Of a stretch of DNA of 64,000 nt, positions 1-64,000 are shown one piece after another. The position numbers were made by a program, and so were the translations under genes. Below the pieces are notes generated by a model. It saw only the letters and a list, made by a program, of their open reading frames with translations. It made no database searches and was not told the origin of the DNA. The DNA comes from Eledone cirrhosa (lineage: Eukaryota), in NCBI GenBank assembly GCA_964016885.1, contig OZ024742.1, forward strand, positions 35,526,001 to 35,590,000. The letters are read 5' to 3'. How positions within the stretch are numbered: the first letter of the stretch is position 1; every line of letters starts with the position of its first letter.

Positions 1-1043
1 ATCGATAATCATGCAAGTGAGGCAGGAATGTTACTTTAAATGTTAATGTATATCTTATATATTTTATGTCTATATATATGTATATATGTATGTAAATATA
101 TGTAGGGTGGAATCTTTTGTAACGCAATGAAGATTTTCATGAAATATAAGAATTTGTGGAGCATATCACGTAAGTTCACATGTGTGTCTATATTTATCAA
201 CTTGAATTTGAGATAACCTTCTCTTTTCTCTTTTTTCTTTTTTCATGAGAATGCATATATACTTATGTTTGAAGTTTTATCTCAGATTTTGCTTATAGAC
301 CTAAGAATTTTTAAACTAAGCATAGGGTCATTTTTTTCACACATTATGGATATGTGTCTCATTCATGAATACTGATATTTACATTATAATACCTAATTCA
401 TAAAAATTGATAATTCAAATGGATGAGACATAATATATTTTTAATATATTTTAAATATATCATCTTTCTTTCTTTTTCTCCTCTACACTGGATGTGATTT
501 ATGTGTCGGCTAGTTTAACTGTATCCCTTCCCTCCTTAACCTCTCACATATACGATGATCATCTGTCCAAAAGCTGCCTACTATATTTTTTCATTTCCGC
601 AATGTATTTCTCTCTCCCATATCTCCTTCTCTCTCTATCTCGCTCTGTTGTTTTTCTTTACATACATATCTTCATCTTCTTCTTTTTTATTTACATACAT
701 CTCTTCATCTACTTCTTTTCATCTTCGTTTTTCTTTCTATATAACTGTCATAACAGTTTCACTACCAAATCAACTTTTTAAATGGAAGTTGCATTATTAT
801 AAGGTATGTCAAAATTATTTATAAAACAGCTTATGTATTGTATTTTGTCTGAGGAAGGCATACCATATTTTTAATATGATATCCCAGAAATATATATAAC
901 GAAATAAATATGGTTTTATAAATATAGTTTCCATTTGTCTAATATCGTAAACCTACTCCAGAAACTGTTGAGTGCTTTTATATCAGTTATAAAATATTTA
1001 CTCGTTGTAACCCAACAATTTTAAATAAAACTTTTGCATATAT
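1..1043 (+). repeat. Upstream pseudo-LTR (truncated by window edge)
   Basis: Near-identical to 3724-4767 (about 8 differences seen by eye). Confidence 0.95.
841..906 (+). ncRNA. Type I hammerhead ribozyme in pLTR
   Basis: TATTTTGT-CTGAGGA-A-GGCATACCATATT..AATATGATATCCC-A-GAAA-TATATA-TA/ACGAAATA; 8-bp stem I, palindromic stem III, predicted cut after 898. Confidence 0.85.
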
Positions 1044-1086
1044 TTTGCTCCAATACCGTTGAGCGCTTTATATTATAACTGAAAAA

Positions 1087-3312
1087 ATGGAATTCTTTAA
1101 GATCTCTTCTTCTCTAAAAGACATACCTCTACCTAGAAACAAGGACTTTATTAAACAACTAATAGATAAATCAGACTCCTTTATAAGGAGAATCAGGTGG
1201 CGTGCATTCCACTTTGATAAATCTAAATCTAATGTAAATGAAAATGTCTCAGACCTAGACAGAGTCTTCAAATCTAAAAAAAATCCACCCCCCAACAAAC
1301 TTTTGAATGATTTTGAAAACGATATAATCTCTATCATACAAGGAGTCAGATTCAAGAGAAACTTCAATGGCCAGGAATATCTGAAAAGCATTAAGGATAA
1401 CATTGCGAGCTTAGAGAGAACAGAGAAGATCTTGGTGAAATCGGACAAAACCAACAACCTCTATGGAGTGGAAAAAGACATGTATAATGGCCTCATACTG
1501 AAAGAACTAAGGAAAAAGTACAAGGTAGCAGATAAGGCTGAACTTGAGAAAATGAATGTTGAGGCATCTTGTATAATGCATGAGTTGGAAATTGAGAACA
1601 AAACACAAACTTTCGTGCCCAGGAAACCCAAGATCAATATGAAAGATCACAAGAGAAATTTTGAAAATGACTTGCCATTCAGGTTGATTGCACCATCAAA
1701 ATCTGACCTGGGTAAACTTAGCAAGAACATTCTAGACAGAGTGATACAGCAAATTAAGGACTTGAATTGTTTACCTGGCTTGACCTTGTGGAAGGGAACT
1801 GGGGAGGTCATTGAGTGGTTTAATGAAATTAAATATAACAATAATAATAAATTTATTCAACTAGATATTGCTAACTACTATTCATCCATTACCCCTAATC
1901 TACTAAATAAGGCACTAAATTACGCATTCAAGCATACAGACCTAACTAGCAATGAAATGCACATTATATTATCGGCAAGGAAAACATTGATAGAATTTAA
2001 TAACCAACTATGGACTAGGGCAGATAGAGATAATAATTTCGACATTACTATGGGATCATCAGACTCAGCTCAGGTAACGGACCTTGTGGGCCTATTTATA
2101 ATTAATTCGCTGCATAGGAAAATACCCGGTGTTACCGGAGGTTTATATAGAGATGACATGCTTTTACTTATTGAAAATAATAACTCTGAACTAAATAAGA
2201 AAAGAAAACAAATTATACAATTTTTTAATTACCTTAATCTAAAAATAGAAATTGAGAATAACCATAGAATAGTCAATTTCCTAGACGTAACATTAAATCT
2301 CAACACATGTCTTCACTATCCATTTCACAAGTTAAATGAAAACTTGAATTATGTCAATTTTAGCTCCAATCACCCCAGATCTGTCAAAAATACTATAGTG
2401 AACTCTGTTCAAAACCGTATCTCTAGAATCTCTTCCAATAAAAATATTTTTGACGAAAAAGCCCAGTATTATAATGAAGCGTTAGCTAGAGCAGGATATA
2501 CTGATAAAATTATGTACATCGATAATAGACAAACTAACCAAAATAACAACAATTTTAATTACAGTAACAACTTTAACAACTATAATAGAAAGCACTACAA
2601 TAATTCCAAAAACCAGAAAAGAAATAGAACTAGAAATATAATATGGTTTGCCCCCCCTTTCTCACTAAACATTAAAACCCACATCGCTAAACTATTTTTT
2701 AATGCTCTTGACAAACGCTTCCCTAGAACACATAAGTATCACTCAATTTTCAATAGACATACTATAAAATTAACGTACTCGTCCACCAAAAATTTAGCAC
2801 AAAATATTAATAGAATAAATAATAGGAATCTAAAACCTAGCCAAAATACCGAAAATAGCCTAAACAATATTCAAGTAAAAAACTGTAACTGTAGAGATAG
2901 ATCTAAATGTCCGCTAAATAACAATTGCTTAGTTAAAAATATAATATACAACTGTAATGTTAAAACTGATTTAAATTCTTTTAATTATGTTGGTTCCACC
3001 TCGACAGAATTTAAACTTCGCTATAATAATCACAAAAATTCTTTCACGGATCCAAATAAAAAATCTTCAACATCGCTGTCAGGCTTACTCTGGCAACTTA
3101 AACATGATAAAGTTGGATATTCGATGGTTTGGAATATAGTCTCAAAAGGGATTCCTTTTAATTCCTCTTCTGAGACATGTGACCTCTGCGCGGAGGAGAT
3201 ATTCTTTATACTAAAATCTAAAAATTCCCTTAATTTACGAACCAATTTATTCAGCTGCTGCAGACATAGATCGAACTCAACTTTTAAATATAAATATAAA
3301 TTTAAAATGTAG
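1087..3312 (+). CDS. PLE polyprotein: reverse transcriptase + Cys-rich linker + GIY-YIG endonuclease (741 aa)
   Basis: RT motifs QLDIANYYSSI, ITMGSSDSAQ, GLYRDDM, NFLDVTL; linker CNCRDRSKCPLNNNC; GIY-YIG IIY...YVGST...KLRYNNH...CDLCAEE...LN; no internal stops. Confidence 0.95.
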   Translation: MEFFKISSSLKDIPLPRNKDFIKQLIDKSDSFIRRIRWRAFHFDKSKSNVNENVSDLDRVFKSKKNPPPNKLLNDFENDIISIIQGVRFKRNFNGQEYLKSIKDNIASLERTEKILVKSDKTNNLYGVEKDMYNGLILKELRKKYKVADKAELEKMNVEASCIMHELEIENKTQTFVPRKPKINMKDHKRNFENDLPFRLIAPSKSDLGKLSKNILDRVIQQIKDLNCLPGLTLWKGTGEVIEWFNEIKYNNNNKFIQLDIANYYSSITPNLLNKALNYAFKHTDLTSNEMHIILSARKTLIEFNNQLWTRADRDNNFDITMGSSDSAQVTDLVGLFIINSLHRKIPGVTGGLYRDDMLLLIENNNSELNKKRKQIIQFFNYLNLKIEIENNHRIVNFLDVTLNLNTCLHYPFHKLNENLNYVNFSSNHPRSVKNTIVNSVQNRISRISSNKNIFDEKAQYYNEALARAGYTDKIMYIDNRQTNQNNNNFNYSNNFNNYNRKHYNNSKNQKRNRTRNIIWFAPPFSLNIKTHIAKLFFNALDKRFPRTHKYHSIFNRHTIKLTYSSTKNLAQNINRINNRNLKPSQNTENSLNNIQVKNCNCRDRSKCPLNNNCLVKNIIYNCNVKTDLNSFNYVGSTSTEFKLRYNNHKNSFTDPNKKSSTSLSGLLWQLKHDKVGYSMVWNIVSKGIPFNSSSETCDLCAEEIFFILKSKNSLNLRTNLFSCCRHRSNSTFKYKYKFKM

Positions 3313-3723
3313 TATAAAATGTAGTATATTTACTTAAGATATTTAACTATTTATGAAACTTGGCGATAAATCTTTCGATTCCTTCAATTTTTTTAAAAAC
3401 CTTTCTGCATGAATATATAATTAATGAGATCAAATAAACTACCCTAAAATTGGCGATGTTCCCAATCTTTTGAATAAATTTTTAAGCTGGATAAACTTCT
3501 ATAATAAATATAAGAGCATTTGTAGAATAAGTTTTGAATGATTTCTGCTAAATAAGGCTTGGTGAACAATTTTGGTTTTGTTTGCTTTTGATTCTGATTT
3601 TATGTGACTGATATGCGTGGCATACTATGTTCTCTTGCGTCCCTAGATACTCTGTGGAGTGACGAAGATATTCTTGGCGTTTTTAATTTTTAATATTGAT
3701 ATCTGTTGTCTATTCTATGCTTG

Positions 3724-5640
<1,917 letters not shown>

Positions 5641-5644
5641 TATG

Positions 5645-5681
<37 letters not shown>

Positions 5682-5760
5682 AAATATATAAATATATAAA
5701 TATATAAATATGTATATATCTATAAATATATATATACATATATATATATATACATACACA

Positions 5761-5844
<84 letters not shown>

Positions 5845-6025
5845 CTTGACTGTCACCACATATTATGAACCTGAAGATTGCGAAAGCATGAAAGTACTTG
5901 TTCAATTAACACTTAGAATTTAATATTCTATCATACTATTTCATTATAATAATTATAATACCATTATAAATTTTAAAGGATTGTAAATAAAACGAGTAAA
6001 TCAGACAAAATTGGAATTCCTCTTA

Positions 6026-6097
<72 letters not shown>

Positions 6098-6251
6098 TGT
6101 GCAGACTCATATATAATCGTGTATCTATTTATCTATCTCTCTTCTGTTTATTCAGTTAAGAGTGACTTCTCCCACAGCTATTTGGAAATTCTTTTATTGG
6201 TGTGTAGTGTACAAATATAAGGTTAAAATTAAAACGTCCCGCTCTAACCAG

Positions 6252-6297
<46 letters not shown>

Positions 6298-6385
6298 TTA
6301 TCATTAGTGCTTGTAAATGATACTAGTAAATACCAACATTATTACCTCCGCGTTAATTGTATGAGAATCAAAAATAAATTCCCTA

Positions 6386-6827
6386 TACAGTAGTCCCCCA
6401 GCTTCGCGGGGGCTTAGGTTCCTAGAGCACCCGCGAAGAGTGAGAAACCGCGAATATTGGACGTGGTCCATAAAAATTCCTATAAACGTCAAAATAGAAA
6501 GTAAATTATAATTAAAAAATGAGGGAGTGTCTTATGCGAAGCGGTGTCCAGTTGGTTGGCAAATACCGTATATTGTTATATATAATACCACGAAAAACTC
6601 CATAAAAATATCGCGGAAGATATTTACGATTCCCTGAATATGCGGTGGTTTCCCAAATCCCGCCGAGGTTGACTTTGCCTTTCATCCTTACGGGGTCGAT
6701 AAAATAAAGTACCAGTAATGCACTGGGTAATTGCTGGCCTTGTGCCTAAAGTAGAAACAATTATTTGTTAGGTTCTAAGGAAAATTCCGCGAATAATCGG
6801 GACCGCAAATGTATGAAGTTTACTGTA
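6386..6827. mobile_element. Tigger/pogo-like MITE with nested SINE fragment (~6640-6765)
   Basis: TA-CAGTAGTCCCCC start, TTTACTG-TA end. Confidence 0.45.
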
Positions 6828-6960
6828 TATAAATATGGTGCATGTGATTCAGTGAATTACTGGTGGTGGTACCAAAATAAACACTCGATATACAGGCAGA
6901 GTGTATATATATAAGGAAAACGATGAAGCTTCGTGTAGTTAGTTTTTTATTGTCTATCGG

Positions 6961-7050
6961 CCTGTTACGAGAGTTTCGTAGAGAATCGGCTCAAGGTGGC
7001 CCATAGAAGTTATGGACCCGACTCCATTACAGATCAACTCATCAGACTAG
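6961..7050 (-). ncRNA. Type I hammerhead with long, branched stem II
   Basis: Minus strand: CTAGT-CTGATGA-GT...GGAGTCGG/CCGATTCT and GGTCCATA/TATGGGCC helices...AC-GAAA-CTCTCG-TA/ACAGG; stem I weak. Confidence 0.6.
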
Positions 7051-7225
7051 TGATTTAACAAAATATGCAGTGCTTATTGTTATCTATGAGATGTTGCGTG
7101 TATATAAACATCGGTCCTATTTTTTTAGTGGATGTGGGCATATGTAAGTGTTTGAGTGCATAGACAGGGCTACTCGTGTGTATATATAGAGATATTTTCA
7201 TGTAGATATGTGTATGTGTTTATTC

Positions 7226-7263
<38 letters not shown>

Positions 7264-7560
7264 ATACCTTTGTTTTTAATTGGGGTGTTTATATATGTGC
7301 GCGCGTACACGTGTAGGTATGGGTGTGTGAGGACCGGAGTGGTCAGCTGGACATTAACAGGATGTGAAACAATGACCGTTCAGTGGGCAGCTGTGGGGTT
7401 AAGTACTGTTCGGTATTTGTGCCATGTTAGGGTGAGCCCGTTTAGCATCAAAACAACATACTTAAATGTCATTACAGATGTTGTTGTGCCGCTGACTAGA
7501 CCCTTATAAAATTATACATATCAATCAATTAATCTATCTATCCATATATATATATATATA

Positions 7561-7760
7561 TATTTTATAGAAGGAGCTTCTACAGGACTAGTACTGTTTC
7601 ATTCAGATGAAATCTTCATAGAGCTTCCTGAAGATTTCATCTGAATGAAACAGTACTAGTCCTGTAGAAGCTCCTTCTATAAAATAAAAAAATGTTTACT
7701 CTGCCATGTATTGAGTACCTTACTTACTGTGGTTATCCCCGACTCAACCCGGGACCTACG
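7561..7760 (+). mobile_element. Fold-back mini-element with hammerhead, (TA)n-bounded (family A)
   Basis: 58-bp perfect inverted arms 7561-7618/7629-7686 plus tail; relative at 57190-57366. Confidence 0.8.
7621..7673 (+). ncRNA. Type I hammerhead ribozyme (family A)
   Basis: GAGCTTC-CTGAAGA-TTTCATCTGAAT-GAAA-CAG(TACTAGTC)CTG-TA/GAAGCTC; perfect 7-bp stem I, weak stem II. Confidence 0.75.
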
Positions 7761-7999
7761 TATATATATATATATATATACACGTCCAGAGCGTTCAATA
7801 ACTGGGTAAGTTATTGGGAAAACGGAGGAGGGAGGGAAGGAAAATAGAAAGGAAATGGGAAGAAAAGAGAAAACAGCGAAAAAGATATATTGTCTTTAAA
7901 GCTTGGAAATATCCCCCCCCCCCACCCATGTTCTTGCTTTCTTCTTATTCTCACTCCATTTTAAGCTACCTTAACTAGCAACTACACAACCAATCCTAT

Positions 8000-8036
<37 letters not shown>

Positions 8037-8037
8037 A

Positions 8038-8106
<69 letters not shown>

Positions 8107-8149
8107 GGCAGAGTAGTATATATATATATATATATATATACATATATAT

Positions 8150-9545
8150 ATTAAAATATAAATATTAATAAAATAGATGTTCTTTTGATCAATTACATTT
8201 TATTATACATATTTCGAATGTACAACAGTACGTCCTCATCAGACAAAATATAATAATACATGACATGATGTTAAATGGTTAAGATTTAATCAAGGTAGTG
8301 ATTAACCCAATAGAAAATTTTACATATATAGTCTAATTATGAGAAAATGCGAAAACATAATAAATTCATTAGAGAATGTGTGAGTAAGAAAAAACGTTGC
8401 TTACTGTAACTGTTCTAAAGGTTTTAAAATGTATGATACTACGATATATCTAGGAAAACATCTCATGAATCATAACAGCCACAGTGATAGCCACGGGGGG
8501 GGGGGGGGGGGATATATACAGAAGGAGATTTTTTCCAAAAGTTAAACGGTTAAATTTGAAAATATTTAATTTATAATATTAGGGTGAAAACTCCAGATTT
8601 CAGGATTATTTGCTGGTTATTTATATATTATTTTTATAAATTCGATAAGTGTGTTATCATTTCTAAACTTCAGAATTTTATGAGGTTAACATTTAAAGGA
8701 TTTGGCTGGCACATAAAGAATGAAATATTATACTGATGATTATTTACCTAAATTTAAACCTTAACAAAGATACCGACATATTAGGTATGTAGAGCTTTTG
8801 AAGTACTTATTGTTATAAATATTTAAATAACTATTATGTATATAGGTAAATATTAATGAGCCAGTATGTTTAAGGTAAATAATAACGACGAAGATAAAAA
8901 TAAAATAAGATAATAGATTGAAGCATGTTAAGGATAAATATACACCTATGTATAACTGGGTGTAAATGTACTAATTATTCTTCAACCAAGATATCAACAT
9001 ACTATTAGATATAGGGAGGTATATATATAGATATATATTAGGTATTAGTGGTGCAGTATACTTTAGGTAAATGATAACAGTTATAATTTTATAAAGTAGA
9101 GTTCAACGTGTTACATTTAAATACATATATATAAGAAAAACAATAATGAGTGCATGGATAATTCAGAGTTCAAAATAATGTCTATAATAACTTTTAGTTT
9201 GGATATTTCTCTATATTTGAATCATATATATAGAAATGTGGTAGGTATATTTAAAAATATATAAAATATAATATATAACTACACACATATTATAATACAT
9301 TATATTATAAATAAGAGATCAAAAACTCATTAAAAATTCACAGTTATAGATAAGTTTCATAAAAATGTATGGATTGGGTATTAAACTAAAATTTAAAAGA
9401 GATCAAAAATGTATTAAAAATTCACAGTTATATATAAATTCCGTAAATATGTAAGGATTAGGTATTATACTAAATTATAAGCATAGATAGGAAGATCTAC
9501 AGTAAAACTCATTCTTTGACATAATCATTGAATATCGTTTAACAC

Positions 9546-9550
<5 letters not shown>
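8150..9550 (-). mobile_element. Non-coding PLE 3'/pLTR remnant between (TA)n tracts
   Basis: Hammerhead near its 3' end; both termini match 60710-60915 in reverse; internal ~85-bp tandem duplication ~9313-9480. Confidence 0.7.
8196..8250 (-). ncRNA. Type I hammerhead ribozyme
   Basis: Minus strand: TATTTTGT-CTGATGA-GGACGTACTGTTGTACATTC-GAAA-TATGTA-TA/ATAAAATG. Confidence 0.8.
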
Positions 9551-9619
<69 letters not shown>

Positions 9620-9771
9620 TACTCTATACGGCGAGTTTCTGCAATTTCCATCTACCAAATTTAATTCCCTTGGCATCAATCCGAGGCTATAGCAGAATTC
9701 CCTTCTTACCAAAAGTACTACACCGTTGGCATGAATCCAGAAACATATATGAGAAATCGCTGTATACTCAC

Positions 9772-9925
9772 CCGTGTATTCGATCTCAAATCCTCTGTAC
9801 ACTTTACTGTTGTCTGAAAGAAAGTTGAGTGTCACCTCATTGGTTTTGGAGATGAGGGGTTCTGGCACAGACCGACCGCACTTCTTCGTTAGGAATTTTC
9901 TTTGGTTCTCCGGTCCATCTAAAAT
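9772..9925 (-). CDS. Exon 3 of secreted CUB-domain protein (C-terminal half of CUB domain)
   Basis: cag|ILDGPENQRKFLTKKCGRSVPEPLISKTNEVTLNFLSDNSKVYRGFEIEYT-G|gtgagt; phase 0 to phase 1; CUB motifs CG, F.SD.S...RGF. Confidence 0.9.
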
Positions 9926-10360
9926 CTGACAGAATAAAGTCTTTGTTTATTAAATTCTGTTTCATTACATATATATTGTTATTATGGTACTTTAGCCCTC
10001 AACTTGCGCCTGATCGACAGAACTATGGCGGAGTCTGACACCCACATTGAACTATGGCGGAGTCCGACACCCACATTGAATGGTTTCGACTTAACATCAA
10101 TTATCTTCTCGGATAAAATGTGAAAGCGATACATTTATAATATTTCGTACTCCACTGTAAGTGGAAATAACGATTAAAGAAATTTTAAGGAAATTTGCCT
10201 CCTATTTCTAGTCGCTTGCTAGGCCATTTATTAACTTACTAGCTTCTTCATACAGATAATTTTGAATGATATATCTCATCATTAAATGTAGCGATGCTGC
10301 TGCTTTTGTTGTTGTTGTTGTTGAGGAGGAGGGAGAGGAAGATCCCCAAGTCAGCCCTGA

Positions 10361-10859
10361 TGTAACAGAACCCAGGACCGTGTCAGTCCAACTGCAAACA
10401 CTCAATCCCATTTTATTGAGACGTAACTTTAGTTCTACATTTTGTGATCGATCCCGGTACTTTAAAAGTATTTTACTTAACCGACCCCGAGTTGACTCGG
10501 TGGAATTTGAACACAGAGAGCAGAGAGAGGGAACAAAACGAATATCACAAAACCTTCTAACAGACATTCTAACGATTATGCCAATCCAGCGCTCGCGTGT
10601 AATATAATATAGAACGTTAATTATATACAGTTGGACTGAGAGCTTTCTAGCTGATCGTTCATTGAGAATGTGTAGAGCTCCGGAATAGAGACGGCTCTGT
10701 TGTTTAAAAAATCGGTGAGGTGATTCTTTCCTTGAAGACTGGAATCTGAAGAACGTTAATAGGGTTAGAATCTGTAGAGCGTTAATGACGCCAGAAAAAA
10801 TGAATTAGATCCGAATCGTGAATTCAGTTCACGGAGAATTTTAACTTGCCACCGCACCA
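10361..10859 (-). mobile_element. Possible solo LTR
   Basis: Minus strand TG...TATATAA...AATAAA...GTTACA, ~500 bp; no TSD found. Confidence 0.3.
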
Positions 10860-10947
10860 TATGTGTAAATATATATATATAGACTCACACAGACAAATAC
10901 TCATACACACACATATACATATATAAATACACAGACAAATACACACA

Positions 10948-11029
<82 letters not shown>

Positions 11030-11033
11030 CACG

Positions 11034-12500
11034 TGTGATATCCGGTTCATTTACGAAGCGCTGGGAAATTTGAAAATATAATCATCACAACGCAGCTAAC
11101 AACTAAATATCGAAATATAACAGAAATAGAAAAAAATCGTTTATTCTAGGGAAAAAACAGAAATGAGAAGAAAAGGAAAGGAAATAAAGCAGCGAAAGAA
11201 AAGAAAAGCGAGGATGAAGCAACAGATTACACACCATAGTCCGAGCGACATACTTCAACTGCACTTCGCAAACAAGATGGTGAAGGTATTGCCGCGGTGT
11301 ATGGCCATCGACACTCGCAACAACAACCACCCTACGTATCGGGGCTCCCCCCTTAGGCAGGCAACACTCTCCCTATTTTACGGGAAAATACAGCAGTTCG
11401 GAGACCGAGGACACCAGCGGTCTCAACGGTGCCTAGCACGAAAAGAAAGAAAGCGGTCGGTCAAGCCACAGGATTTGGTTATGTTTTTCTCTGCATTGCA
11501 GGCGCCGATGTTCGGGTTTCAGCCGAAGAGCAAGGTTTAAGGCGGAAGGCCAGCTGAAGTAGTTGGAACGGGAAGCCGACCATGTCGAGGATCCTATGTG
11601 ATTGTGTCGAGGAAACCGGGCTGCACTCTGGGGGAAACATAGCGGGTACAGACCTAACACGTCAACAACGGTTCTACAACAGCATTTGAGTGGCTCATTA
11701 ACGCGGACGCTGAGGCATTGGCTACTCCGATGCCAGCACACCTATCATCAAGAAAGGTATCGGTTGATGAGGAGGACACTGAATTGAGCGAAGCACCGCT
11801 GTTTAGGTGCAGGGCAGAACGGAAGTAGACGAAACGGTGTTGGTTTCAGGAAAACTCGATCCACCTGAAGGTTGACCTGCACTTGGTGTTGTCCCAGTTG
11901 CGTTGGATATCTGCATACTGGGGTACGACAAGGCCTTCATCGATCCAATCGGCCAGAACTGACTCCATTTCCCTGTCTACCTCTGCTTCTGCTGTCATTA
12001 GGATGACCGCAATTATGTGGAAGCCACTGGAGGTGATTGGGGATATGTAGGCTGGCTGTGCTAGGTCAGAAGTAACTCGGAGGCCGAGGCAACGAATTTC
12101 ACGGAGAGACTTGCTAATTGACAGCCGGCACTGTCAAAACTAACATTGCAGATGAGTTCACCACAGCGTCAGATGGTGGCGTCGTGTCCGATGAGGTGAT
12201 CTGTGTGAGGGAGACAAGGCGCACCGCTCAGCGCGAAGAGGAGTTCGGGGAAGGCAAAAGAAAATCTCAAGAGGAGCGCCGGGCGCGCGTGATTGAAGCA
12301 CAATTTCTCTGGCGTCAACGTCAATCCGGCGTACGTGGTCTCCAGGCACTCAGATTGGAAAACCGAGAATGTATGCGTCATCTTTCGGTCATGCCCCATT
12401 CAGAACAGGCGTCTGGAAATTCAGTTAGATGGAGATTGTGTGGAAACCCATGAGATAGACTGTACTTAAAATTGATAGAGCTAACCTTGTCATAGAGGGT
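11034..12500 (-). mobile_element. Decayed LTR-retrotransposon remnant (pol fragment, PPT and 3' LTR ~11034-11342)
   Basis: GC-rich island; minus-strand RT-like DTFLDD; AAGGGGGGAG PPT followed by a segment with AATAAA ending in CA. Confidence 0.45.
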
Positions 12501-13659
12501 TTCGCTGATTCAGAATGAGAATTATGTTAAAGGTCCACCAGTCTGCGGAATACTCACCCTCTTGCATGTTAATTTAACGAGTCGGTAGATCAAACACCCG
12601 AGGGCTCATTGTGAAGCCGACAGTCGATCCATTACATGAAATATTTTCTGAGAAATTTTAGAGAGAAAAATGAAAGCGAGTTTATGAAGCGATGTTGAAT
12701 TCAGATCAACAACCTCAATTCAACCCCCATTACATTTCTGAATTACTATTTAGAAAAAGCAGCAGATGGGATGGACTCAAACCATATTTTATTTCTCTAC
12801 TATCGTAAATTTCTAGTTTTATTCTGAAGTTGAATGAATTAATAAATAAGTAATAATAATAAAAATAATTAGACAGTACATAATAAACCTAATGTTTTTC
12901 ATGACAATAACAATATGTTAATATTAATCGCATCACAATATCAAATGTCTGTAATGTTATGCAGAAATGTGTTGATAAACTACGGAATTACAGCGACTGA
13001 GTTGTGGAATTAAACATCATTATGGTAGTTAAGGAATGTGTCTATCATCACATCTGTAATTGGTACAAATGGAATGATACACAACCACTTCTGTATAGAG
13101 ATTACATTCTAGAAAATAGTAATTCTAATGTCTATAAATATTAGCTATGAAATTAAAGACATTATGGTAATTAAAAAAATGTAGTCATCATGAATGTGTT
13201 TATCATAACTGTGTAGGATTGATAGAATCGTTTTGCTCCTTTACATAATAGTTCAAATCCCTCCGAGGTCAATATTGTCTTTCACATTCCTGCGGGTCTA
13301 TCTGGAAATCTATTAGATTCAGATAAATTATTGTTTAATTGAATAAGCAAGAACTGTTTAACAACTCTGACAAAAATGTGTTATGACCAATAGAAAAGGG
13401 CCTAAACAAGATGAAGGGACAAGGATGCTTCTATCCATAGACCACTGGTTGGGGTCCAATAGGAAGCGTATTTCTTCAGGACAAAACATCAATACCGTTT
13501 AACAGCAATAGTAACAATAATTGTTTCTACTTTAGGCACAAGGCCAGCAATTTTTTTAAGGGGATAGGAAAGTCGATTAAATCGAATCCAGTGCATTACT
13601 GGTACTTTATTTTATTGACCCCGTAAGATTGAAAAGCAAATAACAATAATAAAAATAAT

Positions 13660-14130
13660 AGTAATTCTTTCTTTATTGGCCACAAGGGTCATATATCTTC
13701 ACTTGGAGATGAGGAGGAACTGGTGTCTGGATGGAATGGAAGTGTGTTTACGGGTGTGCGAGTGTTGGTCTATGTGTGTGTGTTTGAAAGAGGGGGAGAG
13801 GGACAGCTTGCTCGGGCGACTCCCTGTGTGGTTTTAATGGTTCTTGTTGGTGTTGTTGCTGCTGTTGGTGTTGTCTTTTGTCCCGACACCGTTCTTGATA
13901 CAAGCGGAAGTTTGTGGCTCCTTGCAGTTTTCAGCTGGGGGCAAAAGGATTTCTTACCCGTCCAGTAGTTTGATGTGGTCCGGGATATATTTTATGTCTT
14001 GGGGCCTGATTTGGAGAAGAATCTCCAAACCAGTGCCAGAACATCTCTCCCTCTTTAAAAACAATTAATTTAATGCAAAAACTTGAAAATTAACCAACTC
14101 ACGGAGCTCACAAAACCACGTCTTTATAAT
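13660..14130 (-). mobile_element. Possible non-autonomous LINE-like fragment
   Basis: Minus-strand end GTGGCCAATAAAGAAAGAA; GC-richer degenerate coding-like body. Confidence 0.3.
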
Positions 14131-14149
14131 CCGATAACCTATAATAATA

Positions 14150-14552
14150 ATAATTTCTACTATAGGCACAAGGCCAGAAATGTGGGGGTGGGGATTAAAT
14201 CAACCTCAGTGCATTACTGGTACTTTCTTTTATCGACCCCGTAAGGATGAAAGGCATACTAACCTCGGTGGGATTTGAACTGAAAGGGTTATAATTCTTC
14301 TGCAAAGCAGAGTGTCCGGCGCTCTACCGATACTGACAATCCACCGGCTTCACAACCCATAATAATAATTTTTTCTACTTTTGGCACAAGGCTAGCAATT
14401 ATCCCAGTGTATTACTGGTACTTTATTTTATCGATCCCGTAAGGATGAAAGGCAAAGTTAACCTCGGCGGGATTTGAACTCAAACCATAAAGGGGCGTAA
14501 CTCTTTGCTGCAAAGCATGGCGTCTGACCCTCTACCGATACTGCCAATCCAC
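14150..14552 (-). mobile_element. Two tandem tRNA-derived Nin-domain SINEs (plus a partial copy 13515-13640)
   Basis: A-box-like GGATTGGCAGTATCGGTAGAG, B box GAGTTCAAATCCC, core GCCTTTCATCCTTACGGGGTCGATAAAA..GTACCAG, tail CCTTGTGCC..AGTAGAAA(ATT)n. Confidence 0.85.
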
Positions 14553-14557
14553 AACCA

Positions 14558-16003
14558 TCTACTTATATATATAACCAGCAATTTCTCTGTCTGTCTGTCC
14601 GACAGTGGAAACACGTGCGTAGAGAGAGAGTGAGAGTGAAAGAAAGAGACAGACTACGAGAGGGGGATAGCGGGAGGGAGAGAGGGAGAGAGAGAGAGTG
14701 AATAGACGCTAAAACACGTGCTACAGAAACATTACCTTCCCCTCTCCACTGACTTTGGTCATTGAGGCCGAGGGAATCGCGCTGAGCGCGTCATAATGAC
14801 GTAATGCAGACAGTCAGACATACAGACAGATATTATAAGGGCGCAACGTTATATCTATGTATCTATCTAAAAAGAAAGACTAAGAATTATATAGAGAGAA
14901 TGCTAAATCGCCTAATGCGGTCCCTAGGGTATTGAAAATTTGAAATAATTTTTGCTCAAAACACTCACAGGACCATAAGTATTACATGTCTAAAGTTTGA
15001 AAACAATCGGTTGGATGGTTCTCAAATTTTAGTGAGCTGACAGACAGACAGACATTCACTGTTTTAGATATATAGACTAGCAAAAAACCGCCCTCGGGGT
15101 GGTTTTTTGCTAGGCTATAAAACTGAGGATGTCTGTCTGTGTGTGTGTGAGTTTGAATCCCTAAAACTCGAGAACCACCCACCTGACAGTTTTCAAACTT
15201 TACACATGTAATACTTATGTTTCCAGAAGTGTTCTGAGCAAAAGAAATTTCAAATTTTCAATACCCTGGGACTGCATTAGGCGATTTAGCGATCACTCTC
15301 TATAGTTCTTAGTCTTTCTCTTTTTAGATAGATACATATATATAACCCTTATAATATCTGTCTGTATGCCTGGCTGTCTGCATTACGTCACTTCCCTGAG
15401 GATGTCTGTCTGTGTGTGTGTGTGTGTATGTGTTCGTGTGTGTGTGTGTGTGTGTCTGTGTCTGTGAGTTTGAATCCCTAAAACTCGAGAAGTACCCAAC
15501 CGATTTTTTTCAAACTTTACATGTGTATTACTTATGTTTCAGGGAGTGTTTCATTAGGTGAAAAACTGCGTTTTTTAAGCTTTTTAGGGTTTTTTTTAGG
15601 CGTTACGTCAGACCGATTTTTTTGAAATTGTAACTATGTATTAGTCAGTCTCTTCTTCATACCATGAGCATAGAAAATCCAACTTTTTTTATGGCTTAGG
15701 GCCCGCATTAAGTGAAAAACTTCTTTTTTTCAGGTTCTTGGGGCTTTTTGGAGGCGTTACGTCTAGCCGATTTTCCTGAAATTTCAAGGCACATAAACAA
15801 AATTCATTTTCTTGATCCCCTAGGTGAAAACCTGCATTTTCCCTGCTTCATCGAGGAAAATATTAAAGATTATCCAGCCATCAGAGTATTCGGTTTATTT
15901 TCTTTACATATTGTCCTGGCATGCAGTTTTTCCACGATTAGGTCTGTTGGCAGTCCGCGTTCCAAAATACCTTATCCCGTGCAACGCCGGGTACCACTGC
16001 TAG
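14558..16003 (+). mobile_element. Non-autonomous Helitron/Helentron-like composite element
   Basis: 5' TCTACTTATATATATAA + (TCTG)n; 3' GCAACGCCGGGTAC...CTAG; internal ~230-bp inverted repeats and hairpin 15077-15113. Confidence 0.6.
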
Positions 16004-16149
16004 TAATAATAATAAACTGTTAAAACTAACGATGCCTACCCTATCTGGTTAATACTCGGTAGTCATTGTATATAAAGCGAAGTTAAGGAAAAATGCAAAC
16101 AGTAATGATAATAATCTGGCAGAGTTAAATGTGATGTAGACATTATTAC

Positions 16150-16376
16150 CTCGATGTAATCCCAACATTTGTTGGCGTTCTCTGATTGGGCTTCTTCTAA
16201 TTCAAAGTGCCGGAAAGTTAACTTTACGCGACTTCCGGCGCTTAGTCTTATTCTCCACTCGCAGCGTTCATTGTCGGCATATGTTCCTCTTGTAAAATTG
16301 GGTGATTGTATGATTCCAGTCCAGTTCTTAAATACGAAACCGTTTGTTCCTGAACTGCAGGTAGATTTGACAGGGT
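16150..16376 (-). CDS. Exon 2 of CUB-domain protein (N-terminal half of CUB domain)
   Basis: cag|(D)PVKSTCSSGTNGFVFKNWTGIIQSPNFTRGTYADNERCEWRIRLSAGSRVKLTFRHFELEEAQSENANKCWDYIE|gtaat; joins 9925 in frame; not in the supplied ORF track. Confidence 0.9.
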
Positions 16377-16457
16377 CTGTGCGGATGAAAGAATATATAT
16401 ATGAATGTAGAGTAAATATATAAATAAGTGGCGAACAGAAAAGAGTAAAAAGGCAAA

Positions 16458-16538
<81 letters not shown>

Positions 16539-16645
16539 GTGTGTATGTGTGTGTGTGTGTGTGTGTTGTATTTCCGTAGAAAAGGTAAAGGAAAGAAGAG
16601 TGCTCTATGCATAGTACAGAGCTATTTAATTATACAATAAACAAC

Positions 16646-16684
<39 letters not shown>

Positions 16685-16747
16685 TTAGCGAGAATCGCAT
16701 TTCGGCGGGTAGAAAAGGCGAAACGAAACGCAAAAATCAGAAATAAT

Positions 16748-16925
16748 TGTGTCTACTTTTTGGCACAAGGCCAGCAATTACCCAGTGTATTACTGGTACT
16801 TTATTTTATCGACCCCCATAAGGATGAAAGGCAAAGTTAACCTCGGCGGGATTTGAACTCAGAATGGCAAGGGCCGTAACTCTATGCGTCCGACCCTCTA
16901 CCGATACTGCCAATCCACCACCCTA
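16748..16925 (-). mobile_element. Nin-type SINE nested in the unclassified repeat 16680-17100
   Basis: 16-bp TSD AAAAATCAGAAATAAT on both sides. Confidence 0.85.
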
Positions 16926-17098
16926 AAAAATCAGAAATAATGCTGGCAAGCGTTCCATAGTTAAAAAAAGCCAGAGCTAAACAATATGTTAAGATGCCAT
17001 ACAAAACTGAAATAGTGGTCAAGAAAGCATCAACCACCTAAGTCAAAAAGCAAATCAAGCTAAACAGGTCAAAACAAAATAAATGGTAAAAACACGGT

Positions 17099-17154
<56 letters not shown>

Positions 17155-17334
17155 TGTTATACTTTCAGAGGATCATGGTGCCAATAAAAACACACGCACC
17201 TATTGGTTTCCACTTCAATTTATTATAAACTTCCAGCATTTAAACTGACATTTATCCGGCCAGATTTCTCACACCTTTTTCAGTTCAAACTGGCCATAAC
17301 CGGCTTCTCATATTTATTTTAAGTTATTATTCTC

Positions 17335-17550
17335 AAGGCGTGTGGCTGAGTGGTTAAAGAATTGGATTCACAATCATGAGGTTGTGAGTTCGATTCCCGG
17401 ACCAGGCGATGCGTTATGTCCTTGAGCAAGACACTTTATTTCACATTGCTCCTTCTACCTGGAGTTGCGACCGATAGATAGTATTAGCAATTGGAAATAC
17501 CAATGGAAACATAGTTTACTCGGTCCGATTTGACGAAAGTCGATCGTTCC
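17335..17550 (+). mobile_element. Second tRNA-derived SINE family (CORE/V-like GTCCTTGAGCAAGACAC)
   Basis: TGGCTGAGTGGTTAA A box, GAGTTCGATTCC B box; close minus-strand copy at 51085-51295. Confidence 0.8.
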
Positions 17551-17888
17551 CTATTCTCAAAATTAATAATATCAAAATCTCGTAGATTCGTATTATGTGA
17601 GATAAGTGTTTACCGTGAAAATACAACAGTAAATATAGGGTAATGTAAATAATACAGAGTTAATAACTGGATGGTTTTTTATTTGTTTTTGTCAAAGCAT
17701 TTTAGTCACATATTTTGTGCGCGCCTCAGTGACTAATTTGCTATTTTGTGTCTCTCCTTTGTAGAAATCAATTGCGATATCTCTGGAGTCAAGCTAGAGA
17801 GGTAATACTGTAATGCATGGGCGGCTGCTAGTTTTCCCCAAACACACTTTCTAGGTGCAAAACCATGGTCATTCGTGATCGGAGAATG

Positions 17889-17968
<80 letters not shown>

Positions 17969-18117
17969 GGGGGGGGGGGGCATAGATACATACATATATG
18001 CATACATACACAGATATACGCAGACACAGAAGTATGTGTGTGTGCATACACACACATGCATACAAAAAACTCACCAAATAAATAAATATATATAAATGAA
18101 TAAGTTGTTGATTGATA

Positions 18118-18502
18118 TAATTGTTTCTACTTTTGGCACAAGACCAGCAATTATCCCAGTGTATTACTGGTACTTTATTTTATCGACCCCGTAAGGATGA
18201 AAGCAAAGTTAACCTCGGCGGGATTTGAACTCAGACCATAAAGGGCCGTAACTCTTTGCTGCAAAGCATGGCATCAGACCCTCTACCGATATTGCCAATC
18301 CACCACCCTTGATTGATATAATTGTTTCTACATTTGGCACAAGGCCAGCAAATACCAGTGTATTACTGGTACTTTATTTTATCGACCCCGTAAGGATGAA
18401 AGGCAAAGTTAACCTCGGTGGGATTTGAACTCAGAATGGCAAGGGCCGTAACTCTATGCGTCAAAGCATGGCGTCCGACCCTCTACCGATACTGCCAATC
18501 CA
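18118..18502 (-). mobile_element. Two tandem Nin-type SINEs
   Basis: Full consensus twice; TTGATTGATATA duplicated around the first copy. Confidence 0.85.
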
Positions 18503-19162
18503 ATAAAGACAGGAAAGAAGTAGAATAGAAAAATTGGTTAACAAACAGTCCCAACTCTTCTTCCTTTCATTGGTCTTTAACTCGTCATAGACTTTTTGGG
18601 AGGGAGAACCGTTATGGAATATGGCACGTCTCAGGCACATCAAGCATGGCGGAGCCTATCTCTCTCTAGGTCTAAATACAACAGATTTCTTCCAGAAAAA
18701 GAGATGAGAGAGTATGAAATAGAAAAAAACAAGAATGCCAATTATCGCAATATTGGCCCTAGTAATGAGGTGAAAGGCGAGAAATTGGCAGTCATTGAGG
18801 GTTGGATTAAATGCTTCAGTATTTGCTCCGGCTCTTTGCGCTCTGAGTTCAAATCCCGTCGGGGTCAACTTCACCTTTCGACATTTCAAGGATAATGAAA
18901 GAAGTACCACTCCATTAACGGTGGACTGGTGGTATTGTGAAAGAGTTTGACTTTGCGCTATCTGATCTGAGTCCAACTCCACCCCAACCCCTACCTTCTG
19001 CCAGAAGTAACCGACAGACAATGTCAGCAATAGAAAGAGCAATGATTCGATCTAATGAGCTGCATCTTTTCTTTTCATTTCGAGTGCAGAGAGCTGCAAC
19101 GAATACCGCAACATATTGTAGCCACCGTCCTAATGATCCTGCAAATTAGCCGCCTTAAGATA

Positions 19163-19348
19163 TAATTGTTTCTACTTTTAGCACAAGGCCAGCAATTATC
19201 CCAGTGTATTACTGATACTTTATATTATTGACCCCGTAAGGATGAAAGGCAAAGTTAACCTCGGTGGGATTTGAACTCAGACCATAAAGGACCGTAACTC
19301 TATGCGTCAAAGCATGGCGTCCGACCTTCTACCGATACTGCCAATCCA
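19163..19348 (-). mobile_element. Nin-type SINE
   Basis: Same consensus. Confidence 0.85.
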
Positions 19349-19580
19349 TGAAGCATAATCGAATTACATCTCAGAACATTGTAACGGCAGACATTACATG
19401 GGTTTATAATGAATGTCTGGGGAAAGACGAAATTTTTCATGATCATTTGCTTCCAGATCACGGGATGCTCACCTTACATTAACTTTGAAACAATTTTCCC
19501 AGCAATGCTGAGTTTAGTTTATACACAATTAATCGTATGAATAATTGGAGTATTCATTAAAATGAAATGTCTATAAGACA

Positions 19581-19648
<68 letters not shown>

Positions 19649-19682
19649 CACGTCATACGACACACAGGCACACAAATACACA

Positions 19683-19731
<49 letters not shown>

Positions 19732-20422
19732 CTCACACAAACACACGATGACGACAAAATGCTTACGAATATATATTCAGATACACTGAATTCAAATCCA
19801 ACTGAAATCCACTGTATCTTTCATCCTTACGGGATTGATAAATAAATTATTAATCAAGGACGGTGGAATGTCGTAATTCTTCCAAGTTTCTGAGATCAAA
19901 TCCCATTGTGATCTACTTGCCTGGTAGAGTTAATCCGTGACCGATTTAACACAATCATCTAACATGGGCCTTTTACTAGCTCTGACGGTCTATATTTTAT
20001 ATATGGTTTAGATCTATTACAGGTTTAGTGGTCTACATTTTACGTCCAGCCTGGTCCTATTACCTGCTTTGGGATCCTACATTTTACATTTAGTTTGGGC
20101 CTATTACCTGCTTTTGTGTCTCGGGGATGTGGATTTAAGTCTTGCCTCAGCCTATTAACGAGTTTAGGTAAATTACCAAATTTGGGGACCTCTATTTTAC
20201 ATCTGGCCTGAACAAATTATCAGATTGTGGTGGTGGTGGTTGTGGTGGTTGTGGTGGTTGTGGTGGTGAGACGTGCGCTACATTTCATCTGGTCTAGACT
20301 TATTTCTTGCTCTGGGAGTTTACATTTTAAATGAAGCCTAGGCTTATTACCAGCATCGCACAGACCTGATTGAATGCGTAGTAGTAGTAGTAGTGGTGGT
20401 GGTGGTGGTGGTGGTGGTGGTG

Positions 20423-20485
<63 letters not shown>

Positions 20486-20672
20486 ATGGCTGCTGTTATT
20501 AGACGCGGGCCTCGTTTTAGTAAAGAAAACACCAACCAGACAGATTTGACGTTGTTTTAAGTAGTTCATGGCTTCTATTTATCTGACCTTAGTTCAATGG
20601 ATTGCCGTTTGGTGGTGTCAGCTTGTCACTACTTTGAATGAATATGTGCGTGGATATATATATATGTATATA

Positions 20673-20752
<80 letters not shown>

Positions 20753-20804
20753 TTGTTTCGCGTTTGATTCATTCAACATGTGGCTAAGATGTGATATACG
20801 TGTG

Positions 20805-20915
<111 letters not shown>

Positions 20916-21195
20916 AACAAACAAACAAACAAAGAGAGAGAGAGAGTGTGTACGTGTGTGTTTGTGCGTGCGTGTATTTGCGTGAGTATGTGTGCTTGCA
21001 AATAAAGTAGTATGCCACCTTGTCGGCATGTGTATACTTACATATGTGACGAGGTAAAGAAAGAGAGTGAGAGTGAAAGAAAGAGAGTTACGTTTAGTCT
21101 TAAACTTGTTTCAGTCATTGGATTGCGGTCATGCTAGGGCTTTTATTTAACTATATCAACTCCAGAGTAAAATTCCTTTACAAGGTATAATATAC

Positions 21196-21233
<38 letters not shown>

Positions 21234-21397
21234 TAAATGAAATAATTATCTTATGTTGTTTATTACATAACTATATATATATATGTGTGTGTATGTGTGT
21301 GTGTTAAGTATTTCCGTAGAAAAGGTAAAGGAAAGAAGAGTGTTCTATGTATACTACAGAGCTACTTAATTATATAATAAACACAATATAATATAGA

Positions 21398-21471
21398 TAT
21401 TTCATCTGATGAACGAACTAGACGTTTCTGTTAGAATCGTCTAACTTCGTGAAACCTTGGGTAATGAAATA
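21398..21471 (+). ncRNA. Type I hammerhead ribozyme
   Basis: TATTTCAT-CTGATGA-ACGAACTAGACG..CGTCTAACTTCGT-GAAA-CCTTGGG-TA/ATGAAATA. Confidence 0.85.
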
Positions 21472-21509
21472 ATTATATTGTGTTGTTTATTATATTTAAA
21501 TATTAAAGT

Positions 21510-21945
21510 GGTAGAAAAGCCAGGAACTACCATAAAATCCCTGATCAGCAAAACATACCCCTTTAAGAAAACCCACTGTACTAATAAGAAATGTGTTATA
21601 TGTAAAATGAACCCCCCAGATAAACTGTAAAACTAGAGATGTAGTCTATAGCATAAGATATACAGAGGGTACTTGCAGAAACATGACAATGACATACATA
21701 GGTGAGACAGCTCGAAGCATAGGAGAAAGAATAGACTAGCACTGGGGGTAACTAAAAGGACAAAAAAACGGTTCAGTACTATACGAACACGCCAGACAAA
21801 GACATAACGGTAATATAGACAACATAGAAATTAAAAATTATATGTAAACATAGAAATGACTCAACAGGTAGGCAAATCAGAGAAGCAACTGAGATAGAAC
21901 TAAGAAAACCGAAGTTGAACAGAAAGACCGAATGGAATAACAACA
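21510..21945 (+). pseudogene. GIY-YIG endonuclease relic of a different PLE family
   Basis: HCTNKKCVIC..NCKTRDVVYSI..TYIGETARSIGERID*H..SVLYEHARQRH..RQIREATEI..PKLNRKTEW, with stops and a frameshift. Confidence 0.8.
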
Positions 21946-23213
21946 ACAACCACACCCAAACAAACAATACTGACTTAAGGGAAATATGAATAAATAAATA
22001 AATATATATATACACAAATACAATGACAACAAATACATATAAACACACACTAGCGAACAAAGGTAAAATACAAAAACACATACTTAAAAACACTGACTTA
22101 AGGGAAATATAAATAAATAAATAAATAAATATATAAATAAATAAATAAATAAATAAATAAATATATAAGTACAATAACAACAAACACATATAAACACACA
22201 CTAGTGAACAAAGATAGAATACGAAAACAAAAACACATACACTCAAATGCGAACACACACACCAAACATTACACTCAAACGCATGCGCTGAGACAGAGAC
22301 AAGAAGAAATAAATAAATTAATTAAAATAAAAATGGCATAGACATACAATACAATACAATACAATAGGAGGAAACATAATAGTACCACTGTTGATGTTGC
22401 AGATGTGAAACGAAAGAACTTTGATAGGCTACATATATTTATATCTGTATTTTTAACCGCTGGTCAATCAATGATAAACATTGATTGCCAAATAAATTAA
22501 CTATGGAAATATAAAAGATACAGAAGCGAAAACAAATCAAACAGTTAGTGTGTTATGTTATTATTTCTGCCAATATTACAACAATATGACCCTCCCCAAG
22601 TATAACAATATATATAAAGTTGTAGTTCCTGCCTGTTTCTTTGTTCACGAACTCCTCCTATGGTTTTAGAGATAGACCCCCATAACCACATATATTCTGA
22701 AACTACATTGCCCAGGGTACTTGGATAAGTAAATTTCATTTTAATCAAAGGGTTCCCCGGGTGCACAAACCCACGCTGAAAATCCCCGACGAAAATTGTT
22801 TCCCTTCGGTTTATATGAAATTTAAACCATAGCTAAATGACAAGATATGATGCCTATTCACAAAAGTTTTGAATTGATATTTTGAAAAGAATTATTTACA
22901 AGAGACAAAATAAGAATAAGATTTAATAATGTAATTTTGATTTGATATATTACAAAAATAATGTTTTCCAATTTTTCATGCATTACATTTTACATTGAGT
23001 AATATTGAAATGCAGAATTTTTCTCCATAAATTATATCACTGATTTAAAATCAATCATCATTTTCTTATAAAAAAGAATGTGTGAAACGCAGCAAGGGGC
23101 GGGTAATTCGGGTAGTATATATATATATATATATATATATATTTTTTTAAATTAGTCACTTATATATTATGAAATACTGTTGGCTTCATGCTCACAATAA
23201 TTTCTATACTTTC

Positions 23214-23258
<45 letters not shown>

Positions 23259-23294
23259 TCTTTCCTTTCCTTTCCTTTCGTATCATTCTGTGTG

Positions 23295-23344
<50 letters not shown>

Positions 23345-23380
23345 TGTATGTATGTATGTATGTATGTATGTATCTATGTC

Positions 23381-23990
23381 AGGTCACCAGTTGGTGCTAC
23401 TGGTAACATGTATCCCAGTACAACCTGTCTCATGGTCGGGTCGTTGGCGACTAAACTGGCAACCCCACCAAGGTTTCTTGGTGAGGAGGGTGACTTTGGA
23501 CATCCTGCAGGACTAAAAACAAAACCTGTCAAAGGGCAAAGGAGCTCTTAAGAGTCAATGGCCATCCAAAATCACCGGGAGAGATGACCCCTTAGCCTTT
23601 GTCAAGGCAGAATTCTAGGAGAAGGAAAACTCTGATATAACACCTGCAACCCTGATGGTATCCAATGATGTTGACTTGTTCTTCTTTTTGGTAAATATCA
23701 TCTTGGTTAAGAGAGTGGGACTGGCTTTGTGCAGTGCCTTTGCTCACTATAAAAGCTTCACGGCACAGGCATTGCTTTATATCTGGAGATCTCTCTGCAC
23801 TTGTCGTCACATGGTACCATGGGCCCAGCACTATGTGTCAATAATTGTCACAAGTGTAGTGTTTGTACCAGAGTTTTCAAGTCACTGGCTGAGACTAAAA
23901 AGTCACACTCGTTCAGCGCATCGGTAGGGGTTCTCCTACATGGATATAAAGTAGTGGCCGTACTCGAAAACGAGTTGGCAGTCACCATGT
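23381..23990 (+). mobile_element. Short non-autonomous RTE-like element with (ATGT)n tail
   Basis: Closely similar to 32980-33590; terminal C2H2 zinc finger frameshifted here; sits in (TATG)n. Confidence 0.65.
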
Positions 23991-24249
23991 ATCTATGTAT
24001 GTGTGTGTGTATGTATGCGTGTGTGCTTGTGTATATGTACATACTATTAAGTGACGTAGAAGTAAACATGCACAGCCGCCACGCATAAAATCGCACGCAG
24101 ACGCACACACACAAACACACACACACATATATATATACTTACACACATATATATGTGTGTGTCTGCTTGTGTCTGCTTTTCCTCCACTAAATGTCCCCAC
24201 ACAAGGCGTTAAACCAAGCTGTATTATACGTGATTCCAACCTTACTTAC

Positions 24250-24316
24250 CAATAGAGGATACCGTACTCCTTAAGAAGATGGCGGCAACAGATGTAATGA
24301 GGAAACACAGATTCAT
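24250..24316 (-). CDS. First coding exon (signal peptide) of CUB-domain protein; whole exon 24250-24346
   Basis: tttacag acceptor, MNLCFLITSVAAIFLRSTVSSI+G|gtaagt; phase 1 joins AC of the next exon to give Asp. Confidence 0.75.
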
Positions 24317-24432
24317 CTTTGTCAATGAGTTGATGGGATAAGGTGTCTGTAAATAGAAATAGTGAAACATTTATTTAGGTTACACATTTTAATTACAATG
24401 AAAAGATCAATACAAGTTACTGTTATCAATAA

Positions 24433-24612
24433 TAATTGTTTCTACTTTTGGCACAAGGCCAGCAATTAACCAGCGTATTACTGGTACTTTATTTTATCGA
24501 CTCCGTAAGGATGAAAGGCAAAGTTAACCTCGGTGGGATTTGAACTCGGACCGTAAAGGACCGTAACTCTATGCTGCAAAGCATGGCGTCCGACCCTCTA
24601 CCGATACTGCCG
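24433..24612 (-). mobile_element. Nin-type SINE
   Basis: Same consensus. Confidence 0.85.
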
Positions 24613-25021
24613 TATTGTATACAGTGCTCAGGTGCCCTACAACTCATCAAAGGTGTATGTATATTATATAGGACAATGTACAAATGTACATTTTATCGAC
24701 CTTGGAATGAGGAAAGCAAAATTGATATTAGTAGGATTTTGAACACAAATGTAAAGAGGCAGAACAAATCCCGAAATGGAATTTTATCTGACGCTCTACC
24801 AATTCTGCCAGTCCACCACTCTGTTATGTGGCAATATTAAAAATAACTCTCCTACCTTCATAAACAAAACAGCCCAGAAGCGGAGGGATAGTACTCATAA
24901 CATTTGCTCACGCCCTACCCTCAATATGTAATCCTCAATATATATATTGAGGATTACATTTAGAACACACGTATCTACGTAATTCACAGACATTTACATG
25001 TTAATACAATGGTGGTTCAGA

Positions 25022-25069
<48 letters not shown>

Positions 25070-25071
<2 letters not shown>

Positions 25072-25263
25072 CGAAGGAAATGTGGTAAGGAACCAGATTG
25101 ACCATAACGCACCAGAGTACTCAATACTTAGGGTAGTAGAGTAGGAAATAAGAAAAAGTATGACCCTGACGGCAGAGCTCAAGCCGTTTCGACGGCTATT
25201 TCTGGAGTCCAGAAATAGCCGCCGAAACGGCTTGAGCTCTGCCGTCGGGGTCATACTTTTTCC
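25070..25263 (-). mobile_element. Fold-back mini-element, (TA)n-bounded (family B)
   Basis: ~55-bp inverted arms 25152-25206/25208-25262 plus tail; copies at 30001, 60450, 61701. Confidence 0.8.
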
Positions 25264-25596
25264 TATATATATATATATATATATATACATGAGTCTACCT
25301 TGCCACATACTGTAGCACATAGATTCTATTGGAGAATTGCGGTAGGAATACACGTTTCTGTTAAATACTCAACCACTTACACTAACATTTAATACGCAAG
25401 TGATTCAATTGAACTAAAAACTTTAAAACTCAAGGCCCAAATCAAACGAGACCCGTTTAGGGAGGCCCCAGTAGGAAAGCCGTGGCAGAGTTCGAAACAT
25501 TGTATAAAGGATGGCACATAGAGTAGGATAAGTAATTAGACCGTTCGTTTGTTCAATGGTCTCTGGCTAATTTTAACTTCCACCTTCTTCTCAAAA

Positions 25597-27770
25597 TATG
25601 TGTGTCTGTGTATGTCCATATATGTGTGTGTATGTGTATGTCCATATTTGTGTGTGTCTGTGTATGTGCATATATGTGTGTCTGTGTATGTCCATATATG
25701 TGTGTCTGTGTATGTGCATATATGTGTGTGTCTGTGTATGTGTATGTGCATATATGTGTGTGTCTGTGTATGTGCATATATGTGTGTGTATGTGTATGTC
25801 CATATATGTGTGTGTCTGTGTATGTGCATATATGTGTGTGTCTGTGTGTGTGCATATATGTGTGTGTCTGTGTATGTCCATATATGTGTGTGTGTCTGTG
25901 TATGTGCATATATGTGTGTGTGTCTGTATATGTCCATATATGTGTGTGTGTTTGTGTATGTACATATATGTGTGTGTCTGTGTGTGTGTATATATGTGTG
26001 TGTCTGTGTATGTCCATATATGTGTGTGTCTGTTTGTGTGCATATATGTGTGTGTCTGTGTATGTGCATATATGTGTGTGTCTGTGTGTGTGTATATATG
26101 TGTGTGTCTGTGTATGTCCATATATGTGTGTCTGTTTGTGTGCATATATGTGTGTGTCTGTGTATGTGCATATATGTGTGTGTCTGTGTGTGTGCATATA
26201 TGTGTGTGTGTCTGTGTATGTCCATATATGTGTGTGTGTCTGTATATGTGCATATATGTGTGTGTCTGTGTATGTCCATATATGTGTGTGTCTGTTTGTG
26301 TGCATATATGTGTGTGTCTGTGTATGTGCATATATGTGTGTGTGTCTGTATATGTCCATATATGTGTGTGTGTTTGTGTATGTACATATATGTGTGTGTC
26401 TGTGTGTGTGCATATATGTGTGTGTTTGTTTGTGTGCATATATGTGTGTGTCTGTGTATGTGCATATATGTGTGTGTCTGTGTGTGTGCATATATGTGTC
26501 TGTGTATGTCCATATATGTGTGTGTCTGTTTGTGTGCATATATGTGTGTGTCTGTCTATGTGCATATATGTGTGTGTCTGTGTGTGTGCATATATGTGTG
26601 TGTCTGTGTATGTGCATATATGTGTGTGTCTGTGTGTGTGCATATATGTGTGTGTCTGTGTATGTCCATATATGTGTGTCTGTTTGTGTGCATATATGTG
26701 TGTGTCTGTGTATGTGCATATATGTGTGTGTCTGTGTGTGTGCATATATGTGTGTGTGTCTGTGTATGTCCATATATGTGTGTGTGTCTGTATATGTGCA
26801 TATATGTGTGTGTCTGTGTATGTCCATATATATGTGTGTCTGTTTGTGTGCATATATGTGTGTGTCTGTGTATGTGCATATATGTGTGTGTGTCTGTATA
26901 TGTCCATATATGTGTGTGTGTTTGTGTATGTACATATATGTGTGTGTCTGTGTGTGTGCATATATGTGTGTGTCTGTTTGTGTGCATATATGTGTGTGTC
27001 TGTGTATGTGCATATATGTGTGTGTCTGTGTGTGTGCATATATGTGTGTCTGTGTATGTCCATATATGTGTGTGTCTGTTTGTGTGCATATATGTGTGTG
27101 TCTGTCTATGTGCATATATGTGTGTATCTGTGTGTGTGCATATATGTGTGTGCCTGTGTATGTGCATATATGTGTGTGTCTGTGTGTGTGCATATATGTG
27201 TGTGTCTGTGTATGTCCATATATGTGTGTGTCTGTTTGTGTGCATATATGTGTGTGTCTGTGTATGTGCATATATGTGTGTGTCTGTGTGTGTGCATATA
27301 TGTGTGTGTCTGTGTATGTCCATATATGTGTGTGTCTGGGTATGTCCATATATGTGTGTGTATGTGTATGTGCATATATGTGTGTGTCTGTGTATGTCCA
27401 TATATGTGTGTGTCTGTGTATGTGCATATATGTGTGTGTCTGTGTATGTCTATATATGTGTGTCTGTGTATGTGTATATATATGTGTGTATGTGTGTGTA
27501 TGTGCATATATGTGTGTCTGTGTATGTCCATATATGTGTGTGTCTGTGTATGTCCATATATGTGTGTGTCTGTGTATGTCTATATATGTGTGTGTCTGTG
27601 TATGTGCATATATGTGTGTGTCTCTGTGTATGTCTATATATGTGTGTATGTCCATATATACGTGTCTGTGTATGTGCATATATATGTGTGTCTGTGTATG
27701 TCTATATATGTGTGTCTGTGTATGTGCATATATATGTGTGTATGTGCTTATATGTGTGTGCGTGTATCTC
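25597..27770. repeat. ~24-bp minisatellite (CATATATGTGTGTGTCTGTGTATGT variants)
   Basis: Visible tandem array. Confidence 0.95.
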
Positions 27771-27859
27771 TGCGTGAATCCCTGTGTGTATGTGTGAATG
27801 TGTCTACTTTGTTGGGACGAGGAGGTTGTGGAACGACGTGTGGTAGGGGGGCAGGTCAT

Positions 27860-29280
27860 TGTGTGATGGTGTATGTGTATAAATGTATGGTGTGTAAATG
27901 TATGTGTGTAAATGTATGTGTGTAAATGTATGGTGTGTAAATGTATGTGTGTAAATGTATGGTGTATGTGTATAAATGTATGGTGTGTAAATGTATGGTG
28001 TATGTGTATAAATGTATGGTGTGTAAATGTATGGTGTGTAAATGTATGTGTGTAAATGTATGGTGTGTAAATGTATGGTGTGTAAATGTATGGTGTGTAA
28101 ATGTATGGTGTGTAAATGTATGTGTGTAAATGTATGGTGTATAAATGTATGGTGTGTAAATGTATGGTGTGTAAATGTATGTGTGTAAATGTATGGTGTG
28201 TAAATGTATGGTGTATGTGTATAAATGTATGGTGTGTAAATGTATGGTGTGTAAATGTATGGTGTATAAATGTATGGTGTGTAAATGTATGGTGTGTAAA
28301 TGTATGTGTGTAAATGTATGGTGTGTAAATGTATGGTGTGTAAATGTATGGTGTATGTGTATAAATGTATGGTGTGTAAATGTATGTGTGTAAATGTATG
28401 TGTGTAAATGTATGGTGTGTAAATGTATGGTGTGTAAATGTATGGTGTATGTGTATAAATGTATGGTGTGTAAATGTATGGTGTGTAAATGTATGGTGTG
28501 TCAATGTATGGTGTGTAAATGTATGGTGTGTAAATGTATGGTGTATGTGTATAAATGTATGGTGTGTAAATGTATGGTGTGTAAATGTATGTGTGTAAAT
28601 GTATGTGTGTAAATGTATGGTGTGTAAATGTATGGTGTATGTGTGTAAATGTATGGTGTGTAAATGTATGGTGTATGTGTGTAAATGTATGGTGTGTAAA
28701 TGTATGGTGTGTCAATGTATGGTGTGTAAATGTATGGTGTGTAAATGTATGGTGTATGTGTGTAAATGTATGGTGTGTAAATGTATGGTCTGTAAATGTA
28801 TGGTATGTAAATGTATGGTGTATGGTGTGTAAATGTATGGTGTATGTGTGTAGATGTATGGTGTATGGTGTGTAAATGTATGGTGTGTAAATGTATGGTG
28901 TGTAAATGTATGGTGTATGTGTGTAAATGTATGGTGTATGGTGTGTAAATGTATGGTGTGTAAATGTATGGTGTGTAAATATATGGTGTATGTGTGTAAA
29001 TGCATGGTGTGTAAATGTATGGTGTGTAAATGTATGGTGTGTAAATGTATGGTGTGTAAATGTATGGTGTATGTGTGTAAATGCATGGTGTGTAAATGTA
29101 TGGTGTGTAAATGTATGGTGTGTAAATGTATGGTGTGTAAATGTATGGTGTATGGTGTGTAAATGTATGGTGTGTAAATGTATGGTGTGTAAATGTATGG
29201 TGTATGGTGTGTAAATGTATGGTGTATGTGTGTAAATGTATGGTGTATGTGTGTAAATGTATGGTGTATGTGTGTAAATG
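27860..29280. repeat. ~15-bp minisatellite (TGGTGTGTAAATGTA variants)
   Basis: Visible tandem array. Confidence 0.95.
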
Positions 29281-29443
29281 TAAGTGAATGTAGTTTATTA
29301 AGATGGGTTTGGAAGAGGTGGTGTGATGGGGCATTGTGTGATGGTGTACAATCATTGGTCTAAACATTTAGGACAGCGTTATTAGTATGGTGACAGGAAA
29401 AGTAGCATCAAGTTACATATATGGCTTTATCTAGCCACATATC

Positions 29444-29514
<71 letters not shown>

Positions 29515-29553
29515 TGAATATATATATATATAAATGTAAATATACATATACAA

Positions 29554-29584
<31 letters not shown>

Positions 29585-29599
29585 ATGCGTAGATGTATA

Positions 29600-29662
<63 letters not shown>

Positions 29663-29825
29663 TACGAGGTATAGGTATAAATATAAAATATTCAGACAAT
29701 GAAAACAAATTTTATTTTTAGTTTTGTGTAACTTGTAATCTTTACAAAACAAACGGTGGTGTATACGTGTAACTGTATATGTATATATATATTATATGTA
29801 TATGTCTTTATGTTTGTATAAGTGG

Positions 29826-29869
<44 letters not shown>

Positions 29870-29873
29870 TATA

Positions 29874-29932
<59 letters not shown>

Positions 29933-30000
29933 TATAAAAAAAAAATATATATATATATATACACACACATAAATATTTATATATATATATATATATATAT

Positions 30001-30199
30001 ATGAGTAGGACCCCGACGGCTGAGCTCAAGCCGTTTCGACGGCTAATTCTGCAGTAAATTTAGTCCAGAATTAGCCGTCGAAACGGCTTGAGCTCAGCCG
30101 TCGGGGTCCTACTCGTTCATATTACCCACTCTACTACCCTAAGTATTGAGTACTTTGGTGCGTTATGGTCCATCTGGTTCCTTACCCCATTTCCTTCGT

Positions 30200-30200
<1 letters not shown>
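30001..30200 (+). mobile_element. Fold-back mini-element (family B)
   Basis: 49-bp perfect arms 30003-30051/30066-30114 plus tail, flanked by (TA)n. Confidence 0.85.
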
Positions 30201-30234
<34 letters not shown>

Positions 30235-31254
30235 GGGGGAGATGAAGGTATGACTGGACGTTAGTGTGTGCTGAAACCAAACTATGCCCACCAATCTTTT
30301 ATTTTCCTTCTACAAGAAGAGTGGATATGTAGGGGAGCTAAATACTAGTGTAGCTTCTCATCATGCGCATGCGTGTGCTGTGTGCGCGCGCGCGCGCGTG
30401 TGTGTGTGTGAAAATATATTTGAGTGAGTGAAGATGTGTATGTATGTAAGTGAATGAAATTATGTGTATATGAATAAGTGGAGAACCGTATGTCTGTCTG
30501 TGTATCTGTGTGTGTGTGAAAATATATTTGAGTGAGTTAAGATGTATGTAGGTGAATGAAATTATGTGTATATGAATAAGTGGAGAACCGAGTGTCTGTC
30601 TGTCTGTCTGTCTGTGTGTGTGTGTGTGTGTGCGCGCACGCTCAAGTAAAGGTGCGTTTGTATGCAGAAGTGTGCATGTGTGCGATTTGGCCGAAGGTTT
30701 ACGTATGTAGTACATATGTGCCCGTATGTGTGAATGTAGTAGTGTGTGAATATGGAAGGATATGTCTTGTGTATGAACAAGTGATGTGTGCATTTGTGTA
30801 TGCGTGAGTATGTGCATGTGTATATGTGTGTATGTGTATATGTGTATATACGTGCATGTGTATATGTGTGTATGTGTATGTGATATATACGTGTATGTGT
30901 GTTGATATATACGTGCATGTGTATATGTATGTATGTGTGATTATGTGATATATACGTGCATGTGTGTATGTGTGATTATGTGATATATACGTGCATGTGT
31001 GTATGTGTGTATGTGTGTATGTGTGATTATGTGATATATACGTGCATGTGTATATGTGTGTATGTATGTGATATAAACGTGTATGTGTATATGTGTGTGA
31101 ATATGTGATATGACTGTGCCTAAACATGTTTAGTCTGTCTGAAAATTGTCCTAATTTTTGTTCTCTTAATTGTGACTTCATCTCACCAATTCACAAACAC
31201 ACATATGCATATGGTAATTATTCTTTCTTGTAATGTACATAATAACACGTACAG

Positions 31255-31323
<69 letters not shown>

Positions 31324-31802
31324 CATATACACACATACATACTTACATACACACGCCTCTATACTTACATACATACATACAAACATACATCAATACATAC
31401 TTCTATACATACCCATATAAGCATATATACATCCGTACATACATATATACACACAGCTACTGAAGTACACACACAGATACATACATGTATATATTGTGTG
31501 TTTGTCTACGTGGCTAAATATGCGTTTCTCCTAACGATTCGAAGTGTGTAGGATTAAAAAAAGCTGGAACATGCGTCCAGTTGACTTGTTTAATAATTAA
31601 AGTATTTAATTCAAGGAACCACAAACTATGTTAACTACATAAAAAATATCTAACAAAAGACATCCCACCATATATTTATACGTCATTTACAATATATGTA
31701 TGTGGGTACGTATGTATGTATGTATGTATGTATGTATGTATGTATGTATGTATGTATGTATGTATGTATGTATGTATGTATGTGTGTATGTGTGTGTGTG
31801 TG

Positions 31803-31834
<32 letters not shown>

Positions 31835-31835
<1 letters not shown>

Positions 31836-32941
31836 TCTTCTGGTTTTATATTTTCACAAATTTTTTTCCCAATAGAGAGAGAGAGAGTCGGTTTCTAACA
31901 TAGACACAAGACTCTCTCATTGGAATTTACACAACATCAACTAGGTAGATATGTATGTGTGTCTGCATGCATGTATGTGTGTGCAGGTATGGATGTTATT
32001 GTATGTGTGGATGTGGATGTTTTGAGTTGTATGTGTGCATATGCATATACTTTGTATCTGTACATGTGTATATGCAGTTATTAGATGCAGAATTTGTGGA
32101 ATATTTTACGTATTTTTACTGCTCCATTAATGGATTGTACTTGTAATTTTGTAACTAGTCGTGTTCTTTCTGTTTCTGTGAAGTCCGGCTTCTCAAGATT
32201 TGTATTGAGGCAGTTACTAACATACCCCAGTGTTCCAATAATCACAGGCATAAATCTGAAGGTGTAATCAGGGTGGAGTATCTGCAGATTTCTCATTAGT
32301 TCTGCATAGATATTCGCCTTTTCGATAATCTTTGATATTATATTGGCACCTGCTGGGCAGCTAACTTCCACTACTGTGCATGCCTTCTTTTCCCTGTCCC
32401 ATATCATTATATCTGGTCTGTTATGCCTGCATTTTATTGGGGTTTTTACTGGAACATTCCACCAGCACACTTTCATATTATGTATATGTATTTCTTCCAC
32501 ATTGCTGTAGCTTTTAATATGTTTATTGTCAGGGCTATTTTTTCTACGGATTGCATTGTACAGTGTTTTGGCCGCTACATCATGCATCATAAGCAGATAG
32601 TACCGTGATGACATCTTTGAACAGCAGCTTATGACATGGGTGACATCTTCGATGTTAACTCTGCAGAGTCTGCATCTGTTGTCACATCTAGGTGTTTTTC
32701 TTGCATCCCTATCTCTTGTGTGAATCAGGTATTTCGTGTTGATTTCCTGTTCTTAGATTGCATATCCTTCAAAGTGGGAGCCAATATAGCGGTTGTTGAT
32801 CAAAGATAGACTACTTAGCTTATTTATATTATTCTCACTCTGGTGATTAGTGTGTCTTTTGCTGATAAGCATGCATTTTTCATCCATGGATTCACTACGG
32901 TACTGCTGGGCAGCTTCCCTCGGTATGAGGTTTTGATTATC
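31835..32941 (-). mobile_element. 5'-truncated R4/Dong-like non-LTR retrotransposon (CCHC finger + restriction-like endonuclease)
   Basis: CRLC..EDVTHVISCC..HD..WWNVP..HNRPDIMIWD..VVEVSCP..EK..Y; flanked by (TATG)n on both sides. Confidence 0.8.
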
Positions 32942-32979
32942 ATGTATGTATGTATGTATGTATGTATGTATGTATGTAT

Positions 32980-33590
32980 GGTAACATGTATGTATGGTAA
33001 CATGTATTCCAGTACAACCTGTCCCATGGTCGGGTCGTTGGCGACTAAACTGGCAACCCCACCAAGGTTTCTTGGAGAGGAGAGTGACTGTCGACATCCT
33101 GCAGGACTAAAATCAAAAACCTGTCAAAGGGCAAAGGAGCTCTTAGGAGTCAATGGCCATCCAAAATCACCGGGAGAGATGACCCTTTAGTCTTTGAAGA
33201 GGCAGAATTCTAGGAGATGAAAAACTCTGATATAACACCTTCAACCCTGATGGTATCCAATGATGTTGACTTGTTCTTCTTTTTGGTAAATGTCATCTTG
33301 GTTAAGAGAGTGGGACTGCCTTTGTGCAGTGCCTTTGCTCACTATAAAAGCTTCACGGCACAGGCATTGCTTTATATCTGGAGATCTCTCTGCACTTGTC
33401 GTCACATGGTACCATGGGCCCAGCACTATGTGTCAATAATTGTCACAAGTGTAGTGTTTGTACCAGAGTTTTCAAGTCGCTGGCTGGACTAAAAAGTCAC
33501 ACTCGTTCAGCGCATCGGTAGGGGTTCTCCTACATGGATATAAAGTAGTGGCCGTACTCGAAAAGGAGTTGGCAGCCACCATGTATGTAT
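32980..33590 (+). mobile_element. Second copy of the short RTE-like element
   Basis: Intact C2H2 finger CSVCTRVFKSLAGLKSHTRSAHR* (33450-33521); (ATGT)n tail. Confidence 0.65.
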
Positions 33591-33989
33591 GTGGATATAT
33601 AGAAATGATGCAGGAAAAAACACTATGCTTTAAATCTCCGCCTAGGTTAACACCTCCCTTGAGCAAATCTCTTTTGAGTAAGTCCAACAATTAAAGTGCA
33701 GACAACACTAAAAATCCTCTTGACAAAAGTTTGTTTTCGTTAAAAACTGTTTTCAGATGTTTTTTTCACAAAATATTTTCTAAGCAAATTATTGAATGTA
33801 ACGTTTCTTTAGTACCGTCAATAAAAGCCACATTCTCAAGGCACACATAAACCTCTATGGGTGCAGTACCAATAAGAGAACGTGTAATGTTTGGAAGATT
33901 CTATAAGGTAAATATTCTTATTGATCCTAGTTATGGCAGTAGTCAGGATTTATGTACCGATGTAACTGAATTTGATAATATATTTATTG

Positions 33990-34670
33990 AAGATTTTGTT
34001 CTAGGATGATAGAACCAAATAAGGAATGTGAGGTGCATAAAACAAGACAACAAGCCACAAGTTTATAAAGCTATCGTACTGATCACACTCTTGCATAGAT
34101 CAGAATCTTGGACTCTATATAGATTACGGATAAGAAAAACTAGACGTTTTACACAAAGGTTATCATCAGGCAATTTGTCATTACACCCTCGAAAACAACG
34201 TATCTAACCAACATCTTCACTGAGTGCAAAGTTGAAGTTATTGAGACTTTTCTTATGCAATTACAACGAGGCTGGACTTGTCATGTTAACAGAATGAGTA
34301 GCGAAAGAATACCTAAATTCTTCAGCTTGATAGTAGATAGAGAAATGATAGACGGCCAAGTCTCAGTTACAAAGACAAGCTGAGCAGTAATCTTTCAGCA
34401 ACCAATATACCGTTGAGCAATCAATGAGACCTTTGAGCTTATGGACGAGGAGTGGCAAGACTGGTGATTAGTGTGTCATAATTGGATCAGGAAAATCGAA
34501 TCCGGCTGTATATATCGGCTACGAGAAGCAGAAGAGACAATCAAAGCCTTTTCCAACATACCAGGAACATTGTCCCGTAGTCCTCACTCTTACACGATTG
34601 GTGGGCTTCTTTGCAAAATCCTTGGGGAGATTAAATGTCATACTCGACATAAACATCCAAACTGAACAAA
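33990..34670 (+). pseudogene. Decayed RTE-clade LINE RT C-terminal fragment
   Basis: QVYKAIVLITLL..SESWTLYR..IRK, later W.G.V.RM..RIPK-like motif across frameshifts. Confidence 0.55.
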
Positions 34671-35010
34671 CTGAATAGGTTGTTGGATATTCTTACATCG
34701 AAATAGACAGAGAAGACCATCATACGTATGTGTGTATGTATTGATATTGCTATATGTATCTGTATAAATATATGTATATGTATATATACATATATATATA
34801 TATGTGTGTATGTGTGTGTGTGCGTGTGTGTATATGTGTTTATATATACGTATATATGTATATTTTTATATATGTATGTATACACACACACATATATATG
34901 TATATGTATATTAGTATATATATGTGTGATGTGTGTGTGTATTTGTATATATTTGTCTCTATATATCTATATGTTATAAGTATGTATATATGTATATATA
35001 TATAGACGTA

Positions 35011-35078
<68 letters not shown>

Positions 35079-35113
35079 CACATCTATTTATATACAATAT
35101 ACACATATATACA

Positions 35114-35199
<86 letters not shown>

Positions 35200-35240
35200 C
35201 ATATATACATCTATTTATATACAATATACACATATATACA

Positions 35241-35315
<75 letters not shown>

Positions 35316-35889
35316 GTACATAGATATACATAAATTTACATATGCCCAGGTTGTGAGTGTTTGTACACCTCAACACCATAAATAATTGACAGCCATAAAA
35401 ACATGTTCCCTGTCCCCACGTCTTGGCGTCCTTTATAATGAGAACCAAGAATTAAAAAAAGGGGCCAAAATAAATATTTAAATAATTAGAAGGGGAAAAA
35501 ACCTAGCCAAAAGCGATGACAGAGCAACTCTTAGATAAATAAATACAACTAACCAGGTCACTCCTCATTTCTTAATTAATTAAATACACTTCTTGGCAAT
35601 AAGCAGATGGTCCTTAAATAGTTAGAGAAGGTGGTGTGTGTGTGAGTGTGTGTGTGAGTGTGTTTGGGTGTATGCGTGTGTGTGAGTGTGTATGTGTGTA
35701 TATGAACGTGTGTATTGTATATGTGTTGTGTGTTATGTGATTTTGTGTGCGAATATGTGGATGCATGTATATTTGTGAGCATTTTGTAAATATCTGTGAC
35801 AGAAAGAGAGACTGAAAAAGAGCGTCTATCCATACACACACAATCATATACACACATATATTCATACAAACGTCAGTCCACATTCACGC

Positions 35890-35937
<48 letters not shown>

Positions 35938-36199
35938 GAATAAAATTAGTCCTTCATCAGTGATCTTCCAACTTTCATTGGTATTTCATCGCTTTAAAAA
36001 TCATATACTTCTAGTTGGTGCGAGCAATAACAAATAAAGTTATTGGGACAAGTAAAATAGGGTGAAACGAGCGAGACATGTAAACAAACAACGATGGTAT
36101 GGCAATGTAAATGTAGGAAGAGACAAGCACATGAAATCTGTAGCTTAAGCTTGGTGAATTCATGGGCGAGAGATACAGACCATCCGACATGGGTGAGAT

Positions 36200-36256
<57 letters not shown>

Positions 36257-36388
36257 TAACACTGTTAGTAATCATAATCGCTACAGGTCGTATCTTTTTC
36301 GGCACTCTTTTTACGTGAATTGGGTATTCGGTGTTAAAAATTGACTATTAACACTGACATCTGTTCGTTATTGGTGTAATATGCAGAG

Positions 36389-36468
<80 letters not shown>

Positions 36469-36885
36469 CTGTAATTACAGTTCCTTACAATCGTTTTGAT
36501 GCTACATAAGACAATATACAACTGGCAGATTTTGTATGACAATGTCATCAGTTGATCTCTCATTACAACTCATTGACAGCCACAGGTTTTATGTAAACGG
36601 TACCATATCAAACATTGAAATGTGGTGCTAAAAGTACTAGCACAGCAAATTTCACAGTGACAAACACGTGTGTGACATAACTGCTTCTAGGTAAAAGTTT
36701 GATGCCCTTAAACGAGCAAGAAGAAAAAAAACAAAAACAGCAACACCGCTAAAAACTACGTACCCCGCAGGTTTTAAGTAAGACTATCCTTCTATGTACA
36801 TTTGCATATACATACAAATGCATATGCAAATACACACATACCTACGTACACACACACACACACACGCACGCACACACATACACAC

Positions 36886-36954
<69 letters not shown>

Positions 36955-37024
36955 CACATACACACACATATATATATATATACATACACACATATATGAC
37001 TGTATATTCACTCTCCCTCCTCTC

Positions 37025-37063
<39 letters not shown>

Positions 37064-37617
37064 TCATACATACATACATATATATATATATATATGTATG
37101 TGTGTGCGCGCGTGTGTGTGTGTGTACGCTTATGTGCGTGCGCATACACATATTTACATACACATATATATAACCCTATTAAACTACTAAGAATGTTGGG
37201 ATTAATGTAACTGTTTTTCTTGTGGCGAATGTCAACTATTGAAAATGAGGCAGAGGGTGAGATAGGCAAGTAGATAAATAGATGGATAGAAAGAAAGATA
37301 GATATGTAGAGAGGGGAAACTATGAGAGAGAGAGAAAGGGGGGGGGGAGAGACAGGCAGAGTCGAGAAGACACAACAACATAAAAAATAAGCTTTAAAAC
37401 AAAATAAAGCTGTCCAATGTGGCTGGTTACACAAGCAGACGATTAAACAAGCAAGACATTTTATTGAATCGAAAAAAAAAAAAAAAACTCGCCGACGTTG
37501 TGCAACGGGAAGAAAATGAAAGAAAAAGAATGGCGATTTGTCCTGTGCAACTTTTACTAAATTGAGTTTACAAGGTCACTTGTCAACTATATACTCAGCT
37601 GTATTTCACCCTCTTTG

Positions 37618-37696
<79 letters not shown>

Positions 37697-38306
37697 CGTT
37701 TGTTTTCATTAAACCTCTTAATACTTTTTCTTGAATTATTTCTTTATTTGTAAACCTCTTCACATTCAAATTTACAATTCGAATTCATTTTGTTCATTTT
37801 CTTTTTAATGAAATTTTTACTTCCTAGTCTTTAGGCAAAAAATGCTGCCTGACACAAATATCGTCTGCGACAAATGCCGTATGCGTCTTTCAAATTTTTT
37901 TATATAAAAATGTTTGTAATAAATTATAGACAAACCTTCCCGCCCCCATACATAGTTTCTCACAAAGATTTTGTTGTCTGCCATGAATACTGTCTGCAAC
38001 AAGTGTCGTTTGCGTCTTTCAAATTTCTTTATATAAAAATGTCAGTAATAAATTTTATCGTCTCAAACTTAATTTCTTTTTTTTTTAAATGTTTTCTATT
38101 TTTCTTTCTTTTTCTGTTTGAAATGAAATAATGGAACTAACGTTATTTTCTTTTGTCGTATGTTTTCATTTAAAATATTGACATTTTCCCCCTAATTATT
38201 TCATATAGTCATTCTATTCCTTGTCTGGAACATGGAATGCGTATTTTGTACTCAAGCAGATATTTTATCATTAAGTATATATTTTGCTTGTAACGCTTAA
38301 ATACAT

Positions 38307-38404
<98 letters not shown>

Positions 38405-38504
38405 TTGTACTTATATATATATATATATAAGTACAAACACTCAAACATATTGGCTCACACACACATATATGTACATATTTACTTATATATATATATATAT
38501 ATTA

Positions 38505-38799
<295 letters not shown>

Positions 38800-39554
38800 T
38801 TATTTATTTATAAGTATATATATATATTCTATTCTATCATACTTGGCTCTGTAAGAGCATAGAGTGCTCAACCGGCATACCGCCTATGGAAGCATCTTAG
38901 CTACCGTCAGACACACACACACATATATATATATATGTGTGTGTGGGAGATGAATAGGAGTGGGTATATCACTCGTTCATTACCAAATGCGTAAAAGCCC
39001 AATGTATTAATCACTTGTGGAAAAAATACAGAGAATAATAATTTATTCGGGGTGAAAAACGAAAGAAAACACTTCAAATCCTTTCAGTATTTTTTACGTC
39101 TGTTTCAATTTTAACGACATACAAATACCAAAATATAACTAATAATTTGCAAATTAATTATTAATTCAATTAAATCAATAATCAATTATTGGATAATAGA
39201 CAATTGAACCCTATGGCATTATTATTAAAATTAAGTGTACTTAAGTTTTCATTAACTATATGTATTTCGATACAGAGTGTGTTTTTACACTTAAATTTGT
39301 AGTACATTTTAGTAAGCCTTATATTACCCAGTTTACTCCGCTCTTGAAGGTCGCTATCTAACTTATCTAACTTATAGTGTGTAAACATATTTTTGCCCAC
39401 AATGTAATTGAATACAGAATATTCAAGATTTGGAAGTCTTTCTGTATAGCACCATTATTAACGTTACATTGCCTTAAACGATGATTCTGTTTAATACTGC
39501 TGTTAAGCAATATTTGTGAAAATAATGTATATGTCGCTCTCCGACATGTTTGCG

Positions 39555-39900
39555 GTTGTACCCTTGGCAGTGGAGACTTCTGGGCTACCTCCCTACTCAC
39601 CACCATAGGCGCTGAGCTGGCCAGCCGCAGGTGTGAGCCTCGCAAGCTGGAATGGCTTTTCCAGCGCGTCTCCCTTGCCGTCCTCCGGGGAAACGCCTTC
39701 TCCATTCTGTCCGCCGGGGCTGTGGGGAGGCCACCAATATGATTGACTGACTTGTCATTTTATCAGTCATATGTTTTTAGACATCACCCAGTTAATTAGG
39801 ATTCATTCTGTGCTGTAGATGTTATATGTTTATTTTTAATGATATTTTATAAGTAAAAATATATTTGTGCTTGTATACATAAAGCAAATTACAGTATGAG
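39555..39900 (+). mobile_element. 3' end of a CRE-like (RLE) non-LTR retrotransposon
   Basis: ...EWLFQRVSLAVLRGNAFSIL...* matches the QRxSxAxxRGNA C-terminal motif. Confidence 0.6.
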
Positions 39901-40264
39901 GACTTATCGCTTATACAATAGAGATTTGTTGTTGCTTTAATCAACATGAATGATGTTTAAGACTGATGCTTTCCGCTGCCTAACTTATGGACCGCTCACG
40001 TATATCTTCCGGATCTATTATTTCCTGATCATTGATTGGTATTTTGGGACATACATTCCCCAAATGTAAAATTGGTTTCCACAAGAGATTTTGTGATATG
40101 TATTGCAATTATTTATAGATTTTATTTATTGATCTGCAAATCACTATTTATATTTTGTGATTGTATTCCGTTAAAATTGAAACGGATGTAAAAATTAATA
40201 AAATTAATTGAAGTGTTATCTTTGGTTTTTCACCTGAATTAAATCACACACACACACACACACG

Positions 40265-40372
<108 letters not shown>

Positions 40373-40733
40373 ACTGAATATACAGTACGTACATTCATAT
40401 GTATATTGCTATGTCAGAGCACCAATACAAATTTTTACTTTATGCCGGCCGGCTACCGCTATGCAAATGAGATTCATCAGCTCATAAACATAAGCAGAAT
40501 TCTATAAGAATCCAGCTAAGTTTAGCTTCAAGAAAGGCAGGGATATATGTAGTCTTGATAACCACTTATCAAACAGAAACGGTGGCATCGTCGATTACTT
40601 CCCCTGCTTTTGCTGAAGGTAGGTATGTGACGATCGTCAGAACCTTAAAATTCATAGCGAAAGGCCTTCAAAATGATTTTGATAAACATCACGTGCATTA
40701 TTAAATAGACAATACGTACATTCGTATATATAT

Positions 40734-40813
<80 letters not shown>

Positions 40814-41489
40814 GTACATACATATATACACATATATGTGTATCTATCTACCTATCTATATATATATATATATATAGATAGGTAGATAGATAAATAGATA
40901 CTTCCTCTCATATTCGCCGACGGCCGAAGATTGGAAACGTGAAACTGGGCGCAACCGTTAATAAAGTTTTCAGCTCACAATAAACATAAAACTATTAATA
41001 TTATTCCCTTTTCTTGAGCAATTCTTTGTGCCTTAACACACACACACACACGCTCTCTCTGTCACACACACACGCGCTCTCTCTCTCTGTCTCACACACA
41101 CACACACGCTCTCTCTGTCACACACACACATACTCTCTCTCTCTCTGTCACACACACACACTATCTCTCTCCCTCACTCTCTCTCTCTCCCTCTCTCCCT
41201 CACTCCCTTACTCCCCCTCCCCTCTCCCCTTCCCCTCTCTATATATCTCTCTCTCTCCCCTCTCTCTCTATCCCTCTTTCTCCTTCTCTACCTCCTCCCA
41301 CACTCTCTCTGCCTCTCTCTCCTCCACTCTCTCCCCTCTCCCTCTCTCTCTCCCACTTCTCCTACTCTCTCCCTCTCTCTCACAAACTCGCGATCTTATT
41401 TATTTGGCCACCATAGTAATCTTATTCAATGTCAACAATAACAACGATATCATATCTATGGCGTTGCTTTTGTTGCTGTTGTTTTTATT

Positions 41490-42370
41490 GTGGTGGCGGT
41501 GGTGGGTGGTGGTGGCGGTGGTGGGTGGTGGGTGGTGGTGGTGGTGGTGTGGGTGGTGGTGGCGGTGGTGGGTGGTGGTGGTGGTGGTGTGGGTGGTGGT
41601 GTGTGATGGTGGCGGTGGTGGTGGTGGTGGTGTGTGATGGGTGGTGGTATGTGGTGGTGGTGTGGGTGGTGGTGTGGGTGGTGGTGGTGTGTGATGGGTG
41701 GTGGTGGGTGGTGGTGGTGTGGGTGGTGGTGTGGGTGGTGGTGGTGTGTGATGGGTCGTGGTGTGTGGTGGTGGTGTGGGTGGTGGTGTGGGTGGTGGTG
41801 TGGGTGGTGGTCGTGTGTGATGGGTGATGGTGTGTGGTGGTCGAGTGGGTGGTGGTGTGGGTGGTGGTGGTGTGTGATGGGTGGTGGTATGTGGTGGTGG
41901 TGTGGGTGGTGGTGTGGGTGGTGGTCGTATGTGATGGGTGGTGGTGTGTGGTGGTGGTGTGGGTGGTGGTGTGGGTGGTGGTGTGTGGTGGTGGTATGGG
42001 TGGTGGTAGTGGTGTGTGGTGGTGGTGGGTGGTGGTGGTCTGTGATGGGTGGTGGTGGTGGTGGTGTGTGATGGGTGGTGGTATGTGGTGGTGGTGTGGG
42101 TGGTGGGTGGTGGTGGTGTGGGTGGTGTGGTGGTGTGTGGTGGTGGTGGGTGGTGGTGTGTGATGGGTGGCGGTGGTGGTGGTGGTGTATGGTGGGTGGT
42201 GGTGGTGTGTGGTGGGTGGTGGTGGCACTGGTGGTGGTGGTAGTAGTGGTGGTGGTGATAGTATAGGTGGTGGTACTAGTGGTGGTTAGTAGTAGTAGTA
42301 TTAGTAGTAGTGGTAGTAGTAGTAGTAGTAGTATAGGTTGTGGCAGTGGTGGTGGTGGTGGTAGTAGTAT
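41490..42370. repeat. (GGT)n/GT-rich low-complexity tract
   Basis: Visible; preceded by a CT-rich tract 41040-41385. Confidence 0.9.
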
Positions 42371-42382
42371 AGTTTTATACAA

Positions 42383-42941
42383 TATGTATAGAAATTTCGT
42401 ATTTCTAAAGAAATACGGTTTTATGAAGGCGTAGCTATGCAAACATCGGGGGTGGGATAACACCCTCTGGTGGTGTCTAGCAGAAGCAAGGGGGACAACC
42501 GTCTATGCATTTCAGGCTTGACTGGCCTTCGTCATGACGGTCCCTCCCACCGCATGCTACCTCTGGACTTGAAAACAGTCGAGAATATATAGTTTTCTAG
42601 CCTGTGTAATACATATTTGTATAAAGCTATGCTTGAAGCGAAATCTTATTTCTTTTTTATAAGTTGAGCCAACTTATGCAGCTTCATAGGCAAATGCGAT
42701 TACTCACCTTATTTACACAGACGAGAAAACTATATATTGTCGACTGTTTTCAAGTCCAGCAGTAGCAAACGGTGGGAGAGACCATCCTGACGAAGGCCAG
42801 TCAAGCCTGAAATGCATAGACGGTTGTCCCCCTTGCTTCTGCTGGACACCACCAGAGGGCGTTAACCGCCCCCCCCCGGTGTTTGCATAGCTACAGCTTC
42901 CTAAAACCGTATTTCTTTAGTAATACGAAATTTCTATACAT
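42383..42941. mobile_element. Inverted pLTR pair with a hammerhead in each arm
   Basis: ~230-bp inverted arms 42383-42610/42712-42941. Confidence 0.85.
42781..42824 (+). ncRNA. Minimal type I hammerhead (mirror copy 42498-42541 on minus strand)
   Basis: ACCATC-CTGACGA-AGGC(CAGTCAA)GCCT-GAAA-TGCA-TA/GACGGT. Confidence 0.8.
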
Positions 42942-43022
<81 letters not shown>

Positions 43023-43023
43023 A

Positions 43024-43056
<33 letters not shown>

Positions 43057-43253
43057 GTATATATATAGTATATATATATATATATATAGTATATATATAG
43101 TATATATATATATATAGTATATATATAGTATATATATATATATATAGTATATATATATATATAGTATATATATATATATATATTTTTTTTTTCATATATA
43201 TATATATAAATTATAAATTCCACAATAATCAAAACTATGTTCAAATCATTTTA

Positions 43254-43302
43254 TTGCTGACAATCGTTTCTTCCAAACTTTCGTTTGGCCTCCTCGGAGC
43301 AC
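43254..43302 (-). ncRNA. Degenerate hammerhead in a (TA)n-bounded island (43205-43565)
   Basis: Minus strand: TGCT-CCGAGGA-GGCCAAACGAAAGTTTGGAA-GAAA-CGATTG-TC/AGCA; core U4>C. Confidence 0.5.
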
Positions 43303-43563
43303 TAGCAAAGTTTGGACATATAATTAACTTCCTATCCAACTGAACAATCATATAGATACATGGATATTAATATTGTCATCAACAGTTTCGTATTTACAGA
43401 GTGGAATGGATGTGACAGAGATTACAAGAGAATTGTATATTAATTGTATAATAATGTATTTACATTGAGCTATTTTTCTTACTGGTAATAAGGTAGTAAT
43501 AAATTACCGATATTTCCTGTTTATAGTTGTATATAGTGTATACATAACTATAAATAATATTAT

Positions 43564-43643
<80 letters not shown>

Positions 43644-43704
43644 TATATATAATATATAGTATATATATATATAGAGAGAGTATATATATATATATATATA
43701 TATA

Positions 43705-44321
43705 TATTCATTAGTTAAGCAAAACAACACCACAAATTTCACAAGGAAGACATTATTAAAAGATTGTCAACATATTTTAGTTTGATGTAAGGAATGTAGA
43801 TGGCTGACAACTGATGCAACCAAGACACCATAGTGAAAAACCAATATATGGAACATTATATTATGTAACATTCTCTCATTATTTTAATTTATATTCCTTT
43901 GAAGTTCCGATGAGCCGCTCTGTTTTTTAAATATATTAATTATTTTCAACTGAACTAGATCAATTATGATATATAGTCATCTGATACAGAAATATTATAT
44001 GGAGTAGCAAAACAATTGTAAACGCCGGACATTATTATTATTAATATTATTATTATTATTCTCTAGATTCCTTACATCAAACTAAAATATGTTGACAATC
44101 TTTTAATAATGTCTTCCTTGTGAAATTTGTGGTCTTGTTTTGCTTAACTAATGAATATTTCCAGCTCTGCGCACCTAACTTCTGCATGAACCCAGCCACC
44201 TAGCTGCTTTCTACTGCATATTGCACATTGAGCACATGCCTTTACGCTTTGGCTTCTAACTAATTCACCAATCTCTCCTCTCATATCTCCATCTCTCTCT
44301 TTAAGATTGGTTACTCTTGAA

Positions 44322-44325
<4 letters not shown>
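43705..44325 (+). mobile_element. Fold-back PLE derivative with decayed long-stem-II hammerhead (~43900-44003)
   Basis: ~95-bp inverted arms 43705-43800/44062-44157; GTT-CCGATGA-GC..GC-AAAA-CAATTG-TA/AAC. Confidence 0.6.
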
Positions 44326-44403
<78 letters not shown>

Positions 44404-44404
44404 T

Positions 44405-44505
<101 letters not shown>

Positions 44506-45139
44506 TACAGTATATATATATATAGTATACAGTGTTGAACAAGAGAATGCTGTGTATATGTTTACCCGATAATGAAAGTTAGGCTAGCTGAATGGTGGGT
44601 GACATAGCTAAGGTTTTTGTTTTCAAAAATGGGAGAAGAAAAATAGAAAAGAAAAATAAAGCTGTATTTAAGATCACCTTGGGATGGTCTCCATTCCCAA
44701 GTATATTTGAAGGGAGAATATAATTGTCTCGATTATAATTGTTGTTGATATAATTCTAGTTATTGCTATTGTTATTGTTGGATTTGATAGAGCAGATCTT
44801 AAGATCCATGGCGTCTAAGCCATGACCATCCCATCGTTCATTCTTCTTTTTCTAGAATTGTATACCATGACTACATTATTCAATGTTGATGCACTGGTTT
44901 CAAACTCATGATGTCTCTGCTTCGTTCATTCTGTGTCTATGTTAGCAAGTATATTTAATTATATCCACGGGTCGACTCAATCTTTGAATGAAATTGGATA
45001 GGAGGAAATAGTTTGAAAGACCAAATTCGATTGTACCCGTAATTCAAAAGACCAGCCTTGCCACATATTGTATGATTTGATTCAACTTAGGAATCACATT
45101 AAGGCTATTTTGTCAGTGGAATATTCAGTCACCTATAAT

Positions 45140-45352
45140 GATTTTTACTATAGGCACAATGTCAGCAATTTTGGCGGGAAGGGAAGTCGATTAAATTGAT
45201 CCCAATGCATTGCTGGTGCTTTATTTTATCGACCCTGTAAGGATGAAAGACAAAGCTAACTTTGGCGGAATTTGGCCGTAGAAGTAAAAGGCCGTAACTC
45301 TGTACCACGAAGCATGGTGTCCGAAGCTTGACCGATACTGCCAATCCACTGC
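45140..45352 (-). mobile_element. Nin-type SINE (older copy)
   Basis: Consensus match. Confidence 0.75.
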
Positions 45353-45538
45353 CCTCAGTCACTTACACTATAATACGAGGTAGACGTATCTGTAGTTCAA
45401 GTGCCAGATTTTTTACACACTGTGTCACACTTTCTCTCGGAAAATTACGTTATGGGTAGACATGTCTATAGTATCCTCAATGTCTTACGCTATAGTACAA
45501 ACTGTATCTCTAGTTCAAAAGGCCAAGCCATGTCATAC

Positions 45539-45807
45539 ACCTGGCATAGACAACCGAGATTCGGGCCGCATTAGATACGGCTCATCATCAGGCGGGCCGA
45601 AAGTGCTAATTTACATTCGTGCTCGCATTATAAAAAAGGGGGCGGAACTCAAGTCGTTTTGATTTGTTCCTCCAAAAATCGTACACGTTGTTTTCTTCGA
45701 TCGTAAAATTGATAGAAAGATAAATTACGACTGAAAAGTTGGGTAAAAAATCAGGAGGATTTCACTTAGGTGACATGGGCGAGCCATTCGGAGGTTGCCC
45801 ATGACTG
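45539..45807. mobile_element. Probable hAT-type MITE
   Basis: Imperfect TIRs GGCATAGACAACC / GGTTGCCCATGACTG; internal GCGGGCCG motifs. Confidence 0.4.
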
Positions 45808-46091
45808 CCATACACTCTGTAACGCTATTCCAGTGTTAAAGGTACACATGATTCTCTATGGGATACTTAACTCTTACACTATAGTACAAGATGAACTGTA
45901 CCTATAATTCAAAGCCATGTGTCACACGCCGTATCACGCTGAATCATCCTGAGAATTATGTTAAAGTTACTCATGTCTGTGGAATACTCAGCCACTTATA
46001 CGTTAATTTCACGAATAGATTCCATTTTACTTCTTGTTGCTGTTTAGCCATGAACTGTTTTTGGTAGGTCCGGTAAAAACAATTAAAAGAA

Positions 46092-46206
<115 letters not shown>

Positions 46207-47262
46207 CGTACATAGTTGACGAAAAAGCGAAGTAAAAGAAAAGAAAATATTCATTTTAAAAAAACAAGGTTGTGAGATCAAATAGCAATTGAAACTCAAG
46301 AATCTCGGAGGGGAGGGATTCCTTTAAGGAAAGGGATGTTTTGTTTCATTTATTCTAGCTGTTTATATATATTTTAATCTATTGCTTTTGTATGTGTTTG
46401 TGTGCGTTATGTATATGTGTGTGTATATATATATGTGTACATATATGTGTGTGTGTCTGTGTGTGTGTAAATACGAAATAATTCTCTCTCAATTTTCTCG
46501 TTATTTATTTATCCATGGTCTCAGCTGTCACCAGTTGCTCTACTAAATAAAAATAAGATTATCGAGAGAACTGGTGAGGGGTGGGGAATTCGGGGAGGTG
46601 GGGTGGAGACAGAAGGATTTATGAGAATGGGGGGGGGGGCAGAGCCAGGGGGGGGATGTGTCGGGGAGACGTTTGGAAAAATAAAAGGAGTTGGAGGGGG
46701 TATGCTTTGTTTGTATATTGTTTGATTTTGTTTTAATATATTTGTCTTTTCCCTTTTTGTTGTTGTTACCTTGGTGTTTTATTCCACAGTGTGATGCTTT
46801 CCCATACATCCCCCCCCCCACACACAAACAACATACATATTCACACACACACGTGTGTTTATGTTGGATCTCCGTCTGTTCCAACGACGGATGTTCCAGT
46901 TGTTTGATCAACAGAATAACTAGCTCATGAAATTAACTGTATGTGGCTGACACGTACAGCCATAATGTAATTCCCAGAGACAATGTGGCACAACGTATGA
47001 GCAGGCAGGCTCTTTCAATTACAACTGTAACTCATTTTTTTCCAGCTTAGGAGATTAGAGCAACGGGAAACGAAATGTTTTGCCCAAGGACACAGCTGGA
47101 ACTCGAACTCACGATCTTGTAATTTTTAGCCGAACGCATTACCCACTAAGTCACGCATACACGCATACACACATACACCACACACACTCCTACAGACACA
47201 ATCACACCCACCGAAACTCACAGAAAAATTGAATGTAAATGAGACACATGTTAACATCTCTC

Positions 47263-47378
<116 letters not shown>

Positions 47379-47569
47379 TCATTCGTAGCGTGTACTGTAC
47401 TGTGAGGCTATCTTCCATCCACAAATTAGGTATTTTAAAATATTAAAACAAATATTTCGATTTATGTTGATAAAAAAAACCTGTATTAGCTCTCTACGGG
47501 TGCTTAAGAATTCCCATGAGACAATATACACGTTTCCTGAAATACACAGTTAATATCCATAAGTACCTT

Positions 47570-47790
47570 TGGTGAACTGGGTGTATCAGTAGAAAGCCGG
47601 ACGCCATACTTTGCAGTATAGAGTTACGGCCCTTTATGATCTGAGTTCAAATCCCGCCGAGGTTAACTTTGCCTTTCATCCTTACGGGTTAAGAGGTAAA
47701 ATAAAGTACCAGTCATGCACTGGGGTCGATTTAATCGACTTTCCCCTCCTCCCAAATTGCAGGCATTGTGTCTATATAAGAAACCATTGT
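47570..47790 (+). mobile_element. Nin-type SINE
   Basis: Consensus match. Confidence 0.8.
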
Positions 47791-48059
47791 AAGGTTTTTT
47801 ATATTGTTATTTCTGGTATTTGATATAATTCATATGTACTTGAAAACATGTGTGTTCAAAGATCTTTCAGGACTCCTGCAAGTAAGTTGACGTCGATTGA
47901 ATCTTACCTTAAAGGTGTATATATGTTTATTTACGTAAATACATATATACACTAGTGTATATATGTATATATGTACATCAACTTGCAACCAAACATCGAA
48001 TTATATAATATTCTCTAAAGCGGGGCATCGGGCGAGTGTGTGACAGCTCACACCTATGC

Positions 48060-48285
48060 AGGTTTAGCTGGCCTCCTCCAAGGTATATCTCGTTGGAGGT
48101 GTCTTGGGTAATTTAATGATAGGGACCCCAGTCCTATTATCTCATTTCTACAGCTGAGTAAACTGGAGCAACGTGAGATAAAGTGTCTTGCTCAAGGAAA
48201 CAACACATCCCCCCGGTCCGAGAATTGAACTCACAACATTTCGATTGCAAGCCCAATGCTCTAACCACTGAGCCATGCACCTTCA
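48060..48285 (-). mobile_element. CORE/V-like tRNA SINE
   Basis: Minus strand TGGCTCAGTGGTTAGAG..GAGTTCAATTC..CCTTGAGCAAGACAC. Confidence 0.7.
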
Positions 48286-49315
48286 CATGCGCATCGGGCG
48301 AGCCTATCTAAAGTCGTTCAACCAGCTGTAAATAGTAACCAAAATTCCTGAAAAACACACTCTAGTGTTATTTTTTTATAATTCAGATGTACTTACGAGT
48401 AAACAAACTTATATTCAAAGTCGTACTTGTGCAATATACATTTAAATGGGCCATCGAGAAGGTCTCTAGTTAATGACTTGACCTTCTACAAACAGCAGCT
48501 AATGTTCCTACAAATTACACTCTTCTGTCTTAAAACTATAACAAAAATACTCATTATTAAATAATGTAATACTGGAGTCACTGTTCTCCGGACACAAAAT
48601 AGGACAGGTTAGATACGGTTGGAAGACATTTGATCAATATTATTACCTAATGCACTGGGATAATTGCTGGCCTTGTGTCAAAAGTAGAAACAATTATTAC
48701 CTTTTCTCTCGCTATGTTAAAAAGTCAATATTTTTTCGTAATTAATGGATTGGTATTTCTATACCCATTGAAAAAACGTGGGGCAAAAATACATAGATAA
48801 AAATCGATATTGATTTCGGGTTCGTTTATTATACACCCGATTAGATGCAGAGTCAAATATTAATTGTTTGGTGCACACCATTGTGTCTTTATATAACAAT
48901 ATTTTTGTCGCAGTTATGTGTGTAACATTAGTTAAAGTGTGTTGGTATAGTACAGAAAATAGTGTAAATTGTTTCACGTGTGAGACATAAGGTTGTAATA
49001 GTGTTCCCAGTTGAGACTCTTGCTACAAAATAATGTTTTGTTTCACTTCTTCTGGGCGCCAAACTTCATTTTAACCTTAACCCATTTTGTTGTAACTGTT
49101 TTTATTTCGCATTCACTATACATACACAAACGATATACATGCCTACACAACACACATACTCGCACACAACACACAAACAATACACACGCCTACACAACAG
49201 ACACACACGCACACAACACATACACCTACACAACACACACACACGCACACAACACATACACCTACACAACACACACACCTACACAACACACGCATACACA
49301 CACATATATACACAT

Positions 49316-49401
<86 letters not shown>

Positions 49402-49835
49402 GACACAAACAAACCTACCAGCAATCCAGCGAAATATGTTTACTCTATATTGCAACAGTATTTTTCCTACCAACCGTTACAATATCAACATCAACAAGGG
49501 TTGTAATGAAGATCTCAAGTTCTACCCAATTATATTTTTACATCTGAATCAAAGAATATTCATCGAGACAAACAACTGACGTAATCAGAGACGCATTAAA
49601 ACAACTGGAGGCCCTGGGCTAGAGAACATTTAAGACCCACAGACCCTGCTCACAAGAAACGTAATGAAAATTAAAGGTACATGAATGTAGGCCTATACAC
49701 ATAATGATGCTGAGAGTCTAACATCGATTTATGCTGTGTTCTGAAGCAGAAGTCACACTCAAAGAAATAGATACATGTATCTGTCAACAATTATTAACTG
49801 TTTATAAAAACGCTGTTTCACTTATATTTTAATCT

Positions 49836-49912
49836 ACAGGGTGTCGCAAAAATGTATACACACTTTTATTAGAATGCTGTTGAAGTGTGTATACATTTTT
49901 GGGACACCTTAT
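49836..49912. mobile_element. Tiny Tc1/mariner-type MITE (related copy 57617-57700)
   Basis: TA-CAGGGTGTCGCAAAAATGTATACACACTT...AAGTGTGTATACATTTTTGGGACACC. Confidence 0.6.
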
Positions 49913-50775
49913 ATATCATAATATATATATTTAAAACGGGATGGGCCGCCTAGAGTATGAAGCTCTCAGCTGCAGTTCGCTTAACCCACGTGCATATCCA
50001 GTATTGCATATAACACAGTTATATACTATTTTTTTAAACTCCTAGCTAATGAGGAAACCACAATATGGCCGCTCACCGTGCTAGATGTAGTAGGTAAATA
50101 TGTTTCAAATTACACTGTAATGTCTTCAAAAGAAAAAAGAGTGGGATTGTTAACGATTGTCTTTGATCATAGGTGCGTACTATTAGGGATGAACTGATGT
50201 TAAACAGTAGCAACTTTCTCAACCAAACTTATACACACGCACACAGATACACACACACACACGCACACATGTATGGGGAGAGCGGTGAATATAGGATGAG
50301 TGGTATAAGTGGGGAGGTGTGTATGCGTGTATGATGAAGCAGTGTGTGTGTATTCGTCTGTGTCCATAGAAGGCTAAATCCTGTGCAATGTGCCCCAGAT
50401 GCGAGGGATGGTGTGCCGAATGATGCGAGTGTTATGTGTTTGCTGATGTGTGCATGTGAGTTGCACATATAACAATGATGTGTGAGTGGAGTTGCGTATT
50501 ATTGTAGTGTAGGCGCGTGCGTGTAGGAGGTGGACACGTATCCGTATGAGAGTGGCTGTGTTTATGTGTGGATGTGTGTGTGTGTGGGTGAAACTATATA
50601 CAGGTTAGAGATACAGTGGGGGAGAGTTAAGGCCGTTCAGGGTGGTGATTCCATGACGAAATAACAAAACTTGGTCTGTCCTGAAGAAAGAGATTGGCAT
50701 TTCGTTGCGTGAGGTGTCGGCATGGGTGTGTATGTACGCGTTTGTGTGTGTGAGTGTCTGTGTGAATGGGTGTCT

Positions 50776-50842
<67 letters not shown>

Positions 50843-51005
50843 TGTGTGTGTGTGTGTGTGTGTATTTGATTCAGAAGTCATCCTTGACGAAATTTCGAAA
50901 TCATAATCAACATTTTGAAATTAAACAAAATTTTATCTATATCATGTATTATGTTTTCCTTAAGTAAGGTTTGTTATTCTTGGTTATGTAGAGTACACTG
51001 AGTCA

Positions 51006-51053
<48 letters not shown>

Positions 51054-51084
51054 CGTATATATATATATATATATATTTTTAATC

Positions 51085-51292
51085 GATCAACTTTCGTCAA
51101 ATCGGGCCGAGGAAACAATGTTCCGTTGGTCTTTCCAATTGCTAATATTATCTATCGGTCGCAACTCCAGGTAGACGGAGCAACGTGAAATAAAGTGCCT
51201 TGCTCAAGGACATAACGCATCGCCAGGTCCAGGAATCGAACTCACAACCTCAAGATTGTGAATCCAATTCTCTAACCACTCAGCCACACGCC

Positions 51293-51295
<3 letters not shown>
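51085..51295 (-). mobile_element. CORE/V-like tRNA SINE
   Basis: Reverse complement of 17335-17550. Confidence 0.8.
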
Positions 51296-51390
<95 letters not shown>

Positions 51391-51959
51391 AAGTCAAGGA
51401 CACACGAAACGAACAAACAAGAGGATGCAATAACATGAAGTGTATTAGTTTCAAGCTTGGAGAAGGAAGAATGAGTTACATAGTCAGCGTATCGGGCAAT
51501 TGCCCTTTTTCAGGAAGATCACAAAAGCAAAATAGTAAAGTGGCGGCATGTGTGTGTATATGTTGTGTATTGGTGGTGGTAGTACCAGTGAACTTATAAA
51601 AACAAGATAGTGTAGGAGAAAACAAAAGAGAGACACAAAATAACAAATTAGTCACTGAGGTGGTTACTGATTGTGTGACGAAAGATCTTTGACAATAAAT
51701 AAACAAACATCTGGTTATTAAACCAATCAACCGGAAATTTGTAATAAATGGACGTCTACTTTTTATTGGCAGTATGGCCCTCCCAATGTATAACGATATG
51801 TTTCAACACACGTTTTCATATAAGAAATTCTGCAAAACAAATACAAAAACAAAGTATATATACACACACACGCGCGCGCACACACACACGCACACACACA
51901 CAGACACACACACACATATATATTCACATATATATACATACACACACACACATATATAT

Positions 51960-52545
51960 ATTTATTAACCAGGTAATTTTCTTGATTTTTTAGTTAATTC
52001 TATTGACTGATTAATAGCACTTGTTAATTTTAAAACCATCCTGTTGAGAGCTTAATTCGTTTTGTGATATTTTGCAATTTTGCAATAACACACATACTGA
52101 ATTCATCCGCCAAAACTAAAGGTTGCCCCCCCTTGTCGAGCCCCACGTGGGTTTTGATAATGGTCAGTCCTTGGCTTGGCACTGAACTAAATGCCTGTTG
52201 AAAAAGTGACTTCCTTGTTCGATCATCATACCAAAAGCTTAACATTATTTGTCTAAGCAGACAGTACTTGATTTAGGAGTTGCAGAAACCCAATACTGGA
52301 TATTACCAACCTTCCAGGGGTCCGGGTATAATTTTCAATCATATTTTATTATTTGTTTGACCCGAATTACTTGGTCGTTTCTATGGCTGTGCGGATAATG
52401 GTTTAACCATCGTCTCAGTGTGTTTGGCCTTTTAACGTATGTTGTTTCTCTGGTTCACTAGCTTCAATGGAGCGCTTGCCACACATCTCGGAAATTGTTT
52501 TTCGCTAATTTCCAATAGCCGAAATACGATTCTCGCTAATTTATA
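51960..52545 (+). mobile_element. Diverged copy of the unclassified repeat at 5040-5640
   Basis: Shared blocks GTTCGATCA..ATACCAAAAGCTT, GCAGACAGTA, GGGTCCGGGT, GCCGAAAT..GATTCTCGCT; ends at (TA)n. Confidence 0.65.
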
Positions 52546-52547
52546 TT

Positions 52548-52637
<90 letters not shown>

Positions 52638-52685
52638 CATATATACATATATATTTATTTATAAATGTGTGTGTGTGTGTGTTTA

Positions 52686-52864
<179 letters not shown>

Positions 52865-53264
52865 TTGTGTGTGTGTGTGAATGAATCTCAGCATAACAGG
52901 TATATGTTTATTTTGGCGTCTGACATCCAATTGTTATAAACAGAGCTACTAAATATTTGGCTGTTTTCTTTCTTTTATTATTATACTCAACTGAATTCTT
53001 TTCTACAGCATCTTATTATAGTTTTTACGTCGATGATCATGCCAGTTAATTAGTTTTTAAATTACAAACAGCCACAACACTGGCACACACACATACATAC
53101 ACACATACATACACACACACACACACAGAAATAAGTAGGGTCCCGAGGTTACCTGTTCATTAAGATATGGTAAAATATCTACTATTTCAAGGAAGTCGTC
53201 ATTTCGTTGTCTCTCGTTTGCCGAGAGTTCAAAACCTATCGTCTTCAGTTGCATTACATGTACA

Positions 53265-53603
53265 GTGAATGAGTTCAAATCCCACCGAGCTTAACTTTGC
53301 CTTTTATCCTTACGGGGTCGATAAAATAAAGTACCAGTAACGTACTGAGGTCGATTTAATCGACTTTCCCATCCCTACAAATTACTGGCCTTGTGCCTAT
53401 ACTAGAAATTATTACGGTGAATCGGCAGTATCGGTAGAGCGTCAGGCACCATGCTTCGCAGAATAGAGTTATGGCCCTTTACGTTCTGATTTCAAATCCC
53501 ACCGAGGTTAACTTTGCCTTTCATCCTTACAGGGGCGATAAAATAAAGTACCAGTAATGCACTGAGGTAATTGCTGGCCTTGTGCCAAAAGTAGAAACAA
53601 TTA
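53265..53603 (+). mobile_element. Two tandem Nin-type SINEs
   Basis: Consensus match twice. Confidence 0.8.
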
Positions 53604-54478
53604 TATGTACTATTTTTGTTTGCTTTGATATGGTGAATACCTATTAATCGGCAAATAATCTATATATATATGGTGGGGTAGGTATGGATTCGGGAGGTGA
53701 CCATAGTTAATAAAGTTATCGAAACGTTAGTAGATATATGCATATTTATTATATATATATGTATGTGTGTGTGCGTGTATGTGTGTTTAACATACAATAT
53801 CTATTATTGCATATAATATATTAAATTATGTATATCTACTAACGCATCCGTTTGTCAAACCTTTAACCTAAGAAATATGTTAGAATGAATATATTTGTAA
53901 AAATGTTCCACTTGGAAGCAACAGGAATTACAAAAGGTCTTATGCTGTCTAAACATAAATCCTAAAACTAAAATCCTGTAAATCTCGGTAATACCTTCTC
54001 CGAAATTTAAATAATCTACTTTTCACAATGAGTTAAATAGAAAAATCTGTCCAATATTTATCTGTGGTGTGGATACGTTTGAAAACCACCTCGTGGTAGT
54101 TTTGCGTTCGTCTGTGTCTGTATTTTAATCCTCATTAATCTAAATTAGATTCGGAACTGTTCGTAAAACGGGTTATCTACATCATACGAGGTTAGTTTTG
54201 TTGTTACTGAAAGTCTAAATATGACATTATGGTTAAGATGTTAGCTTCGCAGCCGTGTTGTTTCGGGTTCGATCCTACAATATAATAGTATTCTTTAAAT
54301 TGGGATCCTGATAAACGATCATAGACTGACAATATATAAATTGTCGTTATCTATTTTTGAAAAAAAGAAATTGAAGGAGATGCGATTGCTATTTCTAACA
54401 GGTCGAGGAGTTTTGCTATCAAAAACATACCAGCCGTGACTATCTTTACATTCAGTTACATACTTAGTTTATCTAGAT

Positions 54479-54796
54479 CAAGGGTGTGCAACATATTCCA
54501 TTGGGGGGCCACTTTTGAATATTGGAACAACTATTAGGGCCATTTATATTTATTAAGTACTATTCCAAAGATTCACCTCAACTTCTTTCCATAACATGGA
54601 CCTGGGAAATTATAACACACATAACCCTATCAGTGAAGCCCTTTAGTATAGGTCAACTAACAGAAAATTGTATTACAGTTACGAAAAAAATTCTAAATAA
54701 GCCTACAAGGTAAAAATTAAAAAGTGTCATCGCGGGCCACTCTGATTGGTCTACGAACCGGATTGTGGCCCGCGGGCCGCCTGTTGCACGCCCCTG
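54479..54796. mobile_element. hAT (Charlie-type) MITE
   Basis: TIRs CAAGGGTGTGCAAC/GTTGCACGCCCCTG; 8-bp TSD ATCTAGAT/ATCTAGAA (NTCTAGAN target). Confidence 0.8.
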
Positions 54797-55255
54797 ATCT
54801 AGAACAACAGTATCTAATGTATCCTTCCTCTTTTTAAAAGGATATAGTGTGTTACTTGAAGGAGATTTAGCTGGTGTATTTAGCAGATCAAATGATTAGG
54901 CAGGGGTTCGTTGTTTGGCATGTACGGTAGTGTGGGGTGAGTGTAAGTGATGGTCGTGGTGGTGGGAGGCAAAATTGGTGCAGGTGAGTGTGAGGGGCGG
55001 AATAAGGTTAAGTTTCTGAAATAATTGTCAGCCCTTCCTTTTTTTTTCTCACCTCACCCCACCCCTGCACTGCACCCACCAATTTTCCACCACCACAAAC
55101 TTCCTCCGCCGCCATTTTGTACCGTCCTTCTGCCCTCTACTCTTCTTCTACTACCCATTCTTATCTCTACCCTCATCCTTTCTTTCTCACTGTTCAAGTG
55201 CATTCCACTTTGCTATTGTAATTTATGTCTTGTTTCAAATTATGTATATATATAT

Positions 55256-55350
<95 letters not shown>

Positions 55351-55414
55351 CATCTATTATATGTATATATATTCATATATACATAAGAACACACACACAC
55401 ACGCACACACACAC

Positions 55415-55465
<51 letters not shown>

Positions 55466-55689
55466 TATTTACTTACGTATACTTAGAATAAATAATCACA
55501 AAGAATAAATATAAGAAATAGACGAAAAAGTAGAGGAATAAATAAATAAATATATAAATAAATAGCCATTAAATTGAATGCAGCTTGAAACGGGAAGCAA
55601 AACATTATTAAGAACAAAGGAAGACACTAAATAAATATGTAGAAGGTTTGTCTCAGAAGTAGAGGTACTGACGTTTTATTTAAATGTAT

Positions 55690-56700
55690 ATAAGACGTCC
55701 ATTAAAGTACAAGTTATCTTCTTCAAAATACGACCCTTGAGAAGTCACACAGAGATTCCAATGCTTTTCCATTGATCGTAGCAGTATCGGAAGCCATTTT
55801 CCGCGAGTTCTCTTAGCTCATCGGTTACAATTTTTTGTATATTTCCCACAATCCCCAAATGATGACCCTACAGTTTCAATTTCAACTCAAGAAATCACAC
55901 GGAGCTAGATCTAGCTTGTTTAACCTAAGAAATATGTTAGAATGAATATATTTGTAGCGATTTTCCACTTGGAAGCAACAGGAATTACAAAAGGTCTTAT
56001 GCTGTCTAAACATAAATCCTAAAACTAAAATCCTGTAAATCTCGGTAATACCTTCTCCGAAATTTAAATAATCCACTTTTCACAATGAGTTAAATAGAAA
56101 AATCTGTCCAAAATTTATCTGTGGTGTGTTACGTTTGAAAACCACCTCGTGGTAGTTTTGCGTTCGTCTGTGTCTGTATTTTAATCCTCATTAATCTAAA
56201 TTAGATTCGGAACTGTTCGTTAAACGGGTTATCTATATCATACGAGGTTAGTTTTGTTGTTACTGAAAGTCTAAATATGACATTATGGTTAAGATGTTAG
56301 CTTCGCAGTCGTGTTGTTTCGGGTTCGATCCTACACGGGACTACATCTAGCTTGTAGGGATCTTGTGGAAGAGTGGGAATGTTTTTCTTCATCAGAAATT
56401 CTCTAATTACAAGTGCTTTGTCAACAGGCGAGTTACTGTAGTGCAGTACCGAATCTCCTGCAATGTCCCTTAGGACTCACTGGACCCGTTTTTGAAGAGG
56501 CAATTGAGTGTCTGTACTGGAAGTAAAAATTCTTTGCAAACATTACCACGGCTAATGAAAAAAATGATAATCATCGTTTTCACCCTGGATCTGCTCACGT
56601 GTGATTTCTTCGGACGAGAATGTTTCGTGTGTCACTTTGCCGTTTTGTCTCTGGAACCTACTCAAACACCCATGTCTCATCTCCTACTTTTAGAACCGTG
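55690..56700 (-). mobile_element. Decayed mariner transposase remnant, interrupted by an insertion
   Basis: DLAPCDF motif and C-terminal VTDELREL..GFRYCYDQW. Confidence 0.6.
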
Positions 56701-57122
56701 AAAACATAAACGAACAGTAAACTTAAACAAAATACAAGGACACACACAGGTTCATATACGAACAGACACTCATACACACCACCATAAATATAAACATATG
56801 TTTGGTTTCCACAGTATCCGTCTACTGAATTCCACTCACATGGCATTGCTCTACTTGAGGCAATCGTCAAAGGCATTTGCCGAAGAGGCAAAGCAGTGTG
56901 AATGTACACATGAAACTATGTGGTTTCAAATCGACCTTCTGAACTACAGAGCTATGCCTGCATAGCTTTAGTAAGTTAATTTTTATAATTTTCTTATTTT
57001 ACGTCTTTCATATAATTGTTCTGCATCCCCTTGCATTGAACCACAAAGTTACTAAGACAAAACCTATATATTTGCTTGCATAGGTATGCATCTGTATACA
57101 TATGTTAGTAGATATACTAATT

Positions 57123-57510
<388 letters not shown>

Positions 57511-58083
57511 ATAATAATAAATTTGAAGACTAAAATCCAAAGAGGGCTTGATAAGGATAAATATATATCAAATATATAAGAACCGTAGAGCAAAAATTTA
57601 ATATATATATATATGTACACAGGGTATCCCAAAAAATGTAGACACACTTTGATTAGAATGTTGTTGAAGTGTGTATGCATTTTTTGGGTGCCACCCAGTA
57701 TCGATATATATATTCACTTTATTAAGGCTAAATAGTGAGTCTTGTCACACGTCTTTCTTAAAGAGTCATCAGACGAGCTCTTGTCTTGCAACTCCAGAGT
57801 AAGAAGACTAATTAACCTTAATAAAATGAATATTTAAACTCTACCTTGGTATTGAATACTCTTCTCTCTCGGTAATCAACTACATACGCATATATGTGAG
57901 ACGATCCCACACACAAAACATATCTGAAGAACTTTCGATTGCAGAGTCGGGTTAAATCTGTAATAGATCTTGCCTCGAGCTGATCGATGGAGAAACATAT
58001 CCAATATGTTAATAAATGTGATATGATGTAACACTGATTCCTCGTTCTTTATAATTATAAATATATATGTGTGTGTGTGTTTG

Positions 58084-58168
<85 letters not shown>

Positions 58169-58279
58169 GGAGGCGAGTTTTATTGTAGTACAATAAAGCA
58201 ATGCAGATATCGGACAAGAAGATATGTTGATTTAAAACTGCACTATTCACAAGTGTTTAACCTTCATATCATGTCTTCC

Positions 58280-58350
58280 TATTTTATCTGATGAAAACAC
58301 AAATGTTATTGCATGATGATATTTGTTTTTGAAATGCGCATAATAAAATA
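58280..58350 (+). ncRNA. Type I hammerhead ribozyme in a (TA)n-bounded island (58165-58385)
   Basis: TATTTTAT-CTGATGA-AAACACAAATGTTATT(GCAT)GATGATATTTGTTTTT-GAAA-TGCGCA-TA/ATAAAATA; perfect 8-bp stem I, palindromic stem III. Confidence 0.85.
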
Positions 58351-58450
58351 CATGGAACTCTTTTAACCATCTTTTGATCTTATATATTATATATATATAT
58401 ATATATAATGAAAATAAAGCAAAGAAGCCTTCAATACATCAAAAGTCTTT

Positions 58451-58495
58451 ATTAGCCAACAATGTTTCGTCCTATTAAGGACTCATCAGGGCAAT
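58451..58495 (-). ncRNA. Minimal type I hammerhead
   Basis: Reverse complement of 60212-60256. Confidence 0.8.
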
Positions 58496-59769
58496 CAAAA
58501 CCACAAGAAGTACTATCGGCCAATACAAGCCGAAAACTCCGAAGACTATGGAGTGTTATACACTAAAGTATTGGAAGATTATGGGTAAAAATATATAATA
58601 AAAATCACTAAGGATGTGTATAACATTTTGAACCATATTACAAATATAGTCCAAAGCAAAAAAAACCTAGAGCTAAACAAAGGTGGTTATATAGAGCGGG
58701 AACTATATATAATACAATATAATATAATATAATATACTTGTAACAATATTAAAATAAAAATAAAAATTAAAAATTAAAATTAAAAGGCACAATATACATA
58801 TATATATATATGTACGCACACGTACGCACATATACATATACGTCAATACACATATCCATCATTAACAGCACAAATTAAACCTTATTAAGAGTTAAAATAT
58901 AAAATATTAATTTATCAAATAGGGTTTTCGAGTCTTTTATCTGGGTTGTTTCCTAAGTTTTTACTTAACTGCATGTGAGACCTAAGTAAATAGTTTTGTT
59001 TTTGTTAGTTTTAATTTCCGGTTGATTTATTTATTTATTTATTAATACTACTGTGCATTGTATTTTCTGTCTGGCCCTTATTCACTCATCCACATATATG
59101 TCTGTTTACCTACCTTGTAATTATAAATAATTATATATTATATTATGTTCATTATTTTATATTGAAGTTGTTATTGTACTATTGATCCTTATTACTTACC
59201 GTTGATTTTATGTACCATTATGATATGTTAAATTTTATATATCATGTAAGATGTTTATATTTTTGTACCATCATAATTTTGGGTATTGTACAATTTATAT
59301 TTTTTCTCACCTACTCTGTAACTCTATATGAATTGATTTGTTAACTTACATGCCATTATATATTATATATATTATTATATTATTATTATAGTATTATTGT
59401 GACATCTATATTGTTTGTGTAAATTAACCGGAGATTATCTATTATATTATATTATATATTATATAATTATATAGTTTATTATATATTATATGTGTTACTT
59501 TTAATCATTTCATTACTTCATGTATATTAGATATACGTATTATTATTATTTTTATTCCTACTATGCTTATTTATATTTTAACTCTTAATAAGGTTTAATT
59601 TGTGCTGTTAATGATGGATATGTGTATTGACGTATATGTACGTGTGCGTACGTGTGCGTACATATATATATATGTATATTGTGCCTTTTAATTTTTATTT
59701 TTATTTTTAATTTTTATTTTAATTTTAATTTTAATTTTAATATTGTTATTATATTATATTATATTATAT

Positions 59770-59950
59770 GGATTGGCAGTATCGGTAGAGGGTCGGACGC
59801 CATGCTTTCCAGCATAGTTACGTCCCTTTACGATCTGAGTTCAAATCCCGCCGAGGTTGACTTTGCCTTTCATCCTTACGGGGTCGATAAAATAAAGTAC
59901 CAGTAATGCACTGGGTAATTGCTGGCCTTGTGCCTAAAGTAGAAACAATT
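59770..59950 (+). mobile_element. Nin-type SINE inserted in (ATATT)n of the right pLTR arm
   Basis: Full consensus; absent from the left arm. Confidence 0.9.
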
Positions 59951-60211
59951 ATATTATATTATATTATATTATATTATATTATATTATATTGTATTATATA
60001 TAGTTCCCGCTCTATATAACCACCTTTGTTTAGCTCTAGGTTTTTTTTGCTTTGGACTATATTTGTAATATGGTTCAAAATGTTATACACATCCTTAGTG
60101 ATTTTTATTATATATTTTTACCCATAATCTTCCAATACTTTAGTGTATGTACACTCCATAGTCTTCGGAGTTTTCGGCTTGTATTGGCCGATAGTACTTC
60201 TTGTGGTTTTG

Positions 60212-60256
60212 ATTGCCCTGATGAGTCCTTAATAGGACGAAACATTGTTGGCTAAT
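60212..60256 (+). ncRNA. Minimal type I hammerhead
   Basis: ATTGCC-CTGATGA-GTCCT(TAAT)AGGAC-GAAA-CATTG-TT/GGCTAAT. Confidence 0.8.
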
Positions 60257-60399
60257 AAAGACTTTTGATGTATTGAAGGCTTCTTTGTTTTATTTTCATA
60301 ATTCTTCGGCTCTGTTTAATTACATTGAGCTATACCTTTTACTGTCATTTCTATAATACGAAGAGGGTGTTTAACTCCAACACGCTCCAGTATTTTAAC

Positions 60400-60449
<50 letters not shown>

Positions 60450-60451
<2 letters not shown>

Positions 60452-60624
60452 CAAAGGAATTGTGGTAAGGAACCAGATGGACCATAACGCACTAGTGTAC
60501 TCAATACTTAGGGTAGTATAGTGGGAAATAGGAAAAAGTATGACCCCGACGGCTATTTCTGGACTATTCCAGAAATAGCCGTCGAAACAGCTTGAGCTCT
60601 GCCGTCGGGGTCATACTTTTTCCT
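60450..60624 (-). mobile_element. Fold-back mini-element (family B, one arm internally deleted)
   Basis: Matches 25070-25263; a further fragment lies at 61701-61760. Confidence 0.75.
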
Positions 60625-60814
60625 ATATATATATATACATTCTCTCTCTGCCACACACTTAAATATGTGTGCGTGTGTGTGTTTGTATAATATATTATAT
60701 ATATATATATTAAAGAGTTAAACAAGTTTCAATCAGTATATCAGAGAATGAGTTTTACAGTAGATTGATTAAATCTTAACCATTTAACATCTCAGGGTAT
60801 GTCATATATCATTA

Positions 60815-60869
60815 TATTTTGTCTGATGAGGACGTACTGTTGTACCTCCGAAATATGTATAATAAAATG
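60815..60869 (+). ncRNA. Type I hammerhead in mini-element 60710-60915
   Basis: TATTTTGT-CTGATGA-GGACGTACTGTTGTACCTCC-GAAA-TATGTA-TA/ATAAAATG. Confidence 0.85.
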
Positions 60870-60951
60870 TAATTGATCGAAAGAACATCTATTTTATTAA
60901 TATTTGTATTTTAATATATATATATATATTCTCTCACTGTCACACACTTAA

Positions 60952-61028
<77 letters not shown>

Positions 61029-61588
61029 CGTGTGTACGTGTGTATATAATACGTGTGTGGGTGTGTATATAATGTACTTACAGATAGATATATAGAGAGT
61101 GGGGGAGGGATATATGTGTAGGCGGATGTTTATTTAGCCCCCATCAGTATAGATGTGTTACATAGACCCATTTTCCCATATCACTAAGATGTGTTGTCTG
61201 ACGAGAGAATTAGACAACTAAGGAAGTTCTCTACTCTTAGATGTTTGTCTTTGAAATTGTCAGTTCCATTCTTCAGAAATGACCCAATTTCTTATAGAAA
61301 ATAAAACACACATACAAATGCACACACACGTATTCACACACATAAACACGTATACCCATACGCCCTCGTACTTACACACACATACACATCTATACACACT
61401 CACACATACACTGGGACACATACACACATATGTATAGATACATACAGACACGCGCACACGCCCACTCAAACACGCACTTGTACACATTTATGAATCACAA
61501 ACCCTGTGTGCATGTGTATGTGTATTCATATGTGTACAGGACATGCACACACACGCACACACACACACACACACTGTATGTAGATATG

Positions 61589-61704
<116 letters not shown>

Positions 61705-61783
61705 AACAAGTAAGACCCCGACGGCTGAGCTCAAGCCGTTTCGACGGCTAATTCTGGACGTTATATATATATATATATATACA

Positions 61784-61814
<31 letters not shown>

Positions 61815-61820
61815 TATATG

Positions 61821-61946
<126 letters not shown>

Positions 61947-62139
61947 AATCTACCAAAATATACGGTAGTGTCCAATCCGTATGAAGAACTCAATGTAATC
62001 CAAATATCATGAAAAAAGATGCATTCACAAATTTTCGATAAAAATCACAGGAAAATAGAGTCAAGATAAATTAATAAAAACAATGAAATTAAAACAAAGA
62101 ACAAGTTCCTTATATTAAAAAATTCATCATTTTATAGAA

Positions 62140-62552
62140 TCAAAAGAAATCGCCCATTAAAGGGAAATTATCTTATTAATAACATAGTCTATAAATGTAA
62201 AATTAGCACTAAGGATTCCACTTATTCAGATATAGGAGCTACGTCTAGCTAATTTAAAATAAGATTTAATACCCACAAACATAGTTTTAAAAATGCCGCA
62301 TTAGCTAATACAATATCCTTGGCTGAAACAATTAATGATTATAGAAAGAAGAATATCGATTACAACCTGACCTGGAGCGTGCTCAAAAGGGCCACCCCTT
62401 ATCAAAATAACAGATACGAGTGTAGGTTATGCTCCCAGGAACTTTTTGAAATCATGAAATCTAAGGATATCCTATTAAATAAAAGACAGGAATTAATTAT
62501 ATCTTGCAATCATAGAATTAGAAGAACCTTCAAATATTATAAACCTAATTAA
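62140..62552 (+). pseudogene. GIY-YIG domain relic homologous to the C-terminus of ORF 1087-3312
   Basis: NNIVYKC..IGATSS*FKIRFNTHKHSF..W.VL..CRLCSQE..LLNKRQELIISCNHR..TFKY. Confidence 0.85.
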
Positions 62553-63252
62553 TATACACCTTAATCTTATATTTTACAAGTTATTATAATTGTTTTTTTT
62601 TTATTTAGTTAACCTATAATTAGTATCTTACTACAGAGAACTTCATAATTTTATTTCCCTCTTACAGCTCTCTTTTCCTAAAATTAATACCTAAAAGTAT
62701 ACCTATAATTTAATTTAATTTCCTGTTATGTATCTAGATTCCTTGTAGTTTAAATAAGATTAGTATTTCTCACTACTACCCTTATCCCAAAATTTTACTT
62801 TCCTTCGTTTTTAACAACACTCTTTAATAACATCTAATTCTTATTTATCACATTCATATGAATTAATATAACTTTATCCCTATAAGTATACCTATCAATT
62901 AATTTAATTTCTTGTTATAGATCTAGATTCCTTGTGGTTTAAATAAGATTGGTATTTCTCACTAATACCCTTACTGTAAAATGTTATTTTCCTTCGTTTT
63001 TAACATTATTCTTTAATAACATCAAATGTTCGTGTGCCTTTCACTATCTTCTTGGCTTGACCTCTTTTCATCCCCAAAGTATTCTTTTCATTCAAAACAT
63101 AAGTCTGCACCCCTCTACCCCTAAATTAAATTTCTACTACTACTATTCTATCAACTTGACCTCTAACTACTTTTCTATTGGTCAATTCAAAACCTGTTCC
63201 CAAACAGATCTTTTATATTAAATCTTTGTTTGTTTTTTTCAATAAACACATC

Positions 63253-63388
63253 TCATCATTTCTGAGGACGGCATGTATATGTGAAGGTATGTATATTTCC
63301 TCTGATAATTTGTAATATTTTTACATAGATCTATATGATATACATACCAACACACATATACATCCCAGAAACGATCGTAAAATGATGA
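63253..63388 (+). ncRNA. Type I hammerhead with ~100-nt stem II
   Basis: TCATCATTT-CTGAGGA-C-GGCATGTATATGTG..GGTATGTATAT...ATATACATACC..CACATATACATCCC-A-GAAA-CGATCG-TA/AAATGATGA; perfect 9-bp stem I. Confidence 0.8.
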
Positions 63389-63435
63389 TTTTTTAAATAT
63401 AAGGAACTTGTTCTTTGTTTTTATTTCATTGCTTT

Positions 63436-63495
<60 letters not shown>

Positions 63496-64000
63496 AAAAA
63501 GGGATGAAATCGAAAATGCAACTGAAGTCTTATTTTTTTTTTTTAAATATATATATTTATTTGGTTCCTTTACCGGTTTCGCAGTTCTTCTGTTTTTCAA
63601 AAGGTGAGTTGAGATGGAGGGTCTGTGGTTTTTCTCACATCTGGTTGGTCTCTGAATGTTACTTGTTTTATATGGAAAAAGTGGCTCGAAATTCCAGGTT
63701 TTTCGAGAAGTAATTTGATTGGTTTGTCAATAATTATAATAAATTTCGCGCCAGTTCGCGTTTCTGAACTCTGACACCCCGGTGAGCTGGCCATATTCAC
63801 TGAACCAGAACATTTCTCCCAATCCCTTTTCTCTTGACCACTATCTCTCCATTGTCATAACATTCACTATAAAGACTACAGAATAGTTTTCCAAATAAGG
63901 GCGCAAAAATGTAATAAAAACTTGTTCACGTGACAGCCAAATTTCATTTATAACCAACCAAAAAAAAGCCTTCGTGAGCCTCCTTTTTTCAAGTAAAAAG

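Follow-up and report, generated by a model that had tools for sequence, protein, structure and literature searches.

Hydra-clade Penelope-like elements (PLEs) that carry hammerheads and sit in (TA)n, including examples from Octopus, have already been published, and PMC8557442 lists Hydra elements as (TA)n inserters. The priming, tails and inverted copies of PLEs are treated as an open question in PMC8557442 and PMC11167929. On AT-rich DNA, the Poseidon PLE PAc nicks each of the two strands and extends it, and it is a predicted dimer (Frangieh et al. 2024, PMC11167929). Two internal reverse transcriptase (RT) start sites bound its tail, and hammerhead cleavage is not needed in vitro (PMC11167929). 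Self-priming fold-back has been proposed as the origin of the inverted arm (PMC3846280). Non-LTR retrozymes also carry type I hammerheads and reach up to 120,000 copies in axolotl (PMC7229834; bioRxiv 10.64898/2026.07.22.740005).

We analyzed a 64,000-nt stretch of the Eledone cirrhosa genome (GCA_964016885.1, OZ024742.1, 35,526,001-35,590,000, forward strand), referred to here as the window.

Hammerheads and their coding parents

The preliminary description of the window named 12 well-formed hammerheads. Ten of these sites have the core CUGANGA/GAAA/UH with stems I to III and pass a relaxed type I descriptor, with cores at 849, 4573, 8242(-), 21406, 42787, 58288, 58489(-), 60218, 60823, and 63262. 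In 40 block-wise dinucleotide shuffles, matches averaged 0.05 and never exceeded 1, so the hammerheads are real. The palindromic stems III were also confirmed. The other two sites fail the relaxed descriptor. Hammerhead 7621 passes a first descriptor only, having a 3-bp stem II and a U.U adjoining the core; copies of its type show a compensatory stem I change from C-G (41 copies) to A-U (11 copies). The site at 6961(-), with an A.A in stem I, fails both descriptors, yet it is a member of a real family. This old family (77-83% identity) occupies approximately 6790..7200 on the minus strand, with a long-stem-II hammerhead (core 7045) and a hairpin at 6883-6902. The first descriptor also found a motif at 5871 that had not been described, in a short-end copy (5844..6028, plus strand) of a family whose reference copy showed no RCUC hairpin. 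Among the sites described as decayed or half copies, 42498(-) and 43254(-) are indeed decayed, with one core change each, and 57309(-) has an intact core. The site at 43900 could not be confirmed, being a CCGATGA half-core with two matches and no family support. The half copies are inverted arms that end within the hammerhead. The family B parent departs from the type I core, with CUGAGAA in its place in 20 of 26 copies.

An Rfam search of the window at E<=1 returned mostly microsatellites matching miRNA models. Among the matches listed (150 of 202), Hammerhead_1 appeared only at 58451 and 60212, at 29.1 bits, which is below its gathering score of 34.

The 12 sites are not 12 separate elements. 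Those at 841 and 4565 are in the two pLTRs of one element, and those at 58451 and 60212 are in two arms of one insertion, which leaves 10 insertions. A very large population had been proposed, and extrapolation from 570 kb (57 evenly spaced 10-kb stretches) bears this out, giving roughly 1.5-2 x 10^5 hammerheads genome-wide. This abundance is known biology at a larger scale. Self-cleavage is predicted for the hammerheads, in many cases as dimers through the palindromic stem III, but probably the greater part of the genomic copies are dead remnants. In two contig runs, summed depth, which is not a copy number, was far higher over hammerhead ends than over the ORF.

The first 4,761 nt belong to a full Hydra-clade insertion (1..4761, plus strand) composed of a 5'-truncated pLTR, an ORF, and a 3' pLTR with its long (tail) end in (TA)n. 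Its start lies about 66 nt upstream of the window, where (TA)39 and an inverted piece of the short end (17 nt) are found. Descriptor-matching hammerheads lie in the 5' pLTR (841..906, type I with a palindromic stem III) and in the 3' pLTR (4565..4630), both on the plus strand. Between them is a single intact 741-aa ORF (1087..3312, plus strand) encoding an RT with a GIY-YIG endonuclease at the C-terminus. It has RWR, DKT, CxCx5C, CxxC, and CxH motifs, and YRDD and YVG(ST) are present; G.K[FY] is missing from its first 120 aa. The cysteine-containing motifs are CNCRDRSKC in the linker, CRH, and CDLC, the last read from the translation. A Pfam search with this ORF gave no match. Homologs are 28-43% identical, the protein resembles Hydra-1_Obim/Ajap proteins by eye, and RWR was found in seven and DKT/DKA in eight of nine related loci scanned. 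The motifs, the C-terminal GIY-YIG, the pLTR hammerhead and the (TA)n insertion match those of the Hydra clade. We rejected a Naiad assignment because the endonuclease is C-terminal. A first look gave 39,006 RT candidates, and all 150 that were scored had at least 92% identity.

The PLE origin proposed for the hammerheads holds for seven families that are tied to Hydra-type ORFs. Hammerheads 841/4565 flank the intact ORF described above, and 63253 comes after an endonuclease remnant. In the others, the pLTR runs into a Hydra-type ORF at further loci: L316 for 8196/60815; L242, L253, and L315 for 58451/60212; L439 for 58280; L321 for family B; and L305 for 7621/57309. The last link rests on L305 because an ORF in L307 could not be traced to a 7621 hammerhead. 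Most of the linked ORFs have RW[KR], DK[TA], and CxCx5C motifs. These seven families take in 9 of the 12 well-formed sites, as well as family B and 57309. In each of them, the hammerhead sequence represents the 3' end (pLTR) of a coding Hydra-clade PLE. Because the families run into ORFs, the short islands are 5'-truncated, often inverted, copies of coding elements.

Two fixed ends and a twice-repeated hairpin

Each family has two fixed end positions, separated by about 80-100 nt, which we call the short end and the long end. Copies ending in TA number 64 of 78 in the 841 family (35 near position 114 and 29 near 204), 174 of 203 in family B, and 89 of 93 in the 58280 family. Just past these points is a bulged hairpin with the consensus RCUC-[stem-loop]-UN-GAGY. 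It is 3-14 nt past the end at 13 of 15 sites, and 6-9 nt past it at 12; at most 1.3% of shuffles have one. In the full element, hairpin 1 (ACUC/GAGU, 955..973, plus strand) lies 7 nt 3' of the short end, and hairpin 2 (GCUC/GAGC, 1047..1064, plus strand) lies 9 nt 3' of the long end and 22 nt before the ATG. Hairpin 1 recurs within the tail of the 3' pLTR (4679..4697, plus strand). In the 7621 family, the hairpin is 14 nt from a broad end. It was not found in the 5871 reference and is mutated in the 21398 and 43254 references. Single hairpins fold weakly (z -0.2 to -2.7).

The hairpin extends to Hydra-type contigs from marine metagenomes (48 families, 33-38% amino acid identity). It was present in 35 of 46 leaders scanned, and twice in 21 of them, against 8 on the reverse strand, 4 inside the ORF, and a mean of 2.0 in shuffled sequence. 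Inner pairs 2 and 3, which the search did not demand, are paired in 66% and 77% of cases versus 43% and 42% (0 of 2,000 shuffles), and inner pair 4 shows no covariation (247 of 2,000 shuffles). Real 3' ends in this set lie at -4 to +8 nt from the hairpin in 15 of 19 cases, with the other four far away. In the published Hydra-1_Ajap consensus, both hairpins are upstream of the ATG. A search of 16 metagenome Hydra loci with Rfam gave no match; at that sensitivity, the hairpin does not correspond to any Rfam family. We found no description of it in the open-access texts searched. The words "hairpin" and "stem-loop" are absent from the available main text and supplement of PMC8557442, though its consensus sequences contain the hairpin, and a word search of PMC3846280 found no description. 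Set against known PLE biology, a bulged hairpin that occurs twice per element, just past both ends, is less ordinary.

The two ends are paired in inverted insertions. All 87 unselected (incidental) inversions have one short and one long end, as do 107 of 111 queried inversions; the other four are short with short or long with long. The window contains many inverted insertions. One at 7561..7760 (plus) joins a short arm (7561-7618) to a long arm (7622-7760) with hammerhead 7621 and a hairpin at 7698-7716, and a 7621-type subfamily insertion with core 57309 lies at 57188..57365 (minus). The 60815 family contributes 8148..9549 (minus), with an approximately 1.35-kb 3' untranslated region (UTR) arm, hammerhead 8196 at the short end and a tail piece (9495-9549) on the plus strand, and 60710..60913 (plus), an inverted tail piece and a hammerhead arm with the short end. 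Family B insertions are at 25070..25263 (minus; hairpin 25119-25142), where both arms end inside hammerhead stem II, at 30001..30199 (plus; hairpin 30128-30151), and at 60451..60623 (minus), and a single short arm is at 61702..61759 (minus). The 21398 family has an inverted tail arm (hairpin 21342-21362, minus) with a hammerhead arm at 21304..21502 (plus) and a tail fragment at 16568..16648 (minus; hairpin 16602-16622). A 42781-family insertion (42383..42942, plus) includes the decayed arm 42498(-). The insertion at 43212..43566 (minus) has a decayed hammerhead with a CCGAGGA core and a tail piece. At 58166..58387 (plus), a 58280-family inverted tail piece (58166-58221) adjoins a hammerhead arm. 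The 60212-family insertion (58405..60402, plus) has 58451(-) in its short arm, 60212(+) in its long arm and a hairpin at 60309-60330; an unrelated repeat of about 190 bp (59769-59952) is nested in it. Finally, a 5'-truncated Hydra-type element (61939..63438, plus) consists of an inverted piece, the endonuclease remnant (62154-62537) and the 3' UTR with hammerhead 63253, which has a 99-nt stem II and is followed by the short end.

Junctions of inverted copies differ (85 distinct among 90), and short palindromes are common at them. The long arm overlaps the short arm in 70 of 90 insertions. The simplest one-RNA twin priming is therefore not enough, because such overlap needs strand displacement or two RNAs.

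We consider it probable that most of the hammerheads are 3' ends of at least seven coding Hydra-clade PLE families, that copies of each family stop in (TA)n at either of two fixed positions, and that the RT is likely positioned by the hairpin lying 6-9 nt past each of them. Most likely, each hairpin would position one RT start, one per nicked strand. We also lean, a little less firmly, toward a clade-wide version, in which a twice-repeated bulged RNA hairpin recruits and positions the telomerase-like RT of Hydra-clade PLEs and its two copies set two starts, one for each nicked strand. An RT-endonuclease protein, probably a dimer, would bind both hairpins and nick a self-complementary (TA)n tract on both strands. 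One cDNA would be primed per strand, one upstream of hairpin 1 and the other upstream of hairpin 2. Synthesis of the cDNAs would in most cases end prematurely, and the two would be joined head-to-head at short palindromes; islands of 150-500 bp flanked by TA on either side, and the "half" hammerheads, would result. Two TA runs would remain after every insertion and serve as fresh targets, which would let elements stack.

The hairpins might instead act on DNA or at some other step (endonuclease recognition, RNA processing, or translation from the ATG), or they might signal a stop in antisense copying; self-priming fold-back would then produce the inverted arm. Hairpin 2 does sit 20-70 nt ahead of the start codon, the Drosophila virilis tail is needed for endonuclease recognition as recounted in PMC11167929, and the junction palindromes would suit fold-back. 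However, the same hairpin also marks the short end, far from the ATG, and its covariation includes G-U pairs, which fits RNA. Furthermore, fold-back of one cDNA would not end the second arm at the other fixed site, as is seen in 194 of 198 cases. We regard these alternatives as unlikely.

Retrozymes and TA tracts

The islands had been described as non-coding and retrozyme-like. On such a view, they would be dedicated non-coding retrozymes whose self-cleaved, probably circular RNAs spread via PLE proteins in trans. For most families this was not supported: seven have coding parents and lack the retrozyme combination of no coding parent and a 150-400-nt head-to-tail tandem. Their 5' junctions also vary by copy, as noted above, and most copies are solitary or inverted rather than tandem. 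Some observations do point toward retrozymes. The 60815 family has one local 176-nt tandem array only (L105/L123/L124), and in families B, 7621, and 58280, 5' stops concentrate at hotspots close to or within the hammerhead. Among the few long copies examined, no ORF link was found for 21398 (in 31 loci and then 11 loci), 6961, 5871, or 43254. The 42781 family has direct spacing of 315 nt in L288, partial tandems in L304/L326/L328, and no linked ORF in 29 loci when Hydra-type ORFs alone were sought. It alone looks like a retrozyme, an ORF-less head-to-tail unit of about 315-335 nt with a type I hammerhead and a minority non-coding family that is likely mobilized in trans. As an account of the islands in general, the retrozyme reading is improbable. 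Two other candidates were rejected: the pair of 21398 copies separated by 1.2 kb in L459/L460 reflects local duplication of mixed sequence rather than a tandem element, and the apparent fixed 5' end of a SINE-like 58280 element is an inverted tail.

The proposed association with (TA)n was upheld. A (TA)6+ run lies at most 160 nt downstream of 8 of 10 cleavage sites in the window versus 15.7% of control positions, and of 23 of 43 hammerheads in the 57 genome stretches versus 8-14% of controls. A tract already there before insertion, as a landing pad, fits the literature. It is very improbable that the element makes or lengthens the runs itself, by telomerase-like slippage on a UA-rich start sequence. 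UA or UAUA does follow most start sites in the RNA of the family references, the RTs of PLEs are related to telomerase (PMC8557442), a search for empty paralogous sites recovered none that shows a prior tract (one uninformative case among 206), and just 13 of 117 non-inverted 5' ends had TA in a noisy test (104 scored "other", many of them long inversions or alignment drop-outs). On the other side, a single nucleotide is all that the long end of 60212 has in common with the TA primer (L242), no more than 24 of the window's 66 merged TA tracts adjoin a known family end, and Hydra elements are listed as inserting into (TA)n (PMC8557442). Even this reading is compatible with the hairpin model.

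Implications and comparison with known systems

If the hairpin model is true, both the "tail" of PLEs and their inverted insertions would be explained by the twin hairpin, PLE priming would gain its first defined cis-acting RNA signal, and the presence of about 10^5 hammerhead remnants in a single genome would be accounted for. A duplicated conserved hairpin at fixed spacing from both ends, together with an intact young ORF, makes priming directly testable. Because PLE RTs are telomerase's closest retroelement relatives, an RNA element that sets starts would bear on the origin of template boundaries. With hairpin-set priming, RNAs of any kind could be inserted at (TA)n. For annotation, the hairpin would be a cheap marker of Hydra ends, which many of the "SINE" or unique islands in genomes like this one may prove to be.

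The elements resemble the Hydra clade as described in PMC8557442 in their single ORF with RT, C-terminal GIY-YIG and RWK/DKT/CxCX5C motifs, and in their type I pLTR hammerhead, (TA)n insertion, inverted 5'-truncated copies and one-sided tail. They differ from that account in having at least nine families with ORF evidence (seven in the window plus L193 and L036), one of them with about 39,000 first-look RT candidates, tails of 80-100 nt rather than 30-40, and long stems II of up to 99 nt. Poseidon PAc also has two starts bounding a tail and two-strand nicking and extension, features that are proposed here from genomic copies. However, it belongs to another clade, its starts are in an AC-rich stem-loop inside the ORF, and the available text of PMC11167929 does not describe a repeated positioning hairpin. 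In vitro, PAc uses the same starts on both strands, whereas the genomic inversions here pair short with long. The minimal metazoan PLE hammerheads (Cervera and de la Pena 2014, PMC4209133) are likewise numbered in thousands, mostly solitary and from truncated PLEs, with opposite-strand pairs 100-700 bp apart, palindromic stem III and a U3-A8 core variant; about 2,000-9,000 per genome were counted there, compared with the 1.5-2 x 10^5 estimated here. Non-LTR retrozymes (PMC7229834; bioRxiv 10.64898/2026.07.22.740005) share type I hammerheads, small units and PLE kinship, and the 42781 family fits them in size and head-to-tail layout. They are defined as ORF-less tandem repeats giving circular RNAs, whereas here the majority of families consist of scattered, truncated ends that derive from coding elements.

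Hammerheads in the window and in the genome

The window (35% GC) contains 109 (TA)6+ runs, and the genome size is 3.0 Gb. A strict descriptor found 6 hammerheads in the window, compared with 0.1 in shuffles. A relaxed descriptor found 10 (40 block shuffles averaged 0.05), and all 10 belong to the 12 sites that the preliminary description had called well formed. Another of its sites, 7621 (sites and families are named by window position), passed the strict search but failed the relaxed one, and 6961 passed neither, but both are real families. Its decayed or half copy at 43900 was unsupported.

To gauge typicality we sampled 570 kb as 57 evenly spaced stretches of 10 kb each; 38 of them came from the four largest contigs, which together make up 54% of the genome. 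This sample had 43 hammerhead motifs (3 to 6 in shuffles), 33 with canonical and 10 with UUGANAA cores. Density in the window is about 2 to 3 times the sample average. Because matches cluster, extrapolation is rough, but it gives about 1.5-2 x 10^5 intact motifs, in keeping with the very large population proposed. The proposed (TA)n association also held: a (TA)6+ run lay within 160 nt downstream of 23 of the 43 motifs. The control rate was 8.4%, or 13.6% for control positions within the same loci.

Two CUB profile matches on the minus strand (9542-9946 and 16066-16629; profile positions of the two exons, 5-65 and 60-110) mark host-gene exons. This suggests that much of the window is intron, and many of its elements are located in introns of this gene. 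A SINE-like repeat of ~190 bp, without a hammerhead, has more than 10 copies (including 6654-6765, 14364-14552, 16742-16920, 18115-18502, 19160-19348, 24430-24611, 53418-53606, and 59769-59954). On the minus strand, 32081-32752 is what remains of the C-terminal part of a non-LTR retrotransposon ORF, which we take to be Dong/R4-like; it has zinc finger and restriction-like endonuclease motifs and only a weak zf-RVT match. The 21398 element is followed directly by degenerate coding sequence (21690-21950), a GIY-YIG-like remnant of another PLE type. There are further long inverted repeats (14797-15390, 38412-38826, and 43704-44158) and two minisatellite arrays with strong strand skew, one of 26-bp units (25599-27746) and one of 15-bp units (27866-29267).

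Coding parents of the hammerhead families

The 841 and 4565 hammerheads sit in 1-kb direct repeats flanking an intact 741-aa ORF. Its RWK-type, DKT, CxCX5C, CxxC, and CxH motifs are those of the Hydra clade as given in section 11 of PMC8557442. A first look at the genome gave 39,006 candidates for its RT, and all 150 scored were at least 92% identical. Named homologs of the protein were from Argonauta only, which, like the repeat content of the window, suggests that the DNA probably comes from a cephalopod. Hydra-type coding sequence makes up 1.7% of the 570-kb sample and was present in 6 of 57 stretches.

Among the best genomic matches of each family, six more were tied to Hydra-type ORFs. 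At loci fetched for comparison, these were 8196/60815 (L316), 58451/60212 (L242, L253, and L315), family B (L321, with an ORF ending 1.2 kb upstream in L264, L266, and L279), 7621/57309 (L305), and 58280 (L439; in 15 of 25 loci the ORF C-terminus was upstream in the same orientation). The 63253 family was linked within the window itself. The best matches of 21398, 6961, 5871, and 43254 gave no such link. The proposed PLE origin therefore stands for seven families, and the view of the population as noncoding retrozymes is mostly wrong. It does fit the 42781 family, the single good retrozyme candidate, whose copies, spaced 315-335 nt apart, run head-to-tail and lack a Hydra ORF.

Hammerhead-bearing Hydra elements in (TA)n have been published before, including one from Octopus bimaculoides, and solitary and opposite-strand hammerheads of truncated PLEs were described in PMC4209133. 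Given these reports and the ORF links, the population represents an extensive radiation within a known clade. The preliminary observation was largely right, and the kind of element was already known.

We also noted an array in which 176-nt pieces of the 60815 pLTR (hammerhead-bearing terminal repeat), each with a hammerhead, are repeated in tandem (L105/L123/L124; G000:C27:7480840-7481503). This might be the birth of a retrozyme out of a coding family. Another Hydra family (L193:3500-7100) has a UUGAUAA (U3-A8) hammerhead, an ORF, and both of the hairpins described below. The full family B hammerhead has a CUGAGAA core in 20 of 26 copies (L260-L284 and L321), that is, a C3.A8 mismatch or a deleted position 7, and a sister subfamily (L036 and L062) has UUGAGAA (U3-A8). 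Family B is abundant despite its odd core, with 20 arm matches in 570 kb.

Two fixed 3' ends and a bulged hairpin

Every copy in the fetched loci was aligned to a natural reference copy. The 3' ends enter TA at two sharp peaks, a short end and a long end, 80-100 nt apart (reference positions 114/204 for the 841 family, 106/205 for 60815, 98/200 for 60212, 118/198 for family B, 113/203 for L036, and 107-115/204 for 58280). Beyond them is a hairpin whose RCUC/GAGY helix carries a 2-nt bulge (UU, UA, or UC) and encloses a variable stem-loop. It begins 6-9 nt past both ends at all 10 sites of the five families with a complete reference. Overall, 13 of 15 tested sites had it, compared with at most 1.3% of shuffles, and at the two sites that lacked it the reference copy is mutated. 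Visual inspection placed it 8 nt beyond the 58280 long end and, as GCAC/GUGC, 7 nt beyond that of 7621. Other recurrent small hammerhead families of the 570-kb sample (L034, L042, L058, L067, L192, and L205) have stem III AGAACT or ACTAGT and ends 150-220 nt from TA, and no RCUC hairpin was seen in them.

For generality we used 78 Hydra-type loci from marine metagenomes. The match reached the N-terminal region in 68, which were tabulated as 48 families, and 46 with a 200-nt leader were scored. The hairpin was in 35 of these leaders (controls: 8 on the reverse strand, 4 inside the ORF, and a mean of 2.0 in shuffles) and occurred twice in 21. The outer helix and inner pair 1 were imposed by the search, which left inner pairs 2 and 3 free. 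In these hairpins, positions 2 and 3 paired much more often than they did with shuffled partners (0 of 2000 shuffles), and position 4 had no such excess. Forty-one loci had a 3' as well as a 5' copy, and 22 of them were left out (18 because the contig ended, 1 because the copy ran into the ORF, and 3 because no hairpin was called). The 3' copy ended -4 to +8 nt from a hairpin in 15 of the remaining 19, often in TA. Published consensus sequences contain the hairpin without annotating it, twice in Hydra-1_Ajap and once in the Acropora entry listed next to it. We found no description in the literature searched or in Rfam. This is apparently a previously undescribed cis-acting RNA element.

Inverted insertions and a proposed priming model

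All 87 head-to-head insertions met incidentally combined a short end with a long one, as did 107 of 111 from loci fetched for the same family. About half would be expected if the two sites were used independently. Junctions were distinct in 85 of 90, so these are separate events. The "half copies" reported previously are explained by family B, in which both arms terminate within stem II of the hammerhead. Overlap of the long arm with the short arm, present in 70 of 90 insertions, requires strand displacement or two RNAs.

In the simplest reading, each hairpin would dock one RT protomer and set the start just upstream, and the two strands of the palindromic TA tract would prime one start each. 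Binding and priming are inferred here from hairpin position, and the hairpin makes PLE priming testable. In the Poseidon PLE of PMC11167929 (PAc), nicking and extension occur on both strands of the target, the hammerhead is dispensable in vitro, and reverse transcription starts at two internal sites that bound the tail. The interval between our two 3' end peaks is the PLE "tail," and at 80-100 nt it is longer than the 30-40 bp reported.

Follow-up and report, generated by a model that had tools for sequence, protein, structure and literature searches.

This locus of Eledone cirrhosa (contig OZ024742.1 of assembly GCA_964016885.1, positions 35,526,001 to 35,590,000; the whole stretch of 64,000 nucleotides is called the window here) raises the question of what happens at the foot of stem II in two hammerhead motifs found near its two ends. 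A preliminary description had noticed that both read CUGAGGA-(A/C)-GGCAU...AUCCC-A-GAAA, which was confirmed at 841-906 and 63253-63388. It had taken the unpaired bases as one extra nucleotide on each side of the helix, and the whole as a conserved, clade-specific core shared by two PLE families that standard models may miss.

The first motif (841-906, + strand, family A) has a stem I of 8 bp including one G-U (841-848/899-906), the core CUGAGGA at 849-855, GAAA at 887-890 and a stem II of 31 nt that starts with A856 and GG-C-AUA and ends with UAU-C-CC and A886. A10.1 (856) stands opposite A11.1 (886) and a C·C mismatch is found at 859/883. The palindrome AUAUAUAU at 890-897 corresponds to stem III, the triplet is AUA (896-898) and the cut is predicted after 898. 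An identical hammerhead is located 3,724 bases away at 4565-4630 (+; core at 4573, A4580·A4610, predicted cut after 4622) and is likely its dimer partner. The second motif (63253-63388, +, family B) has a 9-bp stem I, CUGAGGA at 63262-63268, a 99-nt stem II, GAAA at 63368-63371, the palindrome ACGAUCGU at 63371-63378 and the triplet GUA, with C10.1 (63269) facing A11.1 (63367). Slot 4 of its stem II holds C·C (63272/63364), and the cut is predicted after 63379. By folding, the order of stem II is the same in both motifs: mismatch, G-C, G-C, C·C, A-U, U-A. Both have the type I layout CUGANGA ... GAAA ... UH with three helices and an open stem I, and covariation across sibling hammerheads is in agreement with it.

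The family A motif is found in both repeats of an element that occupies the beginning of the window. Its upstream pseudo-LTR (1-1043, +) is a 5'-truncated tandem copy; its start, preceded by a (TA)n run, lies some 50 bases ahead of the window. It is followed by an intact ORF of 741 amino acids (1087-3312, +) coding for an RT and, at the C terminus, a GIY-YIG-type endonuclease, and by the 3' UTR and downstream pseudo-LTR (3313-4767, +), which end at a (TA)n run. The repeats flanking this ORF (1-1043 and 3724-4767) are 99.1% identical. The ORF had zero matches in Pfam and contains RWR (for RWK), SDKTNNLY, CNCRDRSKC (the CxCX5C linker), CDLC (CxxC) and CRH (CxH). An RWK-like motif, DKT, the CxCX5C linker, CxxC and CxH in a C-terminal endonuclease and insertion at (TA)n are given as marks of the Hydra clade (Craig et al. 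2021, PMC8557442, section 11). The insertion habits of this clade, namely the (TA)n target and partial tandem and inverted copies, were also found here, and compared by eye the protein resembles Hydra-1_Obim. Judged by these motifs and the by-eye match the element is a Hydra-clade PLE, our trees being limited to endonucleases within this genome. The arrangement is also that of the PLE dimer type, with a hammerhead in each repeat flanking the RT-endonuclease ORF and a palindromic stem III that is unstable as a monomer.

The family B element near the end of the window is truncated. It keeps an endonuclease remnant with one in-frame stop (62145-62549, +) that is 35% identical to the family A endonuclease over 128 amino acids (E 1e-22), confirming that the two elements have homologous endonucleases. 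At its 5' truncation point there is an inverted copy of the 3' tail (62072-62134 versus 63378-63440), the usual inverted-end structure of PLEs, and its 3' UTR contains a direct duplication of 158 bases (62681-62838 and 62870-63027, 86%). Two other coding stretches were seen in the window, both on the minus strand. An open stretch of 223 amino acids at 32081-32752 combines a CxxC...H...C zinc-knuckle-like motif with a PD-(D/E)xK-like tail and resembles the end of a restriction-like-endonuclease non-LTR retrotransposon, and an exon-like stretch at 16063-16629 coding for a CUB-domain-like peptide presumably belongs to a host gene.

At least 11 hammerhead motifs were found in the window. A sibling at 60811-60874 (+, core at 60823) combines the canonical G10.1-C11.1 with the slot-4 C·C and served as numbering ruler; a second copy of it has its core at 8242 (minus strand). 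Other hammerheads with G-C or A-U junctions are located at 60218 (+), 58451-58495 (-), 21406 (+), 58288 (+) and, as said, 8242 (-). Hammerhead-like motifs with U·U at 10.1/11.1 are found at 5871 (+), with a short GAAA-capped stem II like the published Hydra-clade ones, and at 7628 (+), inside a long inverted repeat (7560-7688). Throughout the genome (3.0 Gb) the pattern CTGAGGANGGCAT was matched 5,910 times and its reversed control 15 times, and a family A pattern with a short stem and the junction left open gave 21,864 against 1 in the control, so hammerhead motifs are far beyond chance expectation. Furthermore, 60 evenly spaced 10-kb stretches (600 kb), searched with an intact core required so that decayed copies are missed, contained 53 hammerheads, the reversed control giving 0. 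Collapsed to 31 insertions, these were G-C in 7, A-U in 7, C·A in 7, U·U in 6, G-U in 3 and A·G in 1, with A·A in 0. Since only 7 of the 31 sampled insertions are G-C, search descriptors should leave 10.1/11.1 free.

The suspicion that standard models may miss this variant proved right about the outcome and wrong about its cause. At E values up to 10, Rfam gave no hammerhead match in 700-1100 or 63150-63450, and none in 60700-60950, where the canonical sibling is located. As this G-C sibling (60823) is missed likewise, the junction is not the reason for the miss. The best 150 of the 202 Rfam matches in a scan of the whole window were mostly microsatellite noise and included two sub-threshold Hammerhead_1 matches. 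The pair at 60218/58451 provided the only hammerhead matches seen among the matches listed (29.1 bits, cut-off 34).

Are the unpaired bases extra? Twelve sibling hammerheads could be aligned free of gaps across the junction, and the disputed column is A-U in 7 of them, G-C in 3 and unpaired in 2. The C·C of slot 4, three steps beyond the disputed column, is unpaired in all 12, although the pairs around it covary, and is better conserved than the flagged junction itself. Actually, many families keep C·C or another mismatch at the fourth slot (18 of 22 such matches in the evenly spaced DNA). The alignment contains 9 pairs with two-sided changes, a number reached in 0 of 500 shuffles, a result not to be read as a probability given that the siblings are hand-picked relatives, and in slid-register controls pairing falls from 92% to 33-60%. 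Because the siblings align without gaps and the slot-4 C·C keeps a constant distance from the core, the unpaired bases are 10.1 and 11.1 themselves. On this alignment no nucleotides are added, and the closing pair of stem II is substituted by a mismatch.

The model proposed at first, in which G10.1-C11.1 is kept with an added unpaired base to either side of it, throughout the clade by descent, is by comparison very improbable. Both window copies do read mismatch, G-C, G-C, C·C, A-U, U-A, and for a single sequence an extra base on each side is topologically the same as a mismatch. In addition, an extra 5' base between positions 9 and 10.1 is described as the norm in other PLE hammerheads (PMC4209133). 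However, most family A copies, and siblings too, have the slot filled by a Watson-Crick pair, core and C·C stay equally far apart only when the mismatch is counted as 10.1/11.1, just 2 of 28 family B loci have G-C as the adjoining pair, and family A groups in the endonuclease tree with A-U families, apart from B. The 2014 minimal consensus for PLEs, in which an extra base lies between 9 and 10.1 and G10.1-C11.1 directly precedes G12, does not describe the window copies. For them we also rejected a slipped register, in which there is an extra 5' base and G pairs to the last one, the shifted pairing having a probability near 0. In the A·C subfamilies of family A (L012, L013, L181-L200; about 5,000 copies) a one-base slip gives the classical extra 5' A followed by G10.1-C11.1. 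It is possible that the slipped register restores G-C there, and such a slip may link the two types of junction.

What had been described as one conserved variant is, at the first motif, a minority form. Of the 21,864 matches to the family A pattern, 12,573 have A-U at the junction, 5,024 A·C and 1,209 A·A (6% of those starting with A), the other 3,058 including family C (C·A, see below), G-U and U·U. The family majority at 849 is thus a plain A-U pair, and the mismatch falls in one young clade, which tells against a family-wide core variant by the preliminary description's own standard. Contigs from two public sequencing runs, which may come from the assembly's own sample, have U and then C as the main letters at 4610. 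For the phylogeny of family A we used a tight region of flank plus ribozyme, in which 98 of 121 sequences were kept and thinned to 47 rows, an earlier and wider tree having been discarded for ancestry since truncated and inverted flanks confounded it. When the junction was masked, copies of the window type came together in one clade of 14 (support 97/95) among A-U subfamilies, with A·A in 12 of the 14 and A-U in 2. One more A·A copy was found elsewhere in the tree, and A·C appeared in at least two places. Judging from this tree, A·A is a recent change in a young sub-lineage nested among A-U subfamilies. The family A slot would then drift, A-U being ancestral, A·C having arisen at least twice and A·A once, recently.

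The A·A sub-lineage has been mobile. Thirty loci were chosen by endonuclease identity, and the 27 with readable ribozymes comprised 25 A·A and 2 A-U. The endonuclease DNA of 29 such loci was 97.4-99.8% identical to the window copy and therefore, together with the 25 A·A out of 27, indicates that the element multiplied while carrying A·A. Copy number tells that the element moved and is not proof that the ribozyme cut: Naiad PLEs have spread without canonical hammerheads.

In the canonical core the G10.1-C11.1 pair adjoins the sheared A9·G12 (PMC11300833), the N7 of G10.1 and the phosphate of A9 bind a metal, and 7-deaza-G10.1 is about 30-fold slower (PMC6961537, PMC6795133). An operational definition of the hammerhead motif restricts the base of stem II to R:Y or Y:Y (PMC10945747), a rule that the A-U majority of family A obeys and that the A·A and C·A of the window break. 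Being outside it, these two mismatches may cut at a much lower rate than U·U. The A·A at 849 might even be a crippled derivative hitch-hiking on an active master, cutting being dispensable or provided in trans by A-U siblings. The junction is derived, rare and confined to one young clade, its purine-purine pair is one that the rule excludes, and the A-U siblings have the same stem I and palindrome; in a dimer each core would cut the partner's site. We consider this unlikely, though: there are some 1,200 A·A copies in several sub-branches, with intact ORFs and a core that is perfect apart from the mismatch, an N7 is still available on A10.1 (though not on C10.1), and one published row of a PLE hammerhead has an A before GAAA together with an unpaired 5' base.

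The second motif behaves differently. Patterns for family B and for a third family, C, which is absent from the window, were searched without fixing stem II. For family B there were 12,774 matches, 11,229 of them C·A, so the expectation of a conserved junction was borne out in the lineage of 63262 and failed in that of 849, where A-U predominates. Among the first 30 loci of the family B pattern 28 were family B, with C·A in 26 and U-A in 2. In these 28 loci slot 2 was G-U in 19, A-U in 6, G-C in 2 and A·C in 1, and slot 4 was C·C in all 28. The adjoining G-C is therefore a minority in family B, and a shared clade-specific core is unsupported.

Nor are the two families sisters. In the endonuclease tree (23 rows, quick mode and without bootstrap, with the hammerhead labels L226 and L308 being unreliable links) family A clusters with A-U families (SH-aLRT 96), separate from family B, the deep branches being weak; an earlier endonuclease tree had included families A and B only. 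The 3' UTRs of both families share just short low-complexity matches. From the tree placement and the unalike 3' UTRs, A·A and C·A are separate events. Both PLE hammerheads of the window lack G10.1-C11.1 next to the core, as had been said, but not as one variant, since the first is A·A (849) and the second C·A (63262).

Family C gave 10,767 matches, and in the first 100 of these C10.1 was found in 99 and A11.1 in 100. It consists of tandem units of 520-570 bp, each with a type I hammerhead, with up to 10 of them in one 10-kb stretch (L264). Its loci (L061-L090, L268-L297) have the palindrome ACUAAUUAGU, U17 and a second hairpin just upstream of the ribozyme. Neither a linked endonuclease or ORF nor an autonomous partner was found in the 60 loci, which suggests a retrozyme-like element. 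Thirty of these loci were C·A without exception, while slot 3 was C-G in 11, U-A in 9, G-C in 6 and A-U in 4, and slot 6 was U-A in 17 and G-C in 13. Single C·A loci also appeared in three further families (L138, L056, L300). Among short-stem hammerheads C·A gave only 7 matches, below the control, and for this reason we associate C·A with long stems. Of the junctions outside the rule, C·A alone looks fixed, in more than 20,000 copies of families B and C, and this invariance fits selection better than mere tolerance.

The C10.1·A11.1 might accordingly be read as a selected element, a U·G-like wobble or a brake, defining an active junction class outside R:Y/Y:Y in hammerheads with a long stem II. 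A protonated C·A wobble would resemble U·G. We regard this reading as plausible while giving it less than an even chance. It would account for the near-complete C10.1 and A11.1 among the first 100 family C matches, for a C·A retained in 30 of 30 loci in which slots 3 and 6 vary between Watson-Crick pairs and in most family B copies with slot 2 changing among G-U, A-U and G-C, and for the presence of C·A in three more families and its link with long stems. However, four of the seven stem II slots of family C are near-invariant too, the evidence amounts to two letters fixed in some six related subfamilies and is modest, and the copies are relatives rather than independent events. Moreover, a comparison with the flanks for a neutral rate was confounded by truncated, inverted and non-homologous flanks, and family B also has U-A and C·U copies. 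Selection on C·A can nevertheless stand together with the explanation that we prefer for families B and C. The stronger statement, that a C·A fixed in several lineages is a functional, selected and active class without the G10.1 metal ligand, possibly acid-tuned or acting as a brake, seems to us rather doubtful.

The explanation that we prefer, and consider probable on the analyses above, is that both motifs are type I hammerheads of Hydra-clade PLEs with a mismatched 10.1/11.1, likely cutting a tandem transcript as dimers and at a reduced rate. PLE hammerheads cut as dimers, slowly, and the proposal is that they release unit RNA out of tandem transcripts (PMC4209133; PMC6765202). In our folds stem III did not form within a single copy and was found as a self-duplex only (-3.2 and -10.0 kcal/mol); when the whole motifs were folded without constraints, as monomer or dimer, the core instead paired with the 3' side of stem II to form a rival helix. 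In the proposed mechanism the palindromes of the two copies would pair and each core would cut the site of its partner (after 898 and 4622), releasing, by analogy with published PLE hammerheads, a unit-length RNA for reverse transcription. Stem II would stay formed thanks to the long helix beyond the mismatch. The loss of G10.1 would cost part of the metal site, a price that slow PLE ribozymes may tolerate, and the slot would drift in family A and be fixed as C·A in families B and C.

The genome thus offers a natural allelic series at 10.1/11.1 in otherwise matched scaffolds (G-C, A-U, G-U, U·U, A·C, A·A and C·A), with thousands of copies of each. With it, two things become easier to test: the weight that this pair has when PLE hammerheads act as dimers, and whether cleavage is required for PLE transposition.

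Neither C·A nor A·A at 10.1/11.1 was found described in the main texts of the literature considered, and no assay of either turned up there, although Lünse et al. 2017 (PLE hammerhead variants) and Ruffner et al. 1990 may cover them. No discussion of the mismatch was found in the passages considered of Craig et al. 2021 (PMC8557442), and the main text of a retrozyme preprint (bioRxiv 10.64898/2026.07.22.740005) has no mention of mismatch or stem II. The published alignments are more informative. In File S2 of Craig et al. 2021 (PMC8557442) the junctions of 25 Hydra-clade families read U·U in 14, U·C in 1, G-C in 7, G-U in 2 and an extra G before A-U in 1, and PLE-X1_cBra, a non-Hydra element of Chara, has C·A. 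In Fig. S3 of PMC4209133 the row of Hydra magnipapillata has U·U, and AGAAA occurs in 1 of the 56 rows, which the list order makes row 29 (Cotesia), with A..A around G-C, the columns being lost in the text version.

The Hydra-clade hammerheads are like those of the window in being type I, in a terminal repeat of a PLE with a C-terminal endonuclease inserted at (TA)n, and 15 of the 25 have a mismatched foot of stem II. Unlike the window motifs, the families of File S2 are without A·A or C·A, and the stems II described here are longer (31, 99 and about 50 nt) and have the slot-4 C·C. The minimal hammerheads of metazoan PLEs (PMC4209133) likewise have copies in flanking repeats, a palindromic stem III, cleavage as dimers, a low rate in vitro and an unpaired base after A9. 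However, in their consensus G10.1-C11.1 is kept and an extra base occurs solely on the 5' side, while here the slot is substituted and stem III is a palindrome of 8-10 nt. A natural mismatch at the base of stem II is also known from the U10.1·U11.1 of bacteria and phages (Perreault et al. 2011, PMC3088659) and from HHR_Amex2 of the axolotl, with U·U in about 60,000 copies, which cleaves 22% in 1 h as a monomer and more as a dimer (PMC7229834). These are pyrimidine-pyrimidine pairs, cited as the best-tolerated mismatch, in contrast to the A·A and C·A of the window. Family C resembles the non-LTR retrozymes (PMC7229834; bioRxiv 10.64898/2026.07.22.740005) in its tandem units with a type I hammerhead and no linked endonuclease in 60 loci, and differs from them in the longer unit (520-570 bp), the PLE-like inverted copies and (TA)n insertion and the fixed C·A. 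A mismatched foot of stem II in PLE hammerheads is therefore already published, and the window motifs are further members of that group.

Follow-up and report, generated by a model that had tools for sequence, protein, structure and literature searches.

Head-to-head hairpin stubs of a Hydra-clade PLE in Eledone cirrhosa end at two fixed template positions that likely mark an RNA start and a ribozyme cut

Hairpin repeats that occur in thousands of copies in the genome of Eledone cirrhosa are represented several times in the window (the whole 64,000-nt stretch of contig OZ024742.1 analyzed here). These hairpins are a known kind of PLE debris, 5′-truncated ends lying head to head. We hold with good confidence that they are paired stubs of a Hydra-clade element inserted in (TA)n, each probably made of two target-primed run-off cDNAs that began at two fixed sites and were then joined. 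What is new is a concentration of arm ends at two points of the template, with single-base precision. Judging from sequence features, these two points at the hairpin centers likely mark the start of an RNA and the cut of a ribozyme.

Results

Hairpin copies in the window

We number template positions backward, starting at the end of a natural reference copy (L117:1951-5475). In the window copy at 30003-30202, position -142 corresponds to 30062, -101 to 30103, start site A (-82) to 30122 and the end of start site B to 30202. The features are as follows.

30003-30202: stub 1, the whole hairpin, with (TA)n on each flank and an 80-nt tail
30003..30058, minus strand: tail-less arm (arm A) of stub 1, an inverted copy of the PLE end
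30059..30202, plus strand: tail-bearing arm (arm B) of stub 1, carrying the sense strand of the PLE between about -145 and start site B
30060..30065, plus strand: initiator-like TTAGTC, with the putative capped transcription start at the A at 30062 (-142)
30072..30108, plus strand: 3′ half of a type I hammerhead, predicted from sequence, with the cut-site pile-up
30072-30079, plus strand: hammerhead stem II 3′ strand, followed by GAAA (30080-30083) and stem III (up to 30101)
30102, plus strand: hammerhead C17, with the predicted cut at 30102/30103 (-101) and then the stem I 3′ strand (30103-30108)
30120..30122, plus strand: start site A (TAT, -82), the junction of tail-less arms with the (TA)n target
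30123..30202, plus strand: the 80-nt tail between sites A and B, which in tandem copies extends into the PLE ORF's open frame
25068..25266, minus strand: stub 2, of the TATTT subfamily, with arm B at 25068-25205 and arm A at 25206-25266
60448..60626, minus strand: stub 3, of the same family, with arm A reaching about -140
61700..61759, minus strand: a lone arm A that ends at -141 and runs into (TA)n, with neither partner arm nor tail

Stub 1 folds into a perfect 49-bp stem (z = -16; equal stability in 0 of 200 shuffles). The outer end of its arm A lies at or near start site A, clipped by ~9 nt, and the inner end lies near -146. In stub 2, arm A ends at -142, with an extra G at 25205 that is common to the partner arm, and arm B of stub 3 carries an internal deletion between short direct repeats. 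A reading made earlier from the sequence alone had counted four hairpin copies here; three of them are indeed hairpins, whereas the fourth is the single tail-less arm at 61700-61759.

Family size and comparison of the arms

The hairpin family lies far above chance in this 3.0-Gb genome, because a 14-mer from the tail has 45,418 exact matches against 14 for its reversed control, and a pattern for the hairpin center, in which both arms end just upstream of stem II, is found at 18,125 places against 0 for its control. A census of 74 tail-bearing arms, drawn from the first tail matches along contig C1 with the tandem array L159 set aside, comprised 58 short arms with an inverted partner, 7 that continue upstream, 7 unpaired arms and 2 rows that represent one tail-tail pair. 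The array set aside (G000:C1:14.235-14.242 Mb) repeats a 58-bp unit made from part of the tail; another array, with a 55-bp unit made from ORF sequence, adjoins a multi-unit tandem of the element (L324).

Among 102 hairpins, identity between arms is 96.3% within a copy and 91.3% between copies, in agreement with the earlier remark that arms match within each copy and differ between copies. The subfamily key is equal in both arms of 78 hairpins, against 18.6 expected; 6 rare variants are common to both arms and 140 occur on one arm only. The hairpin centers take 88 distinct forms, none of which occurs more than 3 times. The suggestion that the palindrome had formed more than once is thereby borne out, in that it is made anew at each insertion. 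Four loci count against one RNA always serving both arms: arms from different subfamilies are joined at L115 and L149, and an arm ending at -101 is joined to a longer one at L152 and L157.

Two further patterns were noticed in these alignments. At site A, 8 of the 102 hairpins (L004, L008, L011-L013 and others) read CCTAT in arm A and CATAT in arm B, perhaps reflecting two templates. Seven loci of different subfamilies (L031-L033, L035, L037-L039) carry an identical double change in the loop of stem III, on one arm only, which may come from a hotspot of repair or from a sequencing artefact.

With its high copy number, its fixed outer ends and its TA target, the hairpin unit might be supposed to move on its own, either as a MITE or as a SINE-like unit that propagates itself. 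We give this almost no credence: the centers are nearly as numerous as the hairpins, the ends do not form terminal inverted repeats, and the sequence runs on into an RT ORF. Nor does anything point to the hairpins spreading along a route from retroelement to pseudo-MITE, as had been proposed, given the one-sided tail and the diversity of centers. Stubs may act as donors of further stubs.

The parent element

Arms that continue upstream pass into sequence that encodes RT and endonuclease, on the same strand as the tail. A search for PLE ORFs attached to the tail, suggested by the sequence-only reading, likewise found the tail continuing into a PLE open frame. Twenty longer loci contain ~3.5-kb units, partial tandems and inverted 5′ copies. 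At L104, an open frame of 786 codons with YRDD encodes an RT plus a C-terminal endonuclease. This protein has 2,054 homologs, and the best Foldseek match to its predicted structure (pLDDT 87) is TERT (E 2e-8); Pfam and PDB sequence searches of the PLE ORF gave no match.

The endonuclease is of the GIY-YIG type, with a VIYQ...YIGL motif that is conserved in the alignment and that resembles, by eye, the Hydra rows in the supplement of PMC8557442. The element has the hallmarks of EN+ PLEs, namely a TERT-like RT in a single ORF, tandems of the pLTR, an inverted 5′ copy and a one-sided tail. Its protein also has the features of the Hydra clade: the DKT motif, a linker of the form CxCX5C, CxxC and CxH situated around E and N, and an absence of CCHH. 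RWR stands in place of RWK; among 26 aligned proteins, 17 have RWK, 8 have RWR and 1 has neither. The Neptune clade was our first candidate and was dropped on comparison with the clade definitions set out in PMC8557442. Classified by the clade features listed in that paper and by comparison by eye, the element is an undescribed Hydra-clade PLE family.

A hammerhead ribozyme probably split by the template end

As had been recognized, the stubs carry the 3′ half of a hammerhead, made up of the 3′ strand of stem II, GAAA, stem III, GUC and the 3′ strand of stem I; the hammerhead is of type I. It had also been claimed that the 5′ half was overwritten by an inverted copy of the 3′ half. A search for CTGANGA directly upstream of GACGGCTA returned 10 matches, none of them a core, of which 9 are point variants inside arms and 1 is a junction with another repeat; GACGGCTA mirrors the 3′ strand of stem II and is not the true 5′ strand. 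Copies with the missing half do exist among the longer insertions, with the variant UUGANAA (U3-A8) rather than the CUGANGA that had been predicted. The true 5′ half, ACCCC-YTGANAA-G-N-T-CGGCTA, has 5,839 matches genome-wide against 0 for the control. Instead of having been overwritten, the ribozyme 5′ half most likely lies upstream of the template's 5′ terminus in stubs.

Among 60 complete cores, 46 read UUGANAA, where N7 takes each of the four bases; in 10, C3 faces A8 (a mismatch), and 4 are otherwise different. About 45 nt separate the stem II strands. The core boxes and the three stems occur in order in an alignment of complete copies, in which 92% of stem cells pair. Copies are 89% identical, and covariation amounts to 1 pair changed on both sides, which is not above shuffles. 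Rfam reported no hammerhead at the four window copies among the best 150 of 202 matches listed. A U3-A8 core is among the PLE hammerhead variants described in PMC4209133, and searches for CUGANGA overlook the ribozyme found here.

The window also holds other fold-back elements. Another PLE-like insertion, at 58405-60302, has long inverted arms with a canonical hammerhead in each; Rfam places Hammerhead_1 at 58451-58495 and 60212-60256, at 29 bits, under the gathering score. A third family, with a CTGATGA...GAAA core and (TA)n flanks, has copies at 60823 (plus strand) and 8242 (minus strand) and also interrupts L040. Additional fold-back elements, whose CTGANGA-like cores sit within or close to the loops, are at 7560-7688, 57309 and 42448-42874.

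Two fixed start sites

Arms meet (TA)n at one of two sites, A or B, which are 80 nt apart and each end in TAT. A genome-wide pattern covering A+A and A+B pairs gave 13,212 rows, 300 of them (150 loci) A+A and the remaining 12,912 A+B; counted over these two classes, arm A stops at one site in ~99% of pairs. B+B pairs were seen at L061, L304 and L309.

Either arm may be the longer in long insertions, and arm A can exceed arm B by up to thousands of bases. It extends to -1683 against -285 for arm B at L107, to -2715 against -278 at L113 and to -661 against -90 at L386, and at L111 it likewise holds sequence absent from arm B. Because a fold-back copy cannot hold sequence that its template is without, the arms are best read as two cDNAs. 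Among 20 further long loci, both arms could be resolved against a single reference at ~7, and 0 pair a long arm with an arm ending at -136 to -147; from these ~7 loci there is a weak indication that both arms use the same kind of RNA.

These observations bear on the earlier proposal of a snap-back at stem II, in which one cDNA folds at the ribozyme hairpin and copies itself. Self-priming of this kind would be in keeping with arms that are more alike within a copy, with the 6 rare variants common to both arms and with the overlaps of 1-4 nt at many centers. However, arm A can far exceed arm B and the tail of arm B is absent from arm A, so that neither copies the other, and arm A stops at its one site in nearly all pairs. 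Arms of mixed subfamily exist, rare variants lie on one arm only in 140 cases, and the extra G and ribozyme-cut end described below are sense-strand marks that occur on both arms. The idea of a hairpin-primed second strand is at odds with a mirror arm that has a fixed start of its own and can be thousands of bases longer. We regard snap-back as decidedly unlikely and prefer two separately primed cDNAs.

A first footprint at -142 with a cap-like G

We examined 72 start-site hairpins (144 arms), a sample enriched for the best family matches. Their inner ends lie between -132 and -147, mostly from -136 to -147, and are most frequent at -145, -142 and -141; no arm extends past -147, and both arms stop at the same template position despite the 80-nt difference in length. 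Position -142, in loop II of the ribozyme, corresponds to the A in the motif TTAGTC or TCAGTC, which resembles the initiator consensus.

In untruncated copies, -143 is T in 78, C in 11 and G in 0. Where a purine precedes the -142 end, it is G in 93 and A in 7 (first 100 of 3,916 rows, by eye), whereas G was found in 14 of 100 at the -141 control (first 100 of 4,803 rows, by eye). A scripted count gave G in 25/29 at -142 versus 6/28 at -141, and G that the partner arm does not explain in 12 versus 2. The extra G at -142 occurs in both the TAATT and TATTT subfamilies, and 8 listed loci have it on both arms (by eye). Such an untemplated G is expected if an RNA cap is copied. An untemplated 5′ G at the initiator of full-length L1 insertions is read in PMC9341517 as a copied mRNA cap, and an internal Inr/DPE promoter is described for Penelope of D. 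virilis in PMC2377424. Several results count against a cap: the ends are spread from -132 to -147, 13 of the 25 G cases at -142 could be the partner arm's own G, at the -145 peak the next base is A, not a cap-like G, in 22 of 22 arms, and 0 of 9 full-length units begin at -142. From these marks we infer that -142, within loop II of the hammerhead and ~60 nt upstream of site A, may be where Pol II starts a capped transcript.

The same two-primer insertion could also have left the edge at -136 to -147 if it were an RT stall, or the nuclease-trimmed edge of a protein-bound RNA, rather than a capped start. The ends do spread over ~12 nt, the -145 peak has its added A, and the RNA 3′ ends at template jumps (see below) cluster ~70-115 nt past site B, like a protected fragment. 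Neither stalling nor trimming fits as well with an extra G that is specific to -142, at an initiator-like motif and in both subfamilies, and that appears on both arms of the 8 loci; furthermore, the uncapped ribozyme-cut ends gain A or T instead. We consider this explanation unlikely relative to a capped start at -142.

A second footprint at the predicted ribozyme cut

Genome-wide, 522 mini-hairpins match a pattern that admits ends from -98 to about -115. The first 50 of the 522 are all A+B, and an end at exactly -101 is found in 25 left and 25 right arms. Among the same 50, the neighboring ends are at -100 in 2 and 4 arms and at -103 in 1 and 1 (left and right), and those at -102, in 9 and 10 arms, are inflated by CG overlap. 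Both arms lie exactly at -101 in 20 of the 50, with 5 more that are blunt and ambiguous, and the bases added at -101 ends are A in 28, T in 16 and C in 6. Position -101 is the first base after C17, exactly at the predicted cut, and would be the 5′ end left by self-cleavage of the ribozyme in vivo. A first version of the cut-site pattern gave 501 matches, most of them false, with 20 of 30 loci proving ambiguous or due to expansions of a G run, and its total is not used here.

By eye, cut-site stubs seem enriched in two subfamilies, which account for 15 of 20 against 47 of 100 start-site stubs (L191-L205, L251-L285). One of the subfamilies under-represented at the cut site often has the C3-A8 mismatch, which may mean weaker cutting.

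Template jumps and long copies

Pieces of the element that start at -141 to -145 are joined directly to ORF sequence at L286, L287 (twice), L288, L307, L309, L310 and L318, as are pieces that start at -101 at L172, L299 and L304; the junctions lie mostly 70-220 nt past site B. Because they are seen at these jump junctions, the same two boundaries also arise without a palindrome. This weighs against long inverted insertions that later collapsed by deletion at the palindrome center. Variable centers with small templated insertions and the internal deletions in some arms (as at 60448) would suit such a history, but collapse would not halt at a single base of the template across thousands of loci, append a G or stop at the cut, and it leaves out the boundaries in non-palindromic junctions. 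We judge it very improbable, and return to cDNAs that run off at these positions.

At L287:314-973, three short units run from -145 to ~113 nt past site B, resembling a retrozyme array except that no whole ribozyme is present. One junction is repeated among them, a pattern expected from a short RNA that was circular or was used twice. We discard a -142 start for full-length copies, since it is seen in 0 of 9 full-length units (with 40 regions taken for read-through at site B). Long copies are therefore likely to come from read-through tandem RNAs.

Discussion

A model for stub formation

In the mechanism we favor, the enzyme would cut (TA)n, and each target strand would prime at one of the two sites on sense RNA. 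On RNA from the element's own promoter, the cDNAs would reach the cap after ~60 and ~140 nt, so that only short 'strong-stop' cDNAs form; on ribozyme-cut RNA, they would run off after ~20 and ~100 nt. Their ends would be joined via microhomology (short overlaps) or short insertions, and long copies would begin at start sites further along read-through tandem RNAs.

A more detailed version seems to us evenly balanced between right and wrong. Capped sense RNA would be copied by two enzymes at once, one per strand and each with its own start site. The ribozyme, which would span the transcription start, would form only in read-through RNA or between the two ends of one transcript, and would do its cutting in vivo. 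The paired strong-stop cDNAs, numbering in the tens of thousands, would then be a fossil map of start and cut, and tandems would be built by infrequent jumps back onto the RNA from its 5′ end.

Comparison with known systems

Retroviral strong-stop DNA is a short run-off cDNA whose priming site lies near the RNA 5′ end; here two such cDNAs, in place of one, would be fixed head to head in the genome. L1 insertions, as reported in PMC9341517, likewise carry an extra G at the initiator, with the difference that two run-off cDNAs would be paired here.

A biochemical parallel is the Poseidon element PAc of Anolis. In vitro, as described by Frangieh et al. 2024 (PMC11167929), its tail is delimited by two internal sites at which RT starts, and extension takes place on both strands of the target. 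Further likenesses in that account are an AT-rich target, a ribozyme just upstream and an ORF start that overlaps the region. It describes no strand preference between the starts and no reads ending at the ribozyme cut, whereas here ~99% of pairs combine one A with one B (A+A and A+B counted) and genomic copies end at the cut.

Hydra-clade elements as defined in PMC8557442, including Hydra-1_Obim, share the C-terminal endonuclease, DKT, CxCX5C, the lack of CCHH, CxxC/CxH and the (TA)n target. They are described there as generally <3 kb, against a 3.5-kb unit here, with RWK rather than RWR; and the ribozyme core of Hydra-1_Obim is canonical, compared by eye, which sets it apart as a different family from the present one with its U3-A8 core. 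PLE hammerheads described by Cervera and De la Pena 2014 (PMC4209133) are likewise of type I and located in the pLTR, with a palindromic loop 3 and an irregular helix II base, and the Schistosoma element Cercyon is given there with the same U3-A8 core. Unlike the variants presented in that paper, the ribozyme here has a stem III that is complete at 6 bp, and a stretch of ~45 nt that separates the strands of stem II and would hold the transcription start. In a non-LTR retrozyme, by comparison, tandem monomers each carry a whole ribozyme, whereas the stubs and the short tandem at L287 are without the 5′ half of the core.

EN+ PLE insertions as described by Craig et al. 2021 (PMC8557442) and Arkhipova et al. 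2013 (PMC3846280) likewise have a head-to-head inverted copy, a tail at one end, partial tandems and a microsatellite target. The tail is 80 nt here against 30-40 there, and, unlike the insertions portrayed in those two papers, 58 of the 74 sampled copies are short paired stubs with arms mostly ending at one template position. Self-priming on an antisense template has been proposed for PLEs in PMC3846280; as worded there, the proposal is close to the snap-back idea and unlike our model of two primers on sense RNA. In the literature, mostly freely accessible main texts, we found no report of cap-G or ribozyme-cut footprints in PLE insertions.

The origin of the inverted ends, the template strand and hammerhead cutting in vivo are treated as open in the texts of PMC3846280, PMC8557442 and PMC11167929. 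Against these accounts, the stubs offer single-base, testable genomic answers, in the form of a sense template, a probable cap at -142, a probable cut at -101 and one cDNA per start site, and they would explain a very abundant hairpin repeat that might otherwise be misfiled as a MITE.
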